Assembly (NCBI GenBank): GCA_905235325.1
Contig: CAJOLE010000012.1
Span: 5,768-69,767, forward strand
Direction of reading: 5' to 3'
DNA length: 64,000 nucleotides
Source of the DNA: an uncultured Prevotella sp.
GTDB lineage: Bacteria; Bacteroidota; Bacteroidia; Bacteroidales; Bacteroidaceae
The notes under the pieces are model-generated. The model saw only the letters and a program-made list of their open reading frames with translations, did no database searches and was not told the DNA's origin. The position numbers and the translations under genes were made by a program. Shown here in pieces: positions 1 to 64,000 of the stretch (its first letter is position 1; each line of letters opens with the position of its first letter).

Positions 1-1
1 C

Positions 2-1463
2 CCCGTCTTGGTGAACGACAAGAACGCCAGCATCTACCATATCGACTTCTCGTTCTGCGAGCAGCGCCTCGGCGGCTCCGCGCTTGCGCAGTCGCTGGGC
101 AAGGTGGGCGACGACGTCCCCACGGTGAACAGTGCTGAGTACTTCGCCGATGCCTTCAACGCCGTTCAGGAGCTCATCAAGAAGGGCTGGGTGATGGCCG
201 GGCACGACATCTCCGCCGGCGGTCTGATAACGACGCTCTTAGAGATGACGTTTGCCAACACGAAGGGAGGCCTGCACATCAACCTGCACGACCTGGCCTC
301 CCCCAACCCCTCCCAAGGAGGGGAGTCAGACATCGTGAAGGTGCTGTTTGCCGAGAACCCCGGCGTGGTCATCGAGGTGAGCGACGAGCATAAGTTCGAG
401 TTCCGCGAGTTCATGGAGGACGCCGGCGTGGGCTTTGCCAAGATCGGCTACCCGGTGGAGGGAAGCCGCGAGATTGTGGTGGTTCAGCCTAAGGGCAGCG
501 GCGACGCCGCTGCACAGCCGACCGAGCTGCACTTCGACATCGACCACCTGCGCGACGTTTGGTATAAGACCAGCTACCTCCTTGACCGCAAGCAGTCGTT
601 CAACGGAAAGGCCCGCGAGCGCTACGAGAACTACAAGCAGCAGCCCATCGAGATGAAGTTCCCGAAGGGCTTCACGGGCAAGCTGGCCCAGTACGGCGTC
701 AGTGCCGACCGCCGCGAGCCTACGGGCATCAAGGCCGCCATCATCCGCGAGAAGGGCACCAACGGCGAGCGCGAGATGGCCTACTCGATGTATCTGGCCG
801 GCTTCGACGTGAAGGACGTGATGATGACCGACCTCATCACGCGAGACGCTGGAGGACATCAACCTCATCGTCTTCTGCGGCGGCTTCTCCAACAGCGACG
901 TGCTCGGCTCGGCCAAGGGCTGGGCGGGCGCCTTCCTCTTCAACCCGAAGGCGAAGGAGGCGCTGGACAAGTTCTACGCCCGCAAGGACACGCTCTCGCT
1001 CGGCATCTGCAACGGTTGCCAGCTGATGGTGGAACTGGGCCTGACAGGCGCGAAGGGTGCCAAGATGCTGCACAACGACTCGCACAAGTTCGAGTCGGAG
1101 TTCATCGCACTGCAGATACCGCAGAACAACAGCGTGATGTTCGGCTCGCTCAGCGGCTCGAAGCTCGGCCTGTGGGTGGCCCACGGCGAGGGCAAGTTCC
1201 GCCTGCCGGAGGCAGAGAGCGCCTACAACGTCGTGGCGAAGTACAACTACCACGGCTACCCCGCCAACCCCAACGGCTCCGACTACGACGTGGCGGGCAT
1301 CTGCTCTGAGGACGGCCGCCACCTGTGCATGATGCCGCACCTGGAGCGCGCCATCTTCCCGTGGCAGAACGCCTGGTATCCCGCCAACCGCCGCCAGGAC
1401 GAGGTGACGCCGTGGATTGAGGCATTCGTCAACGCACGTAAGTGGGTGGAGGCTCATAAGTAA
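2..1463 (+). CDS. purL: Phosphoribosylformylglycinamidine synthase, C-terminal part (5' truncated by the window; frameshift near 838)
   Basis: Frame 1 has AGHDISAGGL and REKGTNGEREM; frame 2 continues FCGGFSNSDVLGSAKGW, LGICNGCQ, AHGEG and MMPHLER (glutaminase triad). The join at MTDLIT/RETLEDINL lacks about 5 nt. Confidence 0.95.
296..326 (+). repeat. REP-like hairpin, family A (single), in frame in purL
   Basis: gcctcccccaa-cccctcc-caa-ggagggg-agt; encodes ASPNPSQGGE; matches the copies at 1465, 4296 and 22552. Confidence 0.8.
493..519 (+). repeat. GC hairpin, family C, in frame in purL
   Basis: gcagcggcg-a-cgccgctgc-acagcc; a related copy lies on the - strand at 3344-3367. Confidence 0.55.
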
Positions 1464-1464
1464 G

Positions 1465-1579
1465 AGCCTCCCCAAGCCCCTCCAAAGGAGGGGATGTTTA
1501 GATAGTAAAATTTATGCAGAAGCCACCATCAGATTATGTAACCGGACATCCCTCCCTTCGGGAGGGCTTGGGTGGGCTT
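1465..1579. repeat. REP-like family A inverted doublet (REPIN-like) overlapping the start of the first chromate transporter ORF
   Basis: agcctccccaagcccctccaaaggaggggatgtt (1465-1498) and inverted acatccctcccttcgggagggcttgggtgggct (1546-1578). Confidence 0.85.
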
Positions 1580-2104
1580 TTTACTACATTCTTCAAGATT
1601 GGCATATTCACCCTCGGGGGTGGATATGCCATGATTCCCCTGATAGAGGAAGAGGTGGTCAACCGCCATCAATGGGTGACGAAGGAGGAGCTGCTCGACC
1701 TGATAGCCATCGCGCAGAGCTGCCCCGGCATCTTTGCCGTCAACATAGCCATCTTCGTGGGCTACAAGCTGCGCCAGCTGCGCGGAGCCCTCGCCACGGC
1801 TTTCGGCACGGTGCTGCCGTCGTTTATCATCATCCTCGCCGTCGCCATCTTCTTTTCCGCCTTCAAGGAGAACCCCATCATAGCCGCCATGTTCCGCGGC
1901 ATCCGCCCGGCAGTGGTAGCCCTCATCGCCGTGCCTACGTTCCGCATGGCGCAGTCGGCGAAGATAGGCTGGACCAACTGCTGGATTCCCGTCGTCTCTG
2001 CCCTGCTCATCTGGCTGCTCGGCGTTTCACCTATTTATATTATAATAATAGCCGGGATAGCCGGGTTCATCTACGGTATGTATATCAAGCCCACCGCGTC
2101 ATGA
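1514..2104 (+). CDS. Short-chain chromate transporter (CHR family), subunit 1
   Basis: FFKIGIFTLGGGYAM and AQSCPG motifs; hydrophobic; paired with a paralogue. Confidence 0.9.
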   Translation: MQKPPSDYVTGHPSLREGLGGLFTTFFKIGIFTLGGGYAMIPLIEEEVVNRHQWVTKEELLDLIAIAQSCPGIFAVNIAIFVGYKLRQLRGALATAFGTVLPSFIIILAVAIFFSAFKENPIIAAMFRGIRPAVVALIAVPTFRMAQSAKIGWTNCWIPVVSALLIWLLGVSPIYIIIIAGIAGFIYGMYIKPTAS

Positions 2105-2676
2105 TTTACCTCGACCTCTTCATCACGTTCTTCAAGATAGGCTTGTTCGGCTTCGGCGGCGGCTACGGTATGCTGTCGCTCATCCAGAATGAGACGGTGG
2201 AGCGCACCCACTGGCTGACGACGGCCGAGTTCACCGACATCGTCGCCATCTCGCAGATGACACCCGGCCCCATCGGCATCAACACTGCCACCTACTGCGG
2301 CTACTCGGCCGTCGAGAATGCCGGCTACGGCCACCTGATGGCTGTGCTCGGCTCGGCCACGGCGACGACGGCCCTCGTGCTGCCGTCGCTCATCCTGATG
2401 ATACTCATCAGCCGCCTGTTCATGAAGTATATGAACACACGCGCCGTCCGCGCCGTCTTCGCCGGACTGCGCCCCGCCGTGGTCGGCCTGCTGGCGGCTG
2501 CCACACTGCTGCTCTGCAACGCCGAGAACTTCTCCATCCCTGCTGAGAACCCGTGGCAGTTCTGGATCAGCGTGGCCCTCTTCGCCGCCACCGTCTTCGG
2601 CACGGCCTACCTGAAGATCAACCCCATCCGCATGATCTGCTACGCCGCCTTCGCCGGCCTGCTGCTGCTGAGCTGA
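2101..2676 (+). CDS. Short-chain chromate transporter (CHR family), subunit 2
   Basis: ATGA overlap with the upstream gene; FFKIGLFGFGGGYGM and SQMTPGP motifs. Confidence 0.9.
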   Translation: MIYLDLFITFFKIGLFGFGGGYGMLSLIQNETVERTHWLTTAEFTDIVAISQMTPGPIGINTATYCGYSAVENAGYGHLMAVLGSATATTALVLPSLILMILISRLFMKYMNTRAVRAVFAGLRPAVVGLLAAATLLLCNAENFSIPAENPWQFWISVALFAATVFGTAYLKINPIRMICYAAFAGLLLLS

Positions 2677-2741
2677 CGACGACGGCGCAGGGCGCAGAGA
2701 GTAACTGTAAATAGGCATACCAAATTGGACAACCTTTGCCC

Positions 2742-3126
2742 AAAAGGCGGCACTTTTGCTCAAAAGCCCGCCGCCATTTCCGAAAAACCCGCCGCCTTTT
2801 GCCGAAAACCCGCCGCCTTTTGAAAACTACACGCCGTGGCCGACTTCCGTTTTCGTTTTGGCTGTCGTTATCGTTACTGTTTTGCTTATCGTTTTGGTTT
2901 TCTTTCCGCCTGCTCCCAAGGTGTAGGTTCAGGTGTCGGTTCGGCGGTGCAGATTGGCCGGTCGGCCTCACCGTCGGCGTTTCCCTTCGTGCTCAATCGC
3001 TATATATATAGTTGTAATATGTACTTTTTATCCTACACTTCCTACACTTCCTACACCTAAAAAAAGTAGGGCAGGTGTAGGAAGTGTAGGAAGTGTAGGA
3101 TAACTCCTGCAAATGACAATCATATA
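2742..3126 (+). repeat. Composite intergenic module, copy 1
   Basis: 21-bp-period units at 2742/2763/2784/2805; aggtgtaggttc-aggtgtcggttc at 2919-2942; tatatagttg at 3005; perfect 31-bp inverted repeat 3028-3058/3073-3103. Confidence 0.9.
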
Positions 3127-3134
3127 CGCAGCGG

Positions 3135-5195
3135 TCAGAACTCCAGCACCAGCGACTGGCGCGGCTTCAGCTCCACGTCGCGGCTCAGGTCGTAGTAGCG
3201 GCCGGTGAGCACGTCGCGGGCGCGCGTGGCCTGCCCGATGACCTCGGCGTAGCGCTTCACCTGCATCACGGCAGGCTTCGTCGTCCCGTTCAGGACGGTC
3301 AGCACCGTCCCCGCCCGCTGGCCGCCGCTCAGCTCCGCCCGCTGGCTGTGCTGCGGCGTCGCAGCCCTCCTCGCGATAACATACACCCCCTGATAGGGAA
3401 TAAACTGCGTCTGCCGCCCCTGAGTGATGACGGTGTTGCCCTGCCGCCAGTGCAGCAGGCGGCTGAGCCACTGGAACATCGACTGCTCCTGCCGTGTGCG
3501 GCCCTCACGGGTGAAGGCGTTGTGCGTGTCGCCGGGGAAGCCGCCGGGGAAGTCCTTGCGCACGTTGCCGTCGGTCACCTCCTTCGTGCCGTTCATCAGG
3601 ATTTCCGTGCCGTAGTACAGCTGGGGTATGCGGTTCACCGTCAGCAGCAGGGCCAGGGCCTGCTTCAGCATCAGCGTGTCGCGGCCGTTCTTCAGGAAGC
3701 GGTCGGTGTCGTGGTTCTCGATGAAGGCCATGACCGACGACGGGTTCGGGTACAGATAGTCGTAGACAAACGAGTTGTAGAGCAGGTTCAGGCCGGCGAA
3801 CCAGCCGTCGGTCTCCTCGGTAGCCGCCCGGTTGATTCGGTCGTAGAACGAGAAGTCCATCACCGTCTTCAGGTAAGACTCTAAGCCCCCTAAGTTAGGG
3901 GGTTGGGGGTCTGAAGGAGCCTTGTTCAGACCCCTGTTGTCCCCTAACTTAGGTGACCATGCAACCCGGCTTTGCCAGGCGGCGGTATAGGCCGGCTCCG
4001 TCACCCAGGTCTCGCCCACGGTGTTGAAGTTGGGGTATTCGTCGTCTATCTCCTTCATCCAGTCGGCCATCGCGTCGGCGAAGGCGTAGGGATAGGTGTC
4101 CATGCGGATGCCGTCGATGCCGACGGTCTCTATCCACCACTTCGAGTTCTGGATGAGGTAGCGCATGAGGTGCGGGTTGTGCTGGTTCAGGTCGGGCATG
4201 GTGGGCACGAACCAGCCCTCGACGGTCTCCCTCCGGTCAACCTCGGAGGCGTAGGGGTCGAGGACGGGCGTCAGCTTGTAGCTGGTCAGGATGTAAGCCT
4301 CCCCAAGCCCCTCCGAAGGAGGGGGTGTTTGGTCACCTGAAGAGCTGTCATGTGCCTTAACATCCCCTCCTTCGGAGGGGCTTGGGGAGGTTTTAAGGTT
4401 CAGCCAGTCCTTGCTGGGCAAGTCGGCAATCCACGGATGCTCTAAGCCGCTGTGGTTGAAGATCATGTCCATCACCACCTTCAGCCCTTTCCCGTGGGCT
4501 TCGTCGCAGAGGCGGCGGTAGTCGTCGTTGGTGCCGAAGCGGGGGTCTACGCGGTAGTAGTTGGTGGTGGCGTAGCCGTGGTAGGTGGAGTAGCCACGGG
4601 GGTCGTCGGGCGAGTTGTTCTCGAGGACCGGCGTCAGCCAGAGGGCCGTCACGCCGAGGTCGCAGAAGTAGTCTAAGTGCTCGCGGATGCCGTTCAGGTC
4701 GCCGCCGTGGCGCAGCGAGGGCTGCGAGCGGTCCTCCCTGTAGGGGCACATGCCCTTCACCTGCGGGTTGTGGCCACGGCCCTGGGCGAAGCGGTCGGGC
4801 ATGAGCATATAGAGCACGTCGGCATTGGTGAAGCCCCTGCGCTCCCCGCCGCTCTTCTCGCGCTGCTTCAGCTGGTAATCCACGCTGAGCGTCGAGCGCT
4901 GAGCGCTGAACGTCAGTTTCATCGTGCCGGGCCGGGCGTCGCGCAGGTTCATGTAGACGAGCAGGTAGTTGGGCGAGTCGAGGCGCACGAGGCTGTCGAC
5001 GACGGCCCCGGGGTAGTCGGTGGTCACGCGCTGGACGTCGCGGATGCCCTGGCCGTAGACCATCAGCTGCACCGTCGGGTTCTTCATGCCGACGAACCAG
5101 TCGGTAGGTTCGATGCGGTCGATCTTGATTTTTGCTGCACTCATTGTTAGCATTGGTGCCACGAGGGCGGTTAACAGTAAAAGATTCTTTTTCAT
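3135..5195 (-). CDS. susA: GH13 neopullulanase/cyclomaltodextrinase (SusA-like) with signal peptide
   Basis: IDRIEPTDWFVGMKNP N-domain; LYMLMPDRF, YHGY, GIRMDTYPY, VGETW and FIENHDTDR motifs. Carries several in-frame repeat insertions. Confidence 0.9.
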   Translation of the reverse strand: MKKNLLLLTALVAPMLTMSAAKIKIDRIEPTDWFVGMKNPTVQLMVYGQGIRDVQRVTTDYPGAVVDSLVRLDSPNYLLVYMNLRDARPGTMKLTFSAQRSTLSVDYQLKQREKSGGERRGFTNADVLYMLMPDRFAQGRGHNPQVKGMCPYREDRSQPSLRHGGDLNGIREHLDYFCDLGVTALWLTPVLENNSPDDPRGYSTYHGYATTNYYRVDPRFGTNDDYRRLCDEAHGKGLKVVMDMIFNHSGLEHPWIADLPSKDWLNLKTSPSPSEGGDVKAHDSSSGDQTPPPSEGLGEAYILTSYKLTPVLDPYASEVDRRETVEGWFVPTMPDLNQHNPHLMRYLIQNSKWWIETVGIDGIRMDTYPYAFADAMADWMKEIDDEYPNFNTVGETWVTEPAYTAAWQSRVAWSPKLGDNRGLNKAPSDPQPPNLGGLESYLKTVMDFSFYDRINRAATEETDGWFAGLNLLYNSFVYDYLYPNPSSVMAFIENHDTDRFLKNGRDTLMLKQALALLLTVNRIPQLYYGTEILMNGTKEVTDGNVRKDFPGGFPGDTHNAFTREGRTRQEQSMFQWLSRLLHWRQGNTVITQGRQTQFIPYQGVYVIARRAATPQHSQRAELSGGQRAGTVLTVLNGTTKPAVMQVKRYAEVIGQATRARDVLTGRYYDLSRDVELKPRQSLVLEF
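3886..3953. repeat. REP-like family B inverted doublet, in frame in susA
   Basis: cctaagttagggg (3889-3901) is inverted with cccctaacttagg (3941-3953); inner stem ggggtctgaa/ttcagacccc; encodes SPKLGDNRGLNKAPSDPQPPNLGG. Confidence 0.75.
4295..4393. repeat. REP-like family A inverted doublet, in frame in susA
   Basis: agcctccccaagcccctccgaaggagggggtgtt and inverted aacatcccctccttcggaggggcttggggaggtt; encodes KTSPSPSEGGDVKAHDSSSGDQTPPPSEGLGEA. Confidence 0.9.
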
Positions 5196-5255
5196 GTTCG
5201 CGTTGGGTGTTAGTTCATTCTTGCGGTGCCGCGGCCCCTCTGGCCTCCCCTGCCC

Positions 5256-7178
5256 TCAGTCGTGCAGGATCAAGGCCGACTGCGGCTCCACGGTGGTGCG
5301 GCGGCCGAAGACCTTGCTGACCGACTGCTCGTTGATCTCCCCGTTCTCACAGACAATGGTGTACAGACCCTTGGGAATGTTGACCGTAGCCGTCTCGCGG
5401 TTCGCGTTGAGGATGACGATGATGTTGCGCCAGTCGTCGCGGCCGGCATAGTCCTTCAGGCGGAAGGCAACGACGCCCTTCGGGGCATCGAGAAACTCTA
5501 AGTGCTTGCGCACGAGGTGGGCATCGCCCAGACGGAAGGCGGGGTGATGGGCGCGCAGGGCTATCAGGTCCTGGTAGTACTTCAGCACCTGCGGGTAGCG
5601 CTGCTGGTTCTGCCAGTCGAGCTGGTTGATGCTGTCGGGCGACTCGAAGGAGTTGTGTACGCCCTTCTTCGTGCGCAGCAGCTCCTCGCCGCCGAGCATG
5701 AAGGGCACGCCCTGAGAGGTGAAGACCGCCGTCTGGGCCAGCAGGTCGAGGCGGATGAGCTCCTCCTCGGTGATGGCGGGAATGCTGGCACGCAGGCGGT
5801 CGGTGAGGCACATGTCGTCGTGGCAGGAGACGTAGGCCAGCATCTGCGTCGGCTCGGCGGCCCACGGCTGCTTCGCGTAGTTCACCTTCGCCATGTCCAC
5901 CTGCGGATGGCTGATGCCGCCGACGATGCCGAACTTCACGCTCTCCTCGCAGTCGGGAGCGCCGCCGAGCCAGCCAGCCTTCGTGTCGTCGTCGAACGGG
6001 CCGCGCAGGGCGTCGCGCAGTTCGTCGCTGAAGGCGGCGATACGGGGCATCTGCGGGATGTTCGCCTTCACGCCGAGCTGCTCGGTGGGCAGGGCGCACT
6101 GGCCGGCACTCCAGCCCTCGCCGTAGATGAAGATGGAGGGATTGAGCTTGTCGAGCTCCTGTCGGATGAGGTTCATCGTCTCGATGTCGTGACAGCCCAT
6201 GAGGTCGAAGCGGAAGCCGTCGATGCGGAACTCGTTGTACCAGTACTTCACTGACTCAACCATGAACCGCCGCATCATCGGCTTCTCTGACGCCGTCTCG
6301 TTGCCGCAGCCGGAACCGTTGCTGTATTTGCCGTTTGCGGATTGGCGATAGTAGTAATCGGGATAGGTGCGCTGGAAGTTGGAGTGCCCGATGTCGTATG
6401 TGTGGTTATAGACCACGTCGAGGATGACGGCAATGCCGGCAGTGTGGAGGGCCTGCACCATCTGCTTGAACTCGCGGAGACGGCAGACGGGGTCGTAGGG
6501 GTCGGTGGAGTAGCTGCCCTCCGGCACGTTGTAGTTCACGGGGTCGTAGCCCCAGTTGTACTGAGCCTCGTCGAGCCGCGTCTCGTCAACAGAGCCGTAG
6601 TCGTAGCTGGGCAGGATATGCACGGCGTTGACACCCAACTGCTTCAGGTGGTCGATGGCCCACGGCTCGGTCAGCGCAAGAAACTTGCCGGGGTACTTGG
6701 CATCGGGGCGGGCCACGGAGAAGTCGCGGTGGTGAAGCTCGTAGACCACGAGGTCGGCAGCCGACTTGATGACGGGGTGCTGGTCGCAGCACCAGTCGTC
6801 GGGCCACGTGTTCATCGTGTTTACGATGGCACCGCGCTGTCCGTTCACGCCGACGGCCTTGGCAAAGACGCCCGGCGTCTCGCCGTGGCCGGTGTCGAAG
6901 GTGTAGAAGCGGCCCATGAGGTCGCCCTTGACGGCGGCCGACCATACCGCTCCCTCCTGCCCTAAGGTGGAGACTTTCATCGCGACGGTCTTCAGCGGCT
7001 TGCCGCCCTGGCCGTCCTTGTAGATACGCACCTTCACAGCCTTGGCCTTGGCCGGGGCAAAGAGTCTGAACGTCGTAACCTCAGGGGTGTACTCCATCTC
7101 GTTGAAGTTGAAATCCTGCGATTGGGCGGGCTTGACCGCCAGCACTGTCAGTAGTCCTGCTAATATCAATTTCTTCAT
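5256..7178 (-). CDS. pulA: Type I pullulanase (GH13)
   Basis: YNWGYDP signature, DVVYNH, GFRFDLMG, YGEGW, YVSCHDD; signal peptide. Confidence 0.93.
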   Translation of the reverse strand: MKKLILAGLLTVLAVKPAQSQDFNFNEMEYTPEVTTFRLFAPAKAKAVKVRIYKDGQGGKPLKTVAMKVSTLGQEGAVWSAAVKGDLMGRFYTFDTGHGETPGVFAKAVGVNGQRGAIVNTMNTWPDDWCCDQHPVIKSAADLVVYELHHRDFSVARPDAKYPGKFLALTEPWAIDHLKQLGVNAVHILPSYDYGSVDETRLDEAQYNWGYDPVNYNVPEGSYSTDPYDPVCRLREFKQMVQALHTAGIAVILDVVYNHTYDIGHSNFQRTYPDYYYRQSANGKYSNGSGCGNETASEKPMMRRFMVESVKYWYNEFRIDGFRFDLMGCHDIETMNLIRQELDKLNPSIFIYGEGWSAGQCALPTEQLGVKANIPQMPRIAAFSDELRDALRGPFDDDTKAGWLGGAPDCEESVKFGIVGGISHPQVDMAKVNYAKQPWAAEPTQMLAYVSCHDDMCLTDRLRASIPAITEEELIRLDLLAQTAVFTSQGVPFMLGGEELLRTKKGVHNSFESPDSINQLDWQNQQRYPQVLKYYQDLIALRAHHPAFRLGDAHLVRKHLEFLDAPKGVVAFRLKDYAGRDDWRNIIVILNANRETATVNIPKGLYTIVCENGEINEQSVSKVFGRRTTVEPQSALILHD

Positions 7179-7199
7179 AGTTTAGGTATTATTACGGCG

Positions 7200-7207
7200 C
7201 AAAGATA
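7200..7207 (-). promoter_or_regulatory. Bacteroidota -7 promoter element for pulA
   Basis: TATCTTTG on the - strand, ~22 nt upstream of the ATG. Confidence 0.6.
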
Positions 7208-7210
7208 CGC

Positions 7211-7260
7211 AAAAAAAAGAAGAACCCCAAAAGTTCTGAAGAAAACTTTCGGGGCTCTTC
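7211..7260 (-). terminator. Probable intrinsic terminator after the GH97 gene
   Basis: Stem ccccaaaagtt/aactttcgggg followed on the - strand by a T8 run. Confidence 0.6.
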
Positions 7261-7283
7261 CTAATTATTCCGGGTTCTCGTTC

Positions 7284-9543
<2,260 letters not shown>

Positions 9544-9579
9544 TCACTTAACGCTTCATGGCGATGCCGTCTGCCGGAT

Positions 9580-12018
9580 TTACTTTCGCCCGCTTTGTAT
9601 AATCAATGTGCTGATCTCGTTGTTGAATCCGTCGGCTGCCAGAAGCTGCTCCAAGCTCAGGTGCATACGATACCGCCAGTAGTGGCGGGGATTGGCGGGG
9701 ATATTGATGCGCTCGGCATTCTGGTCGGGCAGTCGCAAGTGCTCGTCGATGGCGAACCAGTCCTGCAGCGACAACAGGCAGAGCATTGACGGCGACGTCA
9801 GGTGGCGCACGATGATGTCCTTAGCCAGCCAGCCGGGCAGCGGGTGAGGCGGCTCGCCGCCACGGTGCAGCATGGTGTTGTAGTAGTCTCGTGTCCGCTC
9901 GTAGTCCTCGTCCCACCACTGCCGTAGTGTGGCCATGTCGTGGGTGGAGATGGTGCAGACGGAGCGATAGGGATTCTGCGACAGATGGCCGAAGCGGTAG
10001 CGCGAGTCCTTCGGCATCGACTGGATTTCGAGCGAGAGGATGCCCAGCTCGTTCATCACCCAGGGCACGCAGTCGGGCACCATGCCGAGGTCCTCGGCGC
10101 AGACCAGCATCCTCGTGGCCTGCGTCAGGCGGGGCAGCTTCTTCATGGCCTCCTGATACCAGAACTGGTTGTTGCGGCGGTAGAAGTAGTCGTTGTACAG
10201 CCGGTTGAAGCAGAACTTCTGATCCTCTGACAGCTGCTTGTAGGCATCCTGGAACTGCACGGCGATACGTGGATGCCACCGGTCATTGCGCTTATGGTCG
10301 ACGAGGAACAGGCCGTCGCTGAACGTCACGCCATAGCCGCTCTCTATCTCCTCACGGCTCATGCCGAGGGCCGGGCTGAACTGTCCCATCAGCCCCGACT
10401 TCTCAGGCACGGGAATCTCCCAGATGCGGAAGAATCCCAGCACGTGGTCGATGCGGTAGGCATCGAAATACTGCGCCATCTTACGGAATCGGCGAACCCA
10501 CCAGAGGCAGCCGTCCTTGAGCATCTCGTCCCAGTTGTAGGTTGGGAATCCCCAGTTCTGCCCGTCGGTCGAGAAAGCATCGGGCGGAGCCCCGGCCTGG
10601 CCGTTCAGGTTAAAGTACTTAGGCTCAACCCATGCCTCGACGCCGTCGCGGCTGATGCCGATGGGAATATCACCTTTTAATATAATACAATGCTTGCGGG
10701 CGTAGTCGTGTGCAGAGCGCATCTGCCGGTCGAGGTTGAACTGCACGAAATACCAGAACTGCAGCACCTTCTTATCCTTGAACGTCGGCTTCTGCGTGTT
10801 GGCCACGGTAGCCTCTGCGGGCCACTGGCCAAACACCGCCGTCCCGTAGAGGTCGCGGTAGTAGCAGAAGGCGGCGTAAGGCATCAGCCACTCCTTGTTC
10901 TGCTCAAAGAAGGTCTTATAGTCGGCCGAGCGTACCACCCTGTTCCACTCCTGCTCGAAGACGACATGCAGGTAGTCAATCTTGGCCTTGAACATACGCT
11001 CATAGTCAATCTGGGGCAGGGCGTTCAGTTCCTGGCGCAGCGCCTCAAACTCAGCGCGCCTGGCCTCGTCCTTGATTTCCGGCAGTTGGCGCAGGTCGCA
11101 GTACTGCGGGTGCAGGGCGTAGATGCTGATGCTGTTATAGGGATAGCTGTCCTGCCACGTTCCGGTCATATTGGTATCATTGATGGGAAGGACCTGCACG
11201 ATTCGCTGGCGCGTCAGGTTGCACCAGTCAATCATCGTTTTCAGGTCGCCGAAGTCGCCGACGCCGAAGCTGCCCTCAGAACGGAGCGAGAAGACGGGGA
11301 CCACCGTGCCGGCGCCCTTCCAGGGATAGACGGGGAAGAAAGCCTGCGGCAGCTCATAGACTGTGACGTCGCCCTTTTCCATGGAAGGCACTGCCACGGT
11401 GCGGTTGATGCCATTCTCCCACACAGGCAGGTCGATGCCGAGTATGACAAACTTAAACTCGATGTTATCGGGCAGCTTGTCGGCATCGAGATTGACCACC
11501 CACTCATGGTTTTCGTGGTCAATCATAGGCAGTGCTTTGCTCACATCCCAGTTACCCAGATAATCGCAGCCTCCGACGAGGCCGAGCTGCTCGCCCACTC
11601 GGAGCTGCGAGGCGCGCACCTTCAGGCACAGCGTATGCTCGAAGTTGGTCACGACAACCTGTTCGCACTGGCAGTACATGATACACTCGGTAAATGCAGA
11701 ACTGTACATATAGGAGTCGTCGGGTATGTTTCGCCAGTGGTCGTAGAGCACATAGCGCTGGCTGCCGTCGGCCGAGAAGTCCACGCAGTGGGGAGCGACG
11801 AGCCATTCGCACCGAGCCTCCTCTTCACCGCGTACCAGAGTATAATAATATTCTATGGGCTGTTCCGGCTTTATGTTTTTTCTTAACTCGCAACTCCAGT
11901 GCAGTCCGTCGGTTGATGCCAGCTTGTGCTGCTCTGTCGTGCCGTTCTCATTGATAATGTTCAGCATCAGCTCCTCGCCGAAGTTAGTCTGATACTCAAG
12001 GTTAAATCGTATATTCAT
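9580..12018 (-). CDS. malQ: 4-alpha-glucanotransferase (GH77, DPE2-type with CBM20-like N-domains)
   Basis: VPVFSLRS, GDFGDL, GQNWGFP, YRIDHVLGFFR, CAEDLG and STHD motifs. Confidence 0.93.
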   Translation of the reverse strand: MNIRFNLEYQTNFGEELMLNIINENGTTEQHKLASTDGLHWSCELRKNIKPEQPIEYYYTLVRGEEEARCEWLVAPHCVDFSADGSQRYVLYDHWRNIPDDSYMYSSAFTECIMYCQCEQVVVTNFEHTLCLKVRASQLRVGEQLGLVGGCDYLGNWDVSKALPMIDHENHEWVVNLDADKLPDNIEFKFVILGIDLPVWENGINRTVAVPSMEKGDVTVYELPQAFFPVYPWKGAGTVVPVFSLRSEGSFGVGDFGDLKTMIDWCNLTRQRIVQVLPINDTNMTGTWQDSYPYNSISIYALHPQYCDLRQLPEIKDEARRAEFEALRQELNALPQIDYERMFKAKIDYLHVVFEQEWNRVVRSADYKTFFEQNKEWLMPYAAFCYYRDLYGTAVFGQWPAEATVANTQKPTFKDKKVLQFWYFVQFNLDRQMRSAHDYARKHCIILKGDIPIGISRDGVEAWVEPKYFNLNGQAGAPPDAFSTDGQNWGFPTYNWDEMLKDGCLWWVRRFRKMAQYFDAYRIDHVLGFFRIWEIPVPEKSGLMGQFSPALGMSREEIESGYGVTFSDGLFLVDHKRNDRWHPRIAVQFQDAYKQLSEDQKFCFNRLYNDYFYRRNNQFWYQEAMKKLPRLTQATRMLVCAEDLGMVPDCVPWVMNELGILSLEIQSMPKDSRYRFGHLSQNPYRSVCTISTHDMATLRQWWDEDYERTRDYYNTMLHRGGEPPHPLPGWLAKDIIVRHLTSPSMLCLLSLQDWFAIDEHLRLPDQNAERINIPANPRHYWRYRMHLSLEQLLAADGFNNEISTLIIQSGRK

Positions 12019-12071
12019 AGTTTTCTGTTTTGTTGAACTTTAGTCGTTTGGGGAATTGGTCGTTTAGTGGT

Positions 12072-13391
12072 TTAGGCTTTTGTTGCGTGACGACTGCCGT
12101 TACTGATGAAGAAGACGCAGGCGGAGGCTATCAGGAAGCTCACGCCGGCGACGATCATCATCGACGACTGGTGGTGGCCGACGAGCGAGAGGATGGTTCC
12201 GCCGCAGACGGCAGCAACAATCTGGGGCACGCAGATGGTACCGTTGAACAGTCCGAGATAGGCCCCCATGTGGCCGTAGCCCTGCAGGGCGTTGGTGACG
12301 ATGGTGAAGGGCATGGCGAGCATGGCGGCCCAGCCACATCCTATGAGCAGGAAGGGGATGACCTGCAGATACTTGTCAGGACAGAAGGGAATAAGTATGA
12401 AGCCCACTGCGCCGAGCACGAGACTGACGCTATAGGCCATCTTCACATTCTTGAAGCGCGGCAACAGCGTAGCCCAGACGACACTGCCCATAGCCTGGAT
12501 GGCATAGAGCACGCCCGTCCAGTTGGCAGCCTCCTGATAGTCGCTGGTGGCCGGGTCGGTGGTTCCCCAGACGGTCTCCGAGATGGCATCGACGACGTAA
12601 GTCCACATATAGAGCATGGCCGCCCAGCAGAAGAACTGCACCAGTCCGACCTTCCAGAACGTGGAGGGGGCTTTCTTCAGCAGGGTTATCCAGTTGGCCG
12701 ACTCCTCCTTCTCGTCGGCGACGGGGTTGTATTCACGGTACTCCTGGGGCGGCCATTCCTTCACCTTCGATGTGGTATAGATGACACAGAGGATGAGGAT
12801 GGCAGCGCCGATATAGAACGACCAGATGACCGTGTCGGGGACGACGCCTTCGGCAGCGACGTTGCTCAGGCCGATGGCAGCGAAGAAGAAGGGGAAGATG
12901 AATCCCACGACGCTCCCCGCATTGCAGAGGAACGACTGGATGCTGTACGCCTTGGCCTTCTGCTTCTCGTTGACCATGTCGCCGACGAGCATCTTGAACG
13001 GCTGCATGGCCATGTTGATGCTCGTGTCGAGCAGCATCAGCGCTATCAGTCCGAAGATGAGCGCCGCCCCCACCGACATACCGAACGAGCCGGCATTGGG
13101 CAGCAGGCACATCACGGCCACGGCCACGGCCGCACCCACAAACAGATAGGGAATGCGTCGGCCGAAGCGCGTCCACGTCTTGTCGCTCAGCGTGCCCACG
13201 ATGGGCTGCACCAGGATGCCCATCAGCGGGGGCAGTATCCAGAAGAACGACAGCGAATGCGGGTCGGCGCCGAGCGTGCGGAATATCCGCGAAATGTTAC
13301 CACTCTGGAGTGCGTAGGCTATCTGCACTCCGAAGAATCCGAAACTCAGGTTCCAGAGTTTCCAAAATGACAAGTCTGGTTTTTGTTTCAT
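12072..13391 (-). CDS. MFS (SLC45/sucrose-maltose symporter-like) transporter
   Basis: LSFGFFGVQIAYALQ and SDKTWTRFGRRIPY motifs; ~12 hydrophobic segments; starch-cluster context. Confidence 0.9.
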   Translation of the reverse strand: MKQKPDLSFWKLWNLSFGFFGVQIAYALQSGNISRIFRTLGADPHSLSFFWILPPLMGILVQPIVGTLSDKTWTRFGRRIPYLFVGAAVAVAVMCLLPNAGSFGMSVGAALIFGLIALMLLDTSINMAMQPFKMLVGDMVNEKQKAKAYSIQSFLCNAGSVVGFIFPFFFAAIGLSNVAAEGVVPDTVIWSFYIGAAILILCVIYTTSKVKEWPPQEYREYNPVADEKEESANWITLLKKAPSTFWKVGLVQFFCWAAMLYMWTYVVDAISETVWGTTDPATSDYQEAANWTGVLYAIQAMGSVVWATLLPRFKNVKMAYSVSLVLGAVGFILIPFCPDKYLQVIPFLLIGCGWAAMLAMPFTIVTNALQGYGHMGAYLGLFNGTICVPQIVAAVCGGTILSLVGHHQSSMMIVAGVSFLIASACVFFISNGSRHATKA

Positions 13392-13396
13392 AATAT

Positions 13397-14422
13397 TTAT
13401 CTTGTTGTTCCTCTAATAATCAGACGGGTCCTCACGATGCGCTTCTCTACCTTACCGATGGGCGAGCGGCCCTCAACCTTGTCGATGAGAATCTCGGCGG
13501 CCTCCTCACCCACCCGCCTGCCGCGCTGCTCGACCGTGGTCAGCATCGGGTCGCAGGCCACGGCACGCTGACCGTTGGTGAAGCCGCAGATGCTGATATC
13601 CTCGGGCACCCGCAGCCCCATGCGCTTGACCGTGTAGAGAATGCCGATGGCCGTGTCGTCGTTGACGGCGAAGAACGCATCGGGATAGCGGTCGCCGTCG
13701 AACATCTCAGGCGTTATCAGCTCTGCATCACGCCGGTTGTCGCAGATGCGCGTCAGCTGCTCGTCGAAGGGCAGCCCCTGCTTCAGCAGGGCGTCCTTGT
13801 AGCCGTTGAAGCGGTTCTTCGATATTTCCAGCTGCATCGGCGACCCGAAGAAGGCGATGCGCCGGCAGCCCGTCTCAAAAAGATAGGTGACGGCATTGAA
13901 CGCCCCCATATAGTCGTCGACCACCACGCGGCTGGCATTCACGCCGGTGCAGATGCGGTCGTAGAAGACGATGGGAATCTGCGCGTCGAGCAGCTTCAGG
14001 AAGTGGTCGTACCGCCGCGTGTCCTTGGCCTGCGAGACGATGACGCCGCACACCTTCTGGCTGAGGAACATCTCGCAGATGCGCACCTCGCGCTCGTACT
14101 GCTCGTCCGACAGGGCCACCATGACGTAATAGCCGTGAGCCATCGCCACCTCCTCGATGCCCGTCAGGATGCTCGAGAAGTAGTAGTGCGTAAACTCCGG
14201 CACGACGACGCCGATGACCCTCGACTGCGCCACCCGGCTGTGGCGCAGGGCCTCGCCGGCGACGTTGGGCGAGAAGTTGTGCTCGCGCGCAAACTGCTGG
14301 ATCTCACGCCGCCGCTTCTCGCTGATGCGAGGCGAGTCCTTCAGCGCACGCGACACCGTGGCAACGGAGATTCCAAGCTCCATTGCTATGTCCTTCATCG
14401 TCATTGGTGCGTTCCCTTTCAT
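13397..14422 (-). CDS. LacI-family transcriptional regulator
   Basis: TMKDIAMELGISVATVSRAL HTH; periplasmic-binding fold with NDDTAIG and VPEDISICGF. Confidence 0.95.
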   Translation of the reverse strand: MKGNAPMTMKDIAMELGISVATVSRALKDSPRISEKRRREIQQFAREHNFSPNVAGEALRHSRVAQSRVIGVVVPEFTHYYFSSILTGIEEVAMAHGYYVMVALSDEQYEREVRICEMFLSQKVCGVIVSQAKDTRRYDHFLKLLDAQIPIVFYDRICTGVNASRVVVDDYMGAFNAVTYLFETGCRRIAFFGSPMQLEISKNRFNGYKDALLKQGLPFDEQLTRICDNRRDAELITPEMFDGDRYPDAFFAVNDDTAIGILYTVKRMGLRVPEDISICGFTNGQRAVACDPMLTTVEQRGRRVGEEAAEILIDKVEGRSPIGKVEKRIVRTRLIIRGTTR

Positions 14423-14507
14423 GTAGGTTTTTAGTTTTCAGTGCAAAGATAGGCAATTTTCAGCATTCGCCCGTTTCATATAATTAAAGAATGCGCGCGA
14501 AGCAGTG

Positions 14508-14521
14508 TGCAAACGTTTGCA
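14508..14521. promoter_or_regulatory. LacI-type operator O1
   Basis: Perfect palindrome TGCAAACGTTTGCA with central CG, upstream of the LacI gene and its -7 element (14444-14451). Confidence 0.75.
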
Positions 14522-14650
14522 TTACAACAGCCGCAGGTGAGCACCCGCGTACCGATATCGGCTGCAAAGATAAGCAATCATTTCGAATTATCAAAGAAAA
14601 AATTATCAAAACAGAACATTCTTTACGTTGTACCAAACTAACAGGCAGGC

Positions 14651-14959
14651 AAAACCCGCCGCCTTTTGAGCAAAACCCGCCGCCTTTTGCCAAAAACGCG
14701 GCACTTTCTGAAAAACCCACCCTTTGGAATAATTCCCGTCTGCCAGCTTCCAAGGTGTAGGGTCAGGTGTCGGTTCCAGCCCCGACACAGGTCAGAAACC
14801 CCGTTTACCGGCCTGCCTCCATCCGTCATGTTCCTATATATATAGTTGTCATTCCCACTTTTTATCCTACACTTCCTACACTTCCTACACCTAATTTTTT
14901 CGGGCAGGTGTAGGAAGTGTAGGAAGTGTAGGATAATTCCAATTATCAGCAACTATATG
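14651..14959 (+). repeat. Composite intergenic module, copy 2
   Basis: 21-bp units at 14651/14672/14693; aggtgtagggtc-aggtgtcggttc at 14753-14776; tatatagttg at 14839; perfect 31-bp IR 14862-14892/14906-14936; caactatat at 14950. Confidence 0.9.
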
Positions 14960-14972
14960 TCTCACGCCTCCC

Positions 14973-14986
14973 TGCAAACGATTGCA
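14973..14986. promoter_or_regulatory. LacI-type operator O2
   Basis: TGCAAACGATTGCA (1 mismatch to O1), upstream of the amylase -7 element TAATTTTG at 15042-15049. Confidence 0.7.
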
Positions 14987-15091
14987 TAGCGCACATCATA
15001 TTATTAGCAGCACACAGGGGAGAAACGTAAATCTTTTTCCGTAATTTTGCACCAGAGATTGCAATAATCAAAAAAACTTAAACGGTAGCGT

Positions 15092-17156
15092 ATGAGAAGG
15101 ATTTACTCCACAATGGTTTGCTGCCTCGTGGCCGTGGCTGCGATGGCACAGGGATGGCCCGGCGACTATGGCGGCGTCATGCTGCAGGGCTTCTTCTGGG
15201 ACAGTTTCAACGACTCGCAGTGGGCGCGGCTGGAGAAGCAGGCCGACGACCTGGCCGGCACATTCGACCTGGTCTGGGTGCCGCAGAGCGGCAACTGCGG
15301 CGGCACGTCGATGGGCTACGACGACCTCTGGTGGTTCAACGACTACAACAGCTCGTTTGGCAGCGAGGCGCAGCTGCGCTCGATGATCAGGACGTTCCGC
15401 GAGAAGGGCATCGGCACCATTGCCGACGTGGTGATCAACCACCGCCGCAACATCAGCAACTGGGTGGACTTCCCCCGTGAGACCTATCAGGGCGAGACCT
15501 ACGAGATGACTTCCACCGACATCTGCTCCGACGACGACGACGGCGCTACCAAGCGGTGGGCCGACAGCAACGGCTACAGCCTGAGCAGCAGCAAGGACAC
15601 CGGCGAGGGATGGGGCGGTATGCGCGACCTCGACCACACGAGCCCGAACGTGCAGCGCATCGTCAAGGCTTACCTGAAGTTCCTGCTTGGCGATCTCGGC
15701 TACACGGGATTCCGCTACGACATGGTGAAGGGCTACAGGGGCGAATACACCAAGATGTACAACGAGGACAGCCGGCCGCTGTTCTCCGTCGGCGAGTGCT
15801 GGGACGGCACTGCCACCATCCGCAACTGGATCGACGCCACGGGCAAGACCAGCGCCGCCTTCGACTTCCAGTTCCGCTACACCGTGCGCAATGCCATCAA
15901 CCGCGGCGACTGGAGCTATCTGGCCAGGCAGAACGACGGCAACTGGCCGCTCGTCAGCCGGAACTACGAGCAGGCGGCCTACGCGCAGTATGCCGTGACC
16001 TTCGTCGAGAACCACGACACGGAGAAGCGCGCCAATGCCGACCAGGACCCCATCAGGCGCGACACGCTCGCCGCCAATGCCTACCTGCTGGCCATGCCGG
16101 GCACGCCCTGCGTCTTCCTCACCCACTGGAAGGCTTACAGGCCGGAAATCAGGGCGATGATTGCCGTGCGCAAGATGGCCGGCATCACCAACACCAGCAG
16201 CTACGTCAACTTGCACAGCACCAAGGACTGCTACGCCAACACCATTCAGACGGGCGGCACGGACCGCCTGCTCGTGATTGTCGGCCCCGACACCGACGGC
16301 TACTCGCCCTACGCCGCCAGGTGGCAGGAGGTGCTCTCGGGCTATAAGTACAAGTATTTCCTGCCACGGTCGATGGAGACCGCCTTCGCCGACAAGGCTT
16401 CGGGTGAATACGACAGCCCGTTCAAGGTAAAACTGACGGCCGTCTCTGCCGACGACAATGCCCGGCTGGTTTATACGCTCGACGGCTCGCAGCCGACGGC
16501 GACCAGCACACAGGCGGCCAACGGCGCCACCATCGACATCACGGAAGCCTGTACCCTCAAGGTGGGCCTCCTCCTGACAGACGGCTCGGTGAAGGGCGTG
16601 CTTACCCGCAGCTACACGTTCAGCCAGTCTGAGAAGCAGGCCATTACCATCTACGTCAATACCGACAAGGTGGGCTGGAACGCCGTGAACTTCTGGAGCT
16701 GGGGCGGCGACGGCAGCCACGCCCCCGCGAACAACAGCTGGCCGGGCGACAAGGTGACAGAGACCCGTCGACGGCAAGGCGTGGTACGCCAAGACGTTTA
16801 CCATCAACAGTGCCGACGATGCCGTCAGCCTGGTGTTCAGCACCGGCTCAGGCAGTCCGCAGACGGTCGACGTCACGAACGTCTCCACGACCTCGTTCTT
16901 CGAGATTTTGCCCGACAAGGACGGCAGCAAGAACAAGGTCAACTCTGTGACGGAAACGATAACGGGAATGGGAGCGATAACGGGAACGACAACGGGAACG
17001 GGAACGGTCTATACCCTCGACGGACGGAGGCTGCGGACAGTGGACGGAGACGGCAAATTCTCTGGTCGTTTGGGGGATTGGTCGTTTAGTGGTTTAGGCT
17101 TCATTCTAGGCAAGGGCGTCTATATCGTCAACGGGAGGAAAATCGTATTGAAGTAA
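15092..17156 (+). CDS. Secreted GH13 alpha-amylase with Fn3-associated and starch-binding-like modules and a T9SS-type tail; frameshift near 16765
   Basis: VMLQGFFWDS, ADVVINH, GFRYDMVKG, VGECW, FVENHDT; YTLDGSQPT module; a second frame continues VDGKAWYAKTF...VYTLDGRR...KGVYIVNGRKIVLK. Confidence 0.88.
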
Positions 17157-17252
17157 CCATTCTTCTCTGGTCGTTTGGGGGATTGGTCGTTTAGTGGTTT
17201 AGGCTTTTTTGGATTCTTCTCTGGTCGTTTGGGGGATTGGTCGTTTAGTGGT

Positions 17253-18044
17253 TTAGGTTTTCAGGACGGAGCGCACGGCAAACCAGCAGTGCAGCAGCAG
17301 GGTCTGAACGACGCCATAGTGGCGCTGCATCACGAGGTATCGCTCACGCAGCGATGCCTTGTGGTTTTTGGTGGTCGCTCCCTCTTCCAGATAGTTGGCC
17401 ACGACTATACCTATATTATATAAGGGCAGCGACATACGCTCGGCCTCGCGCATCACGCGGATACACCAGTCGACGTCGGCCGAGAAGCGGTAACGAGTGT
17501 CGAACTGCAGGTTCTTGGCAATATCGGTGCGGGCATAGAAGGCCTGATGGCAGACCAGCATACCCTGACGGAACGAGCGCCACGTCAGCCGCTCGGGCGG
17601 CTGCAGGCGGCGCGGGCGCAGGAAGCGGCCCTCGCCGTCGACGATATCGGTATTGCCGTAGAGCACGCCGGGCAGCTCGGCAGTGGGCAGCTCACCCAGC
17701 CGGCACCGGCGCACCACCTGCTCCAGCGTGTCGTCGTGCGCAAAGGTGTCGCCCGCGTTCATGTAGACGATGTAGTCGCCCGAAGCCTGCGTCAGCCCCT
17801 TGTTCATGGCGTCGTAGATGCCCCGGTCAGGCTCCGACTGAATGATGACGTGATGCTGGTTGCCCTCCGAGCTGTCCGACTGCCGCTTGTATGCCTCGGC
17901 CATAGCCAGCGTGCCGTCGGTCGAAGCACCGTCGATAATCAGGTGCTCCACCTCGGCGTATGTCTGGCGGTGTACGCTGTCGAGCGTCCGCTGCAGCACG
18001 GCCTCGGCGTTGTAGGTAATGGTGACGACGCTGAAACGTATCAT
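17253..18044 (-). CDS. GT2 glycosyltransferase
   Basis: FSVVTITYNA, IIDGASTDGT, EPDRGIYDAMNKG, MNAGD. Confidence 0.92.
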   Translation of the reverse strand: MIRFSVVTITYNAEAVLQRTLDSVHRQTYAEVEHLIIDGASTDGTLAMAEAYKRQSDSSEGNQHHVIIQSEPDRGIYDAMNKGLTQASGDYIVYMNAGDTFAHDDTLEQVVRRCRLGELPTAELPGVLYGNTDIVDGEGRFLRPRRLQPPERLTWRSFRQGMLVCHQAFYARTDIAKNLQFDTRYRFSADVDWCIRVMREAERMSLPLYNIGIVVANYLEEGATTKNHKASLRERYLVMQRHYGVVQTLLLHCWFAVRSVLKT

Positions 18045-19354
18045 AGCTTGTAGCCTTTCCGGGCTATCGCCTCGTTGTAGACCTCAGTGTACTTCAGGGC
18101 CACCGCCTGCTGCGAATAGCTGCGGTTGACCTTCGACACAGCCGCCTTCGACAATGCCTCATAGTCGGCTTCCTGTAATATCCACTGAATGCCGCGTGCC
18201 AAGTCCTCCGCATCACGGTAGGCAGCAACATAGCCGTTCTTCTGGTGGTCAATCTCCTCCGGGATGCCTCCTACCTTAAACCCGACACAAGGCACCCCGC
18301 AGGCCATGGCCTCCATAATAGTGTTGGGCAGGTTGTCCTCCAACGACGGAGTGACAAAAACATCGACCGAGCGGTAAATGTCAACAATCCGACGTTCATC
18401 GCTGACATAGCCTAATGAATAAACTGCTAACGGCAGACGGTCGGCGATTTCGTCGGAGTGACCTCCCAAGACCGCAATACCAACCTGCTGCTTAACGTCG
18501 GGATAACGGTCGGCCATCAGGCGGACGGCCGCTATCAGGAAATCCATGCCCTTGCGCTGGTCTGTGACACGCTGCGAGACGAAAAGAATAAGTCGGCGGT
18601 CGGTCGGCAGCCCCACCCTCTCGCGGGCTTGCCGACGGTCGGCAGGGCAGTAAACGCGGGTGTCGATGGCATTGGGAATGCTGACAACCTTCTGACCTCG
18701 CAGCAACGCACTGAGACGTGCCTCTCCACATAGCCACTTACTACAAGCCACGTAACTGACACTCTGACCATCGAGCAACTGCCACTTGCGACGCCAGACG
18801 CGACTGGACAAATCTTTCTTCTCTGGTCGTTTGGGGGATTGGTCGTTTAGTGGTTTAGGCTTTTTTCCATTGCGCAACAGAGGACAGCTACCACAAGCGG
18901 TTCGGTAATGACGGCAGTCACGGGCATAGTGACAGATGGCCGTGGCTGGCCAGAGATCGTGCATCGTCCACACCACTGGCTTCCCCGAACGCAGAATCTT
19001 GCGGATGCCGCCAAGCGAGAGCATACCCTGATTCACCCAGTGCAAATGAACGACATCGGCTTCCCGAAACTCGGGCAACTTCGTGATGTCCGTTCCTGCA
19101 TTGGCAATATCTATTTCAAACAAATGCCTACGACGGAAATGCAGATGAAGCCAGATGACAAACCGCTCCCACAAGAAGCACCACTGCTGATGCCACTTAT
19201 CGCGCAACCCGACAACCGTCAGACTGTCCGTCTGCTTGTCGCGAACCAACATCTTGGCCTTTACGCCATAGTTGTTCAAGGCTTCCATCAGACGGTGCGC
19301 AGCCACAGCAGCCCCTCCCGTCCGCTCGCTCGTATTGACAATCAAGACTCTCAT
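18041..19354 (-). CDS. GT4 glycosyltransferase (WcaC-like)
   Basis: GGAAVAA, VHLHW, VWTMHDLW, EDNLPNTIMEAMACGVP. Confidence 0.92.
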   Translation of the reverse strand: MRVLIVNTSERTGGAAVAAHRLMEALNNYGVKAKMLVRDKQTDSLTVVGLRDKWHQQWCFLWERFVIWLHLHFRRRHLFEIDIANAGTDITKLPEFREADVVHLHWVNQGMLSLGGIRKILRSGKPVVWTMHDLWPATAICHYARDCRHYRTACGSCPLLRNGKKPKPLNDQSPKRPEKKDLSSRVWRRKWQLLDGQSVSYVACSKWLCGEARLSALLRGQKVVSIPNAIDTRVYCPADRRQARERVGLPTDRRLILFVSQRVTDQRKGMDFLIAAVRLMADRYPDVKQQVGIAVLGGHSDEIADRLPLAVYSLGYVSDERRIVDIYRSVDVFVTPSLEDNLPNTIMEAMACGVPCVGFKVGGIPEEIDHQKNGYVAAYRDAEDLARGIQWILQEADYEALSKAAVSKVNRSYSQQAVALKYTEVYNEAIARKGYKL

Positions 19355-19412
19355 GGAATTTGGTCGTTTGGGGGATTGGTCGTTTAGTGGTTTAGGTTTT
19401 TCACTTAGCCTC

Positions 19413-19961
19413 CTACTCAGCTTCCTTGGCGCGCTTCTTTTCTTCCTTCTCGCGGCGCTTCTGCTCCTTGGCGGCCTCCTTCTCGCGGCGCTTCTGTTCC
19501 TTGGCCAGCTCCTTTTCGCGCTTCTTCTGCTCTTTCTGAAGTTTCTTCAGTTCGCGGGCGTTCTCTTTGGCGGCTTCTTTCTCTGAAGCGGCCTCCTCCT
19601 TGGCCTTCACCGACTCCTCCAGCTTCTCGCGGAGCATCTCCTTGTCGAAGGTGAAGACGTGGCCGAACATACCCACCGACAGCAACTGGTCCTCACCCTT
19701 CAGGCGGACCGACGTCGTGTTCAGCAGAACATAATCATGTACGTTTAACTTGGAGTTCAAAGCCAGCTCGATAGTCTTCACGGCCACGTTCTTGCCGAGC
19801 TTCGACAGCACGTTGTCGCCCAGCTTGTCCTGGGCTTCCTCGGTCACGTATTCATCAATAGCCTTCATCATGGCCTCCTTGTGGGCCTTTTTGTCGGGCA
19901 CGGTCAAAGCCATCAGCACTGCCACGAGCAGCAAGATGACGACAGCAAGCAGTTTCTTCAT
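19413..19961 (-). CDS. Membrane-anchored protein (DUF4359-like) with a charged coiled-coil tail
   Basis: N-terminal hydrophobic segment followed by TVPDKKAH; GMFGHVF; E/K/R-rich C-terminus; -7 element at 20046-20053. Confidence 0.7.
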   Translation of the reverse strand: MKKLLAVVILLLVAVLMALTVPDKKAHKEAMMKAIDEYVTEEAQDKLGDNVLSKLGKNVAVKTIELALNSKLNVHDYVLLNTTSVRLKGEDQLLSVGMFGHVFTFDKEMLREKLEESVKAKEEAASEKEAAKENARELKKLQKEQKKREKELAKEQKRREKEAAKEQKRREKEEKKRAKEAE

Positions 19962-20139
19962 AACAAATATAATTTACTAATAATCTAATAACGGCAACGG
20001 ATTAAACGGATTCAGCCGAAACAATAACAGTTCATCTTTCGGCTACAAAGTTACAAAAGATTATCGAGACGAGCGAGAAAATTCACAAAGAAAACAACTT
20101 TTGTGGCCTTTTTTCTTGGCGGTACGGTTTTTTTATGCT

Positions 20140-20460
20140 TACTTTTGCAGCCGATAATCACAATTCTCTGGTCGTTTGGGGGATTGGTCGTTTAGTGGTT
20201 TAGGCTTAATTCTTTGGTCGTTTGGGGGATTGGTCGTTTAGTGGTTTAGGCTTTTTTCCATTGGGCAACACATCCAAGAAGAAGCATGAGCTTTGACTTT
20301 GAATCGGTGGGAAGATTGTGTCTTGCCGTCATTGACGTCCTCCGACTTATTGGACATATTGCTATATCCTAAACCACTAAACGACTAAACGACTAAACGA
20401 CCAATCCCCCAAACGACCAATCCCCCAAACGACCAATCCCCCAAACGACCAGAGAATTGA
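20140..20460 (+). ncRNA. Candidate structured non-coding transcript built from the 36-bp repeats
   Basis: TTGG(20116)-N20-TACTTTTG(20140) promoter; no credible ORF; direct copies can pair with the inverted copy; inner stem ggcaacac/gtgtcttgcc. Confidence 0.35.
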
Positions 20461-20574
20461 GATTCCGTTTGCGAACACAAAAAAATTGATATACGTCAAG
20501 AACAGCGTGCTATTCAGCAATTTATGCCCCAAAAGTGTTGCACAGTCCGAAAATTCGCCGTACCTTTGCACCGT

Positions 20575-20814
20575 CAAAAGAAAATAGTTAATAGATTGTT
20601 TTAGGTTAGTAGTAATATTTATAGTTTTAGGTTTTTAGTTATTGGTAAAAGAAAGTTTTCAACTGCGGATAACAGGTGGCCGTCGTGAGACATCCATTTA
20701 AACTTTCAAATTTTTAGCCCATTGTGGCTGAAAATTTCTTTTAGAGAAAAGGATTTTTAGTTAAACATAGGCTTGTTCCGCTGCAGCTCGTGAGAGTTGC
20801 AGCGGACTTTTTTT
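20575..20814 (+). ncRNA. Candidate sRNA (~240 nt)
   Basis: GTTG(20537)-N20-TACCTTTG(20561) promoter; U-rich body without an ORF; two GUGA-tetraloop hairpins; + strand terminator. Confidence 0.6.
20777..20814 (+). terminator. Intrinsic terminator
   Basis: tccgctgcagctc-gtga-gagttgcagcgga followed by c and T7. Confidence 0.85.
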
Positions 20815-20815
20815 G

Positions 20816-21718
20816 CTACGCTCCCCTTTTGTACTCTCCCGGTGTCATTCCCGTCAGCCGTTTGAAATACTTCGAGAAGAAAGACGGATTGGGAAAGCTG
20901 AGACTCTCAGAGATTTGTATGACCGACTTGTCAGAATGGCGCAGAAGCACTTTTGCCTGCGTGACAAGGGCACGGTCTATCCAGTCTTTGGCAGTGGTGC
21001 CACTGGCTTGGCGGACGACGGTACCCAGATAGCGCTCGGTGAGACACAGTCGATTGGCATAGTAGTCTATCTGGTGTTGCTCTCGGCAGTACTGGTTGAC
21101 AAGCTGGATGAAACGGTCGAAGATGGTCTGCTCGCGCGAGCGGGTGGCAGCCTGTATGTCGGTCTGCTGACGGAAGAGGCAGTCATAGTGGTGCATCAGT
21201 GCAGCCACAAGGGCGGTGACGGTGGGCCGGTGATAGTCTTCACCATGTACCACATGCCAGATGGCATCGAGAATATGGCGGGCCGTGCTGACGTCGTCCT
21301 CGCTGACGGAAAGCAGGATGTCGCGCACCTGACCGTTGAAAGCCGATGGCGTCAGACCCTGCGCAAAGGGCATGGGGAAATCAGCGAAGAGCCCGATGCC
21401 ATAGACCTGCAGGTCATCAGAAAGCCGGATGGGGTTAATGATGGTGCCGGGGCCGATATAGACCAATGTGCCGGCCGTAGCGTGGCGGTCTTGCAGGTTG
21501 AAGTTGATGTGTGCCTCGCCGTTCAAGATGATTCCGAAGCGGTGGTCGTTGATGGTGAACGGCGGCTTCTGACGCATCAGCAGGCTGAACACGGTATGGT
21601 CGCCATGAACCATGCCAAGCTCGCCGTTAAAGAATATATGCTTGCTGATCTGCGCAAGATGAGGGGTGAGGATGTCTCTCATACGAGAAAGATCCATCAG
21701 TTGTGGCTGTATGTTCAT
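20816..21718 (-). CDS. AraC-family transcriptional regulator
   Basis: YYANRLCLTERYL and ISESLSFPNPSFFSKYFKRLTGMTP HTH motifs. Confidence 0.93.
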   Translation of the reverse strand: MNIQPQLMDLSRMRDILTPHLAQISKHIFFNGELGMVHGDHTVFSLLMRQKPPFTINDHRFGIILNGEAHINFNLQDRHATAGTLVYIGPGTIINPIRLSDDLQVYGIGLFADFPMPFAQGLTPSAFNGQVRDILLSVSEDDVSTARHILDAIWHVVHGEDYHRPTVTALVAALMHHYDCLFRQQTDIQAATRSREQTIFDRFIQLVNQYCREQHQIDYYANRLCLTERYLGTVVRQASGTTAKDWIDRALVTQAKVLLRHSDKSVIQISESLSFPNPSFFSKYFKRLTGMTPGEYKRGA

Positions 21719-21738
21719 AATCAGTCCTTTTTTGTCTG

Positions 21739-21851
21739 CAAAGATAATCCTTTTCTGGGAAACGGCAATCTCTTTTTACATAAATCGAACAAAAAGAACA
21801 TCTTTCCGTGCCGAAGGATAACAAATCTTCGGGAATTTCTTCGTAACTTTG
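21739..21851. promoter_or_regulatory. Divergent -7 promoter elements for araC and tolC
   Basis: TATCTTTG on - (21739-21746) and TAACTTTG on + (21844-21851). Confidence 0.6.
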
Positions 21852-21873
21852 CGGCATATTAGAGAAGAACCAA

Positions 21874-23136
21874 ATGAAGAAGTATCTTTTTATCTTGATG
21901 ATGCTGCCAGCGACGGCGACAGCCCAGACACTGGAAGAATGCCAGCAGGCAGCAGAACGAAACTATCCGCTGATAAGGCAGTACGGACTGACAGAACAGA
22001 CGACGGAACTGACGGTAGAGAACATCCAGAAAGGGTGGCTGCCGCAGGTCTCGGCTTCGGCACAGGCTACCTATCAGAGTGACGTCGCCCGTTTCCCCGA
22101 CCAGATGCAGGGGCTTTACCGACAGATGGGCATCGACATGAAAGGGCTGAAGAAAGACCAGTACCGAGTGGGTATCGACGTGAGCCAGACCATCTACGAC
22201 GGGGGAGCCATCAGGCAATCCAAGGCGGTAGCACGCGAGCAGGGCAAGGTGCAGGTAGCGCAGACAGACGTAAATTTATATAATGTACGCAGGCGCGTGA
22301 ACGAGATGTACTTCGCACTGCTGCTGCTCGACGACCAGATTCGGCTGAACCGCGACCTGCAGGAGTTGCTTAGCAGCAATGAGCGAAAGTTGGCCTCGAT
22401 GGTGAAAGGCGGAACGGCCGCTGAAAGCGACCATCTGAACGTCAAGGCAGAACGGCTGAACGTCGTCCAGCAGGCCACCAGCCTTGAGTCGCAGAGGCGG
22501 ATGCTGAAGACGATGCTGAGCACGTTCTGCGGCATTGAGGTAAAGACGACAACCCACCCCCGGCCCCTCCCCGAGGGAGGGGGGGGAATGCGGCCGGAGT
22601 TGAGAGCACTCGATGCGCAGATAGGACTCTTCGACGCGCAGGAGAAGGCACTCGACGCGGCCCTGAAGCCACGGCTTGGCGTGTTTGCACAGGGGTTCTA
22701 CGGCTATCCGGGGCTGAATATGTTTGAGGATATGATGAAGCGCGACTGGAGCCTGAACGGCATCATCGGTGCCCGGCTGACGTGGAACATCGGGGCGCTC
22801 TACACCCGCAAGAACGACAAGGCAAAGCTGCAGTTGCAACGCGAACTGGCGGAGACGGACCGCGAGGTATTCCTCTTCAACAACAACCTCGAACAGATTC
22901 AGCAGAACGAGAACATCGCGCGCTACAGGAAACTGATAGCTGACGACGAGGAGATTATAGCGCTGCGCACGTCGGTCCGCGTGGCTGCCGAGTCGAAACT
23001 CTCGCACGGCATCATCGACGTCAACGACCTCGTGCGCGAGATAAACCAAGAAAACGCTGCCCGCGTGCAGCAGTCGATACACGAAATTGAGATGCTGAAA
23101 GAGATATACGACAACAAATTCACGACAAACAATTAA
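21874..23136 (+). CDS. TolC-family outer membrane protein
   Basis: Signal peptide, TLEECQQAAERNYP, WLPQVS, SQTIYDGG; first gene of the efflux operon. Confidence 0.9.
   Translation: MKKYLFILMMLPATATAQTLEECQQAAERNYPLIRQYGLTEQTTELTVENIQKGWLPQVSASAQATYQSDVARFPDQMQGLYRQMGIDMKGLKKDQYRVGIDVSQTIYDGGAIRQSKAVAREQGKVQVAQTDVNLYNVRRRVNEMYFALLLLDDQIRLNRDLQELLSSNERKLASMVKGGTAAESDHLNVKAERLNVVQQATSLESQRRMLKTMLSTFCGIEVKTTTHPRPLPEGGGGMRPELRALDAQIGLFDAQEKALDAALKPRLGVFAQGFYGYPGLNMFEDMMKRDWSLNGIIGARLTWNIGALYTRKNDKAKLQLQRELAETDREVFLFNNNLEQIQQNENIARYRKLIADDEEIIALRTSVRVAAESKLSHGIIDVNDLVREINQENAARVQQSIHEIEMLKEIYDNKFTTNN
22552..22586 (+). repeat. REP-like family A hairpin, in frame in tolC
   Basis: acccacccccgg-cccctccc-cga-gggagggg; encodes THPRPLPEGGG. 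Confidence 0.65.
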
Positions 23137-23140
23137 AGTT

Positions 23141-24031
23141 ATGCGAAAGATATATGTATTGGCAGGCGTGACACTGATGTTGGCCGCTTGCGGAAACAGC
23201 GAGAAGGAGTATGATGCCACGGGAACGTTCGAGGCTACTGAGACCACGGTATTTGCCGAACAGAGCGGCGCACTGCTGACGTTCGACGTCGACGAGGGCG
23301 ACAACATGGAGGCTAACACAGAGGTAGGGCTTATAGACACCACGCAGGTATGGCTGAAGATTCTGCAACTGAATGCCACCAAGGAGGTGTACCAGAGCCA
23401 GAAGCCGGACATGGAGCGCCAGATTGCCGCTACGCGCCAGCAGTTGGCCAAGGCCAAGCAGGAGGAGCAACGATACCAAGAACTTGTTGCCGACGGAGCC
23501 GCTCCCTCGAAGATGCTCGACGACGCCGCCAGCCAGGTAAAGGTACTGCAGAAGCAACTGGATGCTCAGATTTCGTCGCTCAGCACGAGCACCCGTTCGC
23601 TGGACAAGCAGACAGCCACTGCCGACATTCAGGTGAGCCAACTGCGCGACCAATTGCACAAGTGTCACATCGTGACGCCCGCCAAAGGAACGGTTCTCGA
23701 GAAATACGTTGAGCGCGGCGAGTTCGTAAGCACTGGCAAGCCCCTGTTCAAGATTGGCGACACGGAGGATATGTATCTGCGCGCCTACGTTACGTCGAGC
23801 CAACTCCAGAATATCAAACTGAGCCAGCAGGTGAAGGTGTTCGCCGACTATGGCGACGGCCAGAAGAAGGAGTATCAGGGCACCGTCACATGGATTTCCT
23901 CGCGGTCGGAGTTCACGCCCAAGACCATTCTCACCGACGACGAGCGCGCCGACCTGGTGTATGCCATCAAGGTGGCAATCAAAAACGACGGATACGTCAA
24001 GATCGGCATGTACGGCGAAGTAAAGCTATGA
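23141..24031 (+). CDS. HlyD-family periplasmic adaptor (lipoprotein)
   Basis: LAAC lipobox, coiled hairpin, WISSRSEFTPK, KIGMYGEV. Confidence 0.92.
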   Translation: MRKIYVLAGVTLMLAACGNSEKEYDATGTFEATETTVFAEQSGALLTFDVDEGDNMEANTEVGLIDTTQVWLKILQLNATKEVYQSQKPDMERQIAATRQQLAKAKQEEQRYQELVADGAAPSKMLDDAASQVKVLQKQLDAQISSLSTSTRSLDKQTATADIQVSQLRDQLHKCHIVTPAKGTVLEKYVERGEFVSTGKPLFKIGDTEDMYLRAYVTSSQLQNIKLSQQVKVFADYGDGQKKEYQGTVTWISSRSEFTPKTILTDDERADLVYAIKVAIKNDGYVKIGMYGEVKL

Positions 24032-25488
24032 ACGCCATTGAAGTAAAAAACATCAGCAAGTCGTACGGTACGGTAAAGGCGCTCGACGACGTATCGTTCA
24101 CCGTCGGCAAGGGCGAGGTCTTCGGACTTATCGGCCCCGACGGTGCTGGCAAGACATCGATGTTCCGCATCCTCTGTTCGCTGTTGCTGCCGGATGGTGG
24201 CACGGCTTCGGTTGACGGCTTCGACGTGGTCAGGCAGATGCGCGACGTGCGCTGCCGGGTGGGCTATATGCCTGGCAAGTTCTCGCTCTATCAGGACCTG
24301 ACCGTCGAGGAAAACCTGACTTTCTTCGCCACGCTCTTCGGCACCACCGTCGAGGAGGGCTACGACTCCATCAAGGCCATCTATTCACAGATTGAACGGT
24401 TTAAGAACCGTCGGGCCGGGGCTCTCTCAGGCGGTATGAAGCAGAAGCTGGCACTGAGCTGTGCGCTGGTGCACCAGCCCAGCGTACTCTTCCTCGACGA
24501 GCCGACAACGGGCGTTGACCCCGTCAGCCGCAAGGAGCTGTGGGAAATGCTGCTGATGCTGAAGGAACGGGGCATCACCATCGTAGCCTCTACGCCTTAT
24601 CTCGACGAGGTGCGCCGCTGCGAGCGCGTGGTTTTTCTCGACCAAGGGAAGGTCAGGGGCATTGACACGCCGGAGGCTATCCTTGAGCGTTTTAAAGACG
24701 TCTTTAATCCGCCGGGCATCGAGGCTGTTGCTGTGATACAGCAACAAACGGAAGCAATCATCGAGGTAGAGCACCTGGTAAAAGCCTTTGGCGACTTCCA
24801 TGCCGTCGACGACATCTCGTTCACAGTGAAGAAAGGCGAGATTTTCGGCTTCTTGGGTGCCAACGGTGCCGGAAAGACCACGGCGATGCACATGCTGACG
24901 GGACTGAGCCAACCCACAAGCGGTACTGGCCGCGTCTGTGGCTACGACATACGTACAGAGTACGAACAGATAAAACGCCACATCGGCTATATGAGCCAGA
25001 GGTTCTCGCTCTACGAAGACCTGACCGTAGCCGAAAACATCCGTCTCTTTGCAGGCATCTACGGCATGAAGAAGGCAGACGTCGGAAGGAAGATGGATGA
25101 GGTGCTGCGCCAGTTGAAGTTCGAGGAGCACAAGGACGACTTGGTGGGCTCGCTGCCCCTTGGCTGGAAGCAGAAGCTGGCCTTCTCTGTCTCTATCTTC
25201 CACGAGCCTGGCGTGGTGTTCCTCGACGAGCCTACGGGCGGTGTCGACCCCGCCACGCGCCGACAGTTCTGGGAGCTGATCTACGACGCCGCCCGCCGCG
25301 GCATTACCGTCTTCGTGACCACTCACTACATGGACGAGGCCGAATACTGTGACCGTATCTCGATCATGGTCGACGGAAAGATCAAGGCGATGGGCACGCC
25401 CGCCGAACTTAAAAAGGAATATGGCCAGCCCGATATGGACCATGTGTTTACGTATCTTGCAAGGCAAGCCACCCGTTCAAGCGATTAA
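24028..25488 (+). CDS. ABC transporter ATP-binding protein with two ATPase domains (YbhF-like)
   Basis: GPDGAGKT, LSGGMKQ, LDEPTTG; second domain GANGAGKT, LPLGWKQ, LDEPTGG. Confidence 0.95.
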   Translation: MNAIEVKNISKSYGTVKALDDVSFTVGKGEVFGLIGPDGAGKTSMFRILCSLLLPDGGTASVDGFDVVRQMRDVRCRVGYMPGKFSLYQDLTVEENLTFFATLFGTTVEEGYDSIKAIYSQIERFKNRRAGALSGGMKQKLALSCALVHQPSVLFLDEPTTGVDPVSRKELWEMLLMLKERGITIVASTPYLDEVRRCERVVFLDQGKVRGIDTPEAILERFKDVFNPPGIEAVAVIQQQTEAIIEVEHLVKAFGDFHAVDDISFTVKKGEIFGFLGANGAGKTTAMHMLTGLSQPTSGTGRVCGYDIRTEYEQIKRHIGYMSQRFSLYEDLTVAENIRLFAGIYGMKKADVGRKMDEVLRQLKFEEHKDDLVGSLPLGWKQKLAFSVSIFHEPGVVFLDEPTGGVDPATRRQFWELIYDAARRGITVFVTTHYMDEAEYCDRISIMVDGKIKAMGTPAELKKEYGQPDMDHVFTYLARQATRSSD

Positions 25489-25492
25489 GAAT

Positions 25493-26536
25493 ATGAAGCA
25501 GTTCCTATCATTCGTCTTCAAGGAGGCCAAGCACATTCTGCGCGACAAGCGTACGATGCTGATTCTCTTCGTCATGCCCGTGGTGCTGATGTTCATCTTC
25601 GGCTTCGCCATCACAACTGACGTGAAAAACGTGCGGACTGTGGTGGTGACCTCGATGATGGACTACCAGACGCAGCAAGCCGTAGAGCGACTGGCGCAGT
25701 CGGAATATTTCACCATCACGCAAACCGTCAACACGCCACAAGAGGCCGAGCGGCTCATCCGCAGTCAGAAGGCCGACCTGGCACTGGTGTTCAGGAGTAA
25801 TCATAGCCTGCAGTTCATCGTAGACGGCAGCGACCCCAACATGGCACAGCAATGGACTACCTACGCGCAACAGGTCATAGCCAACCCCGATGCATCGCTG
25901 GTCAATCAAAGGCTACTCTACAACCCCCAGATGCGCTCTGCCTACAATTTCGTACCGGCCATCATGGGTATGCTGCTCATACTCGTCTGCGCCATGATGA
26001 CATCAATCAGCATCGTGCGTGAGAAGGAACGCGGCACGATGGAGGTGCTGCTGGTGTCGCCTGTACGTCCCCTGATGGTCATCATCGCCAAGGCCGTTCC
26101 CTATTTAGTGCTGGCCTTCGCCATTCTCATCACCATCCTGCTCATGGCGCGCTTCGTCCTGGATGTCCCGCTGGCAGGCTCGCTTTTCTGGATATTGGCC
26201 GTCTCGACGCTCTATATCCTGCTGGCCCTTTCGCTGGGCCTGCTCATCTCCAACGTGGCAAAGACACAACTCATGGCCCTGCTGCTTTCGGCTATGGTGC
26301 TGCTCATGCCCGTGGTCATGCTGTCGGGGATGCTGTTCCCCGTAGAGTCGATGCCACGGGTGCTGCAGTGGTTATCGGCCGTAGTTCCTACACGCTACTA
26401 CATCCAAGCCATGCGCAAGCTGATGATTATGGGTGTGGGCATCGGCGACGTGGCCCACGAGGTAGCGATAATGGCAGGCATGACTGCCGTGCTGCTCGCC
26501 ATAGCGCTGAAGAAGTTTAACGTAAGACTGGAATAG
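25493..26536 (+). CDS. ABC-2 type permease
   Basis: REKERGTMEVLLVSP and LSGMLFPVESMP motifs. Confidence 0.92.
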   Translation: MKQFLSFVFKEAKHILRDKRTMLILFVMPVVLMFIFGFAITTDVKNVRTVVVTSMMDYQTQQAVERLAQSEYFTITQTVNTPQEAERLIRSQKADLALVFRSNHSLQFIVDGSDPNMAQQWTTYAQQVIANPDASLVNQRLLYNPQMRSAYNFVPAIMGMLLILVCAMMTSISIVREKERGTMEVLLVSPVRPLMVIIAKAVPYLVLAFAILITILLMARFVLDVPLAGSLFWILAVSTLYILLALSLGLLISNVAKTQLMALLLSAMVLLMPVVMLSGMLFPVESMPRVLQWLSAVVPTRYYIQAMRKLMIMGVGIGDVAHEVAIMAGMTAVLLAIALKKFNVRLE

Positions 26537-26539
26537 ATA

Positions 26540-27578
26540 ATGACGCTCAAACATCTGATACGAAAGGAATTCCAACAGATACGCCGCAATGCGTTTCTGC
26601 CGCGGCTCATCGTCGTGTTCCCTATCATGATAATGTGTATCATGCCGTGGGTGATGCAGATGGAGGTGAAGAACATTGTAGTGGATGTGGTCGACATCGA
26701 CCGCACGACAGAGTCGCAACGACTTGTACAGCAGGTGGCCGCCAGCAGCTACTTCATCTTCGGCGGTCAGAAGGCCACATACGCCGAGGGACATCGAAAA
26801 GGGGCGTGCCGACGTCATCCTTGAAATCCGCGATGGCCAGTACTACATTGCCGCCAATGCCGTAAACGGCACCAAAGGGGCGATGGGGTCGGCCTATCTC
26901 TCGCAAATCATCACCGCCCCCATCCAGTATGCTGCGATACCATCGCAGCCCGCCGTGCTCACCCTCTACAACAAAGGCCAGAACTACAAGCTCTACATGA
27001 TTCCAGCCCTTTTCGCCATTGTGATAATGCTGATGACCGGCTTCCTGCCTACGCTGAACATCGTGGGAGAGAAAGAGGCTGGCACCATCGAGCAAATCAA
27101 CGTCACGCCTGTATCAAAGTGGTCGTTCATTCTGGCCAAGCTCATTCCCTACTGGCTCATCGCACTGTTTGTCATCACCGTCTGCCTGCTGTTGGCCTTG
27201 CTCATCTATGGCCTCACACCCGCCGGCCCCGTATGGCTCATCTATGTTCTGGCCATGCTGCTGGCACTGTTCTTCTCGTCGTTAGGACTCATCATCTCAA
27301 ACTACAGCGACACCATGCAGCAGGCCATGTTCGTCATGTGGTTTTTCGTGGTCAGTCTCATGCTGCTCTCAGGGCTCTTCACCCCGACGCGCTCCATGCC
27401 ACAGTGGGCATACCTGACCACCTATGTCAACCCCATGCACTACTTCATCGATGCCATCCGCACCGTCTTCGTCCGCGGCGGTACATTCCTGCACGTCGCC
27501 CACCAGGTGTTTGCCCTGCTTGCCATCGGGCTGTTTATGGCCGCCTGGGCCGTCCAGAGCTACAAGAAGAACAGCTGA
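26540..27578 (+). CDS. ABC-2 type permease; frameshift near 26790
   Basis: KEFQQIRRN N-terminus; the second frame has EKEAGTIEQINVTP and LSGLFTPTRSMP. Confidence 0.88.
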
Positions 27579-28910
27579 TCAGACAAAGCTGATGACGCCC
27601 TGCTGAGGCTCTTGCGCCGCAGCGTCCTTGCTCTCATTAAGATAGTCGCCGGTGGCCTGCGAATGGATGCTGTCGAGAATCTCGCGGGTACGCTTGTAGG
27701 TGGCTGTTGACTCAACTGCCGAGATGACATCGTCGTTGTCAAGGTCCTCGGGTCGGAAGAGGTAGATATGCGGACGGCGCTTGTAGCGGCGCACGCCGTC
27801 GCTGCCGCCATAGTAGCGTCCGCGACGCTCCTCGCGGGCAGCGGCCTTCTCCTGCTCCTCGGCAATGCGGTTGGCCTCCTCCTGTGAGTGCTTCTTCAAG
27901 CGGGCCTCCATGCCGTCGACGTTGGCAATGCCGAAGCCGGTGGCCAGGATGGTGACCTTCACCTTCTTACCCAACTCGGGGTCGATGGCCACGCCCCACT
28001 TGGTTTCAAAGTCGCTGCCGAACTTCTCCATGAAGTCGTGTACGTAGTTCATCTCCTCCATCATGAAGTTGTCCTTGCCGTCCTTCTCCTCGTTGAAGGC
28101 AATGGATAGCAGTATCTTCTTCGAGTTGAAGATGTCGTTGTCGTTGAGCAGCGGAGAGTTCAACGCGTCGTCGATGGCTTTCTGAACACGGTCCTCGCCT
28201 TCGCCGTAGCCGGTCGACATGATGGCCACGCCACCGTCCTGCAGCACCGTCTTGACATCGTTGAAGTCGAGGTTGATGATGCCGTGTACGGTGATAATCT
28301 CGGCAATTGACTTGGCGGCCACTGAGAGCGTGTCGTCAGCCTTGCCGAAGGCGGCCATGAGTGAGAGGTCGGGGTAGATTTCGCGTAGCCGCTCATTGTT
28401 GATGACGAGCAGGGCGTCCACGTGCTTGGCCATCTCCTCGACACCGTCAAGTGCCTGGTCTATCTTCTTGGCTCCCTCGAAGCGGAAGGGTATGGTGACG
28501 ATACCCACAGTGAGGATGCCCATCTCCTTCGAGACGCGGGCAATGACGGGGGCAGAGCCAGTGCCGGTTCCTCCGCCCATGCCGGCAGTGATAAAGGCCA
28601 TGCGCGTACCGTCGTTGAGCATATTCTTGATATCGTCGATGCTGTCCTCGGCGGCCTGGCGTGCGCGCTCGGGACGGTTGCCGGCGCCGAGGCCCTCGGC
28701 ACCCAGCTGCAGGTGGACGGGCACAGGCGAGTCATTGAGTGCCTGTGCGTCGGTGTTACAAAGTACGAACGTGACGTCGTGAATACCTTCGCGGTACATG
28801 TGGTTGACGGCATTGCCGCCACCGCCGCCGACGCCGATGACCTTGATGATGCTGTGCTCCCTCTCCGGCTCGCCGAAGTCAAGGATGTCATTGATATTAT
28901 TGTCTGCCAT
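27579..28910 (-). CDS. ftsZ: Cell division protein FtsZ
   Basis: VGGGGGNAV, NTDAQAL, GMGGGTGTG. Confidence 0.98.
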   Translation of the reverse strand: MADNNINDILDFGEPEREHSIIKVIGVGGGGGNAVNHMYREGIHDVTFVLCNTDAQALNDSPVPVHLQLGAEGLGAGNRPERARQAAEDSIDDIKNMLNDGTRMAFITAGMGGGTGTGSAPVIARVSKEMGILTVGIVTIPFRFEGAKKIDQALDGVEEMAKHVDALLVINNERLREIYPDLSLMAAFGKADDTLSVAAKSIAEIITVHGIINLDFNDVKTVLQDGGVAIMSTGYGEGEDRVQKAIDDALNSPLLNDNDIFNSKKILLSIAFNEEKDGKDNFMMEEMNYVHDFMEKFGSDFETKWGVAIDPELGKKVKVTILATGFGIANVDGMEARLKKHSQEEANRIAEEQEKAAAREERRGRYYGGSDGVRRYKRRPHIYLFRPEDLDNDDVISAVESTATYKRTREILDSIHSQATGDYLNESKDAAAQEPQQGVISFV

Positions 28911-28927
28911 AGTTGGTGTATTTTTTA

Positions 28928-30385
28928 TTATTCTTCGTCGCCGGTCATAATCTGCTTACCGAAGTTGACGATTCCCTTCTTCAATTTGTTCCACTTAGAA
29001 TTCTCACGGCGCAGGCGTTCACGCTCCTTGGCCTCGGCCTCTTCCTTTTCGTGCTGGATGCGTTCTTCCTCTTCGCGCTTCAAGCGGGCTTCCTCCTCGG
29101 CTTTCTGTTTCTCGGCTTCGGTAAGGACAACGCCTGCGGGCACTTCGCCTGGCTTGCGGGCAGGTCGCAGGTCGCTCACTTCGACCGACGCAGCAGGTTT
29201 CGGCTGACCGAAGAGGTCGCCGTTGGAGTCAATAGGAACGCCGGCGCAGTTGATGTCGCCCTTAGCCAGCAGTCCGAGCACGGTGTTCATCATGCCGTTG
29301 CGCGACTTGATGTCGTCAGTGCCGCCAGTAATGGTGTGTACGGGGAACTTGGCGACGCGGATTTTGTCGATGTGCGTGTGGTTCTGGAAAGCTCGCTCAA
29401 TGTTCTTCATGTTGGCGCCGCCGCCGGTCAGGACGATGCCACCTAGCAGCTTGTCGCAGTACTCCGACGGCACCTGGTACCAGGCGTTCTCGACAATCTC
29501 CTCGAGGCGTCCTTCCACAATCTCGATGAACCTGCGGCTCTCCACCTGGCGATCCTGGTCGATGGAGTACTTCAGGTTGTTGTCGATCTCGTTATTGTCG
29601 GTATAGGCTGAGGCGTATTTGAGCTTCATCTTCTCGGCATCGTTCTCCTCCATCTGCAATGTGGCAATATCCTTGCTGATGTTGGAACCGCCAAGGGGAA
29701 TTACTGCCAGGTGGCGAAGGATGTTCTTCGAGTAGACAGAGACAGTGGTCGTGTCGGCCCCGATGTCGATGAGGGCGCAGCCTGAGCGGCGCTCAGCTTC
29801 GGTCAGCACAGCATCTGCCAATGCCAGAGGTGCGTTAAGCATCTCGGCAATGGCGATGCCGGCCACTTCGAAGCACTTATTGAAGTTTTTATAGAATGCC
29901 TTACGCTGCAGGATGTTGAGGTAGTTGCCCTCGAGGCGCGTACACTGTATGCCCACGGGATCCTGCTGGTATTGTGAGTCGACCTTGTATTCCTGGACGG
30001 CGGTGTCAAGGATTTCCTGGTCAGGATAGTTCATGTTGCGGTTAGTGTCGACCAACCCGTCGACCAAGGCATCGGTGACGATAGTTCCCGCAGGCAGATC
30101 CTTGGCGACGACGTTGCGCACGCCGCGTATTGACTGTCCTCCCACGCCAACGTAGACCTGCTTGATTTGTGTCTTCAACTGGGTTTCCAACTTCTTGACG
30201 ATGCCCTGCAGGCACTGGGCGGTCTTGTCGATGTTGTAAACCACTCCCTTGCGGATGAATGCCGAAGAGTCTTCCTTGGCAACGGCCAGCACCGAGATGC
30301 TGCCGTCAAGGTTCTTCTGTCCCGCAATACCGGTCATCTTCGATGAGCCGAGTTCAATTGCTACTATAAATTCCTTTGCTGCCAT
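28928..30385 (-). CDS. ftsA: Cell division protein FtsA
   Basis: AIELGSSK, DIGADTT, VLTGGG; position in dcw. Confidence 0.96.
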   Translation of the reverse strand: MAAKEFIVAIELGSSKMTGIAGQKNLDGSISVLAVAKEDSSAFIRKGVVYNIDKTAQCLQGIVKKLETQLKTQIKQVYVGVGGQSIRGVRNVVAKDLPAGTIVTDALVDGLVDTNRNMNYPDQEILDTAVQEYKVDSQYQQDPVGIQCTRLEGNYLNILQRKAFYKNFNKCFEVAGIAIAEMLNAPLALADAVLTEAERRSGCALIDIGADTTTVSVYSKNILRHLAVIPLGGSNISKDIATLQMEENDAEKMKLKYASAYTDNNEIDNNLKYSIDQDRQVESRRFIEIVEGRLEEIVENAWYQVPSEYCDKLLGGIVLTGGGANMKNIERAFQNHTHIDKIRVAKFPVHTITGGTDDIKSRNGMMNTVLGLLAKGDINCAGVPIDSNGDLFGQPKPAASVEVSDLRPARKPGEVPAGVVLTEAEKQKAEEEARLKREEEERIQHEKEEAEAKERERLRRENSKWNKLKKGIVNFGKQIMTGDEE

Positions 30386-30427
30386 CTTATTTATTTACTA
30401 TTTACGGGATTTACTATTTACTAAGTC

Positions 30428-31177
30428 TTACGAGTTACGCTTCTTGCATATTATCTGGTTGTCGAACTCTACGCTGATACGCTCGTAACGGTCCCAGCCG
30501 GTGTGACTAAGCCCGTACTTATAGAACTTGCGCAGGCGCTCCAGTTTCTTAGGCACTTCGCTCGGTGCTCCGAGATAGACGATGTGGTCACCGACGCGTG
30601 GCACCAGTTCCAGCGAGCCGTCGCTGAGCACGTTAAGCTGTTCGGTCTGGTGCTGCCAGAAGATGTCGGCCTGTATCTGCATGGCCACTGGTGCCAGCCG
30701 TTTCTGGGCGTAGTTGCGGCTGAAGTTGCCCGTCGCCACCAGAAGGTTGCCGCCAAGTCGGCTGTGGGGAAGGATATCGCCGCGCTCGTCAACGTAATAC
30801 TGCTCGCCGCTATTCGTCAGGACGTGGAGCACGGGCTGGCGCTGCGTCAGATTGATGCTGACGTGGCCGTTCTGTGTCTTGTAGCACTCCACGGCATCGA
30901 CGTACGGGTTTTTCTGCAGCACTTCTTCCATCTGGCGCGTGCTGACAAACTGCATGGGCTGCGCCAGCGGGTACTTGCGCTCTTTCTCGAGCAGTCGCTT
31001 AACTTCGGCTGGTGTGAGCAAGCCATGCGTCTGCTCGTCGGCAATATGGATGTTCACCTCGGTACACACTGTTGCCTTGTCCTCGGGTCGGTTGAACACG
31101 GTAATGGCCAGCAGCAGGTAGACGGCGATGGCTATATCCAGCAGGATGACGATGGTTTTCTTCCAGTTGACGGTCAT
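30428..31177 (-). CDS. ftsQ: Cell division protein FtsQ
   Basis: Single N-terminal TM segment; lies between murC and ftsA; ends FDNQIICKK. Confidence 0.85.
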   Translation of the reverse strand: MTVNWKKTIVILLDIAIAVYLLLAITVFNRPEDKATVCTEVNIHIADEQTHGLLTPAEVKRLLEKERKYPLAQPMQFVSTRQMEEVLQKNPYVDAVECYKTQNGHVSINLTQRQPVLHVLTNSGEQYYVDERGDILPHSRLGGNLLVATGNFSRNYAQKRLAPVAMQIQADIFWQHQTEQLNVLSDGSLELVPRVGDHIVYLGAPSEVPKKLERLRKFYKYGLSHTGWDRYERISVEFDNQIICKKRNS

Positions 31178-32551
31178 TTACTTCTTCTCTAATATCTTGG
31201 TTATCTGTGGTACTTGGTTGTCGAGGTCGCCGGCACCGAGCACGATAAGCACGTCGAACTCCCGGCTCTTGACGAAGTCGAGCACGTCGGTCTTCTGTAT
31301 GAGCTGCTTCTCAACGCCCGGAGCGAGGTTGTCGTAGATGAGCTGCGACGTGACACCCTCGATGGGCTCTTCGCGGGCGGGGTATATCTCGGTCAGCACC
31401 ACCTCGTCGAGCTGGCTCAGCGCCTCGGCAAACTCGCGGTAGAAGTCGCGGGTGCGTGTGTAGAGGTGGGGCTGGAAGATGGCCGTGATGTGGCGGTCGC
31501 GATAGAGTTCGCGTATACTGCGCGCACTTTGGTAGATTTCCTTCGGGTGGTGGGCATAGTCGCTGAGGAACACGAGCCGGTCGGTCTTTATCTTGAAATC
31601 GAAACGGCGGTCCACGCCCCCGTAGGTGCGTATGCCGTAGCGCAGCTCCTCGGCCGTGCAGCCGTTCAGCTGGGCCATGGCCATGGCGGCAATGCCGTTC
31701 TCTATATTGATAGGTATGGGCTGTCCGAGCACGATGTCCTTGACCGATTCTATGGGCGAGACGAAGTCGAAGGTGATGCCGCCGTTCTCGATGCGGATGT
31801 TCTCGGCATGGAAATCGCCCTCGTTGAGGGCGTAGTCAAAGCGTCGCACGCCTTTCTGAAGCTGCTCCTGCATCTCCAGACCGCGGTGGATGATGAGTGC
31901 GCCGCCAGGCTGTATAAGTGTTGTATAGTGGCGGAAGCTCTCGAGGTAGGCTTCCTTCGTGCCGTAGATGTCAAGGTGGTCAGGGTCCGTCGAGGTGATG
32001 ACTGTCATCCAGGGGTTCAGCCAGTGGAAGGAGCGGTCGAACTCATCGGCCTCGATGACGACAAAGTCAGAGTCGCTGAGGATGTAGTTCGTGCCGTAGT
32101 TCTTAGAGATGCCGCCGAGGAAGGCGTTGCAGTCCATCGAGGCCTGGTGCATGATGTGGGCGCACATGGTGGAGGTTGTAGTCTTGCCGTGGGTGCCGGC
32201 CACGCAGAGGCCCTTCATCTGCTGGGTAATGGTGCCGAGCACCTGTGCGCGCTTCTGGATGTCGAAGCCGTGCTCGCGGAAGAACACCAGCTCCTGATGG
32301 TCAGCGGGAATGGCGGGCGTATAGATGACGAGACACGACTGCGGCAAGCGGCAGGCGTGGGGAATCTCGTCGACGTTCTCCTCGTAGTGGATGAGCATGC
32401 CCTCGCGCTCCAGCTGGCGGGTCAGGTCGCTGGGCGTCTTGTCGTAGCCGGCCACGACCAGGCCGCGCCTGATGAAGTAGCGGGCGATGGCACTCATGCC
32501 GATGCCGCCGGCACCGACGAAATAGACGGCTTTCATATCTTTGGTGTTCAT
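31178..32551 (-). CDS. murC: UDP-N-acetylmuramate--L-alanine ligase
   Basis: GAGGIGMSA, GTHGKTTT, EADEFDRSF, DYAHHP; start placed at MNTKDMK. Confidence 0.97.
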   Translation of the reverse strand: MNTKDMKAVYFVGAGGIGMSAIARYFIRRGLVVAGYDKTPSDLTRQLEREGMLIHYEENVDEIPHACRLPQSCLVIYTPAIPADHQELVFFREHGFDIQKRAQVLGTITQQMKGLCVAGTHGKTTTSTMCAHIMHQASMDCNAFLGGISKNYGTNYILSDSDFVVIEADEFDRSFHWLNPWMTVITSTDPDHLDIYGTKEAYLESFRHYTTLIQPGGALIIHRGLEMQEQLQKGVRRFDYALNEGDFHAENIRIENGGITFDFVSPIESVKDIVLGQPIPINIENGIAAMAMAQLNGCTAEELRYGIRTYGGVDRRFDFKIKTDRLVFLSDYAHHPKEIYQSARSIRELYRDRHITAIFQPHLYTRTRDFYREFAEALSQLDEVVLTEIYPAREEPIEGVTSQLIYDNLAPGVEKQLIQKTDVLDFVKSREFDVLIVLGAGDLDNQVPQITKILEKK

Positions 32552-32576
32552 AATGGGCTTAGTGAGCTTAATTGGA

Positions 32577-33707
32577 TTATTGGGTGTCTTGGGCAAGTTT
32601 GAGGACTTCCTTTGCGATAATCTCGGCGGAACTGGGCAGGGCCAGCTTCAGCACATTCGTGCTGAGCGAACGGAGCTTAGCCTCGTCGCTGACGGTGTCG
32701 ATAGCCAGCTTCAGGAGTGTAGCCGGTGCATCGGCATCCTTGACGTAGATGGCGGCATCGCGGTTGGCCAAGGCCAGCGCGTTCTTCGTCTGGTGATCCT
32801 CGGCCACGTTGGGGCTGGGTACGAGGATGACAGGCTTGCCGATGAGGCAGAACTCACTGATGCTACTGGCACCTGCACGACTGATGACGAGGTCGGCGGC
32901 ACGATAGGCGGCCCCCATGTCGGTAATGAAGTCGGTGACCTTCAGGTTGGGAATCTTCGACTGTCGGCTTTCGAGTTTCGACTTGATGTCGGCATAGTAG
33001 TACCTGCCCGTCTGCCAGAGGAACTGCACGTCGCTCGCGGCAACGAGGTCGAGGTGCTGCATGACGCTCTCGTTGATGGTGCGGGCACCGAGCGAACCAC
33101 CGACGAGCAGAATGGTCTTCTTCTCGGGATTGAAGCCTAAGCTGCGGACGGCATCCTCGCGCGAGAGGGTGGTCTCGAGCAGGGTCTGGCGCACAGGGTT
33201 GCCCGTCAGCATGATCTTGTCGGCGGGAAAGAAGCGCTCCATGCCTTCGTAGGCCACGCAAATCTTGCAGGCCTTTGCGGCCAGCTGCTTGTTGGCCAGG
33301 CCAGCATAGCTGTTCTGCTCCTGTATCAGCGTCGGGATGCCCAAGCTATTGGCAGCACCGAGAGCGGCACTGCTGGCATAGCCACCCACGCCGACGGCCA
33401 CGTCAGGCCGGAACTCACGCAGGATTTTCTTGGCCTGCCATTTGCTCCTGAGATAGTCGAAGGCCACGCCGATGTTGGCTGGTTTCCACAGCGGGCGGAA
33501 GAATCCCCGGATGGGTAGTCCTTTTATTTCGTAGCCCGCAGCCGGCACGCGCTGCATCTCCATGCGGCCCTGTGCGCCGATAAACAGAATCTTTGCATCG
33601 GGGCGCAGGCGGCGCACTGCGTTGGCTATCGAGACGGCGGGGAAGATGTGGCCTCCGGTGCCGCCGCCGCTGACGATGACTCTTAACTCCTTATTCATAT
33701 CTTTCAC
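32577..33707 (-). CDS. murG: Lipid II GlcNAc transferase MurG
   Basis: GGGTGGHIFP, GGYAS, EQN, GGSLGA, SRAGA. Confidence 0.97.
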   Translation of the reverse strand: MKDMNKELRVIVSGGGTGGHIFPAVSIANAVRRLRPDAKILFIGAQGRMEMQRVPAAGYEIKGLPIRGFFRPLWKPANIGVAFDYLRSKWQAKKILREFRPDVAVGVGGYASSAALGAANSLGIPTLIQEQNSYAGLANKQLAAKACKICVAYEGMERFFPADKIMLTGNPVRQTLLETTLSREDAVRSLGFNPEKKTILLVGGSLGARTINESVMQHLDLVAASDVQFLWQTGRYYYADIKSKLESRQSKIPNLKVTDFITDMGAAYRAADLVISRAGASSISEFCLIGKPVILVPSPNVAEDHQTKNALALANRDAAIYVKDADAPATLLKLAIDTVSDEAKLRSLSTNVLKLALPSSAEIIAKEVLKLAQDTQ

Positions 33708-34957
33708 TACTTACTTTTTCAGTTTTCATCTTCGCCGACCGGCTGATGCTTAGGATGGCACCGATGTAGGCACAGTTGATGATGGTCGACGTGCCGCCTT
33801 TCGAGATGAGCGGCAACGGCTGTCCCGTGACTGGCGCCAGCCCAACGGCCACCATCATGTTGAACGTAGCCTGGATGACGAGCAGCAGTGCCAACCCCAT
33901 GATGAGGAAGGCCGGGAAGTTGTTCTCGCACCGCGTGGCGATGCGGGCGGCACGATAGAGTAACACGATATACAGAAACACCACGAAGGCGGCTCCGAAG
34001 ATACCCATCTCCTCGATAATGATGGCAAAGATGAAGTCAGAGAACGCCTGCGGCAGATAGTCGCGCTCGGTGGAGTTGCCGGGACCCTTGCCTATGATGC
34101 CCGACGAGGCGATGGCAATGTTGGCGTGGCCCACCTGGAAGTTCTCGTCAATCTTGTACTCCTCGGCAGGAACTTCCTCAGAGTTGAAATGCTTCAGGAT
34201 GCGGTTGCGCCAGGTATAGAAACGATGGAACACGCCGCCGCCCTTGATGGCATCCTTGTCGACACTCTCCTCGCCTTCAGCACTGACGACCTCGGTCATG
34301 TGGTTCTCTTCGTTGCGTTTCTCCTCGATGCTGCCCAACGTCAGAACCAGCACTAAAAAGGCAGCGGCAGCCACGGCAATGACTCCTGCCAACTTGCTCA
34401 TCTGCGACATCGGCACATGGCCTATGAACATCATCAGGAAGATGACGGCAAAGAGCAGGGCTGCCGTCGACAGATTCTCGATACCGATCAGGAACGTCGT
34501 GGGCACCAGGATGAGCAGGATGTACTTGAATGCCTTGCGGTCGGCACCCGTCTCGCGCTGCATAGCACTGAGAATCTGAGCCGTGACGAGCACCATCGTG
34601 CCCTTGGCAATCTCAGACGGCTGGAAGGTGAAGCCCATCACTGAGATGACGCGGTTGGCACCATTGATGCTCTCGCCGCCGATGAGCACCCACAACAGTG
34701 TGAGTGCCGTGATGACCAGCAGGAAAGGCGTCATCAGCTTGAAGTAGCGGCAGGGGACGTTGAGCGTCACCACGGCCACGACGACTCCGATGGCAATCAT
34801 GATGGTATGGTAGAAGATGGGACCCATATAGTTCTGGCTCTTGTACGTCAAGTTGCTCGAAGCCGAGAACACTTCGATGATGCTGATCATGCAGAGGAAG
34901 AAGAACACCACAGATGACCTTGTCGCCTTTGAAGATATTGCCTATTTTCTTGTTCAC
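33691..34957 (-). CDS. ftsW: FtsW (SEDS family); apparent frameshift near 34912
   Basis: FQPSEIAK, YLPQAFSDFIF, TGQPLPLISKGG; N-terminus MNKKIGNIFKGDKVI is in another frame (2 nt missing). Confidence 0.93.
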
Positions 34958-34990
34958 CTTGAATTGACGATTAACAGTATTTATGACGGT

Positions 34991-36322
34991 TCAGAGGGAG
35001 CGGGCTATGGCCTTGAACTGCTCGCCGCGGTCCTCCATGTTCTTGAACAGGTCGAAGGAGGCGCAGCAGGGCGAGAGGAGCACCGTCTCGCCAGGCTTGG
35101 CCAGCTCGTAGCAGGCATCCATGCACTCGCGCATGGAGTGTGTGTCGCGCACGGGTATGCCCAGCGCGTCGAAGTTCTGGTGGAGCTTCGCGTTGTCGGC
35201 ACCGAGATAGACCAGTGCCGAGCACTTCTCGCGGATAAGCGGCTTGATGGGCTCGTAGTCGTTGCCCTTGTCCTTGCCGCCTATGATGAGCACCACGCGG
35301 GTCTTCATCGACTCCAGCGCATACCAGCAGGCATCGACGTTGGTGGCCTTTGAGTCGTTGACGTAGTGTACGCCGCGCACGTCGCAGACCTTCTCTAAGC
35401 GGTGCTCCACACCGGGGAAGTCGCTAAGCGACTTGCGGATGGACTCCTTCTTGATGCCGGCGATGTTGGCGGCCAGTCCGGCGGCCAGAGAGTTATAAAC
35501 ATTGTGACGCCCCGAGAGGCTCAGTTCCTCCTGCTCCATATTGAAAGGCATCGGGTATTCCAGCTTGTACTGCCCCTCCTCGATGTAGCCTATAACGCCA
35601 CGCTTCTTGACGTCGGAGAAAGGACACTGAACGGCCTTGATGTCGTACTTCTTCAGCTCTTTGGCAATGACGGGGTCGTCGGCCCAGTAGATGAAGGCAT
35701 CCTGCGGCATCTGGTTCTGGATGATGCGCATCTTGGCATCCGTGTACTTCTGCATGGAGTTGTCGTAGCGGTCCAGATGGTCGGGCGTAATGTTCAGTAG
35801 GATGGCGATGTTGGCACGGAAGTCGTACATATTGTCAAGCTGGAACGACGACAGTTCGATGATGTAGTACTCGTGCGGCTCCTCGGCCACCTGCAGGGCC
35901 AGCGATCGGCCGATGTTGCCGGCCAGTCCGGCATCGTAGCCCGCCTGGCGGAAGATATGGTAGATGAGCGAGGTTGTCGTGGTCTTGCCGTTTGAGCCGG
36001 TGATGCAGATCATCTTCGACTGGGTGTAGCGGCCTGCGAATTCTATCTCGCTGATAATATGTATGCCCTGAGCGATGGCCTTGCTCACCATCGGAGCCGT
36101 GTCGGGTATGCCCGGCGACTTGATAATCTCGTCGGCCGACAGTATCTTCTCCTCGGTGTGCCGGCCTTCTTCCCACGCTATGCCGTGGTCGTCCAGCAGT
36201 TTCTTGTAACGGTCGGCAATCTTCGACATGTCGCTCACGAACACGTCGAAGCCCTGTTTCTTAGCCAGCACGGCAGCACCTGCGCCGCTCTCGCCGGCTC
36301 CTAATACAACTATTCTATCCAT
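34991..36322 (-). CDS. murD: UDP-MurNAc-L-Ala--D-Glu ligase
   Basis: GAGESG, TGSNGKTTT, ELSSFQL, NDSKATN, LSPCCASFD. Confidence 0.97.
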   Translation of the reverse strand: MDRIVVLGAGESGAGAAVLAKKQGFDVFVSDMSKIADRYKKLLDDHGIAWEEGRHTEEKILSADEIIKSPGIPDTAPMVSKAIAQGIHIISEIEFAGRYTQSKMICITGSNGKTTTTSLIYHIFRQAGYDAGLAGNIGRSLALQVAEEPHEYYIIELSSFQLDNMYDFRANIAILLNITPDHLDRYDNSMQKYTDAKMRIIQNQMPQDAFIYWADDPVIAKELKKYDIKAVQCPFSDVKKRGVIGYIEEGQYKLEYPMPFNMEQEELSLSGRHNVYNSLAAGLAANIAGIKKESIRKSLSDFPGVEHRLEKVCDVRGVHYVNDSKATNVDACWYALESMKTRVVLIIGGKDKGNDYEPIKPLIREKCSALVYLGADNAKLHQNFDALGIPVRDTHSMRECMDACYELAKPGETVLLSPCCASFDLFKNMEDRGEQFKAIARSL

Positions 36323-36329
36323 TGCTTCT

Positions 36330-37601
36330 TTATCTTATCTTCAGTGTTATAATGGTCAGTGCCGCCAGGATAATGGTGATAATCCAGAAGCGGAAGGTAA
36401 TCTTCGACTCATGGAACTGGCGCTTGGGCCAGCCGCGGAGGATGTAGTGCGACGTCGGGTCGAGCTGCGAGTCCAGACGGCGGAAATTGTCGTGGATGGG
36501 CGTGGCGCGGAACACGCGGACACGCTTGCCCTTCTTCTTCATCAGCTTGAACCACTGCGTCTGGATGATGACGCTCAGGCTCTCAATGAAGAAGATGCCG
36601 CAGAGGATGGGCAGCAGCAGCTCCTTGTGGATGATGACGGCGCAGACACCGATGATGCCGCCGATGGTGAGCGACCCCGTGTCGCCCATGAATACCTGGG
36701 CAGGGTAGGCGTTATACCACAGAAAGCCGATCATGGCACCGACGAAGGCACAGAGGAACACCACCAGCTCCTCGGAGTGGGGAATATACATCAGGTCGAA
36801 GTAGGCGGCGTAGACGACGTGGCCCGACACGTAGGCCAGGATGAGCAGCGCCACGCCGATGATGGCCGAGTTGCCTGCGCACATACCGTCCATGCCGTCG
36901 TTCAGGTTGGCACCGTTAGAGACGGCTGTCACCACGAGGATGGTCATCAGCACGAAGAGCACCCAGCCGGCGGCCACCTTATGGTCGCCGAGGAAGCCCA
37001 TCACCTTGGAGTAGTTTAGGTTGTGGTTCTTCACGAAGGGGATGGTGGTCTTCAGCGACTTCACCGCCTCCGTCTTATGCTTCACCACAACCTCCTGGTT
37101 CTGCTGCTGCACGCTGATATTCTCGCGCACGACGGCATCGGGGCTGAGCCAGAGCGTCAGGCCCACGATGAATCCTATGCTGATTTGCCCCACAATCTTA
37201 TACTTGCCTTTCAGTCCTTCCTTCTTCTGGCGGAAAATCTTGATGTAGTCGTCGAGGAAGCCCAGGAAGCCCAGCCAGACGGTGGTCATCAGCATCAGGA
37301 TGATGTAGATATTGCGGATGCGGGCAAAGAGCAGCACGGGAATGAGGATGGACACAATGATAATGATGCCACCCATAGTGGGCACGCCCTTCTTCTCGAC
37401 GCCGAAGGGGTCGATGGCCGGGTCGCGCTCGGTCTCGTAAATCTTCTTGCGCCGCATATACTTGATAAAGTACTCGCCGAACCACGCCGAGATGAGCAGC
37501 GCCAGGATGAGCGTCAGCAGCGACCGGAACGAGATGTACGACCACAAGTGGCTGCCCGGTATGTTGTATTGCTCTAAGAATCTGAACAGATAGTATAGCA
37601 T
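36330..37601 (-). CDS. mraY: Phospho-MurNAc-pentapeptide transferase
   Basis: PTMGG, DDYIK, NLNDGMDG, VFMGDTGS. Confidence 0.97.
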   Translation of the reverse strand: MLYYLFRFLEQYNIPGSHLWSYISFRSLLTLILALLISAWFGEYFIKYMRRKKIYETERDPAIDPFGVEKKGVPTMGGIIIIVSILIPVLLFARIRNIYIILMLMTTVWLGFLGFLDDYIKIFRQKKEGLKGKYKIVGQISIGFIVGLTLWLSPDAVVRENISVQQQNQEVVVKHKTEAVKSLKTTIPFVKNHNLNYSKVMGFLGDHKVAAGWVLFVLMTILVVTAVSNGANLNDGMDGMCAGNSAIIGVALLILAYVSGHVVYAAYFDLMYIPHSEELVVFLCAFVGAMIGFLWYNAYPAQVFMGDTGSLTIGGIIGVCAVIIHKELLLPILCGIFFIESLSVIIQTQWFKLMKKKGKRVRVFRATPIHDNFRRLDSQLDPTSHYILRGWPKRQFHESKITFRFWIITIILAALTIITLKIR

Positions 37602-37684
37602 CGTTGTTTCGTTGTTTTGTTATTTCGATGTTTCGATGTTTCGATATTTCGATATTTCGATATTTCGATATTTCGATATTTCGA
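37601..37684. repeat. 8-bp tandem repeat (tcgatatt and variants), ~10.5 units
   Basis: Fills almost the whole murE-mraY spacer. Confidence 0.95.
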
Positions 37685-37691
37685 GTGAAGT

Positions 37692-39140
37692 TCAGAAGCA
37701 CTCGCGGACAACCTCGTGGTCGTCGAAGTGGTGCTTCACGCCCTTGATTTCCTGATAGTCCTCGTGACCCTTGCCGGCAATGAGGATGACGTCGCCACGC
37801 TCGGCCATCATGCAGGCCGTGCGGATGGCCTCGCGGCGGTCGGCAATGCTCACCACCTTCTTCATCTGCTTCGCGTCGAGTCCGGCGAGCATATCGTTGA
37901 TGATGTCCTGCGGCTCCTCGAAGCGGGGGTTGTCGCTGGTAATGATGACGCGGTCGCTCTGGCGCACGGCCTCCTGGGCCATGAGCGGACGCTTGCCCTT
38001 GTCGCGGTTGCCGCCGGCACCGCAGACGGTGATGACCCGACCCTGGCCGTCGAGCACCTCATGGATGGCCTTCAGCACGTTCTCAAGGGCATCTGGCGTG
38101 TGGGCGTAGTCGACCACGGCCGTGAAGCCCTGGGGCGAGCGGATGGGGTCGAGTCGGCCGTTGACGCTCTTCAGCGTGCTCATCGTGACGAGGATATCCT
38201 CGGGCTGCTTGCCCAGCATCACGGCGGCACCGTAGACGCAGAGCAGGTTCGAGACGTTGAAGCGTCCGATGAACTGTACGCCCACCTCGCGGCCGTCGAT
38301 CTCGAGGTACATACCCTCGAAGTGGCACTCAATGATGCGGGCACGGAAGTCGGCCATCTGGCGGATGCTGTAGGTCTTCACCTGCGCCTTCGTGTTCTGC
38401 ACCATGAACAGGCCGTTCTTGTCGTCGGCATTGGTAATGGCAAACGCGCCCTTCGGCAGTTGGTCGAAGAACATTTTCTTGGCGTCGCGGTAGTTCTCGA
38501 CAGTCTTGTGGTAGTCCAGATGGTCGCGGGTCAGGTTGGTAAAGAGTCCGCCGGCGAATTTCAGTCCGCCGATACGCTTTTGGGCGATGGCGTGGCTTGA
38601 GCACTCCATGAACACGTACTCGCAGCCCTGCTGGGCCATACGCCCCAACAGCTCGTTCAGCTCGATGGCATCGGGCGTGGTATGGGTGGCGGCGACGGCC
38701 TCGCCGTCGATGTAGTTGCACACCGTCGAGAGCAGTCCGCACTTGTGTCCCATCTGGCGGAACATATTATATAATAAGGTGGCGATGGTCGTCTTGCCGT
38801 TGGTGCCCGTCACGCCTACCAGCTTGAGCCGTGACGTCGGGTCGCCGTGGAAGACCGTGGCCACCGGCCCTACGGCGTCCTCCGTCGACTCCACCTGTAT
38901 GTAGGTGACGCCGTCGGCCGTCGTCTCGGGCATGTCTTCGCACAAAATGGCCGATGCTCCCAGTTCGACTGCTCGCGCAATAAACTGGTGACCATCGACC
39001 TGTGTTCCTTTCATGGCTACGAACAGATAGCCAGGCTTAACCTGCCGTGAGTCAATCTTTACTCCGGCGATGTTTGTGTCGGCGTTGCCAACGATGGCCA
39101 GCGGCCTGACATTCTTCAGAATTTCTCTCAAATTCATCAT
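37692..39140 (-). CDS. murE: UDP-MurNAc-tripeptide synthetase (meso-DAP type)
   Basis: [29 protein letters not shown]. Confidence 0.97.
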
Positions 39141-39156
39141 TGTAAGTATCTATTTA

Positions 39157-41307
39157 TTATATTTCCAGACGTAGTTCACACACAGCCCCCGGGGTCACGG
39201 TCTTACCAGCCGCTATGCTTTGCGACTTCACCTTGCCACGGCCGACGAGAGCCACCTTCATGCCACGGCTCTCCAGCTCGTAGACGGCATCGCGGGCACC
39301 CATTCCCGTCACGTCGGGAACAATCCCCTTGTTCACCTTCGCCGTCTTCGGGGCTTCACCCTTCAGTCCCAGACGATTCAGCACGTATGAGGCCGCACCC
39401 TCGTCGCCGCCCTTCACGCCGGGCGTGAAGTTCGACGTGGAGTCGCGGGCGTCGTCAATCAGCCGCTTCACGTTCTGCGCCATCACGCCCTCGGCGATGT
39501 GGCGGAACACCACGCCGCTCATGCCGCCGCCGGAGGCGGGCAGTCCGCGCTTGCGCAGACAGACGATGCACGAATAGCGCGGCTCGTCGGCGGGGAAGAA
39601 GCCAGCGAAGCTGAGCCAGTAGCGCGTCACGCCCGAGTGGTAGCCGCCGTGCTCGTCGGCTATCTGGGCGGTGCCCGTCTTGCCTGCCACCTTGAACGAG
39701 CGCGACAGCGGGGCAGCCTTGCGTCCCAGGCCCTGGCTGACGACGTGCTCCAGGATGGTCTGCATCATGGTGATGGTCTCCGGCTTGGCGATGCGCTCCT
39801 TCAGCACCACGGGCGGGTATTCCCTGATGGTCTCGCCGTCCTTCACCAGTCGCTTGACGAACCTGGGCTGCATCATCCGCCCGTCGTTGGCGATGGCGTT
39901 GTAGAAGGCCAGCGTGTTGATGGGTGCTATCTGCGTCTCATAGCCTATCGACATCCAGGGCAGCGTCGTCTTGCTCCAGTACTTAGAGCGGTCGGTAGTC
40001 TTGGTGTCGGGCATACGTATGACGGGCGGACGGTAGCCCTCGATGGGCAGTTTCAGGTCTTCATGAATGCCCACGCGGTAGAGTCCCTCGACGTACTTCT
40101 CGGGATGGCCGCCGTAGAACCGGTCGATGACGTGGCTCGTGCCGACGTTCGAGCTGACTTCCAGCGTGCGTGCCACGTTGATGTCCTGATAGCCGCCGCG
40201 GCGCCAGTTGTGGTCCTTCATCAAGCGTCCGTGCATCTCGACCACGCCGCTGCCCGTATGTATGATGTAACTCGTGTCGTTGGGAATCACGCCGTCGTCG
40301 AGTGCGACGAGCAGCGAGGCCACCTTGAACACCGAGCCCGGCTCGCAGCGGTAGCTGATGGCCGAATTGATAGCCTCGGCATACTGTCCGTCGGGCATTC
40401 GCATCATGTTGACGATGGCCTTCACGTCGCCCGTCTCCACCTCCATGACGATGGCCACGCCGAGGTCGGCATTCACCTCGGGCAGCTTCATCTCGTCGAT
40501 GAGTGCGCGCTCGGCCAGGTCCTGCATGTTCACGTCGATGGTGGTCACGATGTCGGCTCCGTCGACGGGGGGCTGCTCGGTGATATTCATAAACCTGTTG
40601 AGCACCTTCTGGCGGTGTACCAGTCCGTTCTTGCCGCGCAGCGTCGAGTCGAACGACAGCTCCAGGCCGCAGCGGGCGGAGTCGATTTCACCGTACATGA
40701 TGCCTATCGTGCGCTTGGCTAAGGTATTGAAGGGGTGGTTGCGGGCGTTGAACTCGTCCCAGTGGAATCCGCCCTTACCTACCGAGAGGTTAAAGATGGG
40801 CAACTTCTTGAGCAGGGCGAACGTGTTGTAGTCGATGCGTTGTTTCCATACCGGCCAGTGGCGGGCCCCGACGGTGCCGTCGCGGTTCACCTTGTTACGC
40901 CCCTCTTGCAGGCTGGCCTTGAACTCGCTGACCGACTGCTGGGGGAAGATGTCGTTCAGGCCCACGCAGAGGCTGTCGATCTTCTCGTCCCAAAGCTGGT
41001 TGACCCTGTTGATGGAGGCAGTGTCCCAGGGGACGTTCTTCTGACGGCCGGGCTGGAAGTCCACGAACACCTTGTACTCAGGAATGGAGCTGGCCATGAG
41101 CTGTCCGTCGCAGCTCAGTATGTTTCCCCGGTTGGGCTTCACGGGAATGGAGTCGAGCTTCAGCTGCTGCTGGACAGCCATCCAGTAGTCTTTCTCGACC
41201 GTCATAATGTAGAGGGCCTTGCCGATGATGGCAACTCCGATAACCGTCAACGCCAGCACAATGGCGAAGTATCGCGGCATGACCTTATTACTGTTGAATT
41301 TACTCAT
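39157..41307 (-). CDS. ftsI: Class B penicillin-binding protein with PASTA domain
   Basis: EPGSVFK, SSN, KTGT motifs; C-terminal VPDVTGM. Confidence 0.93.
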   Translation of the reverse strand: MSKFNSNKVMPRYFAIVLALTVIGVAIIGKALYIMTVEKDYWMAVQQQLKLDSIPVKPNRGNILSCDGQLMASSIPEYKVFVDFQPGRQKNVPWDTASINRVNQLWDEKIDSLCVGLNDIFPQQSVSEFKASLQEGRNKVNRDGTVGARHWPVWKQRIDYNTFALLKKLPIFNLSVGKGGFHWDEFNARNHPFNTLAKRTIGIMYGEIDSARCGLELSFDSTLRGKNGLVHRQKVLNRFMNITEQPPVDGADIVTTIDVNMQDLAERALIDEMKLPEVNADLGVAIVMEVETGDVKAIVNMMRMPDGQYAEAINSAISYRCEPGSVFKVASLLVALDDGVIPNDTSYIIHTGSGVVEMHGRLMKDHNWRRGGYQDINVARTLEVSSNVGTSHVIDRFYGGHPEKYVEGLYRVGIHEDLKLPIEGYRPPVIRMPDTKTTDRSKYWSKTTLPWMSIGYETQIAPINTLAFYNAIANDGRMMQPRFVKRLVKDGETIREYPPVVLKERIAKPETITMMQTILEHVVSQGLGRKAAPLSRSFKVAGKTGTAQIADEHGGYHSGVTRYWLSFAGFFPADEPRYSCIVCLRKRGLPASGGGMSGVVFRHIAEGVMAQNVKRLIDDARDSTSNFTPGVKGGDEGAASYVLNRLGLKGEAPKTAKVNKGIVPDVTGMGARDAVYELESRGMKVALVGRGKVKSQSIAAGKTVTPGAVCELRLEI

Positions 41308-41764
41308 CTCCGTTTCCGCTTAAGAATCCTCGTTCGGGTATATTTATTATATAAGGTGGCTGCGGACTGGCGTGCAGCAGCGAGTCGTGGTTCTCCCTGA
41401 GCACCCGCAGCACCTGGCTCTCTCGGCAGCGCTCGGTCAGCGTGCTCGAGCTCGACAGGGCTTTATACTTGGCATCCTTCAGCTCGCGCTCCATCTTGTC
41501 GATCTTGATGATGTCCTGCTGGCACTGATAGCGGAAGGCCACGTAGACCACCGTGAAGAACGCGATGAGCACCAGCGACCAGATGTTGCGACGCACCAGG
41601 CCGGCCGACAGGATGTCGCCTCCAAGAATCTTGCGTAGCGTCAGCGTTCCCACCGGCACGGTGTCGCTTTCGCTCACGCTCTTCTTGAATTCCTTCAGCT
41701 TCTCCAGTGCGTTTTGCTTTTTCGCCTTCAGCTCTTCCTGGATGTCAGTTTGCTCTTCTGCCAT
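41300..41764 (-). CDS. ftsL: FtsL-like cell division protein
   Basis: TM segment plus coiled coil between rsmH and ftsI. Confidence 0.75.
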   Translation of the reverse strand: MAEEQTDIQEELKAKKQNALEKLKEFKKSVSESDTVPVGTLTLRKILGGDILSAGLVRRNIWSLVLIAFFTVVYVAFRYQCQQDIIKIDKMERELKDAKYKALSSSSTLTERCRESQVLRVLRENHDSLLHASPQPPYIINIPERGFLSGNGDE

Positions 41765-41768
41765 GAAT

Positions 41769-42683
41769 CTATATTCGTTCTGCAATTCTCAACTTGGCGC
41801 TGCGGCTGCGGGGGTTGCGCTGCTGCTCGTCGGCGGACGGTACGATGACCTTGTTGTTCACCGCGCGGAACGGCGACGCCATCCGTCCGAAGAAGTCCTG
41901 CTCGACCCGCCCTTCGGCATTGCCGGCCTTCATGTAGTTCTTCACGATGCGGTCCTCGAGAGAGTGGTAGGTGATGACCGACAGACGGCCGCCCTTCCTC
42001 AGCACCTCGGTGGCTCCGGCCAGCATCTCCTTCAGAGCCTCCAGCTCGTGGTTCACCTCTATCCGGAGTGCCTGGAACAGCTGTGCCGTCTCCTTCTTCT
42101 CGCGCTCCGGCCTGAGCAGCCCCCCCACCGTCTTGAGCAGCTCGCCGGTGGTGGCTATGCGCTGCTGCGCCCGCGCCTTGACGATAAGCGCCGCCAGTCG
42201 CCGTGCCTGCTTCAGCTCTCCGTAGAGATAGAAGACGTCGGCCAGCTGCTGTTCGTCGTAGCTGTTGACGACGTCGGCGGCCGTCGTTCCGGCACGCTTG
42301 TTCATCCGCATGTCGAGGGGCGCATCAAAACGGAAGGAGAAGCCGCGCGTCACGTCATCGAAATGGTGACTCGAAACGCCCAGGTCGGCTGACAGGCCGT
42401 CGATCTCGCTGACACCGTAGTAGCGCATCCACTGCTTGAGATACCTGAAGTTGCTCCTGACGAAGGTGAACCGCTCGTCGTCGACGATGTTCTGCTCGGC
42501 GTCGGCATCCTGGTCGAAGCCGTAGAGATGTCCGTTCGGGCCCAGTCGCCGCAGGATCTCCCGGCTGTGGCCTCCGCCGCCGAAGGTGACGTCTACATAG
42601 ATGCCCTCAGGTTGGATAGCCAACCCGTCAATGCTTTCTGTCCGAAGCACTGGTACATGATATGTCTCCGCCGTGACAGTCAT
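41769..42683 (-). CDS. rsmH: 16S rRNA m4C1402 methyltransferase
   Basis: HVPV, TFGGGGHS, DLGVSS, FQALRIEVN, HSLEDR, NPRSRSAKLR. Confidence 0.97.
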   Translation of the reverse strand: MTVTAETYHVPVLRTESIDGLAIQPEGIYVDVTFGGGGHSREILRRLGPNGHLYGFDQDADAEQNIVDDERFTFVRSNFRYLKQWMRYYGVSEIDGLSADLGVSSHHFDDVTRGFSFRFDAPLDMRMNKRAGTTAADVVNSYDEQQLADVFYLYGELKQARRLAALIVKARAQQRIATTGELLKTVGGLLRPEREKKETAQLFQALRIEVNHELEALKEMLAGATEVLRKGGRLSVITYHSLEDRIVKNYMKAGNAEGRVEQDFFGRMASPFRAVNNKVIVPSADEQQRNPRSRSAKLRIAERI

Positions 42684-42687
42684 CCGT

Positions 42688-43155
42688 TCAGTATATCTCT
42701 GCAGGAGATGTCTCCTGCCCCATAATGCTTTCAAGCGCCTTGCCAAATTCTTCACTACTCATCTTCGTTGCCTCTGCCTTATCATTGGCCCAAATCTCGA
42801 TGGTGTCGTCCATGCCTATGAACTTCACGTCCTGCTGGATGCCGGCCATCTGGAGATAACGCTTGGGAATCAGGAACCGGCCGTTGCCGTCGAGCGTCAC
42901 CAGTTCTACTTCAGAGACAAACTGGCGGAAGATTTGCTGATGCTGGGCGTTATACCTGTTCAGCTTCCGCCGGAGCGTGTCCTGCTGCTCGTTCCATACG
43001 CTCTCGGGATAGAGCACAAGGCAGGGCTGGAAGATGTCTTTCCGCAGTATCAGCGTTTCGCTGCCCGATGCCTGTAGCACCTTGCGGAAAACGGCTGGCA
43101 GAAAGGCTCTTCCCTTTACATCCGTCTTGGCTTCTATGTTACCTAAAAAGCGCAT
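42688..43155 (-). CDS. mraZ: Transcriptional regulator MraZ
   Basis: DVKGRAFLP and LDGNGRFLIP SpoVT/AbrB repeats; first gene of dcw. Confidence 0.95.
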   Translation of the reverse strand: MRFLGNIEAKTDVKGRAFLPAVFRKVLQASGSETLILRKDIFQPCLVLYPESVWNEQQDTLRRKLNRYNAQHQQIFRQFVSEVELVTLDGNGRFLIPKRYLQMAGIQQDVKFIGMDDTIEIWANDKAEATKMSSEEFGKALESIMGQETSPAEIY

Positions 43156-43182
43156 AAGTATTTAATGTGAAGAATTCAGCCA

Positions 43183-43225
43183 CAAAGTTACACATTTTCC
43201 CCCACATTCCACCACTTCACTCCAC
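43183..43225 (-). promoter_or_regulatory. dcw promoter (-7 element) with three MraZ-box-like GTGG repeats
   Basis: TAACTTTG at 43183-43190 on -; ccac at 43202, 43212 and 43222 (10-bp period). Confidence 0.7.
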
Positions 43226-43383
43226 TTTTTTCAAAATTTAACATCTTTTTATTGATTTAGAGCGGTTTTGTCTCAAAGAGCACGACAATCTCAACCGAAT
43301 CTTGCACTTTTTCGGAAAAAATGTGTCATTTTTCAAAGAAATATGTTACTTTTGCAGCACGATTGACAGCAATTACGAAAAAA

Positions 43384-44241
43384 ATGGTTACAGTAAACGA
43401 GAAAACAGTCGACATTGATAACATTCTGAAGTCAAAGATGGGGAGCAAGGCCCGCTTCTTGCCCCGCCCGCTCGTCACGTGGCTCAAGCGCACCGTCCAT
43501 CAAGACCAGGTGAACGCCTATCTGTGGGAGAGCCGCCACCTCGTGGGCACCGAGTGGCTGGAAGAATGTGTCAGATACCTGGATGCCACGCTCGACATCG
43601 TCGGCGCGGAAAACCTGCCCGACAAGAACGACGGGCGGCACTACACCTTCGTCTCGAACCACCCCCTGGGCGGTGAGGACGGCGTGGCCCTCGGCGCCAT
43701 CATCGGCCGCCACTACGACGGGCGCTTCCGCTACCTCGTCAACGACCTGCTGATGAACCTGCCCGGACTGGCGCCGCTCTGCATACCCATCAACAAGACG
43801 GGCAAGCAGGGTCGCGACTTCCCGAAGATGGTGGAGGCCGGCTTCCAGAGCGACAACCACATACTGATGTTCCCCGCCGGCCTGTGCTCACGCCGGAAGA
43901 ACGGCATGATACGCGACATCGACTGGAAGAAGACGTTCGTTGCCAAGAGCGTAGAATACAAGCGCGACGTCGTGCCCATCCACTTCAGCGGCCGGAACTC
44001 CAACTTCTTCTACCGGCTGGCAAACTTCTCGGACAGGTTCCTGCCTTTCAACCTTGCCATGCTGTTCTTAGTCGACGAAATGTACAAGAACGTACACAAG
44101 ACCTTCCGCGTCACCATAGGCAAGCCCATACCCTGGCAGACCTTCGACCACAGCCGCAAGCCCGCCGAGTGGGCGCAATGGGTCAAGGAGCGCGTCTACG
44201 AACTCGGCGAAGGCCAGGCGTCCGGAAAAGAACAAGAATAA
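43384..44241 (+). CDS. glsA: PlsC-type acyltransferase (GlsA-like, glycine lipid O-acylation)
   Basis: NHPLGGED (HX4D), MFPAG; paired with a GNAT gene, divergent from mraZ. Confidence 0.75.
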   Translation: MVTVNEKTVDIDNILKSKMGSKARFLPRPLVTWLKRTVHQDQVNAYLWESRHLVGTEWLEECVRYLDATLDIVGAENLPDKNDGRHYTFVSNHPLGGEDGVALGAIIGRHYDGRFRYLVNDLLMNLPGLAPLCIPINKTGKQGRDFPKMVEAGFQSDNHILMFPAGLCSRRKNGMIRDIDWKKTFVAKSVEYKRDVVPIHFSGRNSNFFYRLANFSDRFLPFNLAMLFLVDEMYKNVHKTFRVTIGKPIPWQTFDHSRKPAEWAQWVKERVYELGEGQASGKEQE

Positions 44242-44278
44242 CAACCCCGGAACATCTCTTGCAAAAACAGGAAACCCC

Positions 44279-45268
44279 ATGGAACAACCCATCATCGCCC
44301 CCATCCCCACGGATGTGCTCCGCAGCGAGCTGACCCCCGACCGCCAGCTCCGCATGACCAACAAGAGCAACAACGAAATCTACGTCATCACCGCCCATAA
44401 CGCACCTAACGTGATGCGCGAGATAGGCCGACTGCGCGAAATCGCCTTTCGCGAGGCCGGAGGCGGGACGGGCAAGGACTGCGACATCGACGAGTTCGAC
44501 ACCTGCGAGAACTGCTACAAGCAGCTCATCGTCTGGAACCCCGAGCAGCAGGAGATTATCGGCGGCTACCGCTACCTCATCGGCACCGACTGGGAGCTCG
44601 ACGCCAACGGGCAGCCCATCCTGGCCACCAGCCATATGTTCCACTTCAGCGAGAAATTCCTCAACGACTATATGCCCTACACCATCGAGCTGGGGCGCTC
44701 GTTCGTCAGCCTGCCCTACCAGAGCTCGCGCATGGGAGCCAAGAGCCTCTTCGCGCTCGACAATCTCTGGGACGGCCTGGGCGCGCTCACCGTCATCAAG
44801 CCCAACGTGAAATACTTCTTCGGCAAGATGACCATGTACCCCTCCTACATACGCAAGGGGCGCGACATGATCCTCTACTTCCTCAAGAAGCATTTCGACG
44901 ACAAGGAGAGGCTGATCCTGCCGATGAAACCGCTGAAAATCGAGGCTGACCCCGCCGAGCTCGAACAGCTCTTCTCAGGCAAGGACTTCAACGAGGACTA
45001 CCGCATCCTGAACCGCGAAATCCGAAGGTCAGGCTACAACATTCCGCCGCTGGTAAACGCCTACATGACCCTCTCGCCAACGATGAAGCTCTTCGGCACC
45101 GCCATCAACTACGGCTTTGGCGACGTCGAGGAGACGGGCATCCTCATCGCCGTGGAGGAAATCTTCGAGCAGAAGCGCGTGCGCCACATCGACTCCTACA
45201 TCCGCCAGCACCCCGAAGCGCTAAAGATTACCAGCGGAGCCAACAAGGTTATCTACAAGGACCGATAG
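44279..45268 (+). CDS. glsB: GNAT N-acyltransferase (GlsB/OlsB-like)
   Basis: EIGRLREIAFREAGGGTG, IIGGYR, IELGRSFV, IPPLVNAY. Confidence 0.78.
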   Translation: MEQPIIAPIPTDVLRSELTPDRQLRMTNKSNNEIYVITAHNAPNVMREIGRLREIAFREAGGGTGKDCDIDEFDTCENCYKQLIVWNPEQQEIIGGYRYLIGTDWELDANGQPILATSHMFHFSEKFLNDYMPYTIELGRSFVSLPYQSSRMGAKSLFALDNLWDGLGALTVIKPNVKYFFGKMTMYPSYIRKGRDMILYFLKKHFDDKERLILPMKPLKIEADPAELEQLFSGKDFNEDYRILNREIRRSGYNIPPLVNAYMTLSPTMKLFGTAINYGFGDVEETGILIAVEEIFEQKRVRHIDSYIRQHPEALKITSGANKVIYKDR

Positions 45269-45361
45269 CCCTGCGCCGACGTCCGCGCAGGCACGGCACA
45301 GGCCGGCAGCCCGAAGGCCACGGCCGAAAATCCATCGAAAGCAAACATAAGTAACAGCAAG

Positions 45362-45418
45362 ACACTGCCCCTGCCCCTCCCCTCCTTTCCTTGCAAAGAA
45401 GGGGAGGGGCAGGAGTGT
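45362..45418. terminator. Long hairpin between convergent genes (terminator or REP-like)
   Basis: cctgcccctcccctcttt-like arm pairs with aaagaaggggaggggcagg; no U-tract. Confidence 0.5.
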
Positions 45419-45420
45419 AG

Positions 45421-47112
45421 TCAGTACTTGAAGGATGAGCCGCCGAGGAACTCGCGGAGCAGCGAGGTGGGCGGAATCTGAGTCTCGGGAATGGGCCTGA
45501 TGTAGCGCAGGAACTTCAGCAGGCGGTAGGCCTCGGCGTATTCAGGTACGTTCTCGGGCACCTGCTCCAGCAGCGGCTCGGCCTGGCGCTTGATGACGGC
45601 CAGCTCGAAGAGCATGGCGGTGTTGAACATGGCGTCGGCATTCTCCTGGTAGGGGAAGATCCAGCGGTTCTCGCCGGCCCTTACCGACGGCCAGCGGCGG
45701 ATGGTCTCGACGGCCGATACGCCGCGGTACTTGAAGTCGCGGACGATGCGGCGCAGCAGGCGGTTGTCGGTCGTGGGTATGTAGTTGTGGTGGTCGAGCA
45801 GCAGGGTGGTCAGCGCCGAGGCGTAGATGCGGAACACCTGCTCCTGCGGCACCTGGGCCATCAGCTCGGGGTTCAGGGCGTGGATGCCCTCCACGATGAG
45901 CACCTCGTCGTCGTGCAGGCGCAGTCGGCGGCCGCTCATCTCGCTCTTGCCTGTCTGGAAGTTGTAGCGCGGCAGCTCCACCTCCTCGCCCCTGAAGAGC
46001 GCGTTCATCTGCTCGTTGAGCAGCGGCAGGTTCAGGGCGTGCAGGTGCTCGAAGTCGTAGTCGCCCTTCTCGTCGCGCGGCGTCTTGTCGCGGTCGAGGA
46101 AGTAGTCGTCGAGCGATATGGGGACGGGCTTGATGCCATTGACGGCCAGCTGGACGCTGAGGCGCTTGCACGTCGTCGTCTTGCCGCTCGACGACGGTCC
46201 GGCAATGAGCACCACCTTGGTGGCGAGGCGGGGGCTGATGCCCGACGACCCACGGCGGCGGCCCGCAATCTCGTCGGCAATCTGCGCAATCTTCTTCTCC
46301 TGCAGGGCTTCGCTGATCTGGATGAGCTGCGAGGTGTAGCCCTTGTCGACGACCTCGTTCAGGTCGCCGATGGTGCGCAGCCCGAGTATGTCCTGCCAGC
46401 GGTGGTGCTCCTTGAAGATGCCGAACATCTTGTCCTGGTGGGTCATCTCGCCCAGCTCGTCGGGGTGGTCGGCCGAGGGCAGGCGCAGCAGCAGGCCGTC
46501 GAAGTACTTCTCGAGTCCGAAGAGGTAGAGCTGGCTGGTGTTCGTCAGCAGCGCGCCGTAGTAATAGTCCTTGTAGCCGTCGATTTCGTAGTAGGTGGTA
46601 TAGAGGCGCCCGATGCTCTTGAGGAGTTTCACCTTCGAGATGGCCTGATGCTCGCCGAAGATGCGGATGGCCTCGTCGGTGGTGGTCTCATGGCGGTGTA
46701 TGGGCAGAGCGGCGTCGATGATTTCCTGCATCCGGCGGCGGATGCGCCCGGCATCGTCGAGCGTCACGGGGTGGTCGAGGCTCAGGTCGACGTAGTAGCC
46801 GTTCGACACGGGTATGTCGATCGACACCTTCGCCCCGTCGTAGAGGTCGTGGACGGCCTTGCAGAGCACGAAGAACAGCGAGCGGGTGTAGGCGCGCAGC
46901 CCGCTGGTCGACGTCAGGTCGAGGAAGTCAACCTCGCGCGGGTTATACACACGGCAGTGCATACCTTCGACCTTGTTGTTGACATGTGCCAGCACGGGCG
47001 TGCGCTTCATCTCGAGGCCCGTCAGGGTGTAGATTTCCTCCAGTGTGGCGCCCATCGGCACGCTTACAGTCTGCCCATTGTTGCGGCAGTAGATTCTTAC
47101 TTGTTCGTCCAT
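45421..47112 (-). CDS. Nucleoside (uridine) kinase with a ThrRS-like N-terminal region
   Basis: TGS/ThrRS-like N-terminus; AGPSSSGKTT, SLDDYF, VEGIHALNP, SLLREFLGGS. Confidence 0.88.
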   Translation of the reverse strand: MDEQVRIYCRNNGQTVSVPMGATLEEIYTLTGLEMKRTPVLAHVNNKVEGMHCRVYNPREVDFLDLTSTSGLRAYTRSLFFVLCKAVHDLYDGAKVSIDIPVSNGYYVDLSLDHPVTLDDAGRIRRRMQEIIDAALPIHRHETTTDEAIRIFGEHQAISKVKLLKSIGRLYTTYYEIDGYKDYYYGALLTNTSQLYLFGLEKYFDGLLLRLPSADHPDELGEMTHQDKMFGIFKEHHRWQDILGLRTIGDLNEVVDKGYTSQLIQISEALQEKKIAQIADEIAGRRRGSSGISPRLATKVVLIAGPSSSGKTTTCKRLSVQLAVNGIKPVPISLDDYFLDRDKTPRDEKGDYDFEHLHALNLPLLNEQMNALFRGEEVELPRYNFQTGKSEMSGRRLRLHDDEVLIVEGIHALNPELMAQVPQEQVFRIYASALTTLLLDHHNYIPTTDNRLLRRIVRDFKYRGVSAVETIRRWPSVRAGENRWIFPYQENADAMFNTAMLFELAVIKRQAEPLLEQVPENVPEYAEAYRLLKFLRYIRPIPETQIPPTSLLREFLGGSSFKY

Positions 47113-47290
47113 TGTATTGACAGTTTTTGGTTTTCTTCTTATTGGATGGTGCAAATTTAGGCAATTTTTCTGAGATTAACGTCTTTCGGGGCAAAAACTT
47201 TTGCTTTTCATTCCCACCCCTCGGTTTCAATCACCTTGATGCGCCGGTCTGTCAGTTACTGACCCCACCTGTTTTGCCGGCACAACTTAC

Positions 47291-47620
47291 AAAACCCGCC
47301 GCCTTTTCGGCAAAACCCGCCGCCTTTTCCCAAAAACCCGCCGCCTTTTCCATTCAGCCCATCAACCTCCAACCTCCAACCTTCAACCTTAAACCTTCAA
47401 CCTCCAACCTCCAACCCCAGGTGTCGGTTCAGGTGTCGGTTCCCCCTCCGAAGGCAGTCTTCGAGGGCTGTTTTTCCCGATGGAACCGCACTTTTTTGCA
47501 TATATAGTTGTCATTCGCAGGTTTTATCCTACACTTCCTACACTTCCTACACCTAAAAAAAGTCGGGCAGGTGTAGGGAGTGTCGGAAGTGTAGGATGTT
47601 TACTGCCATTCATAATCAGT
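47291..47620 (+). repeat. Composite intergenic module, copy 3
   Basis: 21-bp units at 47291/47312/47333; caacctc x8 at 47363-47418; aggtgtcggttc x2 at 47419-47442; tatatagttg at 47501; IR 47524-47554/47569-47597 with 2 internal mismatches. Confidence 0.9.
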
Positions 47621-47736
47621 AGGGCTAAGAATCAGTGTGCCGCAAACCGATTACATCATATTTTTTTGCAAACATGGTGGTTATTCCGAAAAAAAGTTGT
47701 AACTTTGTCGCCGAAAAGTATTAAAACCAAATTTTT

Positions 47737-49476
47737 ATGTCCATCGGGATATTATTCAAGCTGCTCGGCTCGCTTGCACTTCTCATGTTTGGTATGAAGG
47801 GCATGAGCGAGGCTCTGCAGAAAATGGCCGGACCGCAGCTGCGCCACGTCCTCGGGGCCATGACCACCAACCGCTTTACGGGAATGCTGACGGGTATGCT
47901 GGTGACGGCATCCGTCCAGTCGTCAACAGCCACGACGGTGATGACCGTCTCGTTCGTCAATGCCGGCCTGCTCACGCTGGCCCAGGCCATCTCGGTCATC
48001 ATGGGTGCCAACATCGGTACGACGCTGACGGCTTGGATCATGTCGGCCGGTATGTCGTTCGACATCAGCATCGTGTCCTACATCGGCTTCTTCCTGGGCA
48101 TCATCCTGATCTACATGAAGAAGCAACGCTACATCGGCGACTTCCTCTTCGGGCTCGGACTGCTGCTGCTGGGACTGACGACCCTGCGGCTGACGGGCAA
48201 CGAGATGGACCTGGGGCACAATGAGGCCGTGTTAAGCTTCTTTGCCTCGTTCGACCCCGACTCGTTCCTCACGACGATCATCTTCCTCATCTTAGGCGGC
48301 ATACTGACGTTCTGCGTGCAGTCGTCGGCAGCCGTCATGGCTATCACCATGATCCTCTGCTCAAGCGGCGCACTGCCCATCTATCAGGGCATCGCCCTGG
48401 TGATGGGCGAGAACATCGGCACGACCGTCACGTCGAACCTCGCCGCCCTGTCGGCCAACACGCAGGCCCGCCGCGCCGCCCTCGCCCATATGTTCTTCAA
48501 CGTCTTCGGCGTCATCTGGATTCTCTTCGTCTTCCGGCCCTTCATCGACATGGTGTGCGGCTGGGTGGGCTACGACGTGGACATCGTGAAGGAAGCCGTC
48601 AGCCCGAAAGAATTCCTCGCCAACGCCTCGAAGCTGACCTTCGTGCTGGCCGCATTCCACACGGCGTTCAACGTAGCCAACACGTCGATCCTCATCTGGT
48701 TCATTCCGCAGATTGAGCGATTCGTCTGCTGGGTCATCAAGCCGAAGAAGGTGGACGAGGAAGAGGACTTCCGCCTGCACTTCATTACGGCTGGCTTCAT
48801 GAAGACGCCGGAGCTCTCCGTGCTCGAGGCTCAGAAGGAGATCCGCTCCTTCTCCGAGCGTATGCAGCGTATGTTCGGCATGGTCACCGAGCTGCTCACG
48901 CTGTCGAGCAGCGAGAGCGCCAAGAAGAAGGGAGGCAACGAGCCCGACTTCAACAAGCTCTACTCGCGCATCGAGAAGTATGAGAGCATCAGCGACAACA
49001 TGGAGCTGGAGATTGCCAAATATCTCGACACCGTCAGCGACGCCCACCTCTCGGACGACACGAAGGCGAAGATCCGCGCCATGCTGCGCGAAATCTCAGA
49101 ACTGGAGTCCATCGGCGACGCCTGCTACAACATGGCACGCACCATCTCGCGCAAGTACAACGGCAAGCAGGACCACTTCACCGAGAGCCAGTATGAGCAC
49201 ATCCACCAGATGATGGGGCTCACCGACCAGTCGCTGTCCGAGATGAACCGACTGATGGGCGGCCGCAAGGAGAGCTACGACGTGAACCGCACCTTCAACA
49301 TCGAGAACGAGATCAACAACTACCGCAACCAGCTGAAGGCGCAGAACATTGCCGACATCAACAACCACGAGTACACCTACGCCGTGGGTACCATCTACAT
49401 GGACCTCATCAACGAGTGCGAGAAGCTGGGCGACTACGTGGTCAACGTCGTCGAGGCCCGCATGGGTATCAGATAA
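47737..49476 (+). CDS. Na+/Pi cotransporter family protein with PhoU-like C-terminus
   Basis: VQSSTAT, GANIGTT, VQSSAA, GENIGTT, ECEKLGD. Confidence 0.93.
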   Translation: MSIGILFKLLGSLALLMFGMKGMSEALQKMAGPQLRHVLGAMTTNRFTGMLTGMLVTASVQSSTATTVMTVSFVNAGLLTLAQAISVIMGANIGTTLTAWIMSAGMSFDISIVSYIGFFLGIILIYMKKQRYIGDFLFGLGLLLLGLTTLRLTGNEMDLGHNEAVLSFFASFDPDSFLTTIIFLILGGILTFCVQSSAAVMAITMILCSSGALPIYQGIALVMGENIGTTVTSNLAALSANTQARRAALAHMFFNVFGVIWILFVFRPFIDMVCGWVGYDVDIVKEAVSPKEFLANASKLTFVLAAFHTAFNVANTSILIWFIPQIERFVCWVIKPKKVDEEEDFRLHFITAGFMKTPELSVLEAQKEIRSFSERMQRMFGMVTELLTLSSSESAKKKGGNEPDFNKLYSRIEKYESISDNMELEIAKYLDTVSDAHLSDDTKAKIRAMLREISELESIGDACYNMARTISRKYNGKQDHFTESQYEHIHQMMGLTDQSLSEMNRLMGGRKESYDVNRTFNIENEINNYRNQLKAQNIADINNHEYTYAVGTIYMDLINECEKLGDYVVNVVEARMGIR

Positions 49477-49505
49477 TCAGGCGAATCAGCCATCTCGCTA
49501 AATAC

Positions 49506-50000
49506 TTAAAGGTCAGGCTTCCACAGCACGGTCTTGCCGCTAAAAAGTGAAGCCTGAACGTCAATCAGCCGCTGGTTGGAAGAGCCGCGGAACAGCAGCG
49601 ACTCGTCGCGCAGCGACTGGACGTAGGGGCCGTCGACGAGCACGTCGAGCTCGGCAAGCAGTTCGCGCTGGTCGTCCTGGATGAGACTCTCGAACGTGAA
49701 GCCCGTATAGCACCAAATGTCTTTCTGCGTGTAAGCATGGATGGCGCGCGCCAGTTCGGCGAAGCCGGCAGCCTGGTACATCGGGTCGCCCCCGCTGAAG
49801 GTGACGCCCCGCGTAAAGGGGTCGCTCACGATGGTTTGCATCAGCTGCTCGACAGTCACGTCACGCCCGCCGCAGAAATCCCACGACTGCGGGTTGTGAC
49901 AGCCGGGACAGGCATGGCGGCAGCCCGCACAGTAAATGGAGGTCCGAAATCCCGGACCGTCCACCATCGTGTCCTCTACAATATCTATTACCCGTATCAT
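49506..50000 (-). CDS. nrdG: Anaerobic RNR activating enzyme
   Basis: VDGPGFR, CRHACPGCHN, SGGDP, FRGSSNQR. Confidence 0.96.
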   Translation of the reverse strand: MIRVIDIVEDTMVDGPGFRTSIYCAGCRHACPGCHNPQSWDFCGGRDVTVEQLMQTIVSDPFTRGVTFSGGDPMYQAAGFAELARAIHAYTQKDIWCYTGFTFESLIQDDQRELLAELDVLVDGPYVQSLRDESLLFRGSSNQRLIDVQASLFSGKTVLWKPDL

Positions 50001-50018
50001 CCCATCACCTGTCACCCG

Positions 50019-52259
50019 TCACCTGTCACCAAACAAATCCTGCACACCGTGGTCGATGTGGGTGACGCGGTCGTGGAGCTCGGCCAGCTTGCCGGAGTTC
50101 CACCGGTCAGTGGTGCCGACGAGGTAGCCAGTGATGCGCTGGAGCTTGTCGATGTTCCTGCTGCCGCACTTGGGGCATACCTCCAGGTGGTCGGAGGCGT
50201 TCTCGAAGCCGCAGTCCATGCAGCGGTTGCGGTTGTGGTTGACGGAGCCGTAGCCCATGTCGAGGCGGTCCATCATGTCGACGACCGACATGATGACCTG
50301 CGGGTTATGGGTGGCGTCGCCGTCAATCTCGACGTAGAAGATGTGGCCGCCGCGCGTCAGGTTGTGATAAGGAGCCTCGACCTCTGCCTTGTGGCGTGCC
50401 GAGCACTTGTAGTAGACGGGCACGTGGTTAGAGTTCGTGTAGTAGTCGCGGTCGGTAATGCCGGGGATGGAGCCGAACTGCTTGCGGTCGCGCTTGGTAA
50501 AGCGGCCGGCAAGACCCTCGGCGGGCGTGGCCAGGACGGAATAGTTATGGTGATAGCGCTCGCAGAAGTCGTTGACGCGGTCGCGCATATAGGTGACAAT
50601 CTTCAGGCCGAGCTCCTGCGCCTCCTCGCTCTCGCCGTGATGCTTGCCGACAAGGGCGACGAGACACTCGGCCAGCCCGATGAAGCCGATGCCGAGGGTG
50701 CCCTGGTTGATGACCGACTCGACGGTGTCGGTGGGACCCAGCTTGTCGGCACCCACCCAGAGGCTCTTCATCAGCAGGGGGAACTGCTTGGCGAAGGCCG
50801 TCTTCTGGAACTGGAATCGCTCGTCGAGCTGCTTGGCCGCCACCTCGAGCATATTGTCGAGCTTGGCAAAGAACTGGTCGATGCGCTGCTGACGGTCCTC
50901 GATACCCATACACTCGATGGCGAGCTTCACGATGTTGATGGTCGAGAACGAGAGGTTGCCGCGGCCGACGGAGGTCTTCGGGCCGAAGCGGTTCTCGAAG
51001 ACGCGCGTGCGGCAGCCCATCGTGGCCACCTCGTGCAGGTAGCGCTTCGGGTCGTCGGCACGCCAGTCGGCATCCTGGTTGAACGAGGCGTCGAGGTTCA
51101 GGAAATTGGGGAAGAACCGCCGGGCCGTCACCTTGCAGGCCAGCTGGTAGAGGTCGAAGTTGCGGTCCTCGGGCAGGTAGTTCACGCCGCGCTTCTTCTT
51201 CCAGATCTGGATGGGGAAGATGGCCGTCTCGCCGCCGCCGACGCCCTCGTAGGTGGAGAGCAGGATCTCGCGCATGACGCAGCGCCCCTCGGCACTCGTG
51301 TCAGTTCCGTAGTTGATGGACGAGAAGACCACCTGGTTGCCGCCGCGCGAGTGGATGGTGTTCATGTTATGGATAAATGCCTCCATGGCCTGGTGAACGC
51401 GCCCCACCACCTTGTTGATGGCGTGCTGCTGGGCACGCTCGCGGCCGGTCAGCCCGTCGAGCGGCTTCTTGATGTAGTCGATCAACGGCTCGTCGTAGAG
51501 GTCGCTGAAGTCCTCGCCGCAGAGTTCCTCCATCGCCTTCAGCTCCTCGATATAGCTCAGCCTGACGTAGGGGGCCATGTAGAAGTCGAAGGCGGGAATA
51601 GCCTGACCGCCGTGCATCTCGTTCTGGGCGCACTCCATCGAGATGCAGGCCAGGACCGAGGCGGTCTCTATGCGCTTGGCCGGACGGCTGGCTCCATGTC
51701 CTGCTATGAAGCCACAGGTCAGTATGTTGTCTAACGGATGCTGGACGCAGGTCAGCGACTTCGTGGGGTAGTAGTCCTTGTCGTGGATATGCAGGTAGTT
51801 GTGCTCCACGGCGTCGCGGCTCTTCTCGCTGAGCAGGTAGTCGTCGACGAAGGGCTTGGTGGTCTCCGAGGCAAACTTCATCATCATGCCGGCGGGCGTG
51901 TCGGCGTTCATGTTGGCGTTCTCGCGGGTGACGTCGTTGTTCTTGATGTTGACGATGTCGAGGAATATCTCGCGCGTCTTCGCCTTGCGGGCGATGGAGC
52001 GCTGGTTGCGGTAGGCGATGTACTTCTGGGCCACGTCCTTGCGGCTCGACTTCATCAGCTCGATCTCCACCACGTCCTGGATCTCCTCCACCGTCATCCG
52101 GTCCTCGCCGCGCTGGGCGATGCGGTCGGTAATCTGGTAGAGCAGCCGCTCGTCCTCGCCCTTGTCGGTGTGGAGCATGGCCTTGCGGATGGCCGCCATG
52201 ATTTTCTGCTCGTTGAAGCCCACAATGCGCCCGTCGCGCTTAACTACTGTCTGTATCAT
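50019..52259 (-). CDS. nrdD: Anaerobic (class III) ribonucleoside-triphosphate reductase
   Basis: ATP-cone VVKRDG, HIHDKDYY, MGCRT, TPAEG, CxxC...CPKC, RITGYL glycyl-radical loop. Confidence 0.97.
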   Translation of the reverse strand: MIQTVVKRDGRIVGFNEQKIMAAIRKAMLHTDKGEDERLLYQITDRIAQRGEDRMTVEEIQDVVEIELMKSSRKDVAQKYIAYRNQRSIARKAKTREIFLDIVNIKNNDVTRENANMNADTPAGMMMKFASETTKPFVDDYLLSEKSRDAVEHNYLHIHDKDYYPTKSLTCVQHPLDNILTCGFIAGHGASRPAKRIETASVLACISMECAQNEMHGGQAIPAFDFYMAPYVRLSYIEELKAMEELCGEDFSDLYDEPLIDYIKKPLDGLTGRERAQQHAINKVVGRVHQAMEAFIHNMNTIHSRGGNQVVFSSINYGTDTSAEGRCVMREILLSTYEGVGGGETAIFPIQIWKKKRGVNYLPEDRNFDLYQLACKVTARRFFPNFLNLDASFNQDADWRADDPKRYLHEVATMGCRTRVFENRFGPKTSVGRGNLSFSTINIVKLAIECMGIEDRQQRIDQFFAKLDNMLEVAAKQLDERFQFQKTAFAKQFPLLMKSLWVGADKLGPTDTVESVINQGTLGIGFIGLAECLVALVGKHHGESEEAQELGLKIVTYMRDRVNDFCERYHHNYSVLATPAEGLAGRFTKRDRKQFGSIPGITDRDYYTNSNHVPVYYKCSARHKAEVEAPYHNLTRGGHIFYVEIDGDATHNPQVIMSVVDMMDRLDMGYGSVNHNRNRCMDCGFENASDHLEVCPKCGSRNIDKLQRITGYLVGTTDRWNSGKLAELHDRVTHIDHGVQDLFGDR

Positions 52260-52508
52260 TGTTTTGCCGTTGTTTTTATTTAGGTTTTGGGAATTGAGAT
52301 TGCAAAGATACAACTTTTCCTTGTAAGTTGTATGTTTCGGAAAACCTTTCTCACGTTAATAAATGTCAAACCTCTGGCATTCAGTAAGATACAAAATAAA
52401 AACGAAAACTTTGACAAAAGTTTCCGTCTGAAAGTTTTCTTTTTTGGTCAACCGTTGCAGTAAGTCAGCGAGCGCATCTTGCAGAAAGTCAGCCACATAT
52501 TACGCTGT

Positions 52509-52934
52509 CTATTTCGCAGAATAGGCCAGGGCGTAGGCGCGCATCTGCTTGACCATCGCCAGCAGACCGTTGGAGCGCGTGGGCGAAAGATGCTCGCGCA
52601 GGCCGATCCGGCTGATAAAGTAGAGGTCGGCATCGAGAATCGCCTGCGGCGTGTGGCCGGAGAGCACGCGGATGAGCAGGCTGACGATACCCTTGACGAT
52701 GAGGGCGTCGCTCTCGGCCGAGAAGCGGATGACGCCAGCGGCCTCGTCATAGTCGGCCTGCAGCCACACGCGGCTCTGACAGCCGTCGATGAGGTTCTGC
52801 TCGGTCTTGTACTTCTCGTCAAGGGGTTCCTGCTCGCTGCCTAAGTCGATGAGCAGCTGGTAGCGGTCCATCCAGTCGTCCAGACCGTCGAACTCTTCGA
52901 TTATCTCGTCCTGTATCTCGTTGATTGTTTCCAT
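52509..52934 (-). CDS. sufE: Fe-S cluster assembly sulfur acceptor SufE
   Basis: GCQSRVW, SDALIVKG, LSPTRSNGL. Confidence 0.95.
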   Translation of the reverse strand: METINEIQDEIIEEFDGLDDWMDRYQLLIDLGSEQEPLDEKYKTEQNLIDGCQSRVWLQADYDEAAGVIRFSAESDALIVKGIVSLLIRVLSGHTPQAILDADLYFISRIGLREHLSPTRSNGLLAMVKQMRAYALAYSAK

Positions 52935-53067
52935 TGCCGTTGTGTTTGGGTTGCAAAGTTACGAAGATTTCCCCGAAGCGCCAAACGTTTCGTTGTTTTT
53001 CTGCCACGCTTATCTGCCGTCATCCGCCGTCTTCCGCCTTGTCGCGGCGCCCTAGTTATAAGTGATG

Positions 53068-54318
53068 TCACGAAAGATGATCCTGCTGCTCTACCAGCTT
53101 GAAGAGCTTGTCAGAGGGGCGCACCTTGCCCGTGACGGCAATAGAGACGCGCGTGCCCTGCAGGGCCTCCTCGACGGCACCGTCGTCGTCGTGTATCTCC
53201 TGTGGCGTGACGTACATCACGCCCGTCGTCGGACCGGTAATGAGCAGCTTGTCGCCCACCTTGAATGTGTTGGCCTCGACGGCAAACTCCGCCACGCCGA
53301 GCTTCGAGTAGTATTTCGTGCCCTTGCCGATGTAGACCTTACGCTCGGTGGCGCAGGAGCCGTACTCCTTGTTCCACTCACCCATGAGTTGCCCCTGATA
53401 GTAGCCGTCCCAGAAACCACGGTTGAAGACGGTGGCGAGACGGCGGTCCCACTCGTCCTTGCGCTCCGTGGTGAAGGTGCCGTCGAGAACGGCCTGGATG
53501 GCCTCCTTATAGCACTTTACCACCGTATAGACATACTCGGGCCCGCGCGCGCGACCTTCTATCTTGAACACGCGGACGCCGGCCTGCATCATCTTGTCGA
53601 TGAAGCGCACGGTCTTCAGGTCTTTGGGCGACATGATGTACTTGTTGTCTATCTCTAACTGGTAGCCCGTCTCGTTGTCGGTCGCGGTGTAGCTGCGGCG
53701 GCACACCTGGATGCACTCCCCGCGGTTGGCCGAGCGGTTGGCGGCATCAAGGCTCATGTAGCACTTGCCCGAGATGGCCATGCACAGCGCACCGTGACAG
53801 AACATCTCGATACGTATCTGCCCGCCACCCGGACCGCAGACGTGCTCTTCGCAAACCTGCCGGTAGATGTCGGCCACCTGCTCCAGGCGCAGCTCCCGAG
53901 CCAGGACGACGACGTCGGCAAACTGGGCATAGAACCGCAGGGCCTCGATGTTCGAGATGTTCAGCTGGGTCGACAGGTGAACCTCCTGCCCTACCCGACG
54001 GCAGTACTGCATGACGGCCACGTCGCTGGCGATGACTGCCGAGATGCCCGCCTCCTTGGCGGCATCGATGATCTCGCGCATCAGCGGCAGGTCTTCGCCG
54101 TAAATGATGGTGTTCACAGTCAGATAGCTCTTCATGCCGTGCTCACGGCAGGTCTGGGCAATCTCGCGCAGGTCGTCGATGGTGAATGTCGAGGCCGAGT
54201 GGGCCCGCATGTTCAGCTTCTCAATGCCGAAGTAGACGGAGTCGGCTCCGGCCTGGATGGCGGCCGCCAGCGAGTCGCGGGAGCCGACGGGCGCCATGAT
54301 TTCATAATCCTCAATCAT
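53068..54318 (-). CDS. Peptidase U32 family protein (probable RNA hydroxylation enzyme)
   Basis: GADSVYFG, HLSTQ, HGALCMAISGKC, CIQVCR, FKIEGR. Confidence 0.92.
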   Translation of the reverse strand: MIEDYEIMAPVGSRDSLAAAIQAGADSVYFGIEKLNMRAHSASTFTIDDLREIAQTCREHGMKSYLTVNTIIYGEDLPLMREIIDAAKEAGISAVIASDVAVMQYCRRVGQEVHLSTQLNISNIEALRFYAQFADVVVLARELRLEQVADIYRQVCEEHVCGPGGGQIRIEMFCHGALCMAISGKCYMSLDAANRSANRGECIQVCRRSYTATDNETGYQLEIDNKYIMSPKDLKTVRFIDKMMQAGVRVFKIEGRARGPEYVYTVVKCYKEAIQAVLDGTFTTERKDEWDRRLATVFNRGFWDGYYQGQLMGEWNKEYGSCATERKVYIGKGTKYYSKLGVAEFAVEANTFKVGDKLLITGPTTGVMYVTPQEIHDDDGAVEEALQGTRVSIAVTGKVRPSDKLFKLVEQQDHLS

Positions 54319-54331
54319 TTCCCTGAACTCC

Positions 54332-54756
54332 TTATTTCCCTGTATCCCTCAACAAAAGCGCCCGGTCTTCGGCGGCCTCCATCTGTTCGCGCTCGCCGGG
54401 ACCTTTGTCGTTCTGGCCGCAGAGGTGGAGGATGCCGTGGATGATGACACGGTGCAGCTCCTCGTCGTAGTCCTTCCTGAACTTCTCGGCATTCGAGCGC
54501 ACGGTATCTAACGAGATGACGATGTCGCCGTTCAGCTGGTCGCCCTCGCAGTAGTCGAAGGTGATGATGTCGGTGTAATAGTCGTGGCCTAAATATTCGC
54601 GGTTGACGGAGAGGATGTGCTCGTCGTCACAGAACAAGAGTACCCCACCTCGCCTACCGTCTTATTATAGGTGGCTGCCACGCGGCGAATCCACGCCGTC
54701 GTCTCGCGGCGGCGAATGGCCGGCATACGGACGTTCTCGGTGCTATAGCTTATCAT
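54332..54756 (-). CDS. ybeY: rRNA maturation RNase YbeY; frameshift near 54638
   Basis: NREYLGHDYYTDIITF, GDIVIS, HGILHLCG; N-terminus MISYSTENV is in another frame. Confidence 0.9.
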
Positions 54757-55210
54757 TGGATTTTTGATGCTTTGGAAGAAATTCACTCACGTCGACACCG
54801 AAGTGCGAGAGCTCGCGCAGGGCACTGCTCGAGACGCTGGCCAGCTCGGGCTCGGTGTAGAGCAGGATGGTCTCGATGCCGCCCAGGCGACGGTTGAAGT
54901 CGGCCTGCCACTGTTCGTATTCGAAGTCACTGACCGAGCGCACGCCCTTGACAATGAACTGCGCCCCCTCCTGACGGGCAAAGTCCATGGCCAGGCCATA
55001 GAAGGGCTTCACCTCTATGGACGGTTCGTTCTGATAGAGTCCGCTGATGGCCTTGATGCGCTCCTCGACAGCACTCATGCCCGGTTTGTGGACGTTGTCG
55101 CCGACAACGCCTATCACCAGCCGGTCGAAAAGCGGCAAAGCACGGCGCACGATGGAATCATGGCCGATAGTAAATGGGTCAAAAGTGCCCACAAACAATC
55201 CTTTTCTCAT
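54743..55210 (-). CDS. coaD: Phosphopantetheine adenylyltransferase
   Basis: GTFDPFTIGH, KGVRSVSDFEYE, VSSS. Confidence 0.96.
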   Translation of the reverse strand: MRKGLFVGTFDPFTIGHDSIVRRALPLFDRLVIGVVGDNVHKPGMSAVEERIKAISGLYQNEPSIEVKPFYGLAMDFARQEGAQFIVKGVRSVSDFEYEQWQADFNRRLGGIETILLYTEPELASVSSSALRELSHFGVDVSEFLPKHQKSNDKL

Positions 55211-55259
55211 ATTTGCGGGCAAAGATACGAAAAATTAAGGGCAGAGCAAAGGGTTTTGC

Positions 55260-55481
55260 CTATTTTTTGCTCTTCCCCCCCTTAAAATACTCTTCCGATA
55301 AGTCTTTAAAGAAATCATAGTCCAAGATAGTTCCTATTTTCAGGAGCAATCCTGTGCTGATATCCTTCCGGCTGAAGATGTTATAGACGTTGGTTCGTTC
55401 ACAGTCGATTTCCCTGGCCAGCCAGGTAACAGGTTTGTGCCTCTGTTCGAGTACTTCTTTGATTTTTTTTCCGACGTGCAT
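55260..55481 (-). CDS. Small XRE/Cro-type HTH protein
   Basis: HVGKKIKEVL...WLAREIDCERTNVYNIF...ILDYDFF; AT-richer than its neighbours; own -7 element at 55537-55544. Confidence 0.85.
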   Translation of the reverse strand: MHVGKKIKEVLEQRHKPVTWLAREIDCERTNVYNIFSRKDISTGLLLKIGTILDYDFFKDLSEEYFKGGKSKK

Positions 55482-55612
55482 AGCTCGCTTTATTTAATTT
55501 TATTAAGTCAATTATTTTTGCTTGGTAATTGTGGCACAAAGATACTACAATTTCACATTATTTCACCATAAATTATGTGAAAAAGAATTAAAACTGCCAA
55601 AAGTGTTGAATG

Positions 55613-56647
55613 TTATTCGAATAAATTGGGCTCCATGATGTTACCCGTGTACGGATTGCGCCCAAAATGGCGATAAGCCAGCTCCGTCACCATGCGTCCG
55701 CGAGGTGTCCGTTTGATGAATCCTTCCATGATGAGGAAGGGTTCGTAGACCTCCTCAACCGTTCCGCTGTCCTCGCCGATGGCGGTGGCGATAGTGGTCA
55801 GTCCGACGGGACCGCCTCGGAATTTGTCGATGATGGTCAGCAGGATCTTGTTGTCTATCTCGTCGAGGCCGTACTGGTCGATGTTCAGAGCCGTCAGTGC
55901 CACCTGCGTAATCTTCGTGTCGATGCGCCCGTTGCCCTTCACCTGAGCAAAGTCGCGGACGCGGCGCAACAGGGCGTTGGCGATACGGGGTGTGCCGCGC
56001 GAGCGGCCGGCAATCTCGAGGGCGGCATCCTCGGTGATGGGCACACCTAATATATTACTGCTGCGCTCAATTATCTTCTGCAGCGTCTCGGGCTGGTAGT
56101 ACTCCAGGTGCATGTTGATACCGAAGCGCGCACGGAGCGGAGCCGTCAGCAGGCCGCTGCGCGTGGTGGCTCCTACCAGCGTAAAGGGATTAAGGTCAAT
56201 CTGGATGGAGCGGGCCGACGGGCCTTTGTCTATCATGATGTCGATGCGGTAGTCCTCCATAGCCGAGTAGAGGTACTCCTCGACGACGGGCGACAGACGG
56301 TGAATCTCGTCGATGAACAGCACGTCGTTCTTCTCAAGCGAGGTGAGGATGCCGGCCAGGTCGCCGGGCTTGTCGAGCACGGGGCCGCTGGTAATCTTGA
56401 ATCCCACGCCCAGCTCGTTGGCAATGATGTTCGACAGCGTGGTCTTACCCAGTCCCGGAGGGCCGTGCAGCAGGGTGTGGTCGAGGGGCTCGCCACGGTA
56501 CTTCGCGGCCTCGACAAAGACTTCCAGATTCTCCACAATCTTCTTCTGGCCGCTGAAGTCCTTGAAACTCAGCGGTCGCAACGCGTTCTCGAAGTCCTTC
56601 TCAACCTTGGAGTAACGCTCCTCGCGTATGTCGAAATCCTCGTCCAT
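55613..56647 (-). CDS. ruvB: Holliday junction branch migration helicase RuvB
   Basis: [38 protein letters not shown]. Confidence 0.98.
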
Positions 56648-56824
56648 CGTCACTTTCTATAGAATAGTAGCACCGAAAATGAGGCCGTGGTCTGTCCTGC
56701 CCCACTGCAACCGCAGATGATATAGGGATTTTTCATCATATTCGGTTGCAAAGTTAACGCTTTATTTTGAGATAACAAAAAAAATAACTATCTTTGTGGC
56801 CTGTTAACAAAACTGAAGAACAAA

Positions 56825-59293
56825 ATGAGGATAAGACTATTGACTTTTGCCTTACTCTGTGCACTGGCAGGGTACGCCCAACAACGACAGGAAATAACGC
56901 TGACCGACGACTGGCAGTTCTCACGCGACAAGCAGTCGTGGCAGACAGTGACCGTGCCCCACGACTGGGCCATCAGCGGGCCCTTCGACAAGAAGTGGGA
57001 CCTGCAGCGCGTTGCCATCGTGCAGAATGGCGAGAAGGAAGCCACCGAGAAGAGCGGCCGCTCCGGCGCGCTGCCCTGGATAGGCGAGGGCTACTACAAG
57101 CGGACGATTGCAATTCCATCAGACTTTTCCGGCCATGCCGAGCTGGTGTTCGACGGTGCCATGGCCGAGCCGACAGTCAGCGTCAACGGACAGAGAGCTG
57201 GCTACTGGGCTTACGGCTACAATACTTTCCGCATTGACATTACACCTTATATAAATAAAGGTGAGAATCTGTTAGAGGTAAGCCTGAAGAACCTGGAGGA
57301 GAGCAGCCGCTGGTATCCCGGTGCCGGCATCTACCGCCCTGTCATGCTGGTGCTGACCGACAAGCGGCACATTGACGACTGGAGCCTCACCGTGCGTACG
57401 ATGGGCATCGACGCCAGGAGAGACGTGGCCACAGTGGAGGTGGGTGTCCGCGTGGAAAACGTGGAGCCGGATATGCAGATGGTCATCGGCCTGCAAGATT
57501 CCGATGGCGACGGCGTGACGCAATCAGTCGTTCCCTCTGGCGACGGACACGTCAGCAAGACGCTGAACGTTCCGCACCCCAAGCTCTGGTCGCCGGAGTC
57601 GCCTTCTCTCTACACGCTTACAGTCAAGCTTATGAAGGACGGAAAGGACATTGACACCAAGTCCATCAAGACCGGCATCCGCACCGTCCGCGTATCAAAG
57701 GAGAAAGGTTTCCAGCTGAACGGCCAGACGCGCAAGCTGCGCGGCGTCTGCCTGCACCACGACCTCGGCCCGCTCGGCGCTGCCGTCAGCAAGGCTGCGC
57801 TCATCCGTCAGGTCAAGATCCTGAAGGATATGGGCTGCGACGCCATACGCACGGCCCACAACATGCCGAGCCAATGGCAGATGGACGTCTGCGACTCGCT
57901 GGGCATGATGGTCATGGCTGAGTCGTTCGATATGTGGCACCACGCGAAGTGCAAGAACGGCTACGCCCGCTTCTTCGACGAGTGGGCCGACAAGGACATC
58001 ACCAACCTCGTCCGCGCCAACCGCAACCACCCCGCTATCGTCATGTGGTCCATCGGCAACGAGATTCCCGAGCAGGGCAGCGAGATGGGGCGCCAGCTCA
58101 GCATCCATCTGCAAGGACTCATCCACTCGCTCGACCCTACGCGCCCCGTCACGCAGGGCATGGACAACGCCGACGGCTCCCTGAACTGCGGCATGGCTCA
58201 GGCGATGGACGTTCCGGGCTTCAACTATCGCATAAACAAGTATCAGAAGAACGTTGAACAGCTGCCGCAGGGATTTCTCTTAGGTTCAGAGACGGCCTCG
58301 ACCGTCAGCAGTCGCGGCGTGTATAAGTTCCCCGTCAAGGTGACCAACAACTCGCAGTATGCCTCATGGTCATCCTCCTACGACCCCAACGCCATCAAGA
58401 CGGTCGACGGCCAGTGCTCGAGCTACGACGTGGAATACTGCGCGTGGTCGAACCTGCCCGACGACGACTGGGTGTGGCAGGACGACAAGCCGTGGGTCAT
58501 CGGCGAGTTCGTGTGGACGGGCTTCGACTACCTCGGCGAGCCGACGCCCTTCGACGAGTACTGGCCCAGCCGCAGCAGCTACTTCGGCATCTGCGACCTC
58601 GCCGGACTACCCAAGGACCGCTACTACCTGTACCGCTCGAAGTGGCAGAAGGACGACCACACCATCCACCTGCTGCCCCACTGGACGTGGCCCGACCGCA
58701 AGGGAGAGGTGACGCCCGTCTACTGCTACACCGACTACCCCGAGGCCGAGCTGTTCGTGAACGGCAAGAGCCAGGGCCGCATCCGTAAGAACCCCGCCGA
58801 GCGGCTCGACCGCTACCGTCTCCGCTGGAACGATGTCAAGTACCAGCCCGGCGAACTGAAGGTCGTCGTCTACGATGCCGACGGTAACGCCGCTGGCCAA
58901 CAGACCGTCCGCACGGCCGGCAAGCCTGCCCGCCTCGACCTCTCCGTCTGGACCCAGTCCTCCCAGAACGCCCATCCAGCCCAGTCCCCCCACCTCACCG
59001 CCAACGCCGCCGACCTCGCCTTCATCACCGTCTCCCTCACCGACAAAGCCGGCACGCTCATTCCCGATGCCGACGACCAGCTGACCTTCACCGTCAAGGG
59101 TGCCGGGCGCTTCCGTGCCGTCTGCAACGGCGATGCCACCAGCCTCGAACCGTTCACCGAGCCTACGATGCGCCTCTTCAGCGGCCAGCTCGTCGTCGTC
59201 GTCGAGGCCGCCAACAAGCCCGGCAACCTGACGCTGACCGTCAGCGACGCTCAACGCAAGCTGTCAAAGACCATCATCATACCTGTCTTATGA
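56825..59293 (+). CDS. GH2 glycoside hydrolase (beta-galactosidase-like) with signal peptide
   Basis: VPHDW, SRWYPGAGIYR, GVCLHHDLG, IRTAHN, WSIGNE, WTGFDYLGEP. Confidence 0.92.
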   Translation: MRIRLLTFALLCALAGYAQQRQEITLTDDWQFSRDKQSWQTVTVPHDWAISGPFDKKWDLQRVAIVQNGEKEATEKSGRSGALPWIGEGYYKRTIAIPSDFSGHAELVFDGAMAEPTVSVNGQRAGYWAYGYNTFRIDITPYINKGENLLEVSLKNLEESSRWYPGAGIYRPVMLVLTDKRHIDDWSLTVRTMGIDARRDVATVEVGVRVENVEPDMQMVIGLQDSDGDGVTQSVVPSGDGHVSKTLNVPHPKLWSPESPSLYTLTVKLMKDGKDIDTKSIKTGIRTVRVSKEKGFQLNGQTRKLRGVCLHHDLGPLGAAVSKAALIRQVKILKDMGCDAIRTAHNMPSQWQMDVCDSLGMMVMAESFDMWHHAKCKNGYARFFDEWADKDITNLVRANRNHPAIVMWSIGNEIPEQGSEMGRQLSIHLQGLIHSLDPTRPVTQGMDNADGSLNCGMAQAMDVPGFNYRINKYQKNVEQLPQGFLLGSETASTVSSRGVYKFPVKVTNNSQYASWSSSYDPNAIKTVDGQCSSYDVEYCAWSNLPDDDWVWQDDKPWVIGEFVWTGFDYLGEPTPFDEYWPSRSSYFGICDLAGLPKDRYYLYRSKWQKDDHTIHLLPHWTWPDRKGEVTPVYCYTDYPEAELFVNGKSQGRIRKNPAERLDRYRLRWNDVKYQPGELKVVVYDADGNAAGQQTVRTAGKPARLDLSVWTQSSQNAHPAQSPHLTANAADLAFITVSLTDKAGTLIPDADDQLTFTVKGAGRFRAVCNGDATSLEPFTEPTMRLFSGQLVVVVEAANKPGNLTLTVSDAQRKLSKTIIIPVL

Positions 59294-59372
59294 GCTATGC
59301 AGACTCTCTCCTTGTCGCCTGCCGGCCAGCTACGCAAGGTCTGCTGAAGGAGTAGAAAAAGGCAAAAAACGA

Positions 59373-60362
59373 TTACGGCTGTTTCAGCATTTCCCGGCAA
59401 TCCTCCAGAATACGCATCAGTTCGTCCTTCGTCTCTGCCCGGAGCATGGCGATGCGAGTCTGGCGGAAGTTGGGAATACCCTTGAAGACGGGCGTGGCAG
59501 CCAGGTGGCGGCGGCTGTGGAGGATGCCCCGTTTCTCGGCCGAAGCCTCACTTTCCCCGGCTTTCCTGTTCAGGCTTATCCGCTCAATGTTGATGCGCAG
59601 CTGCTCCTCGAGGATGTCGATCTTCTCGTCGACGGTCAGCTGTTCGCGGCTGAATACCCAGGGCGCGCCGAACGTGGCACGGCCAATCATCACCGCGTCC
59701 ACGCCGTAGCGGTCGAAGGCCGCCTCGGCCTCGTCGAGCGACGTAATGTCGCCGTTGCCGATGATGGGGATGTGTATCCTCGGATTGCGCTTCACCTCGC
59801 CGATGAGGGTCCAGTCGGCCTGCCCTGTGTACATCTGCGAGCGTGTGCGGCCGTGGATGGTCAGTGCCTTGATGCCGCAGTCCTGCAGCTGTTCGGCCAG
59901 CGTGGTGATGATGAGCTGCTCGTGGTTCCAGCCCAGGCGCGTCTTCACCGTCACGGGCAGTCTGACCGCCTCCACCACCCGCTGCGTAATCTCCAGCAGC
60001 TTCGGGATGTTCTGCAGCATACCCGCCCCGGCTCCCTTCCCGGCCACCTTCTTCACCGGACAGCCGAAGTTCAGGTCGATGAGGTCAGGGCCGGCCTGCT
60101 CTACAATTCTCGCCGCCTCGACCATCGCCTCCGCATCGCGCCCGTAGATCTGAATGCCCACAGGCCGCTCCTCGTCGCTGATGGTCAGCTTGCGGATGGT
60201 CGTCTTCACGTCGCGCACCAGTGCCTCCGCCGACACGAACTCGGTGTAGACCATCGCCGCCCCGAACCGCTTGCACAGCATACGGAACCCCAGGTCGGTC
60301 ACGTCCTCCATGGGAGCCAGAAACAGTGGCCGCTCGCCAAACTCTATATTTCCTATCTTCAC
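59373..60362 (-). CDS. dusB: tRNA-dihydrouridine synthase (DusB-like)
   Basis: LAPMEDVTD, NFGCP, VKTRLG, IHGRT, GNGDI, MIGR; GTG start. Confidence 0.93.
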   Translation of the reverse strand: MKIGNIEFGERPLFLAPMEDVTDLGFRMLCKRFGAAMVYTEFVSAEALVRDVKTTIRKLTISDEERPVGIQIYGRDAEAMVEAARIVEQAGPDLIDLNFGCPVKKVAGKGAGAGMLQNIPKLLEITQRVVEAVRLPVTVKTRLGWNHEQLIITTLAEQLQDCGIKALTIHGRTRSQMYTGQADWTLIGEVKRNPRIHIPIIGNGDITSLDEAEAAFDRYGVDAVMIGRATFGAPWVFSREQLTVDEKIDILEEQLRINIERISLNRKAGESEASAEKRGILHSRRHLAATPVFKGIPNFRQTRIAMLRAETKDELMRILEDCREMLKQP

Positions 60363-60414
60363 TATTAACTATTAACCATTCACTATAAACTATTCACCAT
60401 CCTCCCTTCACCTC

Positions 60415-61530
60415 TCACCACACCAGATGATACGTGCCGCCGGCCAGCGGCTTCACGACGCCCTTCATCTCCAGCTCAAACAGCAGAGCCGTGAGCTGCC
60501 CGATGGGAAGGTTCGCTTTCACCGAGAGCACGTTCTGCTGCAGGTCGTTCGTCTGCCGGAGTACGCCGACCACCAACTGCTCCTCTGCCGAGAGGTCGGG
60601 GAAGAGATCGCGCTCCACCGCTGCCGCCTTCCGGGCGGCGGTCGGCCACCCCACCGTCGCCACGAAGTCGTCGGCCGAGGTGATGAGTGCCGCCTTGTTG
60701 TCGCGAATCAGGTTGTTGCAGCCCTCGCTGTACTGCGCTCCCACCGGTCCGGGGAAGGCCAGCACGTCGCGCCCGTACTCCTGGGCAATGCGTGCCGTGA
60801 TGAGCGCGCCGCCCTTGTAGGCCGACTCCACGACGATGGTAGCGTCCGAGATGCCTGCGACGATGCGGTTGCGCTGCCGGAAGTTGTTAGCCAGCGGCTC
60901 CGTCTGCGACATATACTCCGTCAGGAGGCCGCCGTGGGCTACCATCTCCACCGCCGTCTGGCGGTGGCGCGCCGGGTAAATCTGGTCCAGTCCGTGGGCC
61001 AGCACGCCCACCGTCGCGTAGCCATTGGCCAGTGCCTCGCGGTGGGCGCAGACGTCGATGCCGTAGGCCAGTCCGCTGACGATGAGCACGTCCGGGCACA
61101 GCTCTCTCAGTCGGCCCATGAACCTCTTGATGAGGTCCTGGCCGTAGACCGTGCAGTGGCGTGTCCCCACGATGTCGACGACGCGCTGCTGGTTCAGGTC
61201 GGCATTACCTTTATAATATAAGAGCACGGGGGCGTCGTCGCACTCCCGCAGCCGGGCCGGGTAGTCGGCGTCGTTCAGCGTCAGCACGCGGATGCCGTGC
61301 CGCTCGGCGAAGGCCATCTCTGCCGCCGCCCTTTTCAGCGCGTCGTCCCAGTTACGCATACTCTCCACGAGCCGCGGCGAACAGTCGCTGACCACGTCGC
61401 CAATATCCTGCCGGTGCTCATACACCGCCCGGCCGCCGCCCAGCTCCCTGTAGAGCCTCAGCGCCGTCTGCGCGTTGAACCCCGTCATGCGCGTCAGCGC
61501 AACCGAATAGAACAATTCCTCACCATCCAC
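60415..61530 (-). CDS. dprA: DNA processing protein DprA
   Basis: YPARL, IVGTR, VSGLAYGID, RNRIVAG, GALITA, LELKG-like tail; start uncertain (GTG inside a 7-bp repeat). Confidence 0.93.
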   Translation of the reverse strand: MDGEELFYSVALTRMTGFNAQTALRLYRELGGGRAVYEHRQDIGDVVSDCSPRLVESMRNWDDALKRAAAEMAFAERHGIRVLTLNDADYPARLRECDDAPVLLYYKGNADLNQQRVVDIVGTRHCTVYGQDLIKRFMGRLRELCPDVLIVSGLAYGIDVCAHREALANGYATVGVLAHGLDQIYPARHRQTAVEMVAHGGLLTEYMSQTEPLANNFRQRNRIVAGISDATIVVESAYKGGALITARIAQEYGRDVLAFPGPVGAQYSEGCNNLIRDNKAALITSADDFVATVGWPTAARKAAAVERDLFPDLSAEEQLVVGVLRQTNDLQQNVLSVKANLPIGQLTALLFELEMKGVVKPLAGGTYHLVW

Positions 61531-61543
61531 AATCCACAATCCA

Positions 61544-61945
61544 CTAAAAAACAAACTTGCTAAACGCCCGGTCGTAGTCCTCGCTCTGCCCCAACCGTCC
61601 GTTGACCAGGCACACCAGGTCAACCTTGGCACGGAAGCAGAGCTGCTCGTCGCTGGCGCGGAAGATGTCGTGGTGAAACACATACTTGATGCCCTCCTTC
61701 GTCAGCCCCATCCGCGACACGAACTCATCGTCGGGCCTGAGCGGCACCTTGAACTGCATCGTCATCCGCGCCACCACTGCGTCGACGCCCTTGCGGTGCA
61801 TCTCGGCGAAGCTCAGTCCGCACGCCTTCAGGAACAAGTGGCGCGTATGCTCGCAGTAGTGCAGGTAGTTGGCATTGTTCACAATGCCCTCGATGTCGCA
61901 CTCATAGTCGCGCACCGCCATCCTCGTCTCGAAACAGTAATTCAT
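61544..61945 (-). CDS. Acyl-CoA thioesterase (4HBT/YbgC family)
   Basis: VRDYECDIEGIVNNANYLHYCEHTR. Confidence 0.92.
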   Translation of the reverse strand: MNYCFETRMAVRDYECDIEGIVNNANYLHYCEHTRHLFLKACGLSFAEMHRKGVDAVVARMTMQFKVPLRPDDEFVSRMGLTKEGIKYVFHHDIFRASDEQLCFRAKVDLVCLVNGRLGQSEDYDRAFSKFVF

Positions 61946-62240
61946 AGCTCTTTCACTAATTTGCCGCCAAAGTTACAAAGAAATTCCGAATCTGCCAAGC
62001 ATTCCCCTCTTTATTTTCGGTCTCCTGACCCGCCCGGGCCATCCCGCATACATCGGCCGCCCACTCCCCCCTGACGGCGAAAACGGAGAGCATAGCGGCA
62101 GGTGCTTTTCCGTTTTCCCCAAAAAGTGTGGGTCCACTTTTGTCGCCTAGCCTGACGTCGAAGGTGGGCATGTTGAGGATGGGGTCGTAGCCGAAGCTGC
62201 CACTGAGCGACTTCAGTAAGGCGACGAACTGCTGGCGGCG

Positions 62241-63548
62241 TCATCGGGTGGCGGCGGGACGTTTCAGGTACTCGTAGCCGAAGCGGCAGCGCAGGCAGTC
62301 GCGGCGGTCGCAGTATTCGCGCTTCAGCTGGATGAGGGCCTGCGAGTCGCCGGCCGACTGTACGGGCAGTCCGCACTCCTGCCAGAGACGGATGATGTGG
62401 TTCTGCTCGGGGCGCAGCTGTTCGAGCAAGTCGAAGGCGCGGTCGCAGAGTTCCTCCTTCTGGCGGTGGCGCCCGACGGCGAAGAGCACGGGGACGGCGG
62501 TGTTGATGATGAGCAGGTTGACGGAGCCTGCGCTGAGCCGCTTCGCGTTCTTCGTGCTCTGCGAGCCGAAGGTGTAGTGGGTCTCCCAGTAGGGCGTGAC
62601 GTGTGTCGCGAAGAGCGCCCGCAGCTCGTCGACGGTCTTGCAGTCAATGAGCTGGCTCAGTCCGGCCCGGCCCTCGTAGTAGAGGTTGGCCAGCTGTGAC
62701 AGGCGTATGTGCGGGAAGTTCTGCGGCCGCAGCCGGAGAAAGTTCCACTGCCGGGCATCCATCGGCTGCATCGAGAACTTATGGGCCAGATAGAGGTACT
62801 CGTTGCGCAGGCGGGCCAGGTAGCCGTCGCTGAGTGCGTCCTGGCGGCAGTGGGCGGGGACGGTGTCGGGGTCGAGCAGGCCGGCCTGGCCGAGGAAGAT
62901 GGCCTCCACCTGGAAGAGGTCGTCGCGGTGGTGGGCGACGGCGTTCATGGGCACACTGAGCGCCCACTGCTCGAAGGCGTCGCTGTTGATGCCGAAGCCG
63001 TAGTTGCGGGCCAGGGTGACGAAGTAGGCGTCCTCCCACGAGCCGCCGCACAGCCCGGCACGCCGGCTGATATCGTCGGTCTTGCGCTCTAAGCGCTCGG
63101 TCTGCAGGGCTGCCATCCAGGCGTGGACGGTGAGCTTCGGCAGGTCGGGAATGATCTTGTAGCAGGGCGGGTACTGGTCGGTGCGGAGCAGCTCCTCGTA
63201 GTTCTCGCTCACGTGCCGGGGGACGGCGAGCTGCAGCTGCGGGATGTAGTGTCCGTCGGCAGTGCGTACGTCAGTGTCGGCCGTCTCGCAGACGTGCAGC
63301 ACGACGTTGTCGTAGCGCGGGTCGCGGTCGTGGCCGTGCTGATACCAGTCGGAGGCGCGGTCGTGAATCTCGACGTTGCCCACCCAGAGCGTGCCGCCGA
63401 TGCGCACCTTGGCGTTGAAGAAGTCGGGCCCGGCATTGCGGTTGTGCAGTCCCGGGTCGATGATTTCCACCTCGCGCCCGTCGGTGGTCGTCAGCTCTTT
63501 CAGCGGCAGCATCCTGTGCTTCCAAGTGTAGTGCAGGAGTATCTCCAT
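62241..63548 (-). CDS. DUF2851 family protein
   Basis: LLHYTWK, AGPDFFNA, GNVEIH, WYQHGH, LRPQNFP, terminal C-x3-C-x2-C. Confidence 0.88.
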   Translation of the reverse strand: MEILLHYTWKHRMLPLKELTTTDGREVEIIDPGLHNRNAGPDFFNAKVRIGGTLWVGNVEIHDRASDWYQHGHDRDPRYDNVVLHVCETADTDVRTADGHYIPQLQLAVPRHVSENYEELLRTDQYPPCYKIIPDLPKLTVHAWMAALQTERLERKTDDISRRAGLCGGSWEDAYFVTLARNYGFGINSDAFEQWALSVPMNAVAHHRDDLFQVEAIFLGQAGLLDPDTVPAHCRQDALSDGYLARLRNEYLYLAHKFSMQPMDARQWNFLRLRPQNFPHIRLSQLANLYYEGRAGLSQLIDCKTVDELRALFATHVTPYWETHYTFGSQSTKNAKRLSAGSVNLLIINTAVPVLFAVGRHRQKEELCDRAFDLLEQLRPEQNHIIRLWQECGLPVQSAGDSQALIQLKREYCDRRDCLRCRFGYEYLKRPAATR

Positions 63549-63843
63549 AGGCAGGAATCCCTCGTTTTTGAAGGCAAAGTTACGAAAAAAAGATAATTCT
63601 GCAAGGTTTTTCGGAAATTATGTGTAATTTTGCAACCAAATAACTGCAAGAACCGTCGAACGAGAAAACAGAATGAAGCAAAAAGAGCATACTTTCCAAG
63701 TGATTCTATCGGCCGAACACCGTCAGCGTGGGCGGCGTGGAGCGCGAGTTGACGTTCGACTTGCCGGGTCGGCGCATCGACGTGTCGGCCGGGCGCAAGA
63801 GCATATATATATTATAAAAAGGTAATAAAGTAAAGAAAGCATT

Positions 63844-64000
63844 ATGAAGATAGCATTGATAGGCTACGGCAAGATGGGCAAGATGATAGAGCAGATTGCC
63901 CTGGAACGAGGCCACGAGATTGTGAGCATCATCGACATTGACAACCAGGAGGACTTCGACAGTCCAGAGTTCCAATCGGCCGACGTGGCCATTGAGTTTA
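63844..64000 (+). CDS. dapB: 4-hydroxy-tetrahydrodipicolinate reductase, N-terminus (truncated by the window)
   Basis: MKIALIGYGKMGK...ADVAIEF. Confidence 0.9.
   Translation, partial: MKIALIGYGKMGKMIEQIALERGHEIVSIIDIDNQEDFDSPEFQSADVAIEF

Follow-up and report, generated by a model that had tools for sequence, protein, structure and literature searches.

A dispersed palindrome-and-array module of a Prevotella genome likely marks binding sites of a short VapE helicase

Results

Three modules of common architecture lie between genes of the window

The window (the whole 64,000-nucleotide stretch analysed, G000:C12:5768-69767, from a draft assembly of 2.93 Mb that is 83% complete) holds three copies of one module (Table 1). 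Copy 1 lies between a chromate-transporter-like gene and an alpha-amylase-family gene, copy 2 between genes for a LacI-family regulator and an alpha-amylase, and copy 3 between the back-to-back promoters of a uridine-kinase-like gene and a Na/Pi symporter; the flanking genes are convergent, divergent and divergent, as a preliminary description had reported. Its ordered architecture was borne out on re-reading of the sequence. Each copy consists of a 21-bp array, a 12-bp doublet and a palindrome of facing triple 9-bp arms, which opens with the motif TATATAGTTG (starting at 3005, 14839 and 47501). The distance from doublet to motif is 86, 86 and 82 nt, of which 62, 62 and 58 nt are spacer, exactly as first given. 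The gap from motif to arm is indeed constant in all three but measures 25 nt from start to start, the earlier figure of 23 having been taken from a different anchor. Eight cores per copy had been counted, which is correct for copies 1 and 3, whereas copy 2 has nine with an extra core in its spacer. Terminal inverted repeats had been recorded as absent; no repeat bounds the element as a whole, but the motif forms the outermost part of the palindrome and has a mirror image on the right. A proposed check for a known RNA family gave no covariance-model match at the Rfam gathering threshold in the window.

Table 1. Positions of the modules and their parts in the window.
Feature	Position	Strand	Remarks
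Copy 1, whole module	2742..3126	+	
Copy 1, 21-bp array	2742..2821	+	unit 1 inverted, unit 2 degenerate
Copy 1, 12-bp doublet	2919..2942	+	core common to doublet and palindrome
Copy 1, palindrome	3005..3126	.	outer motif 3005-3029; triple 9-bp arm 3030-3057; loop 16 nt; arm 3074-3101; mirrored outer motif to ~3126
Copy 2, whole module	14651..14959	+	
Copy 2, 21-bp array	14651..14707	+	
Copy 2, 12-bp doublet	14753..14776	+	
Copy 2, palindrome	14839..14959	.	arms 14864-14891 and 14907-14934; loop 15 nt
Copy 3, whole module	47291..47620	+	alpha spacer subfamily
Copy 3, 21-bp array	47291..47349	+	
Copy 3, variable spacer	47350..47418	+	microsatellite-like
Copy 3, 12-bp doublet	47419..47442	+	
Copy 3, palindrome	47501..47620	.	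arms 47526-47553 and 47570-47597; loop 16 nt

The modules belong to a family of about 86 loci

The preliminary description spoke of three copies; the family comprises about 86 loci in the genome. A profile built from the window copies matched 91 places in G000, and a search for arms found 155, which form 69 facing pairs and 17 singles. The reversed genome gave no arm at all, so the module is not a product of chance. A short loop separates 67 of the arm pairs, and 66 of these 67 modules lie outside (crudely called) genes. The 21-bp array accompanies the palindrome closely: an arm is nearby for 70 of 82 arrays, and contig ends account for 9 of the other 12. In a minority form the arrays are enclosed between two arms. 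The repeats break assemblies in practice, 17 contigs having an arm near their end. Copies 1 and 2 are also covered by contigs from four other samples, in which the palindrome has a depth of ~50-fold. Across the genus the family is patchy; the core doublet was matched in 9 of 400 genomes, with many copies in just two.

All three window copies lie on the + strand, which had raised the idea of replichore-polarised sites like KOPS or Chi. In the draft assembly, neighbouring copies on the same contig share a strand in nine cases and oppose each other in eight, and module strand agrees with GC skew in 30 cases and disagrees in 27 (16 vs 16 in regions of strong skew). Strand being random genome-wide, the polarity idea fails, three of three in the window is chance, and we give this explanation hardly any credence.

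Motifs and spacing are constrained as expected of a protein site on duplex DNA

Distances within the module are tightly kept. The loop is 15-16 nt in 60 of 67 modules (5-6 nt in four), the doublet stands 83-87 nt from the arm in 55 of 58 copies and 133 of 142 array intervals measure 21 bp. Array and palindrome are separated by distances that recur with a 10.5-bp period, half-unit steps included (R 0.82, n=55), and the same period emerges when only the 13 distinct distances are taken (R 0.83, p 1e-4). Substitutions in the arms concentrate at unit positions 2, 5 and 6, and the 15 core positions hold only 6 of 90. The claim that selection acts on motifs and spacing of a protein-bound DNA site is thus supported by core constancy, fixed distances and helical phasing, and from this pattern of constraint we infer a site recognized as duplex DNA.

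Structured RNAs or transcription terminators would be another use for such a palindrome, which folds as a long hairpin (-29 to -38 kcal/mol as DNA) and often lies close to a stop codon. However, 80 of the 90 arm substitutions are unmatched on the opposite arm and break pairing on both strands (five positions are changed alike in both), all four orientations of flanking genes occur, no Rfam family is matched and the 10.5-bp phasing points to duplex DNA; an RNA or terminator role is accordingly most improbable.

The spacers tell of the history of the family. Those of the three window copies are unrelated, as first stated, but this does not extend to the genome, where subfamilies exist. Identity between spacers of any two copies has a median of 0.43 and a maximum of 0.96, no two being identical; about 25 copies form a single subfamily in which nearest-neighbour identity is mostly 85-96%, and the family therefore does amplify. 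Module parts are shuffled between spacer subfamilies. The palindrome side of the module ends sharply, the array side raggedly. The earlier view that this is no recent MITE gains from the absence of target-site duplications (flank match 4.07 vs 4.12 when shuffled, 55 copies) and loses from the subfamily of close copies.

One copy forms the 5' end of a vapE helicase gene

Seven VapE-domain matches are present in G000. One of them, a single-copy gene at C144:6206-7570 encoding 454 aa, has a copy of the module as its 5' end: the palindrome lies immediately upstream of the start codon, and both kinds of repeat, 12-bp and 21-bp, are read in frame. The suggestion that a copy might adjoin a VapE-like helicase gene is thereby confirmed, and the suspected likeness to primase-helicase origins is supported. 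The encoded protein carries PF05272 with an intact Walker A motif and a predicted C-terminal winged helix, and SaPI1 Rep (7PDS) is its top match both by sequence (E 3e-5) and by fold (E 1e-13); a fold predicted for the C-terminal piece from its sequence alone was of low quality (pLDDT 59) and was left out. The BT4734-like primase-polymerase domain is absent from this short VapE and present in three long VapE proteins of G000. Spacers of the orphan (gene-less) copies, whose lowest nearest-neighbour identity is 0.51, are not recognisably derived from vapE coding sequence.

When proteins were searched across the family, the short type turned up in 1 of 400 other genomes (at E 1e-100); the best 120 relatives listed share 57-87% identity, and the source names of close protein relatives give the genus as Prevotella. 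At all 11 orthologue loci for which upstream DNA is available, a palindrome of facing triple 9-bp arms lies ahead of the start codon; its core differs between loci, and it is itself preceded by a small Cys-rich ORF and usually also an M15 peptidase gene. Most orthologues carry a 7-residue repeat at the same loop. Among the neighbour ORFs of these 11 loci (flanks 1.5-6 kb), the 48 of 67 listed ones that were scanned include no primase, integrase or transposase gene. Other vapE genes of G000 have their own cores and, by de novo scanning, their own orphans (~7 of C82 type, one of C29 type).

A phage origin of the modules was considered and rejected: only two chance matches fall inside a phage ORF, and no relative of short VapE was found in viral contigs. 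Strain contigs contain neither an excision joint nor raised depth at the vapE locus, and no joint from a REPIN-like excision of the doublet is present among the assembled contigs listed. In sample X9 there is depth on the modules while the vapE body is without cover, a coverage hole that proves nothing. The RNA runs X20 and X21 yielded 0 reads, which says nothing about expression either way.

Repeat letters of orphans follow those of the resident vapE

Gene and orphans change together in several genomes. Orphan copies in G064, G348, G104 and G408 carry the repeat letters of the resident vapE gene. Doublets of the TGACCC type number 34 in G104 and 5 in G408, and none occur in G000, G064, G348, G126 or G315; triples of the CCNRC type number 136 in G000, 26 in G064, 23 in G348 and 0 in G086. 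The in-frame 21-bp array best matches the orphan array of its own genome in six of six genomes, a comparison with one orphan locus per genome in which G348 prevails only narrowly over G064. On the protein side, the wing motif G-K is found in all six TGACCC orthologues and in none of five CCNRC orthologues. In a tree of the orthologues the TGACCC types are mostly one clade, with G348 as a nested exception, so that the correlation of wing and core represents few independent events.

Possession of the gene is not sufficient. G086 and G024 have vapE and only one doublet match each, G126 has vapE and no match with the triple pattern, and G008 has vapE with a non-K wing and no orphans of CCNRC or TGACCC kind; with few or no orphans by the patterns used, these four indicate that the gene does not force expansion. 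Copies range from ~1 to 86 among orthologue-bearing genomes. G315 has 21 CCNRC palindromes, each uniform for its own unit variant, and retains a 3' remnant of vapE with a non-K wing; an intact short vapE was not found there.

Occupied and empty sites in relatives

Some module sites are empty in relatives. The site orthologous to copy 3 is empty in G385 and G348, that of the module at C1:34735 in four relatives and that at C1:22776 in G289, these relatives being too diverged to show the exact module ends. In G126 and G289 a gene block of 21-23 kb, absent here from G000, lies between the flanks of copy 1, and at the site of copy 2 the start of susC stands beside the regulator in 23 of 24 relatives, the contig of the 24th ending before it. 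A missing block and a replaced susC are what would be seen if the modules served recombination or cassette exchange, both marking rearrangements and causing them. By hand count, however, relatives keep the two flanks side by side at 7 of the 43 junctions that hold a module and at 6 of 43 inter-operon junctions without one (copy 2 was omitted, as was a junction that had no matches), which is no enrichment of breakpoints at the ~80% identity of these relatives, and we consider exchange sites very unlikely.

Mobilisation by a RAYT or an IS transposase, as of a REPIN or a MITE, with one copy landing by chance on the vapE start, would explain the hairpin and the location outside called genes, and GTAG occurs in the arms. 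G000, in an assembly that is 83% complete, has one RAYT, and Y1_Tnp matches exceed the cut-off in six of eight relatives (the genome-wide transposase search covered the Y1 family). Yet the RAYT of G000 is flanked by a different REP of its own (49 matches) and lies within 500 bp of only two of the 67 modules; in G064, with its 26 arms, no Y1_Tnp match exceeds the cut-off, and G086 has several such matches and no module expansion. Target duplications are missing, pairing within the arms is not maintained, and a chance landing sits badly with a palindrome, its cores changing, at the vapE start of every orthologue, all of which leaves a transposase-moved element with a small share of the probability. 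The preliminary description had also offered a non-autonomous element mobilised in trans; of its options this fits best. No link to a transposase or RAYT was found.

The chief rival is of another kind: VapE-bound sites kept for the host, as auxiliary origins, repair or nucleoid anchors or for VapE titration, which would owe their rare spread to recombination and their rewriting to gene conversion, with no dedicated route of copying. It draws on the presence of copies 1 and 2 in other samples, on spacers that are never identical and parts that are shuffled, on the other VapE-type modules that G126 and G289 carry at the copy 1 site and on the uniformity of each G315 palindrome. The patchy occurrence in the genus, the wide range of copy number, the empty sites and the random orientation speak against host maintenance, which we judge unlikely, if less so than the transposase-moved element.

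Discussion

The palindromes of the modules are likely to be binding and loading sites of the short VapE helicase encoded at C144, to judge from sequence comparison within and between genomes. The tie to the helicase is strongly supported. That the helicase itself drives the spread has, in our estimate, slightly less than an even chance. A bolder formulation, which we offer tentatively and with more doubt than conviction, is that of transposase-free selfish DNA: mini-origins copied by a single-copy self-loading helicase, with a code between wing and core, a pattern repeated in several VapE clades of rumen Prevotella, each time independently.

In the reading that we favour, the winged helix of VapE would bind the 9-bp units (consensus YCCKRCAC), and two hexamers would face each other across the A/T loop and open it, by analogy with SaPI origins. 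The phased 21-bp array would be used by a second factor or by a bend in the DNA, and only correctly spaced copies would get copied. VapE acting in trans would open and copy the site and repair would re-insert the product, conceivably by microhomology joining and, more speculatively still, with the BT4734-like domains of the three long VapE proteins. Local copying with repair-type re-insertion would leave the palindrome end fixed, the far end ragged and no duplication, and would select the spacing in every copy. The site over the vapE start may also serve as an operator.

Bacteroidales genomes contain many vapE genes of unassigned role, for one of which the modules now suggest a predicted DNA target; natural specificity variants of gene and module make binding directly testable. 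Should the helicase also drive the spread, this would be a transposase-free route to dispersed repeats, an equivalent of REPIN-RAYT with a satellite replication module as its starting material. With dozens of latent origin-like sites, the question would also arise how the host keeps the helicase quiet. A description of the family was not found in the literature searched, in which coverage of subscription journals is thin; the main text of a preprint on non-coding clusters, as far as available, mentions neither Prevotella, iterons nor VapE, and its supplements may bear on novelty. Several points are new as far as searched: the extent of the expansion, the embedding of the module in the vapE reading frame, the agreement of two repeat types across genomes, the correlation of wing with core, and the phasing.

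The closest relatives in build are the replication origins of SaPI/PICI satellites. According to the available part of PMC9371898, SaPI Reps use their winged helix to bind iterons that face each other around an A/T core, and load without a loader. Rep (PDB 7PDS) and, by prediction, the Prevotella protein are SF3-type ATPases with a C-terminal winged helix, and both sites have at least two opposed iterons per side around an A/T core, the iteron core varying with the type of Rep. The SaPI origin lies directly downstream of rep, whereas the Prevotella site is upstream of and overlaps vapE; the satellites have a primase upstream or fused and are integrase-bounded islands, whereas at the vapE loci no primase domain or gene and no integrase or att site was seen. 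The extra phased 12-bp and 21-bp arrays and the dozens of gene-less chromosomal copies are likewise unlike SaPI/PICI, as is the lack of any short-VapE relative among the viral contigs searched.

The joining step proposed above has a precedent in AgaPP, a BT4734-like primase-polymerase that does microhomology joining (PMC11724360, in part). Its domain is shared by the three long VapE proteins, the cognate short VapE being without it, and the passages of that source covered here link no repeat family to AgaPP.

BrickBuilt, a MITE of Porphyromonas gingivalis (described in the sections available of PMC4596501), is likewise an intergenic, species-restricted element of Bacteroidales with a minisatellite, of 23 nt there and 21 nt here. 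The module differs in its ragged end, in its repeats matched to a helicase gene and in having neither an element-wide terminal repeat nor a target duplication; inverted repeats of MITE type do not surround the whole element, arms at both ends occurring in the minority form only.

With REPIN-RAYT systems, as far as the available text of PMC3337134 describes them, the module shares many intergenic palindromes, a single-copy enzyme gene with the same repeat, lineage-specific letters, diverse spacers of preferred lengths and an abundant extragenic inverted doublet capable of forming a hairpin. REPINs also show stepped spacings (PMC3337134, same part), and phasing alone therefore cannot single out a helicase. 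The REPIN enzyme is an HUH transposase, whereas the enzyme linked to the module is a helicase, and REPIN units are small palindromes, whereas those of the module are direct triplets whose pairing is not conserved. The module thus departs from SaPI/PICI, REPIN and MITE in at least one defining property each. On balance we favour, with a modest degree of confidence, a family of non-autonomous repeats that is linked to a self-loading helicase, follows the logic of a REPIN and is built like a SaPI origin.

Palindromes and a vapE remnant in a relative

At least five unit variants occur together in the related genome G315, yet each of its 21 palindromes is nearly uniform, carrying one unit variant across both arms. 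Because a single variant nearly fills both arms of each palindrome, we suggest that copying occurs within the palindrome in this genome. On its contig C176 (locus L050:1290-2140) a 21-bp array is fused to the final part of a short vapE helicase gene, and a palindrome and second array lie ~300 bp further along; this array/vapE remnant looks like an internally deleted cassette.

Surroundings of the module copies

The copy 1 site, by the amylase stop codon, holds a different VapE-type module in two relatives: a 9-bp palindrome with that genome's own 21-bp array in G126 (contig C50, L221:1780-2090), and a module with a TGACAGA-type palindrome in G289 (C21:22615-22850, L189). The site is possibly a hotspot.

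Copy 2 is bracketed by LacI-type operator-like palindromes (window 14510-14522, left; 14975-14987, right), the left one being kept in relatives, upstream of susC. A second short repeat (core AGTTACTGAC, window 47240-47275; 19 matches in the genome) often adjoins the module. Further intergenic pieces (window 3874-3973, 4290-4400 and 17057-17260) are variable or repeated: strain contigs show joints there, and relatives give multi-copy matches.

Associated genes

At short-vapE loci the Cys-rich ORF terminates at the outer motif of the palindrome. Its product, for which neither Pfam nor NCBIfam gave a family over the cut-off, is a candidate partner for the 21-bp array.

Features outside the window
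Feature	Location	Strand	Remarks
Cys-rich ORF	L022:7678-7851	-	55-76 aa; conserved among short-vapE loci
Long vapE	G000:C82:3800-6350 (L024)		Primase-like, helicase and DUF3874 domains
Putative reverse transcriptase	G000:C85:9345-10544 (L027:4345-5544)		399-aa ORF; by-eye resemblance
RAYT-like Y1 transposase	G000:C106:917-1510 (L011)		Own GTAG-type REP family

The long vapE on C82 of the draft genome (G000) sits between inverted repeats of ~95 bp that contain GTGACAC units, and an HU-like gene comes next. There are about seven gene-less copies of this type, on C10, C17, C24, C28, C40, C78 and C87. Near another vapE, on C85, are the putative reverse transcriptase ORF and, upstream, a four-helix-bundle-like ORF, both recognized by eye.

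The REP family of the RAYT-like transposase on C106 has 49 matches and is distinct from the module.
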